Assembly: GCA_050183355.1 (NCBI GenBank)
Contig: JBFXBH010000007.1
Span: forward strand, 1 to 46,634
From: Vicinamibacterales bacterium
GTDB lineage: Bacteria > Acidobacteriota > Vicinamibacteria > Vicinamibacterales > UBA2999
Reading direction: 5' to 3'
DNA: 46,634 nt
Made by a program: the position numbers and the translations under genes. The notes beneath the pieces are model-generated. The model worked only from the letters and a program-made list of their open reading frames with translations, was not told where the DNA came from and ran no database searches. This document shows, piece by piece, positions 1 through 46,634 of this stretch (position 1 is the stretch's first letter; the number at the start of each line of letters is the position of its first letter).

Positions 1-575
1 CCCTCCGTTCCGGCGATGGTGCCGTCCGGGTAGTACTTCTGCATCCGGTGGATCACCGGCACGAACTGCTCCGCCGTGTGCTTCGACTTCAGCACCCGCT
101 CCAGGGAATGGCAGTAGGTGCAGCTCGCGATCTGCTTGATGACCAGGGCCTTCTCGGCCGGCGTGCCGGGCACGGAGGTGATCCATTCGACCGACGTCAC
201 CTGGCTGCTGATGTCCTTCGCGGCCTGCAGCTTCAGGTCCAGCGTGGCCGTCTTCCCGGCGTCGACGCTGACGGTCGCGGGCGTCATCGCCAGGTCGAAG
301 CCCACGGCGCGAATCTTGATCGCGTAGGTGCCGGCGTCCTTCAGATGCGTCCGGGGGAACGCGTAACGCCCCTGGGCGTCACTGACGACCGTGACGTCGA
401 CCGCCGCACCCTCACGGCGCGCCGTCACGAGCACGCCTTCCATGTTCCCTTCTTCCTGGGAACTGACGGTACCGGCCAGCGCCGCACCGCCCTGCGCGTC
501 CACGCGCGCGATCAGACCGGACAGGCAACCCGCGAGCAGGATCGCCGCAAAGACGTACAGAGTATTCGTGCGCAT
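1..575 (-). CDS. Exported protein: carboxypeptidase-regulatory-like (Ig) domain plus c-type heme motif; runs off the left edge (probably continues into a Vgb-like beta-propeller)
   Basis: Absent from the ORF track. Hand translation from ATG 575 (SD GGAGGT at 581-586) gives MRTNTLYVFAAILLAGCLSGLIARVDAQGGAALAGTVSSQEEGNMEGVLVTARR...VVSDAQGRYAFP...IASCTYCHSLERVLKSKH. CxxCH lies at 108-122 and the frame is open to base 1. Confidence 0.85.
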   Translation of the reverse strand, partial: MRTNTLYVFAAILLAGCLSGLIARVDAQGGAALAGTVSSQEEGNMEGVLVTARREGAAVDVTVVSDAQGRYAFPRTHLKDAGTYAIKIRAVGFDLAMTPATVSVDAGKTATLDLKLQAAKDISSQVTSVEWITSVPGTPAEKALVIKQIASCTYCHSLERVLKSKHTAEQFVPVIHRMQKYYPDGTIAGTE

Positions 576-682
576 GGAAGACCTCCGCGCGGAGTCTAAC
601 AAAGGAGTGGGGTTACCCGGGAGGCAAAACGTACTCCCGGTGCCAGCGGACGCTGGTGCTGAGGCTGTCGCCGACACAGGCT

Positions 683-718
683 CCGGGGCAAGTGCGTTGG
701 CCAACGCACTCGCCCCGG
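683..718 (-). other. 36-nt near-perfect palindromic stem-loop just downstream of TBDR1 (mRNA-stabilising or processing hairpin, or a terminator without a U-tract)
   Basis: CCGGGGCAAGTGCGTTGG|CCAACGCACTCGCCCCGG; the single mismatch is a G-U pair on the minus-strand RNA; no poly-U follows. Confidence 0.6.
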
Positions 719-731
719 GCCGACGCGAACA

Positions 732-3700
732 CTAGAAGTCGATCACCGCGCTGAACTTCAGCAGCCGCCCTCCCAGCATGGAGAACGGGAACTTCCAGAA
801 CGCGCTCCGGCTCCCGGCCGCCCCCCACGTACCGGACGTGCCCTGCAGGGGCCGGTTGTTGAACACGTTGTAGAGCTCCAGCGCCGGCTGGATCCGGAAG
901 CCGGCCATACGGAAGGTGTTCCCCAGCCGAAGGTCCACCTGCGTCAGCCGGGAATCGTGCAGCTTCGACGAGTTGAACACCGTCGGATCGAGGGCCACCG
1001 TCGTGCTCGCCGTGCAGGTCGCGCCGGGCGTGCCCCGCAGCGTGCATGCCGACAGGTCACGCCCGAGCGACTGGGCGATCTCGAAGTTCAGCGCCACATA
1101 GTTGGCGTCGAGCGGCAGACCCGGCAGGTGCTTGAACGCACCGCTGATCACGAAGTTGCCCGGCAGCGGGTAGACCGCCTGGAACTTTACCTGCGACCCG
1201 GTGCCGTCCCACAGCGTTCCTGTCACCCTGCAGAACTCGTCGGTCCGCGGCAGCGCCCCCGGCGCGGCGTTGAAGCCGGTCTCCGAGACATGCGGGAGGT
1301 CGTTCAGCCAGCAGAAGTTGAAATCCTGCCGTCCGAGCGTGAGCCCACCCGTGATCATCGCCCCGTTGCTGAAGCGCGCGTTGAGGCCGAGGTCGAGACC
1401 GTTGAAGATGTCCGTCGGCTCGATGCCGCTCGTGTTGACGTCCTTCGCGAGCACGCGCTCGATCTGCGACGGGCGCCGCAGCGCGTCGAGGTTGACGTCG
1501 TAGATCCCGCAGACGCGCTGGCCGCTCACGTCACCCAGGTCGGGATCCGTGGGGGCCGTGATGCACCCGGCCTGGTAGTCCGCCGGGGTGCGCGACCGGT
1601 CCACCAGGGCATTCTGGTTGGTCCACCACGTGCGGTGGTAGCCCACCTGCAGCCCCACGCCCTCGATCAGCTCGTGCTGCAGGACCACGCCGATCTGGTA
1701 GTTGGCCTCCCGCACGCCCCAGCCCTGGTTGGCCGCCCAGGTGGTCTGTGGGCGCGCCGTGCCAAACAGCGGATTGTCGATGGCCGCGCACTCGCCGTTG
1801 GCGGCGAAGTTCGTCAGGTCGCAGTCCGGCACGTAGTCACGGTTGGCGTCGTTCCACCCGCGGGAGGTGCTGGTCACCAGCGCGTTCGAGGGTGCCAGGT
1901 TCACGGTATCCTCGCCGCCGAGCGATTCGAGGTACCGGCCGAACGAGCCCTTGATCGCGGTCTTACCGTTCCCGAACAGGTCGTACGCCACGCCGATGCG
2001 CGGCGAGATGTCCTTGAAGTTGGGGATGTTCTTGAGCTCAGGGAACGACCGCGCCGGCGCAAACGGACCCGCCGGCAGGTCGAGGGCCGCCGCCCAGCCG
2101 TGGAAGTGGTCGAAGCGGATGCCGTAGTTCAGCGTGAGCCGATCGATCGTCCACTGATCCTGGGCGAAGAGCGCCTGCCGGCGAACGATGGCCGTCGCAG
2201 AGATCGGGCTGGAGAACTGCGTCACCGACTCGGGCCTGCCGCCGACGAAGTTGTAGTTCACCGCGTCCCACTGCGGCATCCGCGTGCCGTTCAGGAAGCT
2301 GCGGCGGACGCCACCCGCCAGATTCTCGAAGTTGCCCTGCTGGAGTTCCATGCCGGCCTGGATCTGGTGGCTGCCGGTGATGTAGGACACCGAGAGGCGC
2401 TGGTTGTAGTTGTTCGTCGCCCGCGGGCCGTCGTCGTCATGGCCGCCCGACAGGGCGCCCCAGCGCTTGCTGGTGGTGCGCTCCAGGATGCTCACCCGCT
2501 GCTCGAGGTCGTTGCCCTGCGTGACCGCCTGGATGAGGAACGACCCACCGGCCTGGACCAGGAGCTTGTTGCTCGCCGCATAGTTCCAGTCCGCCTGGTA
2601 CAGGAACATCGGCATCCCGTGACCGCTCGGATTCGAGTAGTGGTAGTAGACGTCCGCCTCCGGTGAGGCCTGCGAGCCGAGCCCGATGGCCAGGGGACAG
2701 GCGCACGCGCGCTGGCCGATGATGCCGCCGGAGAACTTGTTCTTGTCGTTGAGCTGGAAGGTGAAGCGGCCGCCCACATCGCGGGCCCAGTTATCGGTGA
2801 ACGCCCGCCGGTTCAGGTCCGGCTCGAAGCGCCACCAGTCCGGCGACCCGTTGAAGAAGGTATTGGTGCCGTAGGTGTGGCCGCCCCAGAACCGCACGGA
2901 CCCGTAGTACCAGAGCTTGTCCCGCACGAACGCGCCGCCAAAGCCGACCCCGTAGTCGGACACCTGCTTGAGCGACGACTGGTCCTCGGCGCTGCCCCGA
3001 TCGATGAGCTCCTGCGGCACCTTGCCCGACGCGAAGTCGTTGTTCGAGTAGGCGAGCACGCTGTGCATGCTGAAGAGGTTGCCGCCCTCGCGCGGAATCA
3101 TGTTGAGGTTGGCGCCGCCGGTCTCGGTCGTTGCCCCGGCGCCTCCGGTGTCCACCGTGGTCTCCTGCACGCCGATGGTGTTGAACTTCCAGATCCGCAT
3201 CTGGCCGCCGCCCTTGCCGTGCAGCGAGTTCGTGTTCATGCCGGCGTAGTTCATCTTGCTGTCGTCGCCGCGGCTGCCGTGAATGGAGAGCGACGTATTG
3301 GTCTCGGCCATCGATCCGCCGACGTCGTTCCGGCCCTGCGTCGAGTTGACGACGCCCAGGGTGAGGCCGGCGAAGGCCGTCAGGTCGCGCGCGCCGGTCG
3401 GCAGCGCCTCGACGACATCCATCCGATTCACGTCCTGCGTGCGGACGTTCTGGATGTCCACGACCGGGCTGGCGCCCGTGACCGTCACGGTCTCCTCGAG
3501 GCCGCCCACTTTCATGTCCGAGTTGGCCGTGGCCGTGAAGCCCGCCGAGATCTCGACGCCCTCACGCTTGAAGGTGGCGAAGCCCGGCAGCGTGAACGTG
3601 ACGCTGTAGGTGCCGGGCGGCAGGTTCGTGATGTTGAAGCGGCCCTGGCCGTCGGTCACGGCCACGCGGACCTTCTCGATCAGCGCGGGACTGGCCGCCT

Positions 3701-3857
3701 CGACGGTGACGCCCGGGAGCACCGCCTGGGTGGTGTCGCGCGCCACGCCGGTGATTCCACCCGTGTTCTGAGCCAGTGCCGTCGTCGAAAGGATGGCGAC
3801 GGTCGCCAGAGCCCGTCCGGCTGTGCGAACCCAGTCCAAGTGCGAGAGTCTCGTCAT
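732..3857 (-). CDS. TonB-dependent receptor 1 (N-terminal CarboxypepD_reg domain, Acidobacteria/Oar-like type)
   Basis: Signal peptide; GVARDTTQAVLPGVTVEAASPALIEKVR; plug region; FAQDQWTIDRLTLNYGIRFD; SPRIGVAYDLFGNGKTAIK; C-terminal Phe (AVIDF). Confidence 0.92.
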   Translation of the reverse strand: MTRLSHLDWVRTAGRALATVAILSTTALAQNTGGITGVARDTTQAVLPGVTVEAASPALIEKVRVAVTDGQGRFNITNLPPGTYSVTFTLPGFATFKREGVEISAGFTATANSDMKVGGLEETVTVTGASPVVDIQNVRTQDVNRMDVVEALPTGARDLTAFAGLTLGVVNSTQGRNDVGGSMAETNTSLSIHGSRGDDSKMNYAGMNTNSLHGKGGGQMRIWKFNTIGVQETTVDTGGAGATTETGGANLNMIPREGGNLFSMHSVLAYSNNDFASGKVPQELIDRGSAEDQSSLKQVSDYGVGFGGAFVRDKLWYYGSVRFWGGHTYGTNTFFNGSPDWWRFEPDLNRRAFTDNWARDVGGRFTFQLNDKNKFSGGIIGQRACACPLAIGLGSQASPEADVYYHYSNPSGHGMPMFLYQADWNYAASNKLLVQAGGSFLIQAVTQGNDLEQRVSILERTTSKRWGALSGGHDDDGPRATNNYNQRLSVSYITGSHQIQAGMELQQGNFENLAGGVRRSFLNGTRMPQWDAVNYNFVGGRPESVTQFSSPISATAIVRRQALFAQDQWTIDRLTLNYGIRFDHFHGWAAALDLPAGPFAPARSFPELKNIPNFKDISPRIGVAYDLFGNGKTAIKGSFGRYLESLGGEDTVNLAPSNALVTSTSRGWNDANRDYVPDCDLTNFAANGECAAIDNPLFGTARPQTTWAANQGWGVREANYQIGVVLQHELIEGVGLQVGYHRTWWTNQNALVDRSRTPADYQAGCITAPTDPDLGDVSGQRVCGIYDVNLDALRRPSQIERVLAKDVNTSGIEPTDIFNGLDLGLNARFSNGAMITGGLTLGRQDFNFCWLNDLPHVSETGFNAAPGALPRTDEFCRVTGTLWDGTGSQVKFQAVYPLPGNFVISGAFKHLPGLPLDANYVALNFEIAQSLGRDLSACTLRGTPGATCTASTTVALDPTVFNSSKLHDSRLTQVDLRLGNTFRMAGFRIQPALELYNVFNNRPLQGTSGTWGAAGSRSAFWKFPFSMLGGRLLKFSAVIDF

Positions 3858-3951
3858 CTGTCTCCCCCATGGTGAAAGGTGTCAGCGCCGAGTGGTGCCC
3901 GCCGGACGCCTGCCGGTGATATGCCCAGAGGAAACGTCGAATTGGGGGCGG

Positions 3952-3980
3952 AGCTTAACCGGAAGTGGGTATGCCGTCAA
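3952..3980 (-). promoter_or_regulatory. Sigma70-type promoter for TBDR1
   Basis: Minus strand reads TTGACG-N17-TAAGCT, about 95 nt upstream of the ATG at 3857. Confidence 0.6.
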
Positions 3981-4011
3981 GGCAAACGTCGTTCAGCACG
4001 CAATGTTTGCC
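3981..4011. promoter_or_regulatory. Inverted repeat abutting the -35 box; candidate operator
   Basis: GGCAAAC-N17-GTTTGCC immediately upstream of the TTGACG hexamer. Confidence 0.4.
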
Positions 4012-4100
4012 AATAACGAGCCGCGGCGACAGCGTGAGAGAACCTGATACGAGCGTCATTCGCACGAATTCATTCAGAAAATTTCGTCAGCTCGGGCCGC

Positions 4101-6413
4101 TCAGTACCGCAGCAGCCGGTTGACCTTCACCACGAGTCCGCGGTTGAGCAGTCGCGGCGCCGTGGCGGTCGGCGGCAGGTCGGCCGTGTTGTCGTCGGTA
4201 TAGACCACGAAGAGCTCGCTGCCGGGGATGTATTCCCAGCGCCACCGGACGTTCGTGCTCAGGCTGTTGGCGGCGGAGTTGTACTGCACGAGGCCGCTGA
4301 CGAACATCCGCGGCGTGAACGTGTAGTTGATCCGCGCCCGGGCGATGCGCGTCGTGTAGTCAACCGAGGGAAAGCTGAACCAGTTCAGCGCGACACTCGG
4401 CTCGAGCGAGAACTGCGGCGTGAGCTGCACGCGCCCGCCACTGACGCTGACGGTCGTCTGGTCTCCGTCGTAGTAGCGCCCCGTGCCGATGGTCACCGTG
4501 CCTGACACTTTCCGCTGGGACCCGAAGCCGTACCCGCCGCTCACGTTGTAGAAGTCGTACGTGCCCGGAGCGATCGCCGGCCCGCCAGCCAGGCGGAAGG
4601 GCGCGGTCAGACGGTCGTGGGTACGCGAGGCGTTGGCGAAGACGCGATCGCTCCGGTGGAATTCGGTCGAGAAGGCCGCGGTGATCACACGGGTGACCAG
4701 TTCGCCGGCCGTGTTCGCGATGTGCTCGACATCGCCATCCAGGACGACCTGGCGGACCGCCTTGACCCGTCGCACGCGCGGGCTGAACCGGGCGGAGGCC
4801 ACCGTGCGCCGGATATCCGGCCGTTGCACAAACCCGACCTCCGGATTGAACGCGTCGCCGACGAACAGGTGGTTCAGCTCGAACCCGTAGCGGTCGGCGT
4901 TCCACTCGGCCCGGGCCTGGTAGCTCGTCTCGCTGCCCGCCAGGCCCGGCGTCCGGGACCGCATGTAGAAGCCGTTCAGGTTCAGATAGTTGACGAAGGA
5001 GAACGCGCCGTCGATGCCGACGGTCGTGTTCGCGTGCCCGGGCGCGCGCAGCGAGGCGGACCGGCCCGTGAACATGCCGCCGATACTGCTCCGCTTCAGG
5101 ATGTCCTGCCGCACGCGCAGCACCGTGAAGTTCGTCTTCGGCGTGGCCGACGCCGCCTCCGCGTCCGTCTCCATCGTCAGCGCGCCGATCGTCGTGTTCC
5201 CGACGCGCCCCGTCACCCGCCCTCCGGCGATGATCGGGATGACGCGACCCCGGTTGAGGCCGATCTGCCGCGTGAAGAACAGTTCGGGCACGATGCCACC
5301 GGTCGGCACGCTGCCGCGCGTGAAGTTCGGCCGGCCGAACTCGAAGATGCCGCGCCCCTCCAGGAAGAACTCCCGCTTCTCGGGGAAGAACAGGTTGAAC
5401 CGCGTGAGGTTGACCTGCTGTTCGTCGACCTCGACCTGGGCGAAGTCGGTGTTCACGCTGACGTCGAGCGTGATGCTTTTCGTCAGGCCGTACTTCACGT
5501 CCAGCCCCGCCTGCCGCTCGGGGTCGTTCGACACGACGGGGCGCACCGTGTTGTCCGTCCGCACACCGGCCACCGCGTACGGCTTGATGTCGAGGTTCCG
5601 CCCCGTTGACGGCGCCTCGAGGCCGACCAGCGTGGCCGCGCGCGACAGGCGAATCCACGCGCCGGACCCGTCCGCGGCCGGCAGCGGCGTCAGCGTGCTG
5701 TACTCGTTCTTCCGCCGGATGCCCCTCCGGAAGTTGATGCCCCAGACCTGCTGCCGGCCGGGCCGGTAGCGGATCGACTTGAACGGGATCCGGATCTCGG
5801 TCGCCCAGCCCCCGTCGAAGACCTGCGACCGCACGATCCAGACGGGGTTCCAGTCCTGGTTCGAGTTGCCCTCGTTCGTCACCTGGAGGTCGCGCTGGGC
5901 GGCCAGGGGATTGGTGATGAACATGTAGCCGTTCCGGCGGTCGTAGAACGTATCGATGATCACGCCGAAGCTGTCGTTGTTCGTGATCTGCCCGTTGTCC
6001 CGCCGCATCTCGTTGGCCACGAGCGCCCCGGGACCGTCCGCGTCCCAGCAGCGCGCCGCCACGTAGAACGCCTGGTCATCGAAGAACACCCAGATGTCGG
6101 TCTTCTCCGAGGCGGGCTCGCCGGCTCGGGGAATGTTCTGGATCGTGCCGGAGACCGCCCGGACCACCCCGTACATCGGCTCATCCAGCCGGCCATCCAT
6201 CCGCAGCGGTGCGGGCAGGCGCGTCGCGCGGACGGTCGCGTTGCCCTGGGCGTCCCGGGTCACGACCTCGGGCGCCTCGGGCGCCTCCGGACCCAGGATC
6301 GCGGGCAGCACCGCCGACGACGGCGCGGAGGGGACGGCCTGGGCGGCGGACGGCCCGGCGGCACAGAGGAGGCCAATGCCGGCCAGCAGGGCCGGGAACA
6401 ACGGGCGACTCAA
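4101..6413 (-). CDS. CBM9-like sugar-binding domain plus DUF5916 outer-membrane beta-barrel protein
   Basis: Signal peptide; MDGRLDEP, IIDTFYDRRNGY and WGINFRR (CBM9-like); VNTDFAQVEVDEQQVNLTRFNLFFPEKREFFLEG (DUF5916 hallmark); aromatic C-terminal residue; TTG start. Confidence 0.85.
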   Translation of the reverse strand: MSRPLFPALLAGIGLLCAAGPSAAQAVPSAPSSAVLPAILGPEAPEAPEVVTRDAQGNATVRATRLPAPLRMDGRLDEPMYGVVRAVSGTIQNIPRAGEPASEKTDIWVFFDDQAFYVAARCWDADGPGALVANEMRRDNGQITNNDSFGVIIDTFYDRRNGYMFITNPLAAQRDLQVTNEGNSNQDWNPVWIVRSQVFDGGWATEIRIPFKSIRYRPGRQQVWGINFRRGIRRKNEYSTLTPLPAADGSGAWIRLSRAATLVGLEAPSTGRNLDIKPYAVAGVRTDNTVRPVVSNDPERQAGLDVKYGLTKSITLDVSVNTDFAQVEVDEQQVNLTRFNLFFPEKREFFLEGRGIFEFGRPNFTRGSVPTGGIVPELFFTRQIGLNRGRVIPIIAGGRVTGRVGNTTIGALTMETDAEAASATPKTNFTVLRVRQDILKRSSIGGMFTGRSASLRAPGHANTTVGIDGAFSFVNYLNLNGFYMRSRTPGLAGSETSYQARAEWNADRYGFELNHLFVGDAFNPEVGFVQRPDIRRTVASARFSPRVRRVKAVRQVVLDGDVEHIANTAGELVTRVITAAFSTEFHRSDRVFANASRTHDRLTAPFRLAGGPAIAPGTYDFYNVSGGYGFGSQRKVSGTVTIGTGRYYDGDQTTVSVSGGRVQLTPQFSLEPSVALNWFSFPSVDYTTRIARARINYTFTPRMFVSGLVQYNSAANSLSTNVRWRWEYIPGSELFVVYTDDNTADLPPTATAPRLLNRGLVVKVNRLLRY

Positions 6414-6421
6414 ACCAGTGG

Positions 6422-6429
6422 ATTATAGT
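6422..6429. promoter_or_regulatory. Overlapping divergent -10 elements (bidirectional promoter)
   Basis: ATTATAGT reads TATAAT on the minus strand (6427-6422) and TATAGT on the plus strand (6424-6429), within a 29-bp gap between divergent start codons. Confidence 0.6.
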
Positions 6430-6442
6430 ACCCAGACCCCAC

Positions 6443-7036
6443 GTGGAACACCTGATCAAGCAGTACGCGCTCGAGTCCGGAGCGCTCGAGATTCAGTACA
6501 TCGAGGAATACTTCGGCGAGTTCCCCCGCAAGAAGTCCGCGGCCGAGATCATCGACCGCCTCGCCGACCGCGAGAGCCTGATCCTGATGGCGGAAGCGCC
6601 GCTGCCGGGCGACCCGGCCGGCACGGTCGTCCCCGTCTCGTTCAAGATCGTCCACGAGCTGAAGGCCGACGAAACGGACCCCAAGCTGGCGGACCTGGTC
6701 GCCAAGCTGCGCGACGTGGTCGTGTTCGACGGGCGGCGCGTCCTCTACACGTGGATCGGCGGCACGCGGCGCGACTGGCGCGGCCACGGCCACTTCCGGG
6801 CCCTCACCGAGGAATCGGAGGTGTGGGCGCACACGGCCGGCTTCCACGAGGTCGTCGTCAAGACGAAGAACCGCTTCTACGACATGCGCGGCACGCTCGC
6901 CCAACTGCAGTTCGACGTCATCAAGTACGCGCCGAACCCGGCCGACAACCGCGAATCCAAGGTCTATCTCTCCAAACAGCTCACGGCGGACGTCCTCCGC
7001 ACGCACACGAGCCACCGCACGGTCACCTTCGCGTAG
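6443..7036 (+). CDS. GNAT-family N-acetyltransferase-like protein
   Basis: Start trimmed to GTG 6443 because the longer ORF overlaps the DUF5916 gene. YTWIGGTRRDWRGHGHFRAL matches the acetyl-CoA-binding motif A; VVKTKN follows. Confidence 0.75.
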   Translation: MEHLIKQYALESGALEIQYIEEYFGEFPRKKSAAEIIDRLADRESLILMAEAPLPGDPAGTVVPVSFKIVHELKADETDPKLADLVAKLRDVVVFDGRRVLYTWIGGTRRDWRGHGHFRALTEESEVWAHTAGFHEVVVKTKNRFYDMRGTLAQLQFDVIKYAPNPADNRESKVYLSKQLTADVLRTHTSHRTVTFA

Positions 7037-8038
7037 CTACTTCGCCTTGCTGTCCTTCGGCCCCTCGATGCCCAGCACCGGGTGCGGTTCGTACAGCTCC
7101 TCCAGATAGGCGATCTCGGCGTCATTCAGCGCCAGGTCCACGGCGCCGACGGCCTGTTCGAGCTGTTCCAGCTTCGTCGTGCCGACGATCGGCGCCGTCA
7201 CGCCCTTCGCGAGCAGCCACGCGAGCGCGACCTGCGAGGACGGCACGCCGCGCTTCGCGGCAACCTCCCCGCAGCGGTCGGCGATCGCGAAGTCACTCTT
7301 CATCGAATACAGGTGATGCGCGAAGTCGTCCGTACGCGCGCGTGATGTGGCGGACCAGTCGCCCTGCTTCCGGTTCCCGGCGAGCACGCCGCGTGCCAGC
7401 GGGCTCCACGGGATGACGCCGATGCCCTCCTTCCAGCAGAGCGGCAGCATCTCCCGCTCCTCCTCCCGGTACAGCAGGTTGTAGTGGTTCTGCATCGAGA
7501 TGAAGCGCGACCAGCCTCGATGGTCCGCCATGGCCAGCGCCTGCGCGAACTCCCACGCGTAGCCGCTCGACGCACCGAGGTAGCGCACCTTGCCCGCGCG
7601 GACGATGTCGTCGAGCGCCCGCAGCGTCTCGTCGAGCGGCGTCGCGCTGTCCCACCGGTGGATCTGATAGAGGTCGATGTAGTCGGTCCCGAGATTCCGG
7701 AGCGACCGATCCACGGCGTCGAAGATGTGCTTGCGCGACAGGCCGCGCTCGTTGACGCCGGCCCTGGTCGGATAGAACACCTTCGTCGCGATGATGACCT
7801 GGTCGCGGGAGGCGAAGTCCCGGAGCGCGCGTCCGACGACCGCCTCGCCCTCACCGGCCGAATAGAAGTCCGCGGTGTCGAAGAAGTTGAAGCCCAACTC
7901 GATCGCGCGGCTGATGATGGCGCGGCTCGGCTCCTCCGCGAGCACCCACTCCCGCCACTGCGGCGTGCCGAACCCCATGCAGCCCAGGCACAGCCGCGAC
8001 ACCTTCAGACCACTCGACCCCAGATTCGTGTACTGCAT
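7037..8038 (-). CDS. Aldo/keto reductase (YajO/Tas-like)
   Basis: MQYTNLGSSGLKVSRLCLGCM; FDTADFYS, IATK and DLYQIHRWD carry the catalytic Asp/Tyr/Lys/His; IPWSPLARG; SD GAGGGG upstream of ATG 8038. Confidence 0.93.
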   Translation of the reverse strand: MQYTNLGSSGLKVSRLCLGCMGFGTPQWREWVLAEEPSRAIISRAIELGFNFFDTADFYSAGEGEAVVGRALRDFASRDQVIIATKVFYPTRAGVNERGLSRKHIFDAVDRSLRNLGTDYIDLYQIHRWDSATPLDETLRALDDIVRAGKVRYLGASSGYAWEFAQALAMADHRGWSRFISMQNHYNLLYREEEREMLPLCWKEGIGVIPWSPLARGVLAGNRKQGDWSATSRARTDDFAHHLYSMKSDFAIADRCGEVAAKRGVPSSQVALAWLLAKGVTAPIVGTTKLEQLEQAVGAVDLALNDAEIAYLEELYEPHPVLGIEGPKDSKAK

Positions 8039-8098
8039 CCGCCCCCTCGACGTACGAGTATAGACGCGGGTGCCGCGCGGCCCTCGCACCCGGGGCGG

Positions 8099-8569
8099 CT
8101 ACCGGGCAGACGGCGCGATGAGTTCGACCTCGAGGTCGTCCGGCCCCTTCACGTAGAGCGCGGCCCCGACCTGCCGGACCTTCAGACCCTGCTTCTCCAG
8201 CCTGGCGCGCATCGCCTTCGGGTCCTTCGCCGACATGCCGGGCACCTTGATGGCGAAGTGGTCCGTGCGCGGAATGGGTCCGCGCGAGATCCGGAGGTGC
8301 CCGCGCCCGCCGCCGGACTCCAGCGGGATGGTCGCGCGCTCGTTGGCGACGGTCGCCGGCCCGAGCAGCCTTTCGTAGAACGCGGTGGTGCCCGCCAGAT
8401 CCACGGTCTTCAGCTCGACGTGGTGGATGCCGCCCGGCGTCACGAGCCCCGGACGGGCCGCCGCTCCGGCCACCGACGCCTGCAGCGCGGCCACCGCGCC
8501 CGCCAGAAACGCCCGTCGGTCGATCAGCCCGCGCTCGTAGCGGTCCAGCCAGCTCTCGAACAACTCCAT
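8099..8569 (-). CDS. VOC/glyoxalase-family protein with a twin-arginine (Tat)-like signal
   Basis: SD GGAGGA spaced for ATG 8569; YERGLIDRRAFLAG; IHHVELKTVDL, TDHFAI, YVKGPDDLEVEL. Confidence 0.8.
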   Translation of the reverse strand: MELFESWLDRYERGLIDRRAFLAGAVAALQASVAGAAARPGLVTPGGIHHVELKTVDLAGTTAFYERLLGPATVANERATIPLESGGGRGHLRISRGPIPRTDHFAIKVPGMSAKDPKAMRARLEKQGLKVRQVGAALYVKGPDDLEVELIAPSAR

Positions 8570-8620
8570 GCGCATGTTCCTCCGGCACGCCGTAATGGCA
8601 CAGTGGCAGAATAGGCGCGT

Positions 8621-9841
8621 ATGCGCTGGCTGCCAACCGTCGTCGCCGCTTCGTCGATTCTCGCGCTCACGGCCGTGCTGGACGGCCAGGCCCCGGACTG
8701 GACGCAGTGGCGCGGCCCCAACCGCGACGGCCGGTCCGCGGAGACCGGCCTGCTGAAGGACTGGCCGCAGGGCGGGCCGCCGCTCCTGTGGCGCTCCACC
8801 GGCAACGGTGGCGGCTACTCGTCGTTCGCCGCGTCCGGCGGCCGGCTGTTCACGCTCGGGACCCGCGGGTCGACGGAGTACGTCGTCGCGCTCGACGCCG
8901 AGACCGGCAAGAAGGTCTGGGAAACGCCGAACGGCGCCCTCTTCAGCAACGACCGGGGCGACGGTCCTCGCGGCACGCCGGTCATCGACGGCGATCGACT
9001 CTTCGCGCTCGGCGGCAACGGCGACCTCGCCTGCCTGGATCTCGCGACCGGGAAGCCCGTCTGGAAGAAGAACATCCTGACCGAGTTCAAGGGCGACAAC
9101 CCGTACTGGGGCATCAGCGAGTCGCCGCTCGTGCTGGAAGACCGCGTGCTCGTGCAGCCGGGCGGCCGCAACGCGACGATCGTGGCCCTCGACAAGGCCA
9201 CCGGCGCCGTCATCTGGAAGACGCCCGAGAGCGACCCGGCCGCGTACTCCTCGGCGATGGTCGCCACGATCGGCGGCGTCCGTCAGGCGATCTTCTTCAC
9301 CGAACGGAACGGCATGGGCGTGGACGTCGCCACCGGCAAGGTGCTGTGGACCAACGACCGCGTCAACAACGGCACGGCCAACATCGCCACGCCCATCGTG
9401 AGCGGCAGCCGGGTGTTCCTGTCCTCGGCCTACGACACCGGCGCCGTCCTGCTGGACGTCACCGCGTCAGGCGCGAAGCAGGTGTACTTCACGCGCGAGA
9501 TGATGAACCACCACGCGTCGTCGGTGCTCGTCGGGGAGTACCTCTACGGCTTCTCGAATTCGATCCTCACGGCGATGCGCTTCGCGGACGGGAAGGTCGC
9601 CTGGCAGCACCGCAGCGTCGGCAAGGGGTCGCTGATCTACGCGGACGCCCGGCTCTATCTCTTCAGCGAGCAGGGCCAGGTCGCCCTCGCCGAAGCCACG
9701 CCCGTGCAGTACGTCGAGCACGGCCGCTTCCGCATCAACGCAGGTGAGCTGCCCACGTGGAGCCACCCGATCGTCACGAACGGCAAGCTGATCCTGCGGG
9801 ACCAGGGCACCGTCTACGCCTACGACATCCGCGCAAAATAG
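8621..9841 (+). CDS. Exported PQQ-like (PQQ_2) beta-propeller protein
   Basis: Signal peptide; DWTQWRGPNRDG; repeated ALDAETGKKVW / CLDLATGKPVW tryptophan-docking blades; WSHPIV C-terminus. Confidence 0.87.
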   Translation: MRWLPTVVAASSILALTAVLDGQAPDWTQWRGPNRDGRSAETGLLKDWPQGGPPLLWRSTGNGGGYSSFAASGGRLFTLGTRGSTEYVVALDAETGKKVWETPNGALFSNDRGDGPRGTPVIDGDRLFALGGNGDLACLDLATGKPVWKKNILTEFKGDNPYWGISESPLVLEDRVLVQPGGRNATIVALDKATGAVIWKTPESDPAAYSSAMVATIGGVRQAIFFTERNGMGVDVATGKVLWTNDRVNNGTANIATPIVSGSRVFLSSAYDTGAVLLDVTASGAKQVYFTREMMNHHASSVLVGEYLYGFSNSILTAMRFADGKVAWQHRSVGKGSLIYADARLYLFSEQGQVALAEATPVQYVEHGRFRINAGELPTWSHPIVTNGKLILRDQGTVYAYDIRAK

Positions 9842-9853
9842 CCGTACAGCGAA

Positions 9854-9883
9854 ACGGCCGGCGCAGCGTCGCTGCCCGGCCGT
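9854..9883. terminator. GC-rich hairpin between convergent genes
   Basis: ACGGCCGG-C-GCAGCG-T-CGCTGC-CCGGCCGT; a short U-run (TTTC) follows on the minus strand. Confidence 0.5.
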
Positions 9884-9914
9884 CCCGGATCCTGCCTCCG
9901 CCGGAGCCGCGTGA

Positions 9915-11087
9915 CTAGTTGCCGGCGGGCCTGGCGGCCGGCGCCGGCAGACGCGGCGGCGTCAGGCGTTCGTGGTCGCCGTTGTCCGGCGTGCGCGTGT
10001 CGATGTACTTCAGCGCCTTGCCGTACGCCGTCCGGCCCGGCTTCTCCCAGTGCACCGCCGACCCATCCATGGCCTTCAGCAGTTCCTCCGTGGGCGCTCC
10101 CGCCAGCGTGAACGAGAGATCCACGGACTCAGCCGCGGCGAGCTTGGGGAGCTTCCAGACGATGACGTCGCCGGAGGTATCCGCGGGCGGACGCGGCGTG
10201 GCTCCCTCCTCGTTCGGGTGCGTCGCCAGCGCGAGAGCCGGCAGCAGCCCGAGGCTCGCGAGGGTCTGCGTGCCCTTGTAGCCGGGGCCGGTGCCGCTGA
10301 CCACCTTCGTTCCCGCGGGCACGCGCACGAACACGGTCAGCCCTTCGGCGTCGACACCCACGTTCTTGATGCCGCGGTTCGCCACGGTCACCTTGTAGGT
10401 GGTGTTGCCGCCACTCTGCTCCGCGATCGTGATCGGTGCCGGGGCGTTGCCCGGGTTGAAGCCGGTCTTGATCGCGCCGATCGACGCGCGCACGCCGAGG
10501 TCCTCGACCATGAACTTGTAGATGGCGCGCAGATTCCCTTCCGAGAGGCGATCGGGCGAGTAGTTGCCCATGAGCGACTGCGTGGGCCACTTCGCGGTGT
10601 GGGTGTAGATCACCTTCTTGAACAGGTCGAAGTTCAGCTGCTTCGCGTACTCGCCAAGCCACATGCGGCCCATCTTGTTCTCCGGCTCGTGGCACTGGCC
10701 ACAGCCGGTGATCTGCATGTAGACGCGCTGCTCGTACGGCGCGCTCGCCACCGCCGCGGGCCAGTGCCAGTGGCCGAGCTCCTTCGCCGGCGGCTTCGAC
10801 TTCATGAAGGCGTAGATGCCGTCGATCTGCGCGTCGCTGAGCTGGGCTTCCGTGTAGGCCAGCATGACGCCCCACGGCTTGCGGAGCGCCTGCCGGAACT
10901 GCTCAGGGGTCAGGCCCCGGGCGCCGGCGAGGTCGGGGCCGAATCCACCTTCGCCGTTCTCGCCGTGGCAGAAGTAGCACAGCTTCCCGCGGAAAGCGGC
11001 CTGCCCGACCTTCGGGTCTCCTTGCGCGGCCGCCATGGCGGGTGCCAGCGACAGAACCGACAGCGCGACGAACAGTCTCAGCGTCAT
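9915..11087 (-). CDS. Exported diheme cytochrome c with a C-terminal Ig-like (DUF11-like) domain
   Basis: Signal peptide; CYFCH and CGQCH with candidate distal Met residues (PWGVM, SLMG); TYKVTVANRG...VPAGTKVVS...IVWKLPKLAAAESVDLSFTL. Confidence 0.82.
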   Translation of the reverse strand: MTLRLFVALSVLSLAPAMAAAQGDPKVGQAAFRGKLCYFCHGENGEGGFGPDLAGARGLTPEQFRQALRKPWGVMLAYTEAQLSDAQIDGIYAFMKSKPPAKELGHWHWPAAVASAPYEQRVYMQITGCGQCHEPENKMGRMWLGEYAKQLNFDLFKKVIYTHTAKWPTQSLMGNYSPDRLSEGNLRAIYKFMVEDLGVRASIGAIKTGFNPGNAPAPITIAEQSGGNTTYKVTVANRGIKNVGVDAEGLTVFVRVPAGTKVVSGTGPGYKGTQTLASLGLLPALALATHPNEEGATPRPPADTSGDVIVWKLPKLAAAESVDLSFTLAGAPTEELLKAMDGSAVHWEKPGRTAYGKALKYIDTRTPDNGDHERLTPPRLPAPAARPAGN

Positions 11088-11096
11088 AACCTCTCC

Positions 11097-13397
11097 CTAG
11101 GCCTTGAGAATCGACTTCACGTAGGCGGGTGTCAGCGGAATCCGGCGCGCCATGACGCCCGTGGCGTCGAAGAAGGCCGCCGCCACGGCGTTGGCCGACA
11201 CGGTGTTCGCCGCCTCGCCGCCGCCGTTGATGCCCCGGCCGTCGCGCGACGTGAACACCGTCTTCACCTGCGGCACGTCGCCCATCGATGGAATCCGGTA
11301 CTTCGTCCAGTCGGTGCTCGTCACCTTCGACTGGTCGAACGTGACCTCCTCGAAGAGCGCCTCGCCGAGCCCCATGACCGTGCCGCCCTGGATGTTGGAC
11401 GCGAGATGGCGGGGGTTCATCACCTTCCCGACGTCAACGCCGGTGGTGAACGACAGCACCTTGACGGCGCCGGTGGCCGGGACCACTTCGATCTCCGCGA
11501 TCCCCACCCACTGCGCCCCGCTGCGGATCACCACGCCGACGCCCCGGCCGCGCACGGGTGTCGTGCCGGACCGGCGGGCGTCCGGACCCGGCGACGGGCG
11601 GCTCTTCCAGCCGGCCGCCTGCGCCGTCTCCTTCAGGATCTCGACCAGGCGCGCGTCCGTCGTGTGGCGGATGCGGTAGTCGATCGGATCGGCCTTGGCT
11701 GCCGCGGCGGCTTCCTCGACCGCGGCCTCCAGCGCGAAGTTCTGCTGGCGCTGCCACGGGGTCCGCATGATGTTGCCGCGCAGGCCACCGTTGGCGGACT
11801 CGTTCGCGAGGTTCGCCGTGCCGAACGCGGATTCGACGACCGCCGGCACCTTGTCGTACGGCCACACCGTCGAGATCGCCGGGAAGAGCGGCTTCGTCTT
11901 CGGCGTGATCGTCGGCGCGCCGGCCAGCACCGCGCCGATCATCCGCGCGTCGTTCTCGTGCGGCGAGTACCAGTCGCTCTTGAACGCGACCATGTTGCCC
12001 TGCCCGTCGAGGCCGATCTTCACGTTGGCCACCCAGCCCGGCGACGTGCTCGACCAGGTCAGATCCTCGGTCAGGGTCCACTGCACGCGGACCGGCTTGC
12101 CGACCAGCTTCGACAGGATGGCCGCGTCCGCCATCGCGCCGTCGCCGCCGAAGGTCGTGCGGCCGTACTGCCCCGGTCCCTGCGCCCACCGGATCACGAC
12201 CTGCTCGACCGGCACGCCCATGATGTGCGCGATGTGCGCCCGGGCCCCCTGCGACTGGGACGACTGGGACCAGATCGTGATGCTGTCGGCCTTCACGTCA
12301 GCCGTGGCGACGTACGCCCCCATCGGCGCGTGGCGCACATACGGCTGCTCGTAGGTCGCCGCGACCGTCCGGGCCGCCTTCGCCAGCCCGGCGTCCGCCT
12401 TCGCGAGGTCGCCGCGGCGGCCGACGTCCTCCCACTTCGCCGCCCGCAGCGCCGCCGTCAGGTTGCTGCTCGTGGGCAACCCGGACCACGCCGTCCACTT
12501 CGTCAGTGCCGCGACCGCACGCGCCGCCGACACGGCTTCCCACTCGTTCGGCGAGACCACGGCCACGAGGTTCTTCTGCACGACGACTTCGGCCGTCGGG
12601 AACTTCGCCTTGTCGAGCCGGCCCGCTTCGACGAGCGTCGACCCGAGCGTGGCGGGACGGACCATCCGGGCGTGCAGCATGCCCGGCACCTTCACGTCGC
12701 CGCTGTAGACGGCCTTGCCGCGCACGATGTCCTCGATGGACGGGCGGGGATGATTGCCACCGACCACGGTGTATTGCTCGGTCCGCTTCATCGGCGGGTT
12801 GCCCGTCACGCTGAGGCCCATCAGATCCGCGATGCCGACCGGATCCTTCGGGTCGACCCGCGCCAGGCGCCCGGTCACGGGGATCGTCAGACTCAACTGC
12901 TGTCCCTTCACCAGGTCCGTGTAGCTGACGGACTTCCCGCCGCCGCTCACGACACCGTTGGCGACCTTGAGGCTGGCGACCGGCGCACCGAGCCGCTCGG
13001 CCGCGAGGCCCAGCAGCGCCTGCCGTGTGTACGACGCCACCTTCTTCAGGTTGTTGACGCCGCCGAGGAAGCCGGCGGAGAAGCCGCCATCCGGCGTCTC
13101 GTCCGTGTGCCCGCCGATGATCGTCACCTTCGCGGGGTCGACGTCCAGTTCCTCGGCAACCGCCTGTGCGTAGAATGCGGTCGACGCCGTGCCGGTCTCC
13201 GTCTTGCCCGTGCGCGCGACGATCGTGCCGTCGGCGCGCAGCTCCAGCCACGAGGCGAGCTTCGTGGCATCCAGCGTGCGCGACGCGCCTTCCGCGGCGG
13301 CGGACGCCTCACGGACCGGCAGCGAGGCCGAGACGACCAGGGCGCCGCCGGCCTTGACGAACGTGCGGCGCGTGAGTGTGGGGTGGATGAGGCTCAT
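11097..13397 (-). CDS. Xanthine oxidase-family molybdopterin large subunit (IorB/NicB-like), Tat-exported
   Basis: ATG 13397 after SD GGAGG; LTRRTFVKAGG Tat motif; GKTETGTA, GMLHARMVRP, PYVRHAPMG, IQGGTVMGLGEALFEEV, GGGEAA (catalytic Glu), RRIPLTP. Confidence 0.9.
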   Translation of the reverse strand: MSLIHPTLTRRTFVKAGGALVVSASLPVREASAAAEGASRTLDATKLASWLELRADGTIVARTGKTETGTASTAFYAQAVAEELDVDPAKVTIIGGHTDETPDGGFSAGFLGGVNNLKKVASYTRQALLGLAAERLGAPVASLKVANGVVSGGGKSVSYTDLVKGQQLSLTIPVTGRLARVDPKDPVGIADLMGLSVTGNPPMKRTEQYTVVGGNHPRPSIEDIVRGKAVYSGDVKVPGMLHARMVRPATLGSTLVEAGRLDKAKFPTAEVVVQKNLVAVVSPNEWEAVSAARAVAALTKWTAWSGLPTSSNLTAALRAAKWEDVGRRGDLAKADAGLAKAARTVAATYEQPYVRHAPMGAYVATADVKADSITIWSQSSQSQGARAHIAHIMGVPVEQVVIRWAQGPGQYGRTTFGGDGAMADAAILSKLVGKPVRVQWTLTEDLTWSSTSPGWVANVKIGLDGQGNMVAFKSDWYSPHENDARMIGAVLAGAPTITPKTKPLFPAISTVWPYDKVPAVVESAFGTANLANESANGGLRGNIMRTPWQRQQNFALEAAVEEAAAAAKADPIDYRIRHTTDARLVEILKETAQAAGWKSRPSPGPDARRSGTTPVRGRGVGVVIRSGAQWVGIAEIEVVPATGAVKVLSFTTGVDVGKVMNPRHLASNIQGGTVMGLGEALFEEVTFDQSKVTSTDWTKYRIPSMGDVPQVKTVFTSRDGRGINGGGEAANTVSANAVAAAFFDATGVMARRIPLTPAYVKSILKA

Positions 13398-13411
13398 GCT
13401 GGTTCCCTCCG

Positions 13412-13927
13412 TCAGCCGGCGATGGCTTTGGACGCGCGCTGGACGGCGGCGACAATGCCGGTGTACGTGCCGCAGCGGCACAGGTGCGGCGAGGGAGGGT
13501 TGTTCGTGAAGGCCGTGCGTATCTGTTCGACGGTGGGCTTCGGGGTCTTCTCCAGCAGGTCGACGGCGGCGATCATCATGCCGCTCTGGCAGTAACCGCA
13601 CTGCGGCACCTGCTCGTCGATCCACGCCTGCTGCACGGGATGCAGCGTGTCGGCCGTCAACGGCTTGCCGGTCTTCGCCGCCCACAGTCCGGGCAGGCCC
13701 TCGATGGTGTGGATCTTCTTCCCGCCGATGCGCGAGACGGTCGTCGTGCACGACCGGATCTCCTTGCCGTCGGCGAGCACCGCGCAGGCGCCGCATTGCG
13801 ACATCCCGCAGCCGAGGCGCGTCGCCATCAGGTTCAGGTCGTTGCGCAGGACATAGATGAGCGGGGTATCGGCGGCGGCGTTCACCGTGTGGGTCTTCCC
13901 GTTCACGGTCAGGGTGTAGCTCGGCAT
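13412..13927 (-). CDS. 2x[2Fe-2S] small subunit (IorA/CoxS-like)
   Basis: CGMSQCGAC...RSC and QCGYCQSG...LCRCGTY. Confidence 0.93.
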   Translation of the reverse strand: MPSYTLTVNGKTHTVNAAADTPLIYVLRNDLNLMATRLGCGMSQCGACAVLADGKEIRSCTTTVSRIGGKKIHTIEGLPGLWAAKTGKPLTADTLHPVQQAWIDEQVPQCGYCQSGMMIAAVDLLEKTPKPTVEQIRTAFTNNPPSPHLCRCGTYTGIVAAVQRASKAIAG

Positions 13928-13965
13928 GGGAACCTCTGCTGAAAGAGCGGCGACGGAGTGCCGCG

Positions 13966-13971
13966 ATTATA
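13966..13971 (-). promoter_or_regulatory. Consensus -10 box upstream of the Mo-enzyme operon
   Basis: TATAAT on the minus strand, 38 nt upstream of ATG 13927, in a very GC-rich background; no clear -35. Confidence 0.5.
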
Positions 13972-13987
13972 CGCCCGGGCTCCGGGC

Positions 13988-14935
13988 TCAGCCGGGCGGC
14001 AGCTCGGCATACAGCACGGCGAACGCGGCGGCCGCGCCGCTCACGTCATAGGCGGCAAACCGCTCTGGCAACTGGAGTTCCGCCGCGGCCTGCTCGGGCG
14101 TGCGGCCCGCCGCCTTTGCGCGCCGGCCGGCCTCGACGAGCGCCGCGACGAAGTCCGCGTACTCCTCGACGTCCTTCCACTGCGCCGTCGTCGAGATCGG
14201 CATCACGGACTGCGGCTTGTGCAGGCCCACGCCGCCGGTCTTCGGCGACTCGCGGCCCGGCACCGCCGACCGGGCCGTCGTCACGGCGGCACGTGCCTTC
14301 GCCAGCGTCTGGGTCAGACCGATCAGGCTCCCACCCAGCGCCGGCTCGACCACCGGCACCGCCTTCCGCGGGAAGAGCTCGCTCATGTACGCGAGGCGCT
14401 TCTCCTTGAAGACGATCAGCGCTTCGGCACCCGTGCGGCCGGGTCCGAGAACCATCAGATCCATGACGTCCGGGCCGTCGAGCAGCGTCGCCGTGCCGGT
14501 CACGACGGTCGACGGCGCGAACTTCGCTGCCGCGCCGGCGAACACGCCCAGTTGCGCCGCGCGGTCCGCCACCGCTTTCGGCGCGATGACGGTCGTCACG
14601 TCCGGATAGTCCAGGTTCGCCTTCAGCGCCTCAACGGAACTGCGCAGGTTCACGATGGTCCGCACGGGCTGGTCCGTCACGGTGGAGAGCGCCTCGAGCG
14701 AGGCCTTCCCGAGCCCCGGCAACGGGTCGATCAGCACCACACCGTCGTCCCGCGTCAGCGCGACCGCGTTGGCGCCGCCGCCCGAGAGCACGAACAGGAT
14801 GTCGTACGCGTTCAGATTCCAGAGTGTGACGGCCGGCGCGGCCGTCTGCGCCGCCACCTCCGCCCGCGGCAGACCGGCGGCGGCGGCCAGCAGCGCGACC
14901 ACCGCGCAGGCCGCCCGCGCACGCGGGCGCCTCAC
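13988..14935 (-). CDS. Exported metallo-beta-lactamase-fold protein lacking the metal-binding histidines (probable pseudoenzyme)
   Basis: GTG 14935 overlaps the upstream TGA (GTGA). Signal peptide; LFVLSGGGANAVALTRDDGVVLIDP...VTDQPVRTIVN is MBL/cyclase-like, but the HxHxDH position reads LRSSVE. Confidence 0.72.
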   Translation of the reverse strand: MRRPRARAACAVVALLAAAAGLPRAEVAAQTAAPAVTLWNLNAYDILFVLSGGGANAVALTRDDGVVLIDPLPGLGKASLEALSTVTDQPVRTIVNLRSSVEALKANLDYPDVTTVIAPKAVADRAAQLGVFAGAAAKFAPSTVVTGTATLLDGPDVMDLMVLGPGRTGAEALIVFKEKRLAYMSELFPRKAVPVVEPALGGSLIGLTQTLAKARAAVTTARSAVPGRESPKTGGVGLHKPQSVMPISTTAQWKDVEEYADFVAALVEAGRRAKAAGRTPEQAAAELQLPERFAAYDVSGAAAAFAVLYAELPPG

Positions 14936-16275
14936 TTCCCGTCCTTCGCGAGCGACGCGGCGATGATCTCCTCGTCGTTGCGGGCATAGATGTGCCGGTT
15001 GGCGTAGGCCGGGTGCGACCAGTTCACGTTGACGAGCTGTCGCCGGTTGCCCGGAGGCGAGGTGGGCTTGATGAGCGCCGTCCGGCTGATCTCCTTGTAC
15101 CCGGCCGGGTCCGGCTGCACGATGATGAGCTCCCCGCGATCGTTGTTGATGAAGAGGCGCTCGCCATTGACGACGATGTGCCCGGTGGCCCACCGCGACC
15201 GCTCCTTCGTCACCGCCTGCGTTTCCCACAGCCGCTCGCCGTCGGAGACGCGCATGCACCGGAACTGGCCGTAGCTGCAGATGCCGTAGATGTGGCCGTT
15301 GACGATCACCGGCCCGGAGAGCGTCGAGTGCAGGCCGTCGGTCTGGAGTTCGTTGTTGCTCTTGCCCTTCCACATCATCGACGCGGCCGGCTTCTGCCGG
15401 TCGAGGTTCAGCATCAGGCCGCCGTCGTAGAACGTGCTGAAGAACAGGTGCGGGCCGCTCTTGAACGGCATCGCGGCCGACGCGCTGCCGCCGACGCGCC
15501 ACGGCGTCTCCCAGCGGACCTTGCCGTTCTCGGGGTTGAGGGACGCCACCGCGCCCGGGTACCAGACGATGAGCTGCTTCGCACCGCCCTCCGTGATCAT
15601 CAGCGGCTGCGCCGCACCCAGCTCCGTCTCCATCGAGAGTGACTTCCAGATCACCTGGCCGGTGAACTTGTCGAGCGCGATCACCTTCGCGTCCGGCTGG
15701 CCGCCGACCATGCAGATCAGGTTGTTGCCGTCGACCAGCGGCGCCCCGGTGTAGCCGTAGTTGAACGCCCAGGTCCGCGGGTCCGCGCCCAGGTCCGCGA
15801 CGTAGTCCTTCTTCCAGATCACCTCACCCGTGGCGGCCCTGAAGCAGAACAGCTTGCCGTTGACGCCGAGCACGTAGACGCGGTCCCCGTCCACGGTCGG
15901 CGTGGCGCGTGGACCCACCGGCCACAGAATGCCGCCGTAGTCGGCGGGCCACTCGTGCGTCCAGAGAATCTTTCCAGTCTTCTCGTCGAGGGCCAGCGCC
16001 CGTTCGGTCCCCTTCGGGCCCTTCTGCTCGATGAAGTCGGTCAGGAACACGCGGCCGCCGGCCACGGACGGCCCGCTGAAGCCGCGGTTGACGGGTGTCC
16101 GCCACAGGATCTTCAGGCCCTCGGCGGGAAACGTCTCGAGGATCCCGGTCTCCTTCCAGACGCCGGCGCGGCCCGCGCCGCGGTACTCCGGCCAGTCCTC
16201 GGCCGAGAGCGGTGACGACAGGCTCGCGACCGACAGGACGGCCGACGCGAGCAGCACGAAGACGGGCTTCCGCAC
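14932..16275 (-). CDS. Exported PQQ-like beta-propeller protein
   Basis: SD GGGAGG; signal peptide; EDWPEYRGAGRAG; ALDEKTGKILW blades; GPRATPTV; WSHPAYAN. Confidence 0.87.
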   Translation of the reverse strand: MRKPVFVLLASAVLSVASLSSPLSAEDWPEYRGAGRAGVWKETGILETFPAEGLKILWRTPVNRGFSGPSVAGGRVFLTDFIEQKGPKGTERALALDEKTGKILWTHEWPADYGGILWPVGPRATPTVDGDRVYVLGVNGKLFCFRAATGEVIWKKDYVADLGADPRTWAFNYGYTGAPLVDGNNLICMVGGQPDAKVIALDKFTGQVIWKSLSMETELGAAQPLMITEGGAKQLIVWYPGAVASLNPENGKVRWETPWRVGGSASAAMPFKSGPHLFFSTFYDGGLMLNLDRQKPAASMMWKGKSNNELQTDGLHSTLSGPVIVNGHIYGICSYGQFRCMRVSDGERLWETQAVTKERSRWATGHIVVNGERLFINNDRGELIIVQPDPAGYKEISRTALIKPTSPPGNRRQLVNVNWSHPAYANRHIYARNDEEIIAASLAKDGK

Positions 16276-16367
16276 GCTTCCCCCTCCCGGCCGGCGCGGC
16301 CGGACTCAACCGTGACCGGATGATAGCCGCGGGGCCCCGGCCCCTCCATGGAAATCCGGCCGTCCGC

Positions 16368-17702
16368 TCACGCCCGGCGCCCGCTCGCGACAGCGGCCCC
16401 GGACCGGTCCCGGCTGAGCGTCAGGACCAGCAGGCCCCCGAGGGCCAGTGACACCGCCAGGTAGAGCATCGCCCCCGCGAATCCCCCGCTCTGCTCGCGC
16501 ATGAAGCCCGTGATCGACGGCCCGAAGAACCCGCCGAGGTTGCCGATGGAGTTGATGAGGCCGATCGCCCCGGCCGCGGCCGGGCCGGACAGGAATGTCG
16601 TCGGGTACGACCACCAGACCGCCATCGGCGCGTACGTGCCGATGCCGGCCAGCACCAGGCACCCGTAGAACAGCCACGGCGCGTGCACCAGCCCCCCCAG
16701 CGCCATGCCGATGGCGGCGACGAACAGATGGAGCGCCACGTGCCACCGCTTCTCGTCCCGCGCGGACGAGGAGTGTCCCGTGTACACGGACACCGCCAGC
16801 GACACCACCATCGCCGCCGCGAAGGCCTGTCCGACGCCGACGTTCGACCAGCCCGACACGTCACTGAGCGCGGTCGGCATCCAGTAGTTGAAACCCCAGT
16901 AGCCGGTGATCCAGAGGAAGTAGATCAGGCACAGCTTGAGCACCTCGCGGTCGCCGAGCGCCTCCCAGACGGTGTACTTGCGGACGGCGGCCTTCCCGGC
17001 CACCTCGCGCTCGAACTGTTCCGTCAGGAAGCGCTGCTCGGCCGGCGTCAGCCACCGCGCCTCGCTCGGGCGGTCCGCCAGCCAGCGCAGCACGACGAAC
17101 CCGAACAGCACGGCCGGCGCGGCCTCGATCGCAAACAGCGCCTGCCAGCCCCTGAGCCCGAACGGCGACAGGCCGACCAGCCAGCCGGCGAGCGGCGCGC
17201 CGATGATGACCGAGACCTGGAGCGAGGTCAGCAGCACGGCGATGGCACGGGCGCGTTCCCGGGGCGGAAAGAACCGCGGGATGCAGGTCGCGTAGATGAC
17301 CGGATACAGGCTCGCCTCCGCCACGCCCAGCAGGAATCGGAGCAGGTAGAACTGCCACGCCGTCTCCATGACGACCATCAGGGCCGAGACCAGGCCCCAC
17401 GAGATCATGATCCGGGCGATCCAGATGCGCGGGCTGTAACGCTCGGCGATCAGCGCGCCGGGAATCTCGAAGAAGAAATACCCGGCGAAGAAGATCCCGG
17501 CGCCGAGGCCGAAGACCTGGGCGCTGAAGCCCAGGTCCGTATTCATCGTCAGCGCGGCGTAGCCGATGTTGACGCGGTCGATGTAGGCGATGACGGAGAC
17601 GATGAACAGCGGCAGAACGAGATTGCGGTAGGCCTTCCGCCTGGCGCTCGCCTCGACCGCATCGACCGTCCCCTCCGCCGGGCTGCTCGCGGTGGCGGGC
17701 AC
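16368..17702 (-). CDS. MFS transporter, anion:cation symporter (tartrate/phthalate/nicotinate permease-like) family
   Basis: YIDRVNIGYAALTM, GLGAGIFFAGYFFFEIP, WIARIMISWG, RFLLGVAEA, GLRGWQALFAIE, GLINSIGNLGGFFGP; about 12 hydrophobic segments. Confidence 0.92.
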   Translation of the reverse strand: MPATASSPAEGTVDAVEASARRKAYRNLVLPLFIVSVIAYIDRVNIGYAALTMNTDLGFSAQVFGLGAGIFFAGYFFFEIPGALIAERYSPRIWIARIMISWGLVSALMVVMETAWQFYLLRFLLGVAEASLYPVIYATCIPRFFPPRERARAIAVLLTSLQVSVIIGAPLAGWLVGLSPFGLRGWQALFAIEAAPAVLFGFVVLRWLADRPSEARWLTPAEQRFLTEQFEREVAGKAAVRKYTVWEALGDREVLKLCLIYFLWITGYWGFNYWMPTALSDVSGWSNVGVGQAFAAAMVVSLAVSVYTGHSSSARDEKRWHVALHLFVAAIGMALGGLVHAPWLFYGCLVLAGIGTYAPMAVWWSYPTTFLSGPAAAGAIGLINSIGNLGGFFGPSITGFMREQSGGFAGAMLYLAVSLALGGLLVLTLSRDRSGAAVASGRRA

Positions 17703-17703
17703 C

Positions 17704-19098
17704 CTATTCGGCCTTGATGCGGATATTGCGCCACTCGGTCGGCGAGCCCTCGACCTGCATGCCGAAGAACCCCGCCGGGTAGTCGTGTTCGGTGATCGTC
17801 GAGCTCAGCGCGCCGTTGATGTAGGTCTTCACCTGGCCGTCCTTCGACACGATCTCGATGTCGTTCCAGTCGAACGGCTTCACGGCCTTCGTCTTGGCCG
17901 CGTGGTCGTAGGTGAACTTCCCCTTGCCGCCGCCGAGGAAGAAGATGTCGGCCATGTCGCGGACCCGGCCCTCGATCTCGATGCTCTTGCCGAAGCCGCG
18001 CATGTTCTCCTCCTGGATGAACATCAGCCAGCCGCCGCCCCCCATGTAGATGTCTTCATCGCCCACCCAGCCCTCGGGCTTGACGAACTTGTGCTGGAAG
18101 CGCACGGTGAAGTTGAGGAGCTTCTTCGCGGAGTAGTACCAGTAGCCGTGCAGGTCGCACTTGCAGTACATCTTCCCGCCCGGAACCACCTTCAGCGTCT
18201 CGCCCGGCTCGGTACGCCCGCAGTCGCCCGGCGCCGGTCCGCAGCGCGTCCCCAGATTGAACTTGATATTCGTGAAGTCCTTCCCGTTGAAGATGTGCTC
18301 GAAGCCGGGTTCGTTGAGCATCATCTGGCCCATCAACTCGACGTCGGGCACGAGTTCCGTCTTGCCGGCCGGGAAGCCGTTCCGGTCGAGGATGTGCGCG
18401 ATGATGTCGGCCCGCGTGTTGTTGGTGATTGACTCGTTCCCGAAGGCCGGCATGCTCTGCAGCTTCGTGTAGAGGTGATACACGGTCGGGTAGAGCATCT
18501 TGCCGTAGTAGACGCGCCCGAGGAACGGCGCAGCGAAGGAGCTCGGCAGCGGGGCCTCGTCCACCTGCTTCTGCGTCAGCTTGGCGTCATTCGTGTTGTG
18601 GCACAGGCCGCAGTTGCGATTGAACGCCTGGCGCCCGCGTTCAGCCTGATCCTCGGTAAAGAACGCCTCGCCCCGCTTCGCCGTGCCCGTGAGTGCGAGA
18701 TCGCCCGCGAACTCCTTCGCGCCGGCAGGTACCTTGCTGTACTGCAGCATGTAGGCGACGACATCCGCGTTCTGCTGCCGCGACAGCGTATTCGGCGCGT
18801 GGTAGGGCATCCGCGCCTGGACGTAGCCGAAGAGTTCCCGGACCGGGCGGCTCTGCCACTTTGCCACGAAGGCCGGCCCGCCGGCCGCGGGTGCGAGGTT
18901 GCCGCCGGCGAGATCCTTCCCGTGGCAGAACACGCACTGCTGCTGATAAACCATCGCGCCGCGGGCCGCCTGCGCATCGGTGTAGATTCCGTTCCAGGCG
19001 GGCGCTGGCTGCTGGGCCGATACCGTGGTGAGCGCCAGAGCGCCCGCTGCAGCCAGCAGGCCCGCTGCCAGGACCATTCGCAACGACATCGTTCTCAT
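17704..19098 (-). CDS. Exported diheme cytochrome c-DUF1080 (3-keto-disaccharide hydrolase-like) fusion
   Basis: ATG 19098 after SD GGAGGAG; CVFCH and CGLCH modules; C-terminal IFNGKDF...NFTVRF...DWNDIEI...YING...GFFGMQVEG...WRNIRIK. Confidence 0.83.
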   Translation of the reverse strand: MRTMSLRMVLAAGLLAAAGALALTTVSAQQPAPAWNGIYTDAQAARGAMVYQQQCVFCHGKDLAGGNLAPAAGGPAFVAKWQSRPVRELFGYVQARMPYHAPNTLSRQQNADVVAYMLQYSKVPAGAKEFAGDLALTGTAKRGEAFFTEDQAERGRQAFNRNCGLCHNTNDAKLTQKQVDEAPLPSSFAAPFLGRVYYGKMLYPTVYHLYTKLQSMPAFGNESITNNTRADIIAHILDRNGFPAGKTELVPDVELMGQMMLNEPGFEHIFNGKDFTNIKFNLGTRCGPAPGDCGRTEPGETLKVVPGGKMYCKCDLHGYWYYSAKKLLNFTVRFQHKFVKPEGWVGDEDIYMGGGGWLMFIQEENMRGFGKSIEIEGRVRDMADIFFLGGGKGKFTYDHAAKTKAVKPFDWNDIEIVSKDGQVKTYINGALSSTITEHDYPAGFFGMQVEGSPTEWRNIRIKAE

Positions 19099-19140
19099 TC
19101 CGTCTCCTCCCGCCTCAGCGTCACAGATCACTCCCGGTGG

Positions 19141-19159
19141 GCCGCACGTCGCGTGCGGC
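19141..19159. other. Small intergenic hairpin
   Basis: GCCGCACG-TCG-CGTGCGGC within a 104-nt gap inside the cluster. Confidence 0.35.
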
Positions 19160-19202
19160 ACGCCCGCAGAACGGCTGTCCGCAGGACGTCAGTCTGACCG
19201 CC

Positions 19203-20345
19203 TCAGGGCTGGTCGTGGTCGCGGATGCGGATGTTCCGCCAGCGCGCCGCGAAGCCCTGCATCTGCAGGCCGATGTAGCCCGGCTGCGTGTACTCGTGCT
19301 GGGTCACGGTTGTGACCAGCGTGTCGTTGACGAAGCCCCGGATGTTGCCGTCGGTCGACACAATCTCGATGGTGTTCCACTCGCCGAGCGGGCGCACCAC
19401 GCGCCTCAGGGCGTCGTTGTCCCACGTATTCGCGCGCATCTTCGTGCCGCCGAGCGCCACCGGCTTCAGCAGGTCCCGCTGTTCACCGGCCAGCGTCAGC
19501 GACTTCGGCCAGACGAACAGATTCTCGTCGAACAGGAACAGGTGATAGCCCGTGTTCGCGTAGTAGTAGACGTCGTCCGCGTCCCAGTCCGCGGGCTTCT
19601 CCGACAGGTAGTCGAGCCGCAGCGTGAAGTTGCGGTACTTCCCGGCGGTGTACATGAACCCGTGCTCCTTGCCGGAGCCGCGGATGACGCCGTTCCGGAT
19701 CGTGAACGCCGCGCCCGGCGTCGTCCGGCCGCAGCTCTCGGGGGGCAGCCCGCAACTGAGGCCCACGAGGAACTTCCAGCCCGCGAACGTGCGGCCGTTG
19801 AAGAGGCGCACGAAGCCGGGTTCGTCGAGCGGCATGTTCTTCATGGCCGCCAGGTCGAAGAGCAGCGGTGCCCGGCCGGCGGGGAATCCGTTCTGCTGGA
19901 GCAGATACGCCAGGATGTCGGTGCGCGTCTGCGGCGTGATGCTCGTCGTCACGGCCGGCATGGACTCCAGTTCCCGGTAGAGGAAATAGACCGACGTGAA
20001 GATCCGGCGTCCGGTGTTCTTCTTGTCCGCGATGTAGCGCCCGCCGAGGTTGCTCGTCAGGCGCTGCCGGGCGATCAGGAACCCCCGCGTCTCGAGTTTG
20101 GCCTTTTCGGGGTCCGGCTCGGCGAAGTGGCACGCGCCGCAGTGCTTCTCAAAGAGCGCCTCGCCACGCTCGGCCTGCGCCACCGTGTAGTAGGCCTCCG
20201 GCTCGCCGTTCTCGGGCGCAGCGGCCACGGACGCACCTGGCTGCGCGGCGGCGGGCGGTGCGGCCTGCGCGGACGCAAACAGGAGACCGGCCACGACGAA
20301 GGCGGCGGTCAGGCCGATGACGCGCATTCGCGGGTTCGACGGCAT
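19203..20345 (-). CDS. Exported cytochrome c-DUF1080 fusion
   Basis: TGATG overlap with the upstream gene; signal peptide; YYTVAQAERG...CGACH...SMPA; LFNGRTFAGW...YRNFTLRLDY...GEWNTIEI...GYIGLQMQG...WRNIRIR. Confidence 0.85.
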   Translation of the reverse strand: MPSNPRMRVIGLTAAFVVAGLLFASAQAAPPAAAQPGASVAAAPENGEPEAYYTVAQAERGEALFEKHCGACHFAEPDPEKAKLETRGFLIARQRLTSNLGGRYIADKKNTGRRIFTSVYFLYRELESMPAVTTSITPQTRTDILAYLLQQNGFPAGRAPLLFDLAAMKNMPLDEPGFVRLFNGRTFAGWKFLVGLSCGLPPESCGRTTPGAAFTIRNGVIRGSGKEHGFMYTAGKYRNFTLRLDYLSEKPADWDADDVYYYANTGYHLFLFDENLFVWPKSLTLAGEQRDLLKPVALGGTKMRANTWDNDALRRVVRPLGEWNTIEIVSTDGNIRGFVNDTLVTTVTQHEYTQPGYIGLQMQGFAARWRNIRIRDHDQP

Positions 20346-21352
20346 CAGGGCACCTCAATCAACTCGATCGCCTCCAGGCTTGGCCCTTCGACCATGGCCG
20401 CGCGGCCGGACCCGAAGCGGTACGGCGCCTTCAGGATGCGCACGCCATTCTGCCGCAGCCGGGCCAGCCAGTTCGAGAGCCCGCTGACCTGCAGGCCCAC
20501 GTGGTCCATGACGTGGCCGCGGGAGCCGACGAGCGGCTGGCCGCCCTGCCGTTGATACCAGTTCAGCTCGACATCCCCGAACGCCACGCCGCCTGCGGGC
20601 TGGCGCATCGTGCCCTGCGGCACCAGCGAAAGCCAGGACGGCTCGCCGGTCGCGACGTCGCAATCCGCCTCGGACGTCTTCCGCCCTTCCGCGCGGCGCG
20701 CCGACTGGCTGATCGGCACGCCGAAATGGCGTTGGTACCAGAGCTCGGCGCAGAAGACCTGCTCCTGGAACATGTGGACGTGGTTGAAGCGTTCGGCGGG
20801 GTGGTCGCCTGCGTACTCGATCCACTCCCCGTCCGGGCCGGTGAGGTAGCCGTATCCCCCGGCGGTGGCCTTCGCGCCCCTCTCACGTGCCGCCGCGGCC
20901 GCCGCGCGCGTGAGCGTGCCAGGGAGCCACTCGTTGCTGAAGGTCACGGTGCGGCCGTCGTCCGTGTGGAGCGGCGTCAGAGGCGCGCCGGACGTCCGGT
21001 ACCGCTCCCACGAGCCCTGAGCGCTGGGCACGTGCCAGCCGAAGTGCCAGTACGCACTCTGCCCCGCCGGCGGACGGCCGGTCCGCTTCGAGAGGAGCAC
21101 GAGCACGTGCCCGGTGCGGAAGCCGGTGAAGCCGGCCACCGTGGCCGGCTCGACCGTCGTGAAGTGGCGCTGATAGAAACGTACCGCCGCGGCCGGGTCG
21201 GCGCTGTTCAGGTGCAGGTGGTGGAAGGCCGGTGTCTCGCTGTTCTGGGCCCGTGCAGCCGGGGGCGTGACCGCGCGCGCGCCCGGAAGGAGGACAAGCA
21301 CCGCCGCCGTCAGAAGCCCTGCCCGCACGGCACCCACAGTACTCGACCTCAT
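20345..21352 (-). CDS. Exported multi-module VOC (glyoxalase/extradiol dioxygenase fold) protein
   Basis: Signal peptide; FHHLHLN, WHFGWH, GPDGEWIEY, FNHVHM, MDHVGLQV, EGPSLEAIELIE. ATG 21352 is the preferred start. Confidence 0.8.
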   Translation of the reverse strand: MRSSTVGAVRAGLLTAAVLVLLPGARAVTPPAARAQNSETPAFHHLHLNSADPAAAVRFYQRHFTTVEPATVAGFTGFRTGHVLVLLSKRTGRPPAGQSAYWHFGWHVPSAQGSWERYRTSGAPLTPLHTDDGRTVTFSNEWLPGTLTRAAAAAARERGAKATAGGYGYLTGPDGEWIEYAGDHPAERFNHVHMFQEQVFCAELWYQRHFGVPISQSARRAEGRKTSEADCDVATGEPSWLSLVPQGTMRQPAGGVAFGDVELNWYQRQGGQPLVGSRGHVMDHVGLQVSGLSNWLARLRQNGVRILKAPYRFGSGRAAMVEGPSLEAIELIEVP

Positions 21353-21397
21353 CGGCTCCGCCTCACGTCCCTGCACCACGTCGCGGAACCGCACCCG

Positions 21398-23572
21398 CTA
21401 CGGTCGCGCGCTTCCGGCAGCCGGCAGTCGGAACACCCACAGCGTCGTGCCGGATGCCGGCGCCCCGATCTCCGGCGTGAGGGCACCGCCGTTCACGTCG
21501 TACGTCCGGCCCCCGCCCGCTGTCACCGCGATGTACTGTACGCCGTTGACGCTGTAGCTGATCGGATAGGAACTCGGCGGCGCGTTCAGGCGCACCTGCC
21601 ACAGCACCTTGCCGGTCCGGTCGTCGAGCGCACGGAACCAGCGGTCGCGGGAGCCCTCGAACACGAGCCCCCCGGCGGTGGCCAGCACCGCGCTGCTGTG
21701 CGGCGCCCGCTCGCGGTTCGTCCACAGCGTCTTGCGCGTCGCGAGGTCCACGGCCTGCACGCGCCCGACCATGCCGTCACCGCCCTCCTTCGGCGTCGCG
21801 AAGACGGCGATGTCGATCGCCGCGCCCGGCGTAGGTGAGTACATGAAGGGCATGCAGGTCTCGTTGCTCGGCACGAAGAGCACGCCGGTCTTCGGATTGA
21901 ACGACGTCGCCGGCCAGTTGCGGCCGCCGCCGGAGGCCGACGGGCAGATGGTCCTGATCTCGTTGGCCTTCGGCTCCAGCTCCGCCGAGATCCGCTTGGC
22001 GCCGGTCTTCGGATCGATGGCCACGACGAGGTTCTGGATGCCGGAGTCGTAGGAGAACAGGTACTGTCCGGTCGCCGCGTCCAGCGTGTCGAAGAGCGCC
22101 ATCTTGCCGGCCGTCGTGACGGTCCTGCGCGGTTTCCCGCCCACGGTGAGCGTGGCGAGCGTCCGCTCGAAGACCCAGTCCAGGTCCCACACCTCCCGGC
22201 CCATGTGCTGGTAGTGCCACACGAGCTCGCCGGTCTCGGGGCGCAGCGCGAGCGTGCTGTTGGTGAACAGCCCGTCGTTGTAGCCGGGCTTGCCGGGCGC
22301 ACCTTCGAGCAGCACCTCGGCCTTGTACGTCTGGCCGACCCCGCTGTAGACCAGGTTCAGCTCCGGGTCGTAGCTGGGCGCGGTCCAGATCGCGCCGCCG
22401 GTGCGCTTCTCGAGTGGCGCGCCGTTCCAGGTGTCGCCGCCCGGTTCGCCGGGCCGGGCGAGGGTGTTGAAGCGCCACACCTCCCGGCCGGTGGCGGCAT
22501 CGAGCGCCAGCAGGAAGCAGCCCCCCGCGTAGCCGACGTTGCAGTTCGACATGCCCTGAAAGAGCTTGCCCTTTGCCACCAGGGGACCGGCCGTAAAGGA
22601 GATGTTGTCTTTGGCGTCCGCAAAGGCGCGGTCCCACACCATCGTGCCGTCGCGCATGTTGATGGCCGTCACGTTCCGGCTGCCCGCGAGGTAGACCATC
22701 TCGCCGTAGATCCCGAGGTTGCGGACAAACGGCGTGCTGAAGCCCGGGCTCGCGCCGGGCGCGCCGGCCCCCGGGCGCGCGTACTTCCAGATCGGGTCGC
22801 CGGTCGCCGCGTCCAGCGCCTCCAGGGTTCCCGCGCTGGCGGCGAAGAGGACGCCGTCGTGCATCAGCGGCGTGATCTCGTTCACGCCGGGCGCCAGGCT
22901 CCAGCTCCACGCCACGCCGAGCCGGCCGACATTCTCCCTGTTGATCTGGTCCAGGTCGCTGAAGCCCTGGGCGTCGTAGGTGCGGCGCCAGTGGAGCCAC
23001 TCGCCCCTGGGCGGGTTGCGCAGCATCTCGTCCGTGACCGGCCTCAGCGCGCGCATCCGCTCGGCGCGCGCCTTCAGCGCCGCCTGCGCGGTGGCGTCCT
23101 CGATGAACAACTGCGGGAGCGGAATCCCCTGGCGACGCTCGGCGGGCCAGTGGTCAGCCAGGCTCATCGCCGCCAGGGCCGAGGGCTGCGCGGCCGGTCC
23201 CGCGGGCTTCACGCCGTTGGCCTGGACCAGATACGCCATCACGTCGACGTAGTCCTGATCGCTGAGCGAGCCCGGTGCCTGCGGCGGCATCCGCTCACGC
23301 ATGTATCGAAACAGGCCGTCGCCCGGCTGCGCCCGCCAGCGTCCTCTGAACGCCGGCGTGATGAGGGCGGGCCCCCCGGGCCCGCCGGTGAGGTCGGCGC
23401 CGTGGCAGCCCTGGCAGGTGGACCGATACAACTGCACGCCACGGCCGGCCTGCGCCTCGGTGAAGGTGAACGGGCCGGGCCTCCCCTGCCCGGACGTCGC
23501 CACGACCGCCGCAACGAGGCCGATGGCCGCCAGGGCCCCCGCGCCGATCTTCCGCCGCCTCGTCGCCCCCAT
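21398..23572 (-). CDS. PQQ-dependent dehydrogenase (alcohol-dehydrogenase-like) with an N-terminal cytochrome c domain
   Basis: CQGCH...RMPPQAPGSL; WLHWRRTYDAQGFSDLDQINRENV; YDPELNLVYSGVG; WHYQH...WDLDWVFE; CPSASGGGRNW; LATAGGLVF; GVQYIAV. Confidence 0.88.
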   Translation of the reverse strand: MGATRRRKIGAGALAAIGLVAAVVATSGQGRPGPFTFTEAQAGRGVQLYRSTCQGCHGADLTGGPGGPALITPAFRGRWRAQPGDGLFRYMRERMPPQAPGSLSDQDYVDVMAYLVQANGVKPAGPAAQPSALAAMSLADHWPAERRQGIPLPQLFIEDATAQAALKARAERMRALRPVTDEMLRNPPRGEWLHWRRTYDAQGFSDLDQINRENVGRLGVAWSWSLAPGVNEITPLMHDGVLFAASAGTLEALDAATGDPIWKYARPGAGAPGASPGFSTPFVRNLGIYGEMVYLAGSRNVTAINMRDGTMVWDRAFADAKDNISFTAGPLVAKGKLFQGMSNCNVGYAGGCFLLALDAATGREVWRFNTLARPGEPGGDTWNGAPLEKRTGGAIWTAPSYDPELNLVYSGVGQTYKAEVLLEGAPGKPGYNDGLFTNSTLALRPETGELVWHYQHMGREVWDLDWVFERTLATLTVGGKPRRTVTTAGKMALFDTLDAATGQYLFSYDSGIQNLVVAIDPKTGAKRISAELEPKANEIRTICPSASGGGRNWPATSFNPKTGVLFVPSNETCMPFMYSPTPGAAIDIAVFATPKEGGDGMVGRVQAVDLATRKTLWTNRERAPHSSAVLATAGGLVFEGSRDRWFRALDDRTGKVLWQVRLNAPPSSYPISYSVNGVQYIAVTAGGGRTYDVNGGALTPEIGAPASGTTLWVFRLPAAGSARP

Positions 23573-23584
23573 GAACCTCTGCTC

Positions 23585-24712
23585 CTAGTCCGGCAGCGCC
23601 TTGATGCGGATGTTCCTGAAGCGCATCGCGACTCCCTCAAGCTGGAAGATGACCCAGCCGGGGTTGGTGAACTTGTTCGATCCCCGCCCGATGGGCGCGC
23701 CGTTGATGTAGGTGTTGATCACGCCCTGATCGTTGACGACGCGCACCGAGTTCCACTCGCCCACCGGCCGCTGCACGCGCTTCCGCGTCACGTCGTCGAG
23801 CAGCGGATCGGGCACGCTGAGCACGGCCATCAGGTTCAGGTTGTGCCCCTGCACCTCAATCCGCGACTGGGTCGGCGGGTAGACGAAGTGCTCGGTCACC
23901 GGAAAGAGGACGCCGCCGTTGCCGTCGAAGAACGTGTCGCCAGGGTCGGCATCGGCCGGTCGCTCGAACAGCATGTCGAATCGGAGGTCGAAGTGCCTGT
24001 ACTGCTTCTTCGTGTGCCAGTAGCCTTCCGGCTGGCCGGCATAGACCAGCTCTCCCCGGGCCGCGTCGACCGTCACGACGTTGCCGGGGTCCGTCGTGCC
24101 GCAGCCCAGCGGCGCCGGCTTGCACATGAAGCCCAGCACCACGCCGAGGCCGGACAGGTCGCGGCCGTCGAACACGACGTCGAACCCCTGCTCGTTGAGG
24201 GGCATCCGCTTCATCGCCGCGATGTCGAGCGTCAGCGGCACGGCTCCGGGTGGAAAGCCGTTGGCCTTGAGAATGAACGCGATGATGTCCAGCTTGACCG
24301 TGGGGCTCACCGCGTGTGAGTTGCCCGCCGGCATCGTGTCCCGGATGCGGCGGAACAGGTGGTACAGCGACGGGTACTTGCGCGCGAAGCGCCCCCCGAG
24401 CGACAGCAGCGTGTGCTCGGTCCGGTAGAACCCTGCTTCGGGCGGCAGCATCTCCCGCGTGAGCAGCGGCGGCGCCGTGTGGCAGACGCCGCAGTTGCGC
24501 AGGAACGCCGCCCGTCCGCGCGTGGCCTGTTCCTCGGTGTAGTACTGCGAGACGGGCTCACCGACCGGCGGCGCCACCGGATCGCCCAGCCCGCCGACCT
24601 TCGCGGGCTCCAGGCCCTGGCCGGAGGCGGGCACGGACAGACACATCGCGAACGCCGTCAGCAGCAGTGCGCGGGCCACCACCCGTCTCGGCGGCGCGGC
24701 AGCTCCCGTCAT
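23585..24712 (-). CDS. Exported cytochrome c-DUF1080 fusion
   Basis: ATG 24712 overlaps the upstream TGA (ATGA); YYTEEQATRG...CGVCH...TMPAG; VFDGRDLSG...YRHFDLRFD...GEWNSVRV...YING...FQLEG...FRNIRIK. Confidence 0.85.
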   Translation of the reverse strand: MTGAAAPPRRVVARALLLTAFAMCLSVPASGQGLEPAKVGGLGDPVAPPVGEPVSQYYTEEQATRGRAAFLRNCGVCHTAPPLLTREMLPPEAGFYRTEHTLLSLGGRFARKYPSLYHLFRRIRDTMPAGNSHAVSPTVKLDIIAFILKANGFPPGAVPLTLDIAAMKRMPLNEQGFDVVFDGRDLSGLGVVLGFMCKPAPLGCGTTDPGNVVTVDAARGELVYAGQPEGYWHTKKQYRHFDLRFDMLFERPADADPGDTFFDGNGGVLFPVTEHFVYPPTQSRIEVQGHNLNLMAVLSVPDPLLDDVTRKRVQRPVGEWNSVRVVNDQGVINTYINGAPIGRGSNKFTNPGWVIFQLEGVAMRFRNIRIKALPD

Positions 24713-25137
24713 GGCTTGCGCTCGATGATGGTGATGGCCTTCAGCACCTCGACGCGCCCCGGCAGCTCGGAGGCACCCGCCGGCATCCCGCCGACCTGCA
24801 ACATGTAGGCGAGCACGTCGGCGTTCTGCTGGTCGCTCAGGTGCCCGCTCAGGTTGAGTGGCATCTGGGTGCGCATGATATCGAAGACCGTCGCGAGAGG
24901 CCGCCGGTTCCACTTTCCGGCGAACGCCGGCCCCGCGAGCGCCGGTGCGAGCACCGTGCCCGCCAGGTTCAAGCCGTGGCACATCGAGCAGTTCTCACGG
25001 TAGAACGGCTCACCCCGCGCGGCCTGGGCGTCCGTGTAGACGCCGTCCCACTGCGACTTCGGTGATTGAGCCGCCAGGCCCAGCCCGCACACGCCTGTGA
25101 GCGCGAGCGCGGCCAGAACCTGGCGGAGGAAGGACAC
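24709..25137 (-). CDS. Small exported class I cytochrome c
   Basis: Probable GTG 25137; signal peptide; WDGVYTDAQAARG...CSMCHG...QMP...LSDQQNADVLAYML. Confidence 0.85.
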   Translation of the reverse strand: MSFLRQVLAALALTGVCGLGLAAQSPKSQWDGVYTDAQAARGEPFYRENCSMCHGLNLAGTVLAPALAGPAFAGKWNRRPLATVFDIMRTQMPLNLSGHLSDQQNADVLAYMLQVGGMPAGASELPGRVEVLKAITIIERKP

Positions 25138-25147
25138 GGCGCGGAGC

Positions 25148-28120
25148 CTAGAAGTCGAGCTGCACGCCGAGCTTGAGGAGGCGCGCCGGCAGAATCCCGA
25201 GCGGCCGCAGCCAGGCCGCACCGCCCCCGGCGATCGTGCCGTAGTTGTTGTTCCAGGTCACCACCGTGTTCCGGTTGGCCAGATTGTACAGGTCCAGCAT
25301 CGCGCGAATGCGCGTGGTGCGCACCGTGAACACGCGCGTGACCCGCAGGTCGATCTGGTTGATCCGGTCTCCGTACACCGAGTTGGGCTGGATCAGATTG
25401 ATACTCGCCGTCGCCGTCGCGCCGGCGGAGAGGTTCCGTCCAAGCGACGGGGCGATGACCGCGTTGTTGACGACCGCCGTCGCCGAGACCGCGGCGCCGG
25501 GCACGCTCTGGAAGGTGCCGGACACGATCACGTCCCAGGGCAGGTTGTACGACCCGAGGAGCTTCACCTGCTTCTGATACGGCTGCACCTGCCGGCAGTA
25601 CGGGCCGCCGAGGGGCCCGCCCACGCCGGTCGTGCCGGCCTCTGGCACCTTGGCGAAGATCTCGCAGTTGTCCGTGACGGACCGGCCGAAGCTGAAGCCG
25701 CCCTGCAGCGTCGCCTTGTTCTTCAACCGGGTGTTCACGGCCATGTCCACGCCCTGCCACGTCTCGACCTGCTTGCCGTAGTCATTCGAGAGTGTGCCCA
25801 GGTTCTGCAGTCGACCGAGGCTGGACGGGTTCAGATCGCGCAGGCCGCAGATCTGCTGCCCGCCGCCGTTCGGCAGCCGGGAATTGCTGGGCGCGGTGAT
25901 GCAGAACGAGTCGTAGTTGTCGGCCGAAACCAGCGTGTTGTCGGTCACGGTGAAGTTCCCGTAGTGCCGGCGGAAGAAGGCCATGCTCGCCGACATTCCG
26001 GGCCGCAGCTCCTGCTGCACGCCGGTGGAGAACTCCCAGTTGTAAGTGCGGACGCCGAACCCCTCCGTCCACGCCGGGTCGTAGCTCAGCGTCCGGACGA
26101 GCCGGCCGAAGTTCTGATTGGGACTCGGGCCGAGTTCGCCGTTGGCGGCCGGATTCAGCGGGTCGCCCTGCGGCACGAAGTCGCCGTTCAGATCGTTGAA
26201 CGTGCGCGTCAGCGTGCCGGCCGACGACGTCGTCGGATCCACGACGCGGGTCAGGTCCATCGTCTCCTGCAGCACGTACCGCGACATGCTGACCTTGAGC
26301 GCCGTCCTGCCGTTCCCGAACACGTCCCAGGATGCGCCCAGACGCGGAGAGAGGTCGTTCCACTTGAAGACGTCCGCGCCCGGAAAGGACCGCGCCGGCA
26401 GCAGATTCGTGGCGGCCAGGTCGTAGTCCGGATACCGCGTCCCCAGCCGATCCCACCGGATGCCGAGATTCAGCGTCACCCGGTTCACGTTCCACTGGTC
26501 CTGCGCGAAGGCACTGGACTTGTAGGCGTAGTTGGTCAGCCTGAACGGCGTCGGCAGGAACGTGACCGAGTTGGGACGGCCGTTCACCAGCGTCAGCTCG
26601 TAGTCCGCCGGCGCTTCGTACAGCGGACTCAGGAACGCGTTCTGCTGCTGGAAGCCGAACTTGAACCCGTGGGAGCCCGTCACGTAGGACACGGCGACGC
26701 GGTAGACGTCGTTGCGTTGATCCTCGTCGCGATACACCTGCGGACTCACCGGGTTGCCGTAGGTGACGGCGCGGATGCGCTGGCCCGTCGTGCTCTCCAG
26801 CGCCGTCGGCCCGATGGCGCCGGGTCGCGGCACGATGGTGTGCAGCACGTCGGTGAGTGACACGCCGCCCTCCACCAGCAGCCGGTTGGTGAGCGGAGCC
26901 GAATACGTCACCTGGATGATGTTGCTGTGGAAGTTCTGGATGTAGTTGGCCTCGTCGGCAAGCTGACCGGCCAGCGTCCGGAACTCCAGCTTGTCGTTCC
27001 AGTCGAACATCACGGCCAGCTTGTTCTTCGGCGTCATCTGCCACGTCACGCGCCCGACGCCGTCCTTCGTGATCTGATCCTGGTAGGGGCGCACCGAGAG
27101 GTCCGGCACGTACGTGAAGCCCGTCGGGTTGAGGTTCGGCGCGCGGGTGGACTGGTTCGCGTAGTTCGCGATCCGCCAGTCGCGGTAGGCGGTGAAGAAC
27201 CAGAGCTTGTCCTTCTTCAGCGGGCCGCCGAACGAGGGATTGATGTCGCGGATCTCCTTCGTCGGCAGGGCCGCCGTCAGCCCGCGCTGCCTGAGCTCGT
27301 CGGTATAGTTGTTCGACTGCGTCGCCTCGTTGGCGATGTTGGCGAAGAAGCCGCCCGAGAACCGGTTGCCGCCCTGCTTCGGCAGCATGTTGGCAACCAC
27401 GCCGCCCGTCTCCCACTCGGCCGAGTGGCCGCTCACGGAGAGAATCGTCTGCTCAATCGTCTGGTCGCCGAGCGTTGTGGCTCCAATGCTCCCCGCGAAT
27501 GCCTGGACCATCGCCACGGACATGCCGTCCAGCAGCGTCTGCTGGTCGTTGCGACGCCCGCCATGAATCGTCAGGCCCTGGAAGCCCTCACCCGAGCTCC
27601 CGCCGACGTCCTGCCCCTGAGTCGTCGCCCCCAGCACGTTCATGCCCGGAATCAGCACGGCCAGATTGGCAATCGATTTGGCCGTCGGGATGGCATCGAT
27701 GATGTCACGCGTGAGCACGCGCTGCTCGCGGACATTCTGCACGTCAACGACAGGCGTCTGGCCGGAGACGACGATCGTCTCCTCCATCGCGCCCACTTTC
27801 ATCTCCGCACTGATGTTCGCGGTGAAGCCGGCGGCCACGTCAATACCTTCGCGTTTGACCGTCGAGAACCCGGTGAGCGTGAAGGTGACGCTGTAGACGC
27901 CGGGTCTGAGGTCCGTGATCCTGTAGTTGCCCGCGCCGTCGGAGACGGCCGTCCGGACCTTCTCGATGAGCGCCGGACTGGCCACTTCGACCGTCACACC
28001 CGGCAGCACGCCGCCAGTCGCGTCCTTCACTCCACCTGCGATCGAACCCGATGTCTGTGCGCCCGCCAGCGCCGGCAGGCAGCACAGCAAGACAGCCAGC
28101 AACCCCTTGTGGACGTTCAT
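25148..28120 (-). CDS. TonB-dependent receptor 2 (CarboxypepD_reg type)
   Basis: ATG 28120 after SD GAGGTG; GVLPGVTVEVASPALIEKVR; FAQDQWNVNRVTLNLGIRWD; SPRLGASWDVFGNGRTALK; ends VQLDF. Confidence 0.92.
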   Translation of the reverse strand: MNVHKGLLAVLLCCLPALAGAQTSGSIAGGVKDATGGVLPGVTVEVASPALIEKVRTAVSDGAGNYRITDLRPGVYSVTFTLTGFSTVKREGIDVAAGFTANISAEMKVGAMEETIVVSGQTPVVDVQNVREQRVLTRDIIDAIPTAKSIANLAVLIPGMNVLGATTQGQDVGGSSGEGFQGLTIHGGRRNDQQTLLDGMSVAMVQAFAGSIGATTLGDQTIEQTILSVSGHSAEWETGGVVANMLPKQGGNRFSGGFFANIANEATQSNNYTDELRQRGLTAALPTKEIRDINPSFGGPLKKDKLWFFTAYRDWRIANYANQSTRAPNLNPTGFTYVPDLSVRPYQDQITKDGVGRVTWQMTPKNKLAVMFDWNDKLEFRTLAGQLADEANYIQNFHSNIIQVTYSAPLTNRLLVEGGVSLTDVLHTIVPRPGAIGPTALESTTGQRIRAVTYGNPVSPQVYRDEDQRNDVYRVAVSYVTGSHGFKFGFQQQNAFLSPLYEAPADYELTLVNGRPNSVTFLPTPFRLTNYAYKSSAFAQDQWNVNRVTLNLGIRWDRLGTRYPDYDLAATNLLPARSFPGADVFKWNDLSPRLGASWDVFGNGRTALKVSMSRYVLQETMDLTRVVDPTTSSAGTLTRTFNDLNGDFVPQGDPLNPAANGELGPSPNQNFGRLVRTLSYDPAWTEGFGVRTYNWEFSTGVQQELRPGMSASMAFFRRHYGNFTVTDNTLVSADNYDSFCITAPSNSRLPNGGGQQICGLRDLNPSSLGRLQNLGTLSNDYGKQVETWQGVDMAVNTRLKNKATLQGGFSFGRSVTDNCEIFAKVPEAGTTGVGGPLGGPYCRQVQPYQKQVKLLGSYNLPWDVIVSGTFQSVPGAAVSATAVVNNAVIAPSLGRNLSAGATATASINLIQPNSVYGDRINQIDLRVTRVFTVRTTRIRAMLDLYNLANRNTVVTWNNNYGTIAGGGAAWLRPLGILPARLLKLGVQLDF

Positions 28121-28190
28121 CGCTCTCACCTCGTCGTGGAAAACAAGCCGGCGGCGCCGGGCGGGCGTGCCCGGCGCGCGGACGGCGCAC

Positions 28191-28218
28191 AGGTTACCCG
28201 GAACCGTCCCGATGTCGA
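28191..28218 (-). promoter_or_regulatory. Candidate promoter for the TBDR2 cluster
   Basis: Minus strand reads TCGACA-N16-TAACCT; shares the TTCCGG(G/T)TAA(C/G)CT context with the TBDR1 promoter. Confidence 0.4.
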
Positions 28219-28453
28219 TCACCTGAACGGGGTACGCGACCGGCTACCTCATCCGCAATTTCGCACGTGGCATGCAACTTGTCGTGCTTGGCACTACCCT
28301 GCCCCGTCGGAACCATGCCGCCACCGCCACCGGGCCGCCCCTCGGCCGCCGTTTGCTGCGTACGCGCGTTTCTCGCTCACGTCGGGTCCGCGGCAGCGTC
28401 CTCGCGGGGAGTTACACTCTCGCTCGTACCAGGCAAGGGTTCCGGAGGTCGCT

Positions 28454-29467
28454 GTGCCCACACCGTTACTGCACGTCACGACGTTCGCGCTCCTCCTGAT
28501 CGCGCTTGCGCCGATGCCCTCCGGCGCACAGACCGTTGCGCCGACCACCACGCCGGGCCTCGCGGCGGGCGCGACGATGCCACCAGTCACCGACGCGATT
28601 GCCGAGCCGATCGCCGGCGTGGTTGCGGCAGGCGAGACGGTGAAGCTGCTGACGACCGACGTCACGGGCGGCGACGGCATCATCGGGCTCAGCAATGGCG
28701 ACGTCCTCTTCATGGAGACGAGAACGGGCCGGATCCGCCGCATCACGCCGGACGGGCAGATCGCGACGCTGCTCGAGGCGAAGGGCGTCAAGTCGATCGG
28801 CGCGGATCGGCAGGACCGCGTCATCGCGCTGCTGCAGGACTCGCTGGAGATCGTCTATCCGGCCCGCGAGGCGCGCGTGCTGGCGGCAGGGTCCGCCGCC
28901 CACTCGCTCAGGGGCCTCAACGACTTCGTCGTGTCGTCACGGGGCGGCATCTACGCCTCGGACGTCGGCGTCTACAACCAGCCGAAGTACTCACAGCCCA
29001 CGAAGATTCACTACGTGCCGCCGGGCGGGCCGCCCCGCGTCGTGGCCGACACGGCAGAAACGATGGCCCTGCCGAACGGCATCGTGCTCAGCCCGGACGA
29101 GAAGACGCTCTACGTGGCGGACTCGCGCAACAACTCGGGCATGGCGTGGGATGTGCGGCCCGACGGCACGCTCGCCAACCCGAGAGCCCACGGCAAGAAC
29201 CGGATCACGCCGGCAATGGAACGGGACTTCGCCCTGCAGGCGAACGGCCTCGCCGTCGACGCCGCCGGCCGCGTCTACGCCGGGATGCCGTTCGGCGTGC
29301 AGGTGTTCAGCGCGGCCGGCACGTACCTGGGCACGATTCCGGCTCCCGGCAAGATCCAGAGTGTGAGCTTCGGCGGGCCGCGAAAGGAGTACCTCTACTT
29401 CCTGTCGACCGGGGCGGTGTGGAGGGTGAAGATGCTGGCCCGCGGTATCCAGGGCCGCGCCAAGTAG
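28454..29467 (+). CDS. Exported SMP-30/gluconolactonase-family beta-propeller
   Basis: SD GGAGG then GTG 28454; LNDFVVSSRGGIYASD, PNGIVLSPDEKTLYVAD, NGLAVDAAGRVY, GVQVFS, FGGP; TACACT -10-like box at 28413-28418. Confidence 0.85.
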   Translation: MPTPLLHVTTFALLLIALAPMPSGAQTVAPTTTPGLAAGATMPPVTDAIAEPIAGVVAAGETVKLLTTDVTGGDGIIGLSNGDVLFMETRTGRIRRITPDGQIATLLEAKGVKSIGADRQDRVIALLQDSLEIVYPAREARVLAAGSAAHSLRGLNDFVVSSRGGIYASDVGVYNQPKYSQPTKIHYVPPGGPPRVVADTAETMALPNGIVLSPDEKTLYVADSRNNSGMAWDVRPDGTLANPRAHGKNRITPAMERDFALQANGLAVDAAGRVYAGMPFGVQVFSAAGTYLGTIPAPGKIQSVSFGGPRKEYLYFLSTGAVWRVKMLARGIQGRAK

Positions 29468-29503
29468 CCTCCGCCACGCGCGTCGCCCTGTCCATGTCCG
29501 GCG

Positions 29504-29557
29504 AGAAGAAACGACGGAAGGCGCAGGGCGTCACGTCGCCCGTTGCGCCTTCCGTCG
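29504..29557 (-). terminator. Rho-independent terminator after TBDR3
   Basis: 14-bp stem CGACGGAAGGCGCA/TGCGCCTTCCGTCG extended by GGGCG/CGCCC, followed on the minus strand by TTTCTTCT. Confidence 0.75.
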
Positions 29558-29563
29558 CGACTC

Positions 29564-32500
29564 TTAGAAGTCGACCACCGTGCCGAACTTGAAGACCCGC
29601 GGCCCGAGAATCGACGTCGGCCGGCGCCACGCGGCGCCGAACGTGCTGTTCACCGAGAGAATCGTCCCGGCGTTGAAGATGTTGTAGGCGTCGAACTGCG
29701 CCTGGATCCGCGCACGGCCGACCTTGATCAGACGGCTGAACCGTACGTCGACCTGGTTGAGCCGGTCCTCGAACAGGGTATTTGGCGTCAGGATCGGCAC
29801 CACCACCGTGCCTGCCGCGCCTGCTGAGAGGTTCCGGCCCAGTGACGGTGCGACCTGGGCGTTGGTGAACGTGTTGTTGGCCGACACCGGGATCCCCGGC
29901 AGGTTCTGGACCGTGGCCGCCACCTGGAAGCTGAACGGAAGCGGGTAGATGGCGTTGAACTTGAACTGCGTCCCGCCCTTCCACCACGGCTGCACGTTCT
30001 TGCAGAAGCCCTCCCGGGCATCAAGCAGCGCGAAACCTGGCGCGGACGTGTTGCCCGGGATGAGGCCCGGCGCGTCGATGGTGAGGCACGAGTCGGTCAC
30101 GTTCTGGTTGAACGACACGCCGCCGTTGAACACGCCACCCGTGCCGAAGCGGGCGTTCACCGACGCGTCCACGCCGTTGAAGTACTGCTTGTAGTCACCG
30201 AAGTTGCTCGACTGTGTGACCACCGCGTTCACCTGACCAAACCGCGACGGGTTCACGTCCTGCAACCCGCAGAGCTGGTTGCCGCCTCCGCCCGGCAGGA
30301 GCGCGTTGGTCGGCACCGTGACGCAGAAGCTGTCGTAGTTGCCGGGCGCCACCAGCGTGTTGTCGGTAATGGAGAAATTGCCGAACTGGGTTCGGAAGTA
30401 GCCCACGTTGAGCGCCATCCCTGGACGCAGCTCCTGCTGGATGGAGACTGACCCCTGCCAGTTGTACGGCCGGATCTGGTTCCCGTTCACGACATCGTCG
30501 GCGAAGGTGCGCGTCTGGTTGACGGTGCCGAAGCGGCTGTTGTTCAGGGCACCGCACTCCCCGTTCGCGCCCACAGAGGGCGTCAGGTCGCAGTCGGGCA
30601 CGTAGTTGCCGTTGGCGTCGTTCCACGCGCGCGTCGCGTTCAGCACCATCGAGAGCTGCGGGTTGATCTGCTCGGTAATCCCGACACCCATGCTCTGCAC
30701 GTAGCGGCCGAACGAACCCTTGATGGCCGTGCGGCCGTTGCCGAACAGGTCGTACGCCACGCCGACACGCGGCGAGAAATCCATCCACTTCGGCGCGTCC
30801 TTGACCTCGGCGAACGTTCTGGCGCCGATGAACCGCGACGCCGGCAGACTCACCGCGGGGGCCCACCCCTTGAACGTATCGAGCCTGACGCCACCGGTCA
30901 CCGTGAGCTTGCCCATCGTCCACTGGTCCTGCGCGTAGTAGCCCAGGCCGAGCATGTTGTTGTCGGTCAGCACCGGCATCGCCCACTGCGTCAGGGCGAT
31001 CGGCGCGCGGTTCCGGAAAGTGTAGCTGATGTACTGGTTCACCGTCCGGTCCTGGTGGTCCCAGCCGCGGTAGAACATCACACCGCCCTTGAAGGCGTGT
31101 GAGCCGGTGACGTAGGACACCGCCACGCGGCCGTTCATCTGGTTGCCTTCCTGCCCGCGCTTGGTCTCGTTGTAGGCCGTCGACCCTGTGGTCGCGAACG
31201 CACCGTAGGTGCGGCCCAGGCCCTGGTCGGTAATGGCGATGGCATCGGCTTTCACCAGGCCCCCCTCCTCACCCGGGATCGGCGACTTCTTCGCGTTGAA
31301 CGAATAGGAGACACCCGCGTCCAGCAGGAGCTTGTTGCTGGCCGGGTTGGTCCAGGTCACCTGGCTCAGGTAGAGGGGCTCGAAGTGCAAGGTCGTCACC
31401 GCCTCCGGCGAGTTGGCACTGCTGACGCCGAGGTAGCAGAAGCAGTTGGCCTGCGTGCTCTCGTACCAGGCAATCTTGTTCTTCTGGTTGATCTGCCAGG
31501 TCATGCGAAGGCTGTGGTCGCGGATGTAGGTGTCCGTATAGGCCGGCTTGCTCGTGTCGGCCTCGTAGAACAACGGGTTGCTGGACTTGTTGAAGAAGGC
31601 ACCCGGCTGAAACTCCTGCGTCCCCCACGCGCGGTGCGCCGTGTAGAACCAGAGCCGGTCCTGCTTGATCGGGCCGCCGACACCGCCGCCGATGTCGTAG
31701 ATCTTGTCGATCGAGGACGCGGTGGTCAGGCCGCGCGACCGGTGCTCGTCGTTCAGGTTCGTACCCTGCATGGCGTTGTTGGCGAAGTTGCCGGCCAGGT
31801 AGTACTTGAAGGCGTTGCCACCCTCCTTCGGCACGTAGTTCACCTGCACGCCACCGGTGTCGGCCTCGGCCGACATGCCGGCCGTCTCCAGCGTCGTCTC
31901 CTGGATGGCCGCCACGTTGGTGAAGTAGATCTTGTTCACGCCGCCGCCGTCACCCGAGTTGTTGCCGAAGCGCATGCCGTCGATCTTGAACATGCTGTCG
32001 TTGGCGCGGCTACCGTGGATAGCGATGGCCGACACGGCGTCGCCCTTGTTGCCACCCACGTCCTGGGCGTTGGCAGCCTGCATGCTGGCGCCGAGCGTCA
32101 GGCCGGCGAAGGCCGCCGCCGTCTTGGCCGAGGGGATCGCGTCCAGGGTCGTCTGCGAGAGCACCGTCTGGCTGCGGACGTTCTGGATGTCCACCACCGG
32201 CGTGGCGCCAGTGACGGTGACCGTCTCCTCGAGGGAGCCGACCTTCATCTCCGCGGTCACGTTCACCGTGACGCCGGTCGTCAACTCCAGCCCGTCGCGC
32301 TTGTAGGTGCCGAACCCCGGCAGCGTGAAGGTGACGGCGTAGGTGCCGGGCCGCAGGTCGGTGATCTTGTAGTTGCCGCTGGCGTCGGTCACCGCCGTGC
32401 GGACCTTCTCGATAAGCGCCGGGCTGGCGGCCTCGACCGTGACACCCGGGAGCACCGCCCCGGTCGCATCCTTCGCCACGCCGGCGATTGCGGCCGTGGT

Positions 32501-32578
32501 GGCTGACTGGGCAAACGCGCCTGGTGCACCTGTCAGCACGCACACGACCATCACGAGTGCCGTTGCTATCTGTCTCAC
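29564..32578 (-). CDS. TonB-dependent receptor 3 (CarboxypepD_reg type)
   Basis: GTG 32578 after SD AGGAGG; AVLPGVTVEAASPALIEKVR; YAQDQWTMGKLTVTGGVRLD; SPRVGVAYDLFGNGRTAIK; ends VVDF. Confidence 0.92.
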   Translation of the reverse strand: MRQIATALVMVVCVLTGAPGAFAQSATTAAIAGVAKDATGAVLPGVTVEAASPALIEKVRTAVTDASGNYKITDLRPGTYAVTFTLPGFGTYKRDGLELTTGVTVNVTAEMKVGSLEETVTVTGATPVVDIQNVRSQTVLSQTTLDAIPSAKTAAAFAGLTLGASMQAANAQDVGGNKGDAVSAIAIHGSRANDSMFKIDGMRFGNNSGDGGGVNKIYFTNVAAIQETTLETAGMSAEADTGGVQVNYVPKEGGNAFKYYLAGNFANNAMQGTNLNDEHRSRGLTTASSIDKIYDIGGGVGGPIKQDRLWFYTAHRAWGTQEFQPGAFFNKSSNPLFYEADTSKPAYTDTYIRDHSLRMTWQINQKNKIAWYESTQANCFCYLGVSSANSPEAVTTLHFEPLYLSQVTWTNPASNKLLLDAGVSYSFNAKKSPIPGEEGGLVKADAIAITDQGLGRTYGAFATTGSTAYNETKRGQEGNQMNGRVAVSYVTGSHAFKGGVMFYRGWDHQDRTVNQYISYTFRNRAPIALTQWAMPVLTDNNMLGLGYYAQDQWTMGKLTVTGGVRLDTFKGWAPAVSLPASRFIGARTFAEVKDAPKWMDFSPRVGVAYDLFGNGRTAIKGSFGRYVQSMGVGITEQINPQLSMVLNATRAWNDANGNYVPDCDLTPSVGANGECGALNNSRFGTVNQTRTFADDVVNGNQIRPYNWQGSVSIQQELRPGMALNVGYFRTQFGNFSITDNTLVAPGNYDSFCVTVPTNALLPGGGGNQLCGLQDVNPSRFGQVNAVVTQSSNFGDYKQYFNGVDASVNARFGTGGVFNGGVSFNQNVTDSCLTIDAPGLIPGNTSAPGFALLDAREGFCKNVQPWWKGGTQFKFNAIYPLPFSFQVAATVQNLPGIPVSANNTFTNAQVAPSLGRNLSAGAAGTVVVPILTPNTLFEDRLNQVDVRFSRLIKVGRARIQAQFDAYNIFNAGTILSVNSTFGAAWRRPTSILGPRVFKFGTVVDF

Positions 32579-32607
32579 TGAGCCCTCCTTCGTCAGAAAC
32601 ACATCCA

Positions 32608-34590
32608 TCAATTGGCCACCGCCCCGTTCAGGGTGTAGGCCACCAACGCCGAGTCTTCACCGTTGCCGGTCGCCACGACGAGATACTGCCGGCCCCGATG
32701 CACGTAGGTCATCGGCGCCGCCGTGGACAGGCCGTCGCCTTCGATCACGTGCACGATCCCGCCAGTCCCCTTGTCGAAGACGTAGACGAGCTTCCGCAGA
32801 AAGCCAGGGTCGTTCCACTTCTCCCAGGGCGGCGGCTGCGGCTGGCCTGTGACGAACGTGTAGGTCACGCCGACAAACAGCAGCGACTTCGTCACGAGAG
32901 GGGCGGCGCCGAGCACGGAGTCGCCGAGCGGCGGCAGTCCCAGGCCCTTCAGCAGCGGGTGATTCCGGGGACCGTTCCCGAGGGGCGTCATCCACCGGTG
33001 ATTGCCGGTGTTCAGGTCGATGGCCGTCACCCGGGAGTACGGCGCCTTGATGATCGGCAAGCCGTCCACGTACATCTGCGCCGCCTGGCCCGCGGCAGGG
33101 GGAGGCACACTGCCCGGGGGCGCGTTCGGAAAACGCGCACGGAGGACGTCCATCGTGAGTCGTGTCGGGAGGTACAACACACCGGTCTCGGGATCGAACG
33201 CGGCGCCACCCCAGTTCGCGCCGCCGAGCGAACCGGGCACCTTGAGCGTGCCCTTCTCGGAGGGCGGCGTGTAGATGGGGCCGGCCTCGAACGCCTGCAA
33301 CTGCGCGGCTGCGCGCGCCTTCAGGTCCGGGGTGAAGTCCATCAGGTTGGCAGCCACGGCCCCTTGGGTCTCGGCGGGCGCGGGCCGGCTCGGGATCGGC
33401 TGCGTCGGCGAGGTCCGCTCGCGGTTGGCGGCCGTGGACTGCGGCACGGGCGTCTCGACGATGGGCCAGACGGGCTTTCCCGTTCGCCGGTCAAGCACGA
33501 AGACGAAGCCGTTCTTGCTGATCGCGACAACCGCCTTCACGCGCCGGCGGTCGACGGTCATCTCGACCAGTGTCGGATGTGTGGTGATGTCGTAATCCCA
33601 GAGGTCGTGATGAATCCCCTGGAAGTGCCAGACTCGCTTCCCCGTCTTCGCCTCGACGCAGATCAGGCTGTCCGAGAAGAGGTTGTCACCGGGACGGAGC
33701 GCACCGTAGTAGTCACTGCCCGGTGCCGAGGTCGCGATGTAGGCGTAGTCGAGGTCGGGGTCGTACACCATGCCCGCCCACGCATTGGCATTGCCCGTGC
33801 GTTCCGCAGACCCTTCGAGCCACGTCTCGTACCCCACCTCGCCGGGCAGCGGGATCGTGTGAAAGGTCCACAACTCCTTCCCGGTGCGGACGTCATAGGC
33901 CTTCACGTATCCCGGCGGCGACTGCTCCTCCTTGCCCGCCGTGGCGTCCTGGATGGCGTTCCCGACGATAAGCACGTCGCCGGCCACGAGCGCCCGACGC
34001 CCCGTGAAGTTGCGGGCGCGGACGGCCTGGCGGAACCCGACGGCCAGATCCACCTTGCCACCGGTGCCGAACGCCGGATCCGGTGTGCCGGTCCTCGCGT
34101 CAATGGAGATCAGATACGCGTCGTTGGTGCTGTGAATGATTCGTTCGGCCTTGCCATCGGTCCAGTACGACAGCCCCCGTACGACGAACCCCACGCTGTG
34201 CGGCTTCCCGGCCTTGTAGCTCCCGGGGTCGTAGACCCATTTCTGACGGCCGGTGCCCGCATCCAGGGCCGCCACCATGCCGAGCGGCGTAGCCGTATAC
34301 AGCACGCCGTTGACCATCAGTGGCGTGTCTTCGTAGCGGGACGCACGATTCAGCACGTTCTCGCGCTGCACGTCCTGGTCGGCGGATGCCCACCGCCAGG
34401 CCACCTTCAGATTCCGGACGTTGTCCGCCGTGATCTGTGCGGCGGGCGAGTACTTCATGCCGCCGGAATCCCCCGCGTACTCACGCCATTCGGTCGCGGA
34501 GGGCCGACGCTCCCGCTGCGCCAGGGAGTACGACTGTCCAACCGCGACGATGAGGAGGACGGCGAGCGCCCCCTGGAGCCTTCCGAACAC
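32608..34590 (-). CDS. PQQ-dependent dehydrogenase of the glucose/quinate/shikimate (Gcd-like) class, without the N-terminal membrane helices
   Basis: GTG 34590 after SD GGGAGG; EWREYAGD...YSPAAQITADNV; TPLMVNGVLY; PPGYVKAYDVRTG; WHFQGIHHDLWDYD; PGSLGGANWGG; PMTY...GRQYLVV. Confidence 0.88.
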   Translation of the reverse strand: MFGRLQGALAVLLIVAVGQSYSLAQRERRPSATEWREYAGDSGGMKYSPAAQITADNVRNLKVAWRWASADQDVQRENVLNRASRYEDTPLMVNGVLYTATPLGMVAALDAGTGRQKWVYDPGSYKAGKPHSVGFVVRGLSYWTDGKAERIIHSTNDAYLISIDARTGTPDPAFGTGGKVDLAVGFRQAVRARNFTGRRALVAGDVLIVGNAIQDATAGKEEQSPPGYVKAYDVRTGKELWTFHTIPLPGEVGYETWLEGSAERTGNANAWAGMVYDPDLDYAYIATSAPGSDYYGALRPGDNLFSDSLICVEAKTGKRVWHFQGIHHDLWDYDITTHPTLVEMTVDRRRVKAVVAISKNGFVFVLDRRTGKPVWPIVETPVPQSTAANRERTSPTQPIPSRPAPAETQGAVAANLMDFTPDLKARAAAQLQAFEAGPIYTPPSEKGTLKVPGSLGGANWGGAAFDPETGVLYLPTRLTMDVLRARFPNAPPGSVPPPAAGQAAQMYVDGLPIIKAPYSRVTAIDLNTGNHRWMTPLGNGPRNHPLLKGLGLPPLGDSVLGAAPLVTKSLLFVGVTYTFVTGQPQPPPWEKWNDPGFLRKLVYVFDKGTGGIVHVIEGDGLSTAAPMTYVHRGRQYLVVATGNGEDSALVAYTLNGAVAN

Positions 34591-34664
34591 ACACCCTCCC
34601 TGAGTCGCCGGCGCAGGCCCGCAGAGGGCCGCCAGCAACCGTGCGTACCCGAGCATCAGTTGAT

Positions 34665-36023
34665 TCAGAGTCCCGTCAGTTCCTTCAGCTGCCCCGTGCT
34701 GTCGCCCAGCTTGTCGGCGGGGACGCCGACCAGGTCGAAGAGCGAGACCAGCAGGTTGCCCTGCGGCACGTAGTCGCGCATTCCGAACTTCAGGTGGCGG
34801 CCCGTCTTGAGCTTCCCGTTCGCGCGCCCGAACACGATGCTCGGCAGGTCGAACGGATCGTGCGTATTGGGCTCACCCAGACCGGCGCCGTACAGCACCA
34901 CCACGTGGTCGAGGAGCGTGCCGTCGCCGTCCGGCGTCGCCTTCAGCTTCTCGATGTAGTAGGTCAGCAGCTTCACGTGATAGGCATCGACCTTGGCCTT
35001 CTGCGCGATCTTGGCCTGGTCGCCGCCGTGGTGCGACAGCGTGTGGTGCGCCGTGGAGATTCCGAGGTGCGGATACGCGCGCGGGCTCTGCTCGCGGCTC
35101 ATCATGAACGTCTGCATCCGCGTGATGTCACCCTGATAGGCGAGCGTCTGCAGGTCGAACATCATCTTGACGTGGTCCTCGAAGTCGGCCGGGATGTCGA
35201 CCGGACGCTCCGGGAGGTCGAGCGCAAGGTCGTCGGTCCGCTGCTCCGCCTTGGCGATGCGTGATTCGATGTCCTTGATGGAGTCCAGGTACTGCTCGAC
35301 ACGCTGACGGTCCGACGGGCCGAGGGTGCGGCGCAGGTCGCTGATCCGTTCATTCACCGAGTCGAGAATGCTGCGGTTCGTCCGGAGTTCGGCTTTCTCC
35401 TCGGCCGGGCTGCCGCCGTCGCCGAACAGGCGCTCGAAGACGACGCGCGGGTGCGTCTCCATCGGGAGCGGCGTCGTCGCATCCTTCCAGGACAGCGTGT
35501 TCTGATAGACGCAGGTGTAGCCGGCCTCGCAGTTGCCGATCAGCTTCTCGTTCTGCTCGATGGCCAGCTCCAGCGAGGGCAGCGGTGTGTCGCGGCCCAG
35601 GAAGTCGGCGGCGATCTGGTCGGCGGACTTCGCAGCCCGCACATCGGCGCCCTCGGTCCGCTTTACGTGCACGCCGGTCAGCCAGCAGCCGGCCGCCCTG
35701 GAGTGCGGCCCCGGGGGGTCGCCCATCGGATCGGCCTGGCGGTGGGCAAGCCCGGTGATCGGGATCACGTCGTCCTTTACCGGCTTGAGCGCGAGGAGCG
35801 ACGGCGTCAGCTCCCAGTCGCGGCCCGCCGTCGGCGGCACCCAGAAGTCGCGCATATAGCCGTTCGGCGTGTAGATGAAGCCGAGGCGCGGCACCGGCGC
35901 GGCGGCGGACTTGGCCTGCGCCGTGAACGCCGGCACCATCGCGTCAAGCAGCGGCAGTGCGAGGGCCGTACCGGCCCCGCGAAGCAGCGTCCGTCGACCG
36001 AGTGCGCGTTTCGTGACGATCAT
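34665..36023 (-). CDS. DUF1552-domain protein with a twin-arginine motif
   Basis: ATG 36023 after SD AGGAG; LGRRTLLRGAGTALALPLLDAM; RLGFIYTPNG; SADQIAA; PSLEL; CEAGYTCVYQNTLSW; PRVVFERLFG; HHTLSHH; DGDGTLLD. Confidence 0.9.
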   Translation of the reverse strand: MIVTKRALGRRTLLRGAGTALALPLLDAMVPAFTAQAKSAAAPVPRLGFIYTPNGYMRDFWVPPTAGRDWELTPSLLALKPVKDDVIPITGLAHRQADPMGDPPGPHSRAAGCWLTGVHVKRTEGADVRAAKSADQIAADFLGRDTPLPSLELAIEQNEKLIGNCEAGYTCVYQNTLSWKDATTPLPMETHPRVVFERLFGDGGSPAEEKAELRTNRSILDSVNERISDLRRTLGPSDRQRVEQYLDSIKDIESRIAKAEQRTDDLALDLPERPVDIPADFEDHVKMMFDLQTLAYQGDITRMQTFMMSREQSPRAYPHLGISTAHHTLSHHGGDQAKIAQKAKVDAYHVKLLTYYIEKLKATPDGDGTLLDHVVVLYGAGLGEPNTHDPFDLPSIVFGRANGKLKTGRHLKFGMRDYVPQGNLLVSLFDLVGVPADKLGDSTGQLKELTGL

Positions 36024-36034
36024 GTGCCGTGCTC

Positions 36035-38434
36035 CTATCGCCGGGCGGTGACGCCGGCCGGCTGCGCCGTCCCGATGGCCTGGCGCATCAGGAACGGCGG
36101 ACTGTTGACGATGCCGAGAATGAGCGAGCGCATGGCGTAATCCGACGGCGCCGCGCCGCGAACGACGGCGCGGATGGCCGGTCCGTCGTAGGACTCCATG
36201 CCGCGGCCGAGCGCGTAGATCATCAGCTTCTCGGTCAGGGCGGTGACGAAGATCTCGGGGCGGGCCAGCAGCGCACCACGGAGCCCCGCCACGCCCTGGA
36301 AGGTCTGCCCGTCGGGCGTGCCGCCCTCGGCGTCCACGGGCAGCGCGCCTTCGTGTGTCCGCCACGCGCCGACCGCGTCGAAGTTCTCGAGTGCGAAGCC
36401 GAGCGGGTCCATCATCTTGTGGCAACTCGCGCAGACCGGATTCTTGCGGTGCGCTTCCATCCGCTGCCGCAGCGTGCCGACCACCGGCGTCTCATCAAGC
36501 GCCGGCACGTTGGCGGGCGGCGAGGGCGGCGGCGCCCCAAGCAGGTTCTCCAGGATCCACTTGCCGCGGACCACGGGCGACGTCCGGTTGGGTTGCGATG
36601 TGGCGGTGAGAACGCTCCCCTGCCCGAGCAGCCCCCCGCGACGGCCGTCGGCGAACGTCACACGCCGGAAGTGGCTGCCGTACACGCCGTCCACGCCGTA
36701 GTGGCGGGCGAGCCGTTCGTTGAGAAACGAGTAGTTCGCCCGAATCAGGTCGAGCGCGCTCCGATTCTCGCGGATGACGCTGCCCAGGAAGAGTTCCGTC
36801 TCACGCCTGAACGCGATGCGGAGGTTCTCGTCGAAGTCCGGGAACATCCGTGTGTCCCGGAGCACCGCCTGGACATTGCGCAGGCGCAGCCACTGACCGC
36901 CGAAGTTCTGCACCAGCGCCTCGGCCTTCGGGTCGGCCAGCATCCGCAGCACCTGCCGCTGCAGCTCGGCGGGCTGATGAAGGCGATTCGTCTCGGCGGC
37001 GCGCAGCAGCGCCTCATCAGGGATCGAGCTCCAGAGGAAGAACGAGAGACGCGAGGCCAGCTCGATGTCGCTGATCCGGTACGGGGCGCCGGCCTTCGCG
37101 TTGCCGGGCTGGCTGACGACACGGAACAGGAAGTCCGGGCTGGCCAGAATGCGCTGCAGGGCCACGCGGATGCCCTTGTCGAACGTGCCGCCGCCCCGGC
37201 CCTCACGGTAGAAGTCCATGAGTCCCGACACCTCGGCGGGCGCCACGGGCCGGCGATAGGCCCGACGCGCCAGGGAGGTCAGGATGCGGCGCGCGCACGG
37301 CTCCTCCTCCGCCCGGGAGGCCGGCGTGCACGAGAAGATCCGCCGCCGGCTCGGGGTATCGCCGGGCGCCGTGGCGTTCAGCGGGCCCGTGAACGACAGC
37401 AGTGAGACATGCGGCCCCGCGTAGCCGCCGAGGCGCGCGTGCTTGAAGACGGAGACGCCGGGAGGCCGCAGGTATGGCTGCAGGTAGTCCTCCGCCTGCG
37501 CAACCGTGGTTTCCAGCAGCGTGATCGCGATCGTACGGAGTCCGCCACGGATGGGAATCCGTACCTCGAAGTTCGTGCTGGCCTCGTCGTCGTTGCCTCG
37601 TGCCTTCGGCTGCGGCACTGCGGCATAGAACACGCGGGCGCCGTCGATCGCCACCTCGACGAAGTTGTCCTCGTCCTCGGAGATGCCGTAGCCCGTCACC
37701 GTCTGAAACTTGATCAGATACTCCGCGTCGACCGGGAAGTACCGCGTGACGATCGCGCCGCCCCGCGTGCCGGGTGCCGACGCCTCGAGCCGATCGTCCT
37801 GTCCAAAATCCAGCGGGATCATCTGCGTCTCGCCGTACGGGGCCACGCCGACGTCGCCCACGGCCGCGCGGCTGATCTTGCGGGCGGCGGCGAGGTAGCG
37901 GTCGAGGTGCGTCGGCGAAATCGCCAGAATGCCGGCGATGTTGTCGAAGCCGTAGCTCGCGTCGTCGGCCGGCAGCATGCGCTCGACGTCCATCCCCTCG
38001 ATGCCCAGCAGATCGCGGACGGCGTTCTGATACTCGACCCGGTTCAGGCGGTGCAGCGGTTCGGTGCGGCCGGCGTTGGGCCGCCGGGCGGCCTCGGCAT
38101 CGAGCTGTTGTTCGAGGAACGCCGTGAGGGCCGCGTAGGTCGGCGCGTCCGGGCGCGGGCTGCCGGCCGGCGGCATCGCGGCGCTGCCGAGCTTCCTGAC
38201 AGCGCGCTCGAGCTCGGAGGCATGCCGGCTCACATCGGCGTAGTCGATCCCGGCCAGCGTCAGCCCCGCCGTCTTCAGGCGATCGTTGTGGCAGGTCACG
38301 CAGTAGCGATCGACGGTGGCCTTGGCTTCGGCCGGCGTCAGCGGCGCGGCGTTCGCGGCCGGCGTGGCGCCCGCACCGGCCAGCGAGGCGACGAGCGCCA
38401 CAGCTCCGGCCAGAGAAGCGGTCCGTGTCGTCAT
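36035..38434 (-). CDS. Planctomycete-type cytochrome c plus DUF1587/1595/1592/1588/1585 (PSD) multidomain protein
   Basis: ATG 38434 after SD GAGGAG; YCVTCHN...MPP; LHRLNRVEYQNAVRDLLG; ARRAYRRP; ELASRLSFFLWSSIPD; RTSPVVRGKWILENLLG; CASCHKMMDPLGFALENFDAVG; YALGRG. Confidence 0.92.
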   Translation of the reverse strand: MTTRTASLAGAVALVASLAGAGATPAANAAPLTPAEAKATVDRYCVTCHNDRLKTAGLTLAGIDYADVSRHASELERAVRKLGSAAMPPAGSPRPDAPTYAALTAFLEQQLDAEAARRPNAGRTEPLHRLNRVEYQNAVRDLLGIEGMDVERMLPADDASYGFDNIAGILAISPTHLDRYLAAARKISRAAVGDVGVAPYGETQMIPLDFGQDDRLEASAPGTRGGAIVTRYFPVDAEYLIKFQTVTGYGISEDEDNFVEVAIDGARVFYAAVPQPKARGNDDEASTNFEVRIPIRGGLRTIAITLLETTVAQAEDYLQPYLRPPGVSVFKHARLGGYAGPHVSLLSFTGPLNATAPGDTPSRRRIFSCTPASRAEEEPCARRILTSLARRAYRRPVAPAEVSGLMDFYREGRGGGTFDKGIRVALQRILASPDFLFRVVSQPGNAKAGAPYRISDIELASRLSFFLWSSIPDEALLRAAETNRLHQPAELQRQVLRMLADPKAEALVQNFGGQWLRLRNVQAVLRDTRMFPDFDENLRIAFRRETELFLGSVIRENRSALDLIRANYSFLNERLARHYGVDGVYGSHFRRVTFADGRRGGLLGQGSVLTATSQPNRTSPVVRGKWILENLLGAPPPSPPANVPALDETPVVGTLRQRMEAHRKNPVCASCHKMMDPLGFALENFDAVGAWRTHEGALPVDAEGGTPDGQTFQGVAGLRGALLARPEIFVTALTEKLMIYALGRGMESYDGPAIRAVVRGAAPSDYAMRSLILGIVNSPPFLMRQAIGTAQPAGVTARR

Positions 38435-38445
38435 GTCGAATCTCC

Positions 38446-39957
38446 TCAATATCGTCTCGGCACGACCGCGGGTGGCGTGGTGTCGACCGTCTCCCCGCGG
38501 GCCTTTGCCAGCGCGAGCAGCCGCTCGGCCACTTCAGGCGCGATGTGATACATGCCGCCGGCGTTGTCCGTGGCGATGTGGTACGCGCTGATGCCGCGCT
38601 CCGTCTTCTTGTCGATCGGCACGCCGCGCTCCACCAGCCACGCGACCATCGGCTCGTATCCGCGCGTGGCCGCGCCGTGCATGGCCGTGGCGCCCTCCCA
38701 CATCGGATCCTTCTTGTCGCCGCCCGTGATGACCTGCCGCGGGTCGTTGCCGTACTCGGCCGCCAGCTTGACGGCCTCGAACGCATCGGCGTTGGAACCA
38801 GGGGTCTCACCTTCCCAGAATCCGATGCCGGCAGCGGCCAGGAGCGGCGTCACGCCGGAGAGCGTCGGAATCGACGGGTCGGCCCCCTGCTCGCGCAGGA
38901 ACTTCATCCACTCCGTGTCGGCCGTGATGGCCGCGATGAAGAACGGCGTCGCGCCCTCGAACGAGATCCGATAGGACCCGACGGGGATGTGCCGCGGCAC
39001 GGTCCGACCCTTGAACCGCGCGTTGATGCCGTCGCCCTTCGCGAGCAGCAGCCGCGCGAGCGCCTTCGCGTCCACGCCGTTCAGTGGCAGCTGACGCGGC
39101 AACACCGTGGCCAGCGCGATGTTCTCGGCCTTCCGCATGAACGACAGCACCTGCAGCGGGGTACCGTGGGGGTCCTCCGCCTTCACGTCCGCGCCGCGCT
39201 CGAGCAGGTCCTTCGCGAGATCGAAGCGTGCGTTCAGCATCGCGAAGATGAGCGGCCGGGTCCCGTCGGCGGCCGGCGCGTTCACGTCGAGGCCACGGTC
39301 CAGCAGCGCCGCGGTCGACTCACGGTCCCCCGCGCGGATGGCGAACAGCAGCGGTGACAACTTGGTCTTCGAGAGCCGCTTCGGATCGGCGCCCGCCTCG
39401 AGCAGCACCGTGACGACCGCGGGATGCTTCTCGGCGGCGGCCCACATGAGCGCGGTCTGCCCGCGCCGGGGTTCGACGGCGTCCACCGTGGCCCCGTGCG
39501 CCAGGAGGGTCTTGACGATGGCCAGGTGCCCGGCCCGTGCGGCGATCATCAGGGGCGTATCGCCGCTCTCCGCGCGCACCGCATTCGCCGTGGCGCCGGC
39601 CTGCAGCAGGGCCTCGACCGCCTCGGGGCTGCCGCTCAGGCACGCGCTCCGGAGCGGCGAGGCGCCATAGCGGTTGAGCCTGTTGGGATCGGCGCCCCTG
39701 GCAAGGAGCATCCGCACCATCTCCGCGTGGCCGAGTTCCGCCGCCCAGTGCAACGCCGTCGTGCCATCCGCCGTCGGCTCATCGGGATGGACGCCACGCG
39801 CCAGCAGCCCGGTCACAGCCTGGCTGTCGCCAAGCCGAACCGCATCGACGAGCGGGAATCGGACGATCTCCCCCTGTGCCGGCGCCCCGGTCGAAACCAT
39901 GGCGCAGATACCGCAAGAGAGAGCTGTCCGGACTATCAGCGACATTCGCATACTCAC
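38446..39957 (-). CDS. Exported ankyrin-repeat protein
   Basis: Multiple ankyrin repeats (DGTTALHWAA, GDTPLMIAA, GQTALMWAA, GVTPLLAAA, GATAMHGAA) after a signal-like N-terminus. The start could be 39957, 39951 or 39945. Confidence 0.88.
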   Translation of the reverse strand: MSMRMSLIVRTALSCGICAMVSTGAPAQGEIVRFPLVDAVRLGDSQAVTGLLARGVHPDEPTADGTTALHWAAELGHAEMVRMLLARGADPNRLNRYGASPLRSACLSGSPEAVEALLQAGATANAVRAESGDTPLMIAARAGHLAIVKTLLAHGATVDAVEPRRGQTALMWAAAEKHPAVVTVLLEAGADPKRLSKTKLSPLLFAIRAGDRESTAALLDRGLDVNAPAADGTRPLIFAMLNARFDLAKDLLERGADVKAEDPHGTPLQVLSFMRKAENIALATVLPRQLPLNGVDAKALARLLLAKGDGINARFKGRTVPRHIPVGSYRISFEGATPFFIAAITADTEWMKFLREQGADPSIPTLSGVTPLLAAAGIGFWEGETPGSNADAFEAVKLAAEYGNDPRQVITGGDKKDPMWEGATAMHGAATRGYEPMVAWLVERGVPIDKKTERGISAYHIATDNAGGMYHIAPEVAERLLALAKARGETVDTTPPAVVPRRY

Positions 39958-39966
39958 AGCTGGTGA

Positions 39967-39995
39967 ATTCTAGTGTCCGGGGCCGGGGCTCTCAA
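39967..39995 (-). promoter_or_regulatory. Sigma70-type promoter of the ankyrin-DUF1592-DUF1552-PQQ DH-TBDR3 operon
   Basis: TTGAGA-N17-TAGAAT on the minus strand. Confidence 0.65.
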
Positions 39996-40020
39996 TCGCC
40001 TGTTCGGGGTACATCATGTG

Positions 40021-40049
40021 TTGCGAAGACGCGGTGGAGGCGCTAGCAT
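40021..40049 (+). promoter_or_regulatory. Sigma70-type promoter of the two-component operon
   Basis: TTGCGA-N17-TAGCAT, ending 10 nt before ATG 40060. Confidence 0.55.
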
Positions 40050-40059
40050 TCGCTCTTCG

Positions 40060-42969
40060 ATGGTCACCACGCGCAACGCCTCACTGGCTGGAGCCGTCGT
40101 TACAGCAATAACACTCGTCCTCAGCTCCGCGCTCGCCGCCCAGTCGCGTGAGCCGGCCCTCGTGCACCTCTCGTGGACCGAGTTCGGCGATCCGCTGCAA
40201 CCGCCGGGCGTCTACGCCATCACCCAGGATCGCGAGGGCTTCATCTGGCTGGGCATGCTCGGCGGGCCCGTGCGCTTCGACGGCGTGCGATTCACCTCGT
40301 GGGACGCGCTTGGCCGGCCGGCGCTTCCCGAACGGCCCGTGACGGCGCTCGCCACGGCCCGGGACGGTGCGATGTGGCTGGGCTACGGCAACCTCGGCGG
40401 CATCAGCAAATACACGGACACGGGCATCCGTCATTTCACGGTTCGCGACGGAGTCCCCGCCGGCGCCATCCGCGCGATCCTCGTCACGACCGACGGCGAC
40501 GTCTGGGCCGTCGGCTACGGGGGCCTCGCGCGCCATCACGGCGACCGGTGGACGCTCATGGATGCCACGCACGGATTCCCGCCCGGAGCCATCGCCTTCA
40601 TCCGCGAGGATGAGCATCGGACGCTGTGGGTCGCGAGCGAGGCCGGCGTGTTCCGGCGCGCGCCGGGCGACGAGCGCTTCACGCGCAGTGCACCCGGGAC
40701 GTCACCGGCGCGGGTCTTCGGCGAAGACAGCGCGGCCGGCGTTCGCCGACACCGCGTCGCCATGGTCGTCGCACCGCCGAATCCCACGGTGACACCGCAA
40801 GGTCTCAGAGACAGCCGCGGCCACTTCTGGGTGTGGGTCGGCGACGGCCTCCGGGTTGTGCGGCCCGACGCCTCGACGCCCGAGCATCTGACGTTCCCGG
40901 ATCGGCTCAGCGACAGGCAGGTCACGGCGATCTTCGAGGACCGCCACGGGGCGATCTGGGTCGGCACGTCGCGTGGTCTCGATACATTCCGACCGCGGCT
41001 GCCCGGCGCGCCGCAGATCCGGACAGACGTGGCGGCGCAGACCCTGACAACACTCTCCGACGGCGATGACGTCTGGGCGGGCACCGCGGATGGCCTGTTT
41101 CGAATCACCGGAAACAGGGTGGTGTCGTACTCGACCCGCGACGGTCTGCCCGGTACGCGCGTCAGCGCGCTTCACCTGGATGCCAGCGGCTCCCTCTGGG
41201 TGGCCGGCGATGCCGGCATCGCCGTCAGGCGCGGCCTCCGCTTCGTGACCGTCGCCCCGCGCAACGGCCGGGTCTTCAGCCAGGTGTCGGCGCTGGCGAC
41301 CGATCGGGATGGCGGGCTCTGGGTGGCCGAGTTCCAGGCCCTGCGCCGCCTGCAGGACGGCTCGGTCAGCACACCGGTCGTGCCAGGCCTGGAGCAGGAG
41401 CACGCAAGTGTCGTCTACACGGACCGGCGAGACCGCGTGTGGATCGGGTTCTGGAACGGATCGGTCGCGCGGTACGACGCCGGCCGGTTCCGGGTCTACA
41501 CCACCGCGGACGGACTGTCCGCCGGCCGGGTGACCACCATCATGGAGGATGCGGGCGGCACGATGTGGGCCGGGTCGCTGAACGGCGTCAGCCGGCTCGA
41601 CGGCGATCGGTGGCTGACCCCCGGGCACCAGAGCGGGCTGGATGGCCTGATGGTCCAGTGGCTCCACCGGGACGCGCGCAATCGCCTCTGGATGGGCACC
41701 AACTCCGGCATCGTGCGCATCGACGTGGACGAGGTCGACCGGGCGTCGCGCGTGGCCGGCTACCGCCCCCGCTTCCGGCTCTTCGGACCGCCGATCGAAG
41801 CGGCCCGCTTCGCCACAGGTGCGGCCGGTCAGCCGCGGGTGGCCGAGACGCCGGACGGCCGCATCTGGCTGACGGCCTCGACCGGACTCGCGACGATCGA
41901 CACGGCGGCCGCGGTCGACGCGCCGCCGCCCCCGGTGCGCATCGAACAGGTCGCCATTGACGACCGGCCCGTGGGGCTCGATGCGCCCGTCCGGGTCGGT
42001 GCCGGCGCCACGCGCATCCGCTTCGACTACACCGCGCTGGCGCTCGGCGGCACATCGCGCGTGATCTTCCGCTACCGGCTCGACGGCTTCGATCAGGGGT
42101 GGGTCGAGGCGGGTAGCGCCCGTCAGGCGACGTACACCAACCTGCCTCCGGGCACGTACCTCTTTCACGCCTCCGCCAGCCATGACGGCAGCCCCTGGGC
42201 GGAGGCGACGCTCGGCGTTCCGCTCACGGTCTTGCCGCCGTTCTACCGGACGACGTGGTTCTACGCGGCAGGTGTGACCGTCGTGGCGCTCCTCCTGTGG
42301 GGCGTGTGGGAGCTTCGCGTACGTCAGCTCCGATGGCACTACTCCGCCGTTCTGGCGGAGCGCGCCCGCCTGGGGCGGGAGTTGCACGACACGCTGCTGC
42401 AGGGGATGGCCGGCGTCGCCCTGCAACTGCAGAGTCTGGTGAACCGGGAGAGCCACGAGGCCGACGTCGCCGCCCGCCTCTCCCGCGCGCGCGACACGCT
42501 TGAGCATTACATCCGGGAGACGCGCAACTCCATCTGGGACCTGCGGTCTCCGGTCCTGGAGCACGAGCCGCTCGCCAACGCGATCCGGCTGGCGGGCGAG
42601 ACCCTCACCGCGGGCACCGGTGTCACCTTCGAGCTGCAGACCACCGGCGTACCCGTCCGCGGCGCGTCGTCCGTGGAAGCCCACCTGCTCCGCATCGCAC
42701 ACGAGGCCATCGCGAACGCGGTGCGTCACGGCCACTCCACGGTGATCCGGGTCCTGCTGCACTACGAGGACCACAACCTTCGACTGACGGTGCTGGACAA
42801 CGGTCAGGGCTTCGACTCCGCGAGCCCGTCGAGTCCCACGAACCGTCAGTGGGGCCTCACCACGATGCGTGAGCGCGCCGAGCAGATCGGCGCACGCTTC
42901 CGTTGCGCAAGCGGCCCCGATGGCACGACCGTCGAGGCCATCGCGCGGCTCGGAGCCGAACCGTCGTGA
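40060..42969 (+). CDS. Sensor histidine kinase: periplasmic Reg_prop beta-propellers + Y_Y_Y domain + transmembrane helix + HisKA_3/HATPase
   Basis: Repeated QDREGFIWLG / EDRHGAIWVGT blades; FRYRLDGFDQGW...ATYTNLPPGTYLF; PPFYRTTWF; ERARLGRELHDTLLQG; EAIANAVRH; DNGQGF. Confidence 0.92.
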   Translation: MVTTRNASLAGAVVTAITLVLSSALAAQSREPALVHLSWTEFGDPLQPPGVYAITQDREGFIWLGMLGGPVRFDGVRFTSWDALGRPALPERPVTALATARDGAMWLGYGNLGGISKYTDTGIRHFTVRDGVPAGAIRAILVTTDGDVWAVGYGGLARHHGDRWTLMDATHGFPPGAIAFIREDEHRTLWVASEAGVFRRAPGDERFTRSAPGTSPARVFGEDSAAGVRRHRVAMVVAPPNPTVTPQGLRDSRGHFWVWVGDGLRVVRPDASTPEHLTFPDRLSDRQVTAIFEDRHGAIWVGTSRGLDTFRPRLPGAPQIRTDVAAQTLTTLSDGDDVWAGTADGLFRITGNRVVSYSTRDGLPGTRVSALHLDASGSLWVAGDAGIAVRRGLRFVTVAPRNGRVFSQVSALATDRDGGLWVAEFQALRRLQDGSVSTPVVPGLEQEHASVVYTDRRDRVWIGFWNGSVARYDAGRFRVYTTADGLSAGRVTTIMEDAGGTMWAGSLNGVSRLDGDRWLTPGHQSGLDGLMVQWLHRDARNRLWMGTNSGIVRIDVDEVDRASRVAGYRPRFRLFGPPIEAARFATGAAGQPRVAETPDGRIWLTASTGLATIDTAAAVDAPPPPVRIEQVAIDDRPVGLDAPVRVGAGATRIRFDYTALALGGTSRVIFRYRLDGFDQGWVEAGSARQATYTNLPPGTYLFHASASHDGSPWAEATLGVPLTVLPPFYRTTWFYAAGVTVVALLLWGVWELRVRQLRWHYSAVLAERARLGRELHDTLLQGMAGVALQLQSLVNRESHEADVAARLSRARDTLEHYIRETRNSIWDLRSPVLEHEPLANAIRLAGETLTAGTGVTFELQTTGVPVRGASSVEAHLLRIAHEAIANAVRHGHSTVIRVLLHYEDHNLRLTVLDNGQGFDSASPSSPTNRQWGLTTMRERAEQIGARFRCASGPDGTTVEAIARLGAEPS

Positions 42970-43598
42970 CGCCTCCCGCGCCCATCCGGATCCTCTGCGT
43001 CGAAGACCACGCCGTCGTCCGCGATGGCCTTGAAGCCATCATCAACGGACAGGACGACATGACGGTCGTGGCCACATGCGCGACCGGCGAGGACGGCGTG
43101 GCGGCGTTTCGCCGTCTGCGTCCGGACATCGTCCTGATGGACATCGAACTGCCCGGGATGTCCGGCATCGACGCCACGCGGGCCATCGTCGCGGAGGCCC
43201 CGGCCGCGCGGGTCATTGTGCTGACGATGCACACCGACTCCGCCAACGTCACGCGCGCGCTGCAGGCCGGCGCCTCCACCTACCTGCTCAAGGACATGCT
43301 CACGCGGTCGCTCATCGAAGTCATCCGCCAGGTCCACGCCGGTTCGCGCCACCTGCCGGACGACGTCGCGAGCCGTCTGACCACCCGGCCGACCTCGAGC
43401 GATCTGACCGCGCGCGAACTGGAGGTGCTCTCGCTCATCGCGGAGGGCCTCTCGAATCGCGAAGTGGCCGGCCGGCTCGGCATCAGCGCGGAAACCGTCC
43501 ACGCACACGTCCGCAACGCCTTCGCGAAGCTCGAAGTCACCGACCGAACCGCCGCCGTGATGGCCGCGGTCCGGCGGGGCCTCATTTCCGCCCGGTAG
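42966..43598 (+). CDS. NarL/LuxR-family response regulator
   Basis: GTGA overlap with the kinase; ILCVEDH, PDIVLMDIELPGMSG, YLLK, LTARELEVL...GLSNREVA...ETVHAHV. Confidence 0.93.
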   Translation: MTPPAPIRILCVEDHAVVRDGLEAIINGQDDMTVVATCATGEDGVAAFRRLRPDIVLMDIELPGMSGIDATRAIVAEAPAARVIVLTMHTDSANVTRALQAGASTYLLKDMLTRSLIEVIRQVHAGSRHLPDDVASRLTTRPTSSDLTARELEVLSLIAEGLSNREVAGRLGISAETVHAHVRNAFAKLEVTDRTAAVMAAVRRGLISAR

Positions 43599-43605
43599 GG
43601 GCGGC

Positions 43606-44154
43606 CTACCGTGCGCCCGGGCCGGGCGCCTGCATCGCGGCCGTGCGCGCCACGGCCGAACCCTCGCCGTAGACGACGTGATGCTTGATCTTCCAGCCCT
43701 GCTTCGTCTTCACGACCTGGCTCTCGTAGCGGCCGGTCGCCCCGACGGTCATCGGCCCGTTCCCTTCACCGTCGCTGACGATGAGATAGAACGCCGACAG
43801 GATGGCGCCCTCGGCATTCGGGGTCACGTGGAAGGTCGAGGTCCAGTGACGGAACTTGCGGCTCGGAGCCTTGGCGGCCGGTCCGGCGGCGTACGCACGG
43901 ATCGCCGTCTCGCCGACCAGATGGGTGTTCGGGCCGTTGTCCAGCACGGCGTCGGGCGTGAAGGTACTCGTCCAGAGGTCTCCGTTGTCGCGAACCGCGA
44001 AGTCGTACCCGGTGTGGTTCGCGTACAGCAGTCGCTGGATCTCGACGAAGTCGTCCGTCGCGATGGACTTCTTCTGCTGCGCGTGGACGAAGACAGCGCC
44101 GCCGGCGGCGGAGAGCAGACACAGCACGATGGTGACGATTCCCTTCACAGGCAC
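43606..44154 (-). CDS. Exported SnoaL/NTF2-like fold protein
   Basis: SD GAGGAG; signal peptide; EIQRL...D...WTSTFTPDA...RHW...GRYES...GWKIK. Confidence 0.75.
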   Translation of the reverse strand: MPVKGIVTIVLCLLSAAGGAVFVHAQQKKSIATDDFVEIQRLLYANHTGYDFAVRDNGDLWTSTFTPDAVLDNGPNTHLVGETAIRAYAAGPAAKAPSRKFRHWTSTFHVTPNAEGAILSAFYLIVSDGEGNGPMTVGATGRYESQVVKTKQGWKIKHHVVYGEGSAVARTAAMQAPGPGAR

Positions 44155-44183
44155 CTCCTCAGGTGAAGGGATTGTCCACGCGC

Positions 44184-44217
44184 CACCACCGCTGGGGAGT
44201 ACCCCGAACGGGTGGTG
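44184..44217. terminator. Hairpin after the E2 gene
   Basis: CACCACC...GGGG-AGTA-CCCC...GGTGGTG, 6 nt after the E2 stop; no U-tract. Confidence 0.4.
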
Positions 44218-44223
44218 CCCGCC

Positions 44224-45534
44224 TCAGAGCCCCAGCGCGATGGCGATCGGGTCCTCGACGAGCTTCCGGAGGTGCGACATGAACTCGGCCCCCGTCACGC
44301 CGTCGATGGCCCGGTGGTCCGCCGCCAGCGTCAGGCTCATCACGTGGCCCGGCACCAGGGCCCCGTTCTCCACCACCGGCACGGCTTCGGTGGCGCCGAC
44401 GCCGAGGATGCAGCACTGCGGCGGGTTCAGGATGGGCGTGATGCTGGTCACGCCGTACATCCCGAGGTTCGAGATCGTGAACGTGCCGTTGGTGTATTCC
44501 TCCGGCTTCAACTTGCCGTTGCGCGCCTTCTCGGAAAGCTCCTTGAGGTCGCGTGAGATCGCGGCCACCGGCTTGCTTTCACACCCGCGCACGACGGGCG
44601 TGATGAGCCCCTGGGGCGTGGCGACGGCCACGGCGATGTCCACCGACTGGTAGAGGCGTACGCCGTCCCCCAGCCACGCGGAATTCACGGCCGGCACGCG
44701 ACGCACGGCGAGCGCCACGGCCGCCACGAGCAGGTCCGTCACGGTGATCTTCACCGCGCCGCTCGCGTTCATCTGCTGGCGCAGCGCGAGCAGCTTGTCC
44801 ACCCGGCAATTGGTCTGCAGGTAGAAGTGCGGCACGGTCTGCTTCGACTGCTGCAGCCGCTGCGCCGTCACGCGCCGCATGGCCGTGGCGGGCACGTCCT
44901 CGAACACGCCGATCGCCGGCACGGGGATCGGCGGCGGTGCGGCCACGGCGCCGGCGGCCGCCGTCCGCGTCACCATGCCGCGGCTCACGAGGGCGGCTTC
45001 GACGTCCGCCTTCGTGATGCGGCGCCCCTGCACGGGCAGCGACGCCAGGTCGATGCCGGCGATCTGCGCCATCTTCGCGGCGAGGGCCGTGGAACTGACC
45101 TTGACGCCGCTCGCGGGCGCGGCCGGAGCAGGTGCCGCGACGGGAGACGGCGCCGGCGGGGGCGGAGGCGGCGTTGGTGCCGTGACAGCCGGCGCCGGAG
45201 CGGCCGGAGCCGGGACGGGGGCCGATGCCACAGCCGGGGCCGGGGCCGGCGCCTTGGCGGCCGGAGCGGGTGCGGCCGCAGCCGGGGCGTCACCGGCCGC
45301 GCCGATCGTCGCGATCACCGTGCCCGCCGCCACCTTGTCGCTGCCGGCCGGGATGTGAATCTTCACGAGCACGCCGCTCTCGGGCGCTTCCAGTTCAACG
45401 CTCGTCTTGTCGGTCTCGACTTCCGCGATCGGCTCACCCTTCTTGACGGTGTCGCCTTCCTTCTTGAGCCACGTGGACACCTTGACGGTGGCCATCGACT
45501 CGGTGAGCTGCGGGAGACGGAAATCAGTAGCCAT
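44224..45534 (-). CDS. pdhC: Dihydrolipoamide acyltransferase (E2) with a single lipoyl domain
   Basis: EVETDKTSVE (lipoyl Lys); Pro/Ala linker; subunit-binding domain; MRRVTAQRLQQSKQTVPHFY; GTFTISNLGMYG; DHRAIDG. Confidence 0.88.
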   Translation of the reverse strand: MATDFRLPQLTESMATVKVSTWLKKEGDTVKKGEPIAEVETDKTSVELEAPESGVLVKIHIPAGSDKVAAGTVIATIGAAGDAPAAAAPAPAAKAPAPAPAVASAPVPAPAAPAPAVTAPTPPPPPPAPSPVAAPAPAAPASGVKVSSTALAAKMAQIAGIDLASLPVQGRRITKADVEAALVSRGMVTRTAAAGAVAAPPPIPVPAIGVFEDVPATAMRRVTAQRLQQSKQTVPHFYLQTNCRVDKLLALRQQMNASGAVKITVTDLLVAAVALAVRRVPAVNSAWLGDGVRLYQSVDIAVAVATPQGLITPVVRGCESKPVAAISRDLKELSEKARNGKLKPEEYTNGTFTISNLGMYGVTSITPILNPPQCCILGVGATEAVPVVENGALVPGHVMSLTLAADHRAIDGVTGAEFMSHLRKLVEDPIAIALGL

Positions 45535-45545
45535 GTTCGGGGTCC

Positions 45546-46634
45546 TTACGAGACGAGCACGCGGGCCGCGGCATCCACCATGGCGTCCGCGTCGAGGCCG
45601 TACACGCGATAGAGGTCCGGGATGTTGCCGGACTGACCGAAACGATCCACGCCGAGCGAGACCACGCGCTGGCGGCGCACGGAGCCGAGCCAGGACAACG
45701 TGGCTGGATGCCCGTCGAGCGCCGTGACGAGCCCGGCGTCCGGCGAGAGCGTCGAGAGCAGACGCTCGATATGGCTCGGGCCGCCCGTTCGCCGCGGGTC
45801 CTTCTGCGACGCGTGCCATCCCTTGTAGATGCGGCTCGGTGACGTGACGAGCATGAGACCGGCGCCCGGCGCATCCTCCGCCAGTTGCGCGTGGGCGTCG
45901 AGCGCTTCCGGCACCACCGGACCGCAGACGATGAGCGCGAGGTCCGCGCCGTCAGCCGGCGGCTTGAGCCAGTACGCGCCGTCGAGCACGTCGCCGCGCA
46001 GCGCCTCGGTCATCTGGCGCTCGGGCTGCGCGAGACCGCGCGTCGAGAGCCGCAGGTAGATCGAGCCGCCGTCCTCGGCCTGCATGTGCTCGAACGACCA
46101 GCGCAGCATCTCGGTCAGCTCGTCGATGTAGGCCGGCTCGAACAGCGTCAGGCCCGGCTGGCTGATGCCGATGAGCGGCGTGATGATCGACTGGTGGGCG
46201 CCGCCTTCGGGTGCGAGCGTGATGCCGGAGGGTGTCGCGACGAGGATGAAGCGCGCGTCCTGGTAGCAGGCGTAGTTGAGCGCGTCGAGGCCACGGCAGA
46301 TGAACGGGTCGTACACGGTGCCGATGGGGAGCAGCCGCTGGTTGAACAGCGACCCGGCCAGGCCGAGCGCGCCCAGCATGATGAACAGGTTGTTCTCGGC
46401 GATGCCCAGCTCGATGTGCTGCCCCTTCGGACCGACCGACCACTTCTGGGGCGAGACGACCTGCGCGTCGGCGAACACGTCGCCGCGCTCGCGCCGGTCG
46501 TAGACCCCGCGCCGGTTCACCCACGTGCCCAGGTTGGTGGAGGTGGCCACGTCGGGCGCCGTCGTGACGATGCGGTCCGCCAGCTCGGGGTGCGAGCGGC
46601 CGATGGTCGCCATGATCCGGCCGAAGCCCTCCTG
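45546..46634 (-). CDS. AceE/transketolase-like 2-oxoacid dehydrogenase E1, C-terminal part (5' end lies outside the window)
   Basis: APDVATSTNL, HIELGIAENNL, IGTVYDPF, TPSGITLAPEGGAHQS, DGHPATLSWLG, LGVDRFGQSG; directly upstream of E2. Confidence 0.85.
   Translation of the reverse strand, partial: QEGFGRIMATIGRSHPELADRIVTTAPDVATSTNLGTWVNRRGVYDRRERGDVFADAQVVSPQKWSVGPKGQHIELGIAENNLFIMLGALGLAGSLFNQRLLPIGTVYDPFICRGLDALNYACYQDARFILVATPSGITLAPEGGAHQSIITPLIGISQPGLTLFEPAYIDELTEMLRWSFEHMQAEDGGSIYLRLSTRGLAQPERQMTEALRGDVLDGAYWLKPPADGADLALIVCGPVVPEALDAHAQLAEDAPGAGLMLVTSPSRIYKGWHASQKDPRRTGGPSHIERLLSTLSPDAGLVTALDGHPATLSWLGSVRRQRVVSLGVDRFGQSGNIPDLYRVYGLDADAMVDAAARVLVS

Follow-up and report, generated by a model that had tools for sequence, protein, structure and literature searches.

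Gene content of the locus

The window that we analyzed is a 46,634-nucleotide stretch of DNA from a soil-type Vicinamibacterales bacterium (Acidobacteriota). It contains a run of 13 co-directional genes on the minus strand, from 28120 down to 9915, with intergenic gaps of -4 to 104 nt and no terminator-like site found in those gaps on that strand. The first-pass annotation had described ten of these genes. All ten lie on one strand, and Pfam supports every domain call in their proposed architectures, but the run does not end at 13988, as three further genes reach 9915. Signal peptides were called by eye from the N-termini of the translations.

The run begins with a TonB-dependent receptor, TBDR2 (25148-28120), which has an N-terminal carboxypeptidase-regulatory-like domain (PF25183 (OMP_b-brl_4), 102 bits; PF13620, 56.7 bits; weak Plug). 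Next come a free mono-heme cytochrome c with one CxxCH (24709 to about 25137, start codon uncertain; PF13442/PF00034), which we call a type-1 module, and, overlapping its stop codon by 4 nt, a fusion of cytochrome c to DUF1080 (DUF1080_A, 23585-24712; PF06439, 50.9 bits against a cut-off of 26.8; CxxCH at residue 74). A quinohemoprotein follows, with an N-terminal cytochrome c and an 8-bladed PQQ dehydrogenase domain (21398-23572; PF01011, 205 bits; PF13442, 42 bits). Beyond it are a secreted two-module protein of the VOC (glyoxalase/dioxygenase) fold (20345-21352; PF00903, 42.4 bits) and a second cytochrome c-DUF1080 fusion (DUF1080_B, 19203-20345; PF06439, 84.8 bits; PF13442, 27.7 bits), whose start overlaps the stop of the VOC gene by 1 nt. 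The third fusion has a type-1 heme, a type-2 heme and DUF1080 (17704-19098; PF13442, 65.8 bits; PF06439, 51.7 bits; CxxCH at residues 55 and 163).

Just 1 nt separates the di-heme fusion from an MFS transporter (16368-17702; PF07690, 166 bits), which is most similar to anion:cation symporters of the D-galactonate type. Its best model is the D-galactonate transporter TIGR00893, but the score is below the cut-off (283.9 vs. 395 bits), so the earlier label of "ACS-type" stands as a best match and not as a curated call. The last two of the ten genes overlap by 4 nt. They encode a secreted PQQ_2 (BamB-like) beta-propeller (14932-16275; PF13360, 112.7 bits) and a degenerate protein of the metallo-beta-lactamase fold (13988-14935). 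The latter has no Pfam or PDB match itself. It had been described as a metallo-beta-lactamase without its histidines, and this holds because 21 of 30 aligned relatives match PF00753 and the window's copy has lost the HxHxDH, GHT, GD and GH motifs. In 3 of the 30 relatives, the propeller is fused to the metallo-beta-lactamase-like domain.

The three additional genes (9915-13927, minus strand, with gaps of 60, 8 and 9 nt) encode a 2Fe-2S subunit (13412-13927; PF01799, PF00111), a TAT-signalled molybdopterin subunit (11097 to about 13397; PF02738, PF20256) and a di-heme cytochrome c (9915-11087; PF13442). Just upstream of the run, on the plus strand, is a divergent gene for a secreted SMP-30/gluconolactonase-like protein (28427-29464; PF08450, 94.6 bits). 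Farther upstream, back on the minus strand (29567-34872), are TBDR1 (29567-32611; PF25183) and another PQQ dehydrogenase (32611-34872; glucose/quinate type; PF01011, 566 bits; TIGR03074, 355 bits, below the cut-off). Pfam also found a Reg_prop/Y_Y_Y sensor kinase in the window.

A Logan contig of run X1 (10,141 bases) covers 17405-27545 without differences, and Logan contigs of run X2 cover 21486-27545 and 27524-30746. This DNA may itself come from the samples of X1 and X2, so these contigs represent a second assembler, possibly with the same reads, and are not independent.

DUF1080 domains and heme modules

As proposed, the C-terminal domains are DUF1080: all three fusions match PF06439 above the cut-off, and profile comparison links them to chains of known structure (3OSD, 8TDA and 8V31; E about 1e-7). 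They thus share a Pfam family with the BT2157/AL2-type enzymes of Bacteroides and Alistipes, which act in an oxidation-elimination-hydration pathway for glycosides. Characterized members of the DUF1080 family act as lyases and hydratases on 3-keto-glucosides (bioRxiv 10.1101/2024.03.25.586180). We compared the window's proteins to eight conserved residues of BT2157, four of which align ambiguously; Lys245 lies outside the alignments examined. Gln273 is kept, as is the C-terminal RNIRI strand, but His275 is replaced by Gln or Glu and Tyr190 by Asp or Asn. Because these two active-site residues are replaced, 3-keto-glycoside chemistry is only a candidate activity of the window's DUF1080 proteins. 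They also differ from the BT2157/AL2 type in that the domain lies behind one or two c-type hemes, has its own C-x6-C loop, and is encoded without an adjoining Gfo/Idh/MocA dehydrogenase or TIM-barrel lyase. Across the cytochrome c-DUF1080 family, the DUF1080 part has few invariant polar residues. CBM66, a non-catalytic module, overlaps DUF1080 (bioRxiv 10.1101/179903). We think it about as likely that DUF1080 acts as a catalyst in these proteins as that it only binds sugars.

The heme domains are related to each other. The free cytochrome c shares 52% identity with heme domain 1 of the di-heme fusion (E = 3e-37) and 41% with the heme domain of the quinohemoprotein (E = 9e-25). These homologies suggest an electron chain from PQQ to heme 1, heme 2 and DUF1080.

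PQQ dehydrogenase and VOC protein

The closest solved relative of the quinohemoprotein is a sorbose dehydrogenase (4MH1). Its propeller has full-length homology to 4MH1 (E = 1.5e-97) and to the type II alcohol dehydrogenase 1KV9 (E = 2e-63). The nearest known group, that of quinohemoproteins and sugar-oxidizing PQQ dehydrogenases, also includes the alcohol dehydrogenases 4CVB and 7WMD. A heme c domain within the same chain is a shared feature, but the heme domain is N-terminal in the window's enzyme and C-terminal in type II alcohol dehydrogenases. Against the curated NCBIfam subfamily TIGR03075, it scores 328.9 bits, which is below the cut-off of 480. At least 2555 proteins belong to its family at E ≤ 1e-30, and some of these are from sphingomonads, whose N-terminal-heme PQQ enzymes are 50-57% identical to it. 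This is a very large family without a tie to DUF1080. The idea that this enzyme is a 3-dehydrogenase was not supported, given its closeness to sorbose dehydrogenase among solved structures, and our literature search found no PQQ-dependent glycoside 3-dehydrogenase.

In the VOC protein, the sets of His and Glu residues and a pair of cysteines are invariant across 22 relatives. VOC enzymes use a metal to stabilize enolates, which would suit an E1cB elimination.

Conservation in related genomes

The ten genes were expected to be conserved together, and they are not: in other genomes of the genus, the set splits into modules. The block from the quinohemoprotein to the lactonase is absent from the syntenic locus in two of these genomes (G001 and G003). 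In both, TBDR2, the free cytochrome c and DUF1080_A are at another locus; for example, on contig C49 of G003, the ortholog of TBDR2 (89% identity) adjoins the other two. DUF1080_A has orthologs in four same-genus genomes (68-81% identity, at another locus), as does DUF1080_B (75-87%), and orthologs of the VOC protein (69-72%) adjoin DUF1080_B in G001 and G003. The MFS gene has an ortholog (90%) at the equivalent place in G002, while G001 and G003 have a different MFS gene there. The PQQ_2 propeller has orthologs in G001-G003 (88-95%). For the quinohemoprotein, we found no ortholog in G001-G004 or G036, just paralogs at 37-44% identity. The 2Fe-2S and molybdopterin subunits are syntenic in G001, G002, G003 and L039 (another Vicinamibacterales MAG), and the cytochrome c gene that follows them was not found at the syntenic place in G001 or G003. 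The upstream pair of TBDR1 and the second PQQ dehydrogenase comes after the VOC gene and an ankyrin gene in G001 and G003. The ten genes make up a composite of at least four or five modules and not a single conserved operon.

At the level of families, PQQ dehydrogenases and VOC proteins are recurrent neighbors of DUF1080. Across five same-genus genomes with 44 PF06439 genes, PF01011 was found within 6 kb of 14 (2.8 expected), PF00903 within 6 kb of 18 (3.3 expected), and both near 9. The observed adjacency is thus five- to sixfold that expected. Binomial p-values overstate it because counts from genomes of the same genus are not independent, and some adjacency is expected because the PQQ genes in each genome number 11 to 25 and the VOC matches 13 to 26 (after merging; 12 to 31 and 16 to 32 match rows before). 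Grouping the 24 DUF1080 genes of G000, G001 and G003 into 11 orthogroups, 7 have a PQQ gene nearby, 5 have a VOC gene nearby, and 4 have neither within 6 kb. The usual partners of DUF1080 are missing, as had been claimed for this cluster: in 29 ORFs of the window, Pfam found no Gfo/Idh/MocA, GMC or TIM-barrel partner, and PF01408, PF01261 and PF05199 were within 10 kb of 0 of the 44 DUF1080 genes.

Similar combinations occur in other Vicinamibacterales MAGs. In L039, the order is 2Fe-2S, molybdopterin subunit, DUF1080_B (68%), PQQ, cytochrome c, DUF1080_A (66%), PQQ, cytochrome c-PQQ dehydrogenase (38%) and lactonase; in L040, it is PQQ, DUF1080_B (64%) and PQQ_2 propeller. Homologs of the SMP-30/gluconolactonase-like protein are near cytochrome c-DUF1080 genes in L039, L040 and L124. 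DUF5916 is a neighbor at 6 of 13 extra loci. Two full-length relatives from outside Vicinamibacterales (L046 and L047) have unrelated neighbors (FMO-like, kinase and P450).

Paralogous loci in the genus, though not the window itself, contain homologs of ThuA (PF06283, about 110 bits). Contig C16 of G003 has the order TBDR, ThuA, di-heme DUF1080 (81%), PQQ dehydrogenase, MFS, TBDR, ThuA and PQQ dehydrogenase, and 6 of the 7 ThuA genes in the five genomes adjoin a PF01011 gene or are within about 2 kb of one. In rhizobia and Agrobacterium, the partner of ThuA is instead the NAD-dependent ThuB, and the ThuA family is linked to the formation of 3-keto-disaccharides. Ampomah and colleagues reportedly tied ThuAB to 3-keto derivatives in 2013.

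A proposed composite island for periplasmic oxidation

The explanation that we prefer, tentatively and at a little under an even bet, is that the region forms a composite island for oxidation in the periplasm. TonB-dependent receptors would admit a carbohydrate-type substrate, PQQ dehydrogenases would oxidize it in the periplasm, and a heme relay would drain the electrons. We infer that the type-1 module, whether it stands alone, is joined to the PQQ enzyme or precedes a DUF1080 protein, passes electrons to the type-2 heme, which would always be fused to the DUF1080 jelly-roll. This divergent DUF1080 subfamily with its C-x6-C loop would bind or convert the oxidized (keto) sugar, with secreted VOC metalloenzymes, or ThuA in paralogous loci, as putative partners. 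The lactonase and the molybdenum aldehyde oxidoreductase would complete the oxidation to acids, which the MFS carrier would take up. The host probably scavenges PQQ. A sugar theme runs through the sorbose dehydrogenase as the closest solved PQQ enzyme, the lactonase, the galactonate-type MFS, the DUF5916 neighbors and the sensor kinase.

Part of the island resembles the periplasmic oxidative fermentation of acetic acid bacteria and pseudomonads, which combines a PQQ dehydrogenase, a Mo or FAD aldehyde/gluconate dehydrogenase with cytochrome c, and a lactonase. The PQQ enzyme, the Mo/2Fe-2S/cytochrome c set, the lactonase and acid uptake are in common. Unlike that system, the clusters here are led by TonB-dependent receptors, and the cytochrome c-DUF1080, VOC and degenerate metallo-beta-lactamase proteins have no counterpart in it. 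A precedent for DUF1080 is in Caulobacter, where it works with a periplasmic cytochrome-linked dehydrogenase (PMC9007349): LacABC accompanies the secreted DUF1080 protein CCNA_01705, much as dehydrogenases and DUF1080 are side by side here. LacABC is an FAD glycoside 3-dehydrogenase with a cytochrome subunit, whereas the present loci have PQQ enzymes as dehydrogenases, their cytochrome is part of the DUF1080 protein instead of being a dehydrogenase subunit, and a GMC flavoprotein is near 0 of the 44 DUF1080 genes.

The first-pass annotation had proposed a PQQ- and heme-driven periplasmic variant of the 3-keto-glycoside pathway. The domains, the recurrent PQQ and VOC neighbors, and the missing partners fit this proposal, but the conservation of the gene set, the tie to the PQQ enzyme and the BT2157 residues do not. 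In its full form, the quinoprotein would oxidize C3 of a glycoside, the VOC protein or ThuA would carry out the elimination or isomerization that TIM-barrel lyases perform elsewhere, the heme-tethered DUF1080 would hydrate or cleave the product, and an acid would be imported. This would make sense of DUF1080 membership, since the characterized enzymes act on 3-keto-glucosides, and of the 44 neighborhoods, all of which lack the canonical NAD/FAD dehydrogenases and TIM lyases and among which PQQ and VOC genes are enriched. The pairing of ThuA with PQQ dehydrogenases (and, in a single case, with a DUF1080 fusion), the reported link of ThuAB to 3-keto derivatives, and the enolate chemistry of VOC enzymes also point this way. 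We nevertheless consider it rather unlikely: His275 and Tyr190 are replaced, the PQQ enzyme is nearest to sorbose and sugar/alcohol dehydrogenases in a huge family without DUF1080, PQQ-dependent glycoside 3-dehydrogenases did not turn up in the literature search, and the lactonase and Mo enzyme suggest oxidation at C1 or of an aldehyde.

Those last two enzymes would be expected if this were ordinary direct oxidation in the periplasm, in which PQQ enzymes make lactones or aldehydes from aldoses or alcohols. The lactonase and Mo enzyme would convert these to acids for import by the MFS, DUF1080 would only decorate the cytochrome that accepts the electrons, as a CBM66-like module for sugar binding or docking, and the VOC proteins would have unrelated roles. 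The lactonase, the galactonate-type MFS, the glucose/quinate-type PQQ enzyme and the Mo/2Fe-2S/cytochrome c enzyme all occur in the locus, related heme modules recur in the PQQ enzyme, and the replaced residues, the scarcity of invariant polar residues and the overlap of CBM66 with DUF1080 are consistent with a binding role. On this view there is no reason for VOC and DUF1080 genes to overlap or adjoin in 5 of 11 orthogroups (by 1 nt in the window) or for ThuA to be in these loci, and we think it unlikely. We find it quite improbable that the locus is a chance mosaic of unrelated secreted modules, or acts on a non-carbohydrate substrate such as a polyol or polymer alcohol. The modules are indeed at differing loci in relatives, within the genus the PQQ gene is confined to one strain, each genome has many PQQ and VOC genes, and N-terminal-heme PQQ enzymes include the sphingomonad proteins. 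However, adjacency exceeds expectation in separate orthogroups and in other MAGs, stop and start codons overlap inside the run, and its minus-strand gaps have no terminator-like site.

Overall, we regard the locus as a lineage-restricted, uncharacterized variant of periplasmic sugar oxidation. Cytochrome c-DUF1080 proteins beside PQQ dehydrogenases and metal enzymes may represent a new route for the extracellular oxidation of sugars.

A run of thirteen genes on one strand

The ten genes between 13988 and 28120 that the first-pass annotation described do lie on one strand (minus), as judged from open reading frames, third-position GC, and scans with Pfam and NCBIfam. In gene order, they encode the receptor TBDR2 (25148-28120), a small cytochrome c (24709-~25137), a cytochrome c-DUF1080 fusion (DUF1080_A, 23585-24712), a PQQ dehydrogenase with an N-terminal heme domain (the cyt c-PQQ enzyme, 21398-23572), a two-module VOC protein (20345-21352), another cytochrome c-DUF1080 fusion (DUF1080_B, 19203-20345), a di-heme cytochrome c-DUF1080 protein (17704-19098), an MFS carrier (16368-17702), a PQQ_2 propeller (14932-16275), and a protein without a Pfam match (13988-14935). 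The cluster does not end at 13988, as same-strand genes go on to 9915. Counted in full, 13 genes lie between 28120 and 9915, and the spacing from one to the next ranges from -4 to 104 nt. The additional genes, also on the minus strand and with gaps of 60, 8, and 9 nt, encode a 2Fe-2S subunit, a TAT-signalled molybdopterin subunit whose N-terminus has an RR motif, and a di-heme cytochrome c. Their domains (PF01799, PF00111; PF02738, PF20256; PF13442) are those of a Mo hydroxylase of the IorAB/aldehyde oxidoreductase type with a cytochrome c subunit.

The window has a GC content of ~0.68 and comes from a genome of 3.3 Mb in 308 contigs that is 92% complete. Contigs from a second assembler span 17405-27545 and 27524-30746 with zero differences, and their source samples are possibly identical to the window's. 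A scan for promoters and terminators, which is weak evidence, found no promoter-like sites and 4 terminator-like sites (8.1 expected), none of them inside a minus-strand intergenic gap.

Upstream of the run are a divergent gluconolactonase-like gene (28427-29464, plus strand), TBDR1, and a second PQQ dehydrogenase of the glucose/quinate type (PQQ DH2; 29567-34872 together with TBDR1). Further upstream are a DUF1552/PSD-cytochrome pair, an ankyrin protein, and a Reg_prop/Y_Y_Y histidine kinase with a LuxR-type response regulator (39967-43595, plus strand). The kinase and regulator adjoin PQQ DH2 and TBDR1 in the same-genus genomes G001 and G003 as well, so they are a candidate regulator of the island. 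The DUF1552 (HXXSHH) gene and its partner, which encodes a PSD/PSCyt multi-domain heme protein (DUF1592/1588/1587/1595/1585), occupy 34668-38533 (minus strand); the pair also lies at 26181-30016 of contig 10 of G000 and recurs near cytochrome c-DUF1080 islands, often with an adjoining ankyrin-repeat gene. Elsewhere in the window, a small VOC protein (8099-8575, minus strand) with a twin-arginine type signal (RRAFLAG) and a weak match to PF00903 is encoded directly upstream of an aldo/keto reductase (7037-8089).

Cytochrome c-DUF1080 fusions and their neighbors

The cytochrome c-DUF1080 fusion is present in all 4 other genomes of the genus and in 8 of 36 genomes of the family. We found it in none of the 24 genomes that represent the order's other families and in none of 400 other genomes sampled evenly across the phylum (E ≤ 1e-40). 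A large protein collection contains about 106 full-length clusters, all of them named automatically, for example as "mono/diheme cytochrome c family protein" or "family 16 glycoside hydrolase." Each of five same-genus genomes encodes 7 to 12 of these proteins.

We asked which genes lie near the 44 DUF1080 (PF06439) genes in these five genomes. A PQQ dehydrogenase (PF01011) is within 6 kb of 14 of them (2.8 expected), a VOC protein (PF00903) is within 6 kb of 18 (3.3 expected), and 9 have both; these counts are minimum values, as many of the contigs are short. The first-pass annotation noted that the cluster lacks the canonical partners, and PF01408, PF05199, and PF01261 are indeed not found within 10 kb of any of the 44 genes, nor in the window. 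The oxidation-elimination-hydration pathway would call for an adjoining Gfo/Idh/MocA or GMC 3-dehydrogenase and a xylose-isomerase-like TIM-barrel lyase, and neither adjoins.

Since orthologous loci are not independent, we also counted orthogroups, using 24 genes in 11 groups from G000, G001, and G003 (a partial copy on contig 10 of G000 was excluded). Seven of the 11 orthogroups are near a PQQ gene, 5 are near a VOC gene, 3 are near a DUF5916 gene, and 4 are near neither a PQQ nor a VOC gene. The theme of the window is repeated in two other Vicinamibacterales MAGs (L039 and L040). Two distant full-length relatives, from MAGs labelled as other phyla (L046 and L047), have no PQQ or VOC genes nearby, and their neighbors are unrelated.

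A parallel cluster on contig 16 of G003 encodes, in order, a TBDR, ThuA, a di-heme DUF1080 protein, a PQQ dehydrogenase, an MFS carrier, a TBDR, ThuA, and a PQQ dehydrogenase. ThuA's usual partner is the NAD-dependent ThuB. Of the 7 ThuA (PF06283) genes in the five genomes, 6 adjoin a PQQ gene or have one at most about 2 kb away. ThuA and a PQQ dehydrogenase are adjacent, with the PQQ enzyme in place of ThuB, on G003:C16 (L117), G001:C10, G002:C6, and G004:C101.

Proteins with DUF5916 (about 770 amino acids) are encoded next to cytochrome c-DUF1080 genes in 6 of 13 further loci (L113, L115, L119, L120, L122, and L123). The window has one such gene (4104-6422, minus strand), and contig 1 of G003 has three in tandem.

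The gene set is a mosaic

The ten genes are not one conserved unit. Both the cyt c-PQQ enzyme and the lactonase, with everything between them (21398-29464), are absent from the synteny maps of G001:C2 and G003:C11. These contigs have, in order, DUF5916, AKR, propeller_b, SnoaL, the Mo subunit, 2Fe-2S, the MBL-like protein, and the propeller; then (SUI1, a different MFS, and a small VOC), the di-heme DUF1080 protein, DUF1080_B, and VOC; and then ankyrin, TBDR1, PQQ DH2, the kinase, and the regulator. At another locus of G003, TBDR2, cytochrome c, and DUF1080_A are together (89, 72, and 76% identity), after a different PQQ enzyme. Cytochrome c and DUF1080_A are also at another locus in G001, with a small VOC before them and a different TonB receptor after. 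In G002, the genes from DUF1080_B through the Mo subunit are arranged as in the window, and the MFS is the same one (90%). Taken together, at least four or five modules meet in the window. (In the public record, G002 bears the title "uncultured Bifidobacteriaceae bacterium," which looks like a mislabel, given 83-95% identity between its genes and those of the window [L033, L034, L042, L043].)

Nor is the cyt c-PQQ enzyme a conserved partner. Five relatives were searched and none has an ortholog; the best matches are paralogs with 37-44% identity. Orthologs with 83-92% identity are found on other metagenome contigs, and relatives with 50-57% identity are found in sphingomonads. The family has at least 2555 proteins.

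Heme modules and DUF1080 domains

Compared with the free cytochrome c, the first heme domain of the di-heme DUF1080 protein shows 52% identity, and the heme domain that is fused to the PQQ enzyme shows 41%. A second type of heme domain occurs only in fusion with DUF1080; in it, CxxCH and the Met region are separated by a long insert. If these homologies are read as Rosetta-stone fusions, they give a chain from the PQQ enzyme to type-1 heme, type-2 heme, and DUF1080. This chain is the strongest internal argument that electrons might pass from the quinoproteins to the DUF1080 fusions.

The C-terminal domains of the fusions are indeed DUF1080, the 3-keto-disaccharide hydrolase family: PF06439 scores 50.9 bits (DUF1080_A), 84.8 bits (DUF1080_B), and 51.7 bits (the di-heme protein), versus a gathering score of 26.8. 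To compare them to the characterised enzyme BT2157, we used the conserved active-site set that is given in a preprint (Glu103, Asn134, Glu164, Gln166, Tyr190, Lys245, Gln273, and His275; bioRxiv 10.1101/2024.03.25.586180). Residues were mapped via alignments to chain 3OSD, with an offset of 25 that fits all seven listed residues inside the alignments. The window's domains do not have the full set. Gln273 is retained; His275 is replaced by Gln in DUF1080_B and by Glu in DUF1080_A and the di-heme protein; Tyr190 aligns with Asp or Asn; the alignment is ambiguous at Glu103, Asn134, Glu164, and Gln166; and Lys245 is outside the aligned stretch. In the cytochrome c-DUF1080 family, few polar positions are invariant, and an added C-x6-C loop is invariant. 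These proteins belong to DUF1080 by sequence, but BT2157-like catalysis does not follow from this.

One paper describes a putative periplasmic 3'-ketolactose hydrolase (DUF1080) that operates with the cytochrome-linked LacABC, and also includes endo-xanthanase/lichenase among DUF1080 activities (PMC9007349). Another paper notes an overlap between DUF1080 and the binding module CBM66 (bioRxiv 10.1101/179903). Catalysis and pure binding seem about equally probable for the DUF1080 domains here.

VOC, propeller, and MBL-like proteins

The VOC protein matches PF00903 with 42.4 bits (the cut-off is 20.6), which places it in the superfamily. Its putative metal ligands (H44, H45, H47, H103, H191, H193, H284, E179, and E330) are invariant across 22 relatives. 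Sequence searches of solved structures with the VOC and MBL-like proteins gave chance matches to antibodies or no matches.

The MBL-like protein (13988-14935) has 558 relatives at E ≤ 0.001, and PF00753 (Lactamase_B) matches 21 of 30 aligned relatives. The window's copy has LRSSVEAL where HxHxDH is expected and is without the GHT, GD, and GH motifs. As the relatives match Lactamase_B and the metal-binding His/Asp motifs are lost in this copy, the earlier description of a His-less MBL was correct, and we infer that the protein belongs to the metallo-beta-lactamase fold. The propeller and MBL-like genes overlap by 4 nt, and the two proteins are fused in 3 of the 30 relatives (P0246, P0267, and P0293; 754-783 amino acids), so they very likely form a pair. 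This suggests a two-part unit that retains no metal site in its MBL half.

PQQ dehydrogenases and oxidation to acids

The cyt c-PQQ enzyme matches PF01011 above the cut-off (205 bits) and TIGR03075, the model for PQQ-dependent dehydrogenases of the methanol/ethanol family, below it (328.9 bits versus 480). Its nearest solved relative is sorbose dehydrogenase 4MH1 (E = 1.5e-97, residues 177-717), followed by PQQ alcohol and sugar dehydrogenases. It does not have the layout of a type II quinohemoprotein alcohol dehydrogenase: the heme domain (residues 41-117) is before the propeller and not C-terminal. An acidic residue two places past the catalytic Asp marks lanthanide-dependent enzymes. At residues 462-466 or so, the enzyme has W-D-L-D after the putative catalytic Asp; sorbose dehydrogenase has W-D-Q-E. 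The neighboring PQQ enzymes, ThuA, and the lactonase were all under the cut-offs of NCBIfam or had no match. The MFS carrier had been described as ACS-type; TIGR00893 (D-galactonate transporter subfamily) is its best NCBIfam match (283.9 bits, versus 218.7 for HpaX), but the curated cut-off of 395 is not reached.

The five same-genus genomes (2.5 to 3.7 Mb) have 11 to 25 PF01011 genes each after merging (12 to 31 raw match rows). None of the five has a match to pqqC (TIGR02111), and since this model also matched none of 14 control genomes, this is not informative alone. Vicinamibacteria that carry the PqqU importer are reported not to synthesize PQQ (PMC12124388). The quinoprotein set is unusually large for a likely PQQ scavenger.

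What might the island do?

The first-pass annotation interpreted the cluster as a PQQ- and heme-driven periplasmic variant of 3-keto-glycoside processing. This interpretation is partly supported. In its favor, the canonical partners are absent and PQQ, VOC, and ThuA genes are present instead in several independent loci; against it, the gene set is a mosaic, the cyt c-PQQ enzyme is not a conserved partner, and the 3-keto chemistry is hypothetical. Part of the island (the lactonase, the Mo/2Fe-2S/cytochrome enzyme, and the galactonate-type MFS) reads as ordinary periplasmic oxidation to acids. We consider it unlikely that the island represents a new periplasmic route that cleaves or remodels glycosides by means of quinoproteins, VOC or ThuA proteins, and heme-wired DUF1080 proteins, with imported PQQ. 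In such a glycoside route, PQQ quinoproteins would stand in for the NAD- or FAD-dependent 3-dehydrogenases, and secreted VOC metalloenzymes or ThuA would stand in for the TIM-barrel lyases. DUF1080, as a hydratase or lyase, would be wired through its own heme to the respiratory chain, and glycosides broken down in the periplasm would thereby feed electrons directly into respiration. The bacterium would have to import PQQ. Neither a cytochrome c-DUF1080 fusion nor a PQQ-linked 3-keto-glycoside route is described in the openly accessible article texts that we searched.

The Rosetta-stone fusions join a heme module to the PQQ enzyme, a heme module to DUF1080, and the PQQ_2 propeller to the degenerate MBL, which opens these partnerships to direct tests. 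If the DUF1080 fusions do receive quinoprotein electrons and act on keto-sugars, then the recently found non-Koshland oxidative pathway for glycosides would extend to a respiratory, periplasmic setting, and a large set of proteins annotated as "mono/diheme cytochrome c family" or "family 16 glycoside hydrolase" would gain a function. Vicinamibacterales are common Acidobacteria of soil and sediment, with few cultured members and little-known physiology. Many PQQ dehydrogenases and cytochrome c-DUF1080 proteins without pqqC (for which the control was blank) would make periplasmic, cofactor-scavenging oxidation a main feeding mode of these bacteria.
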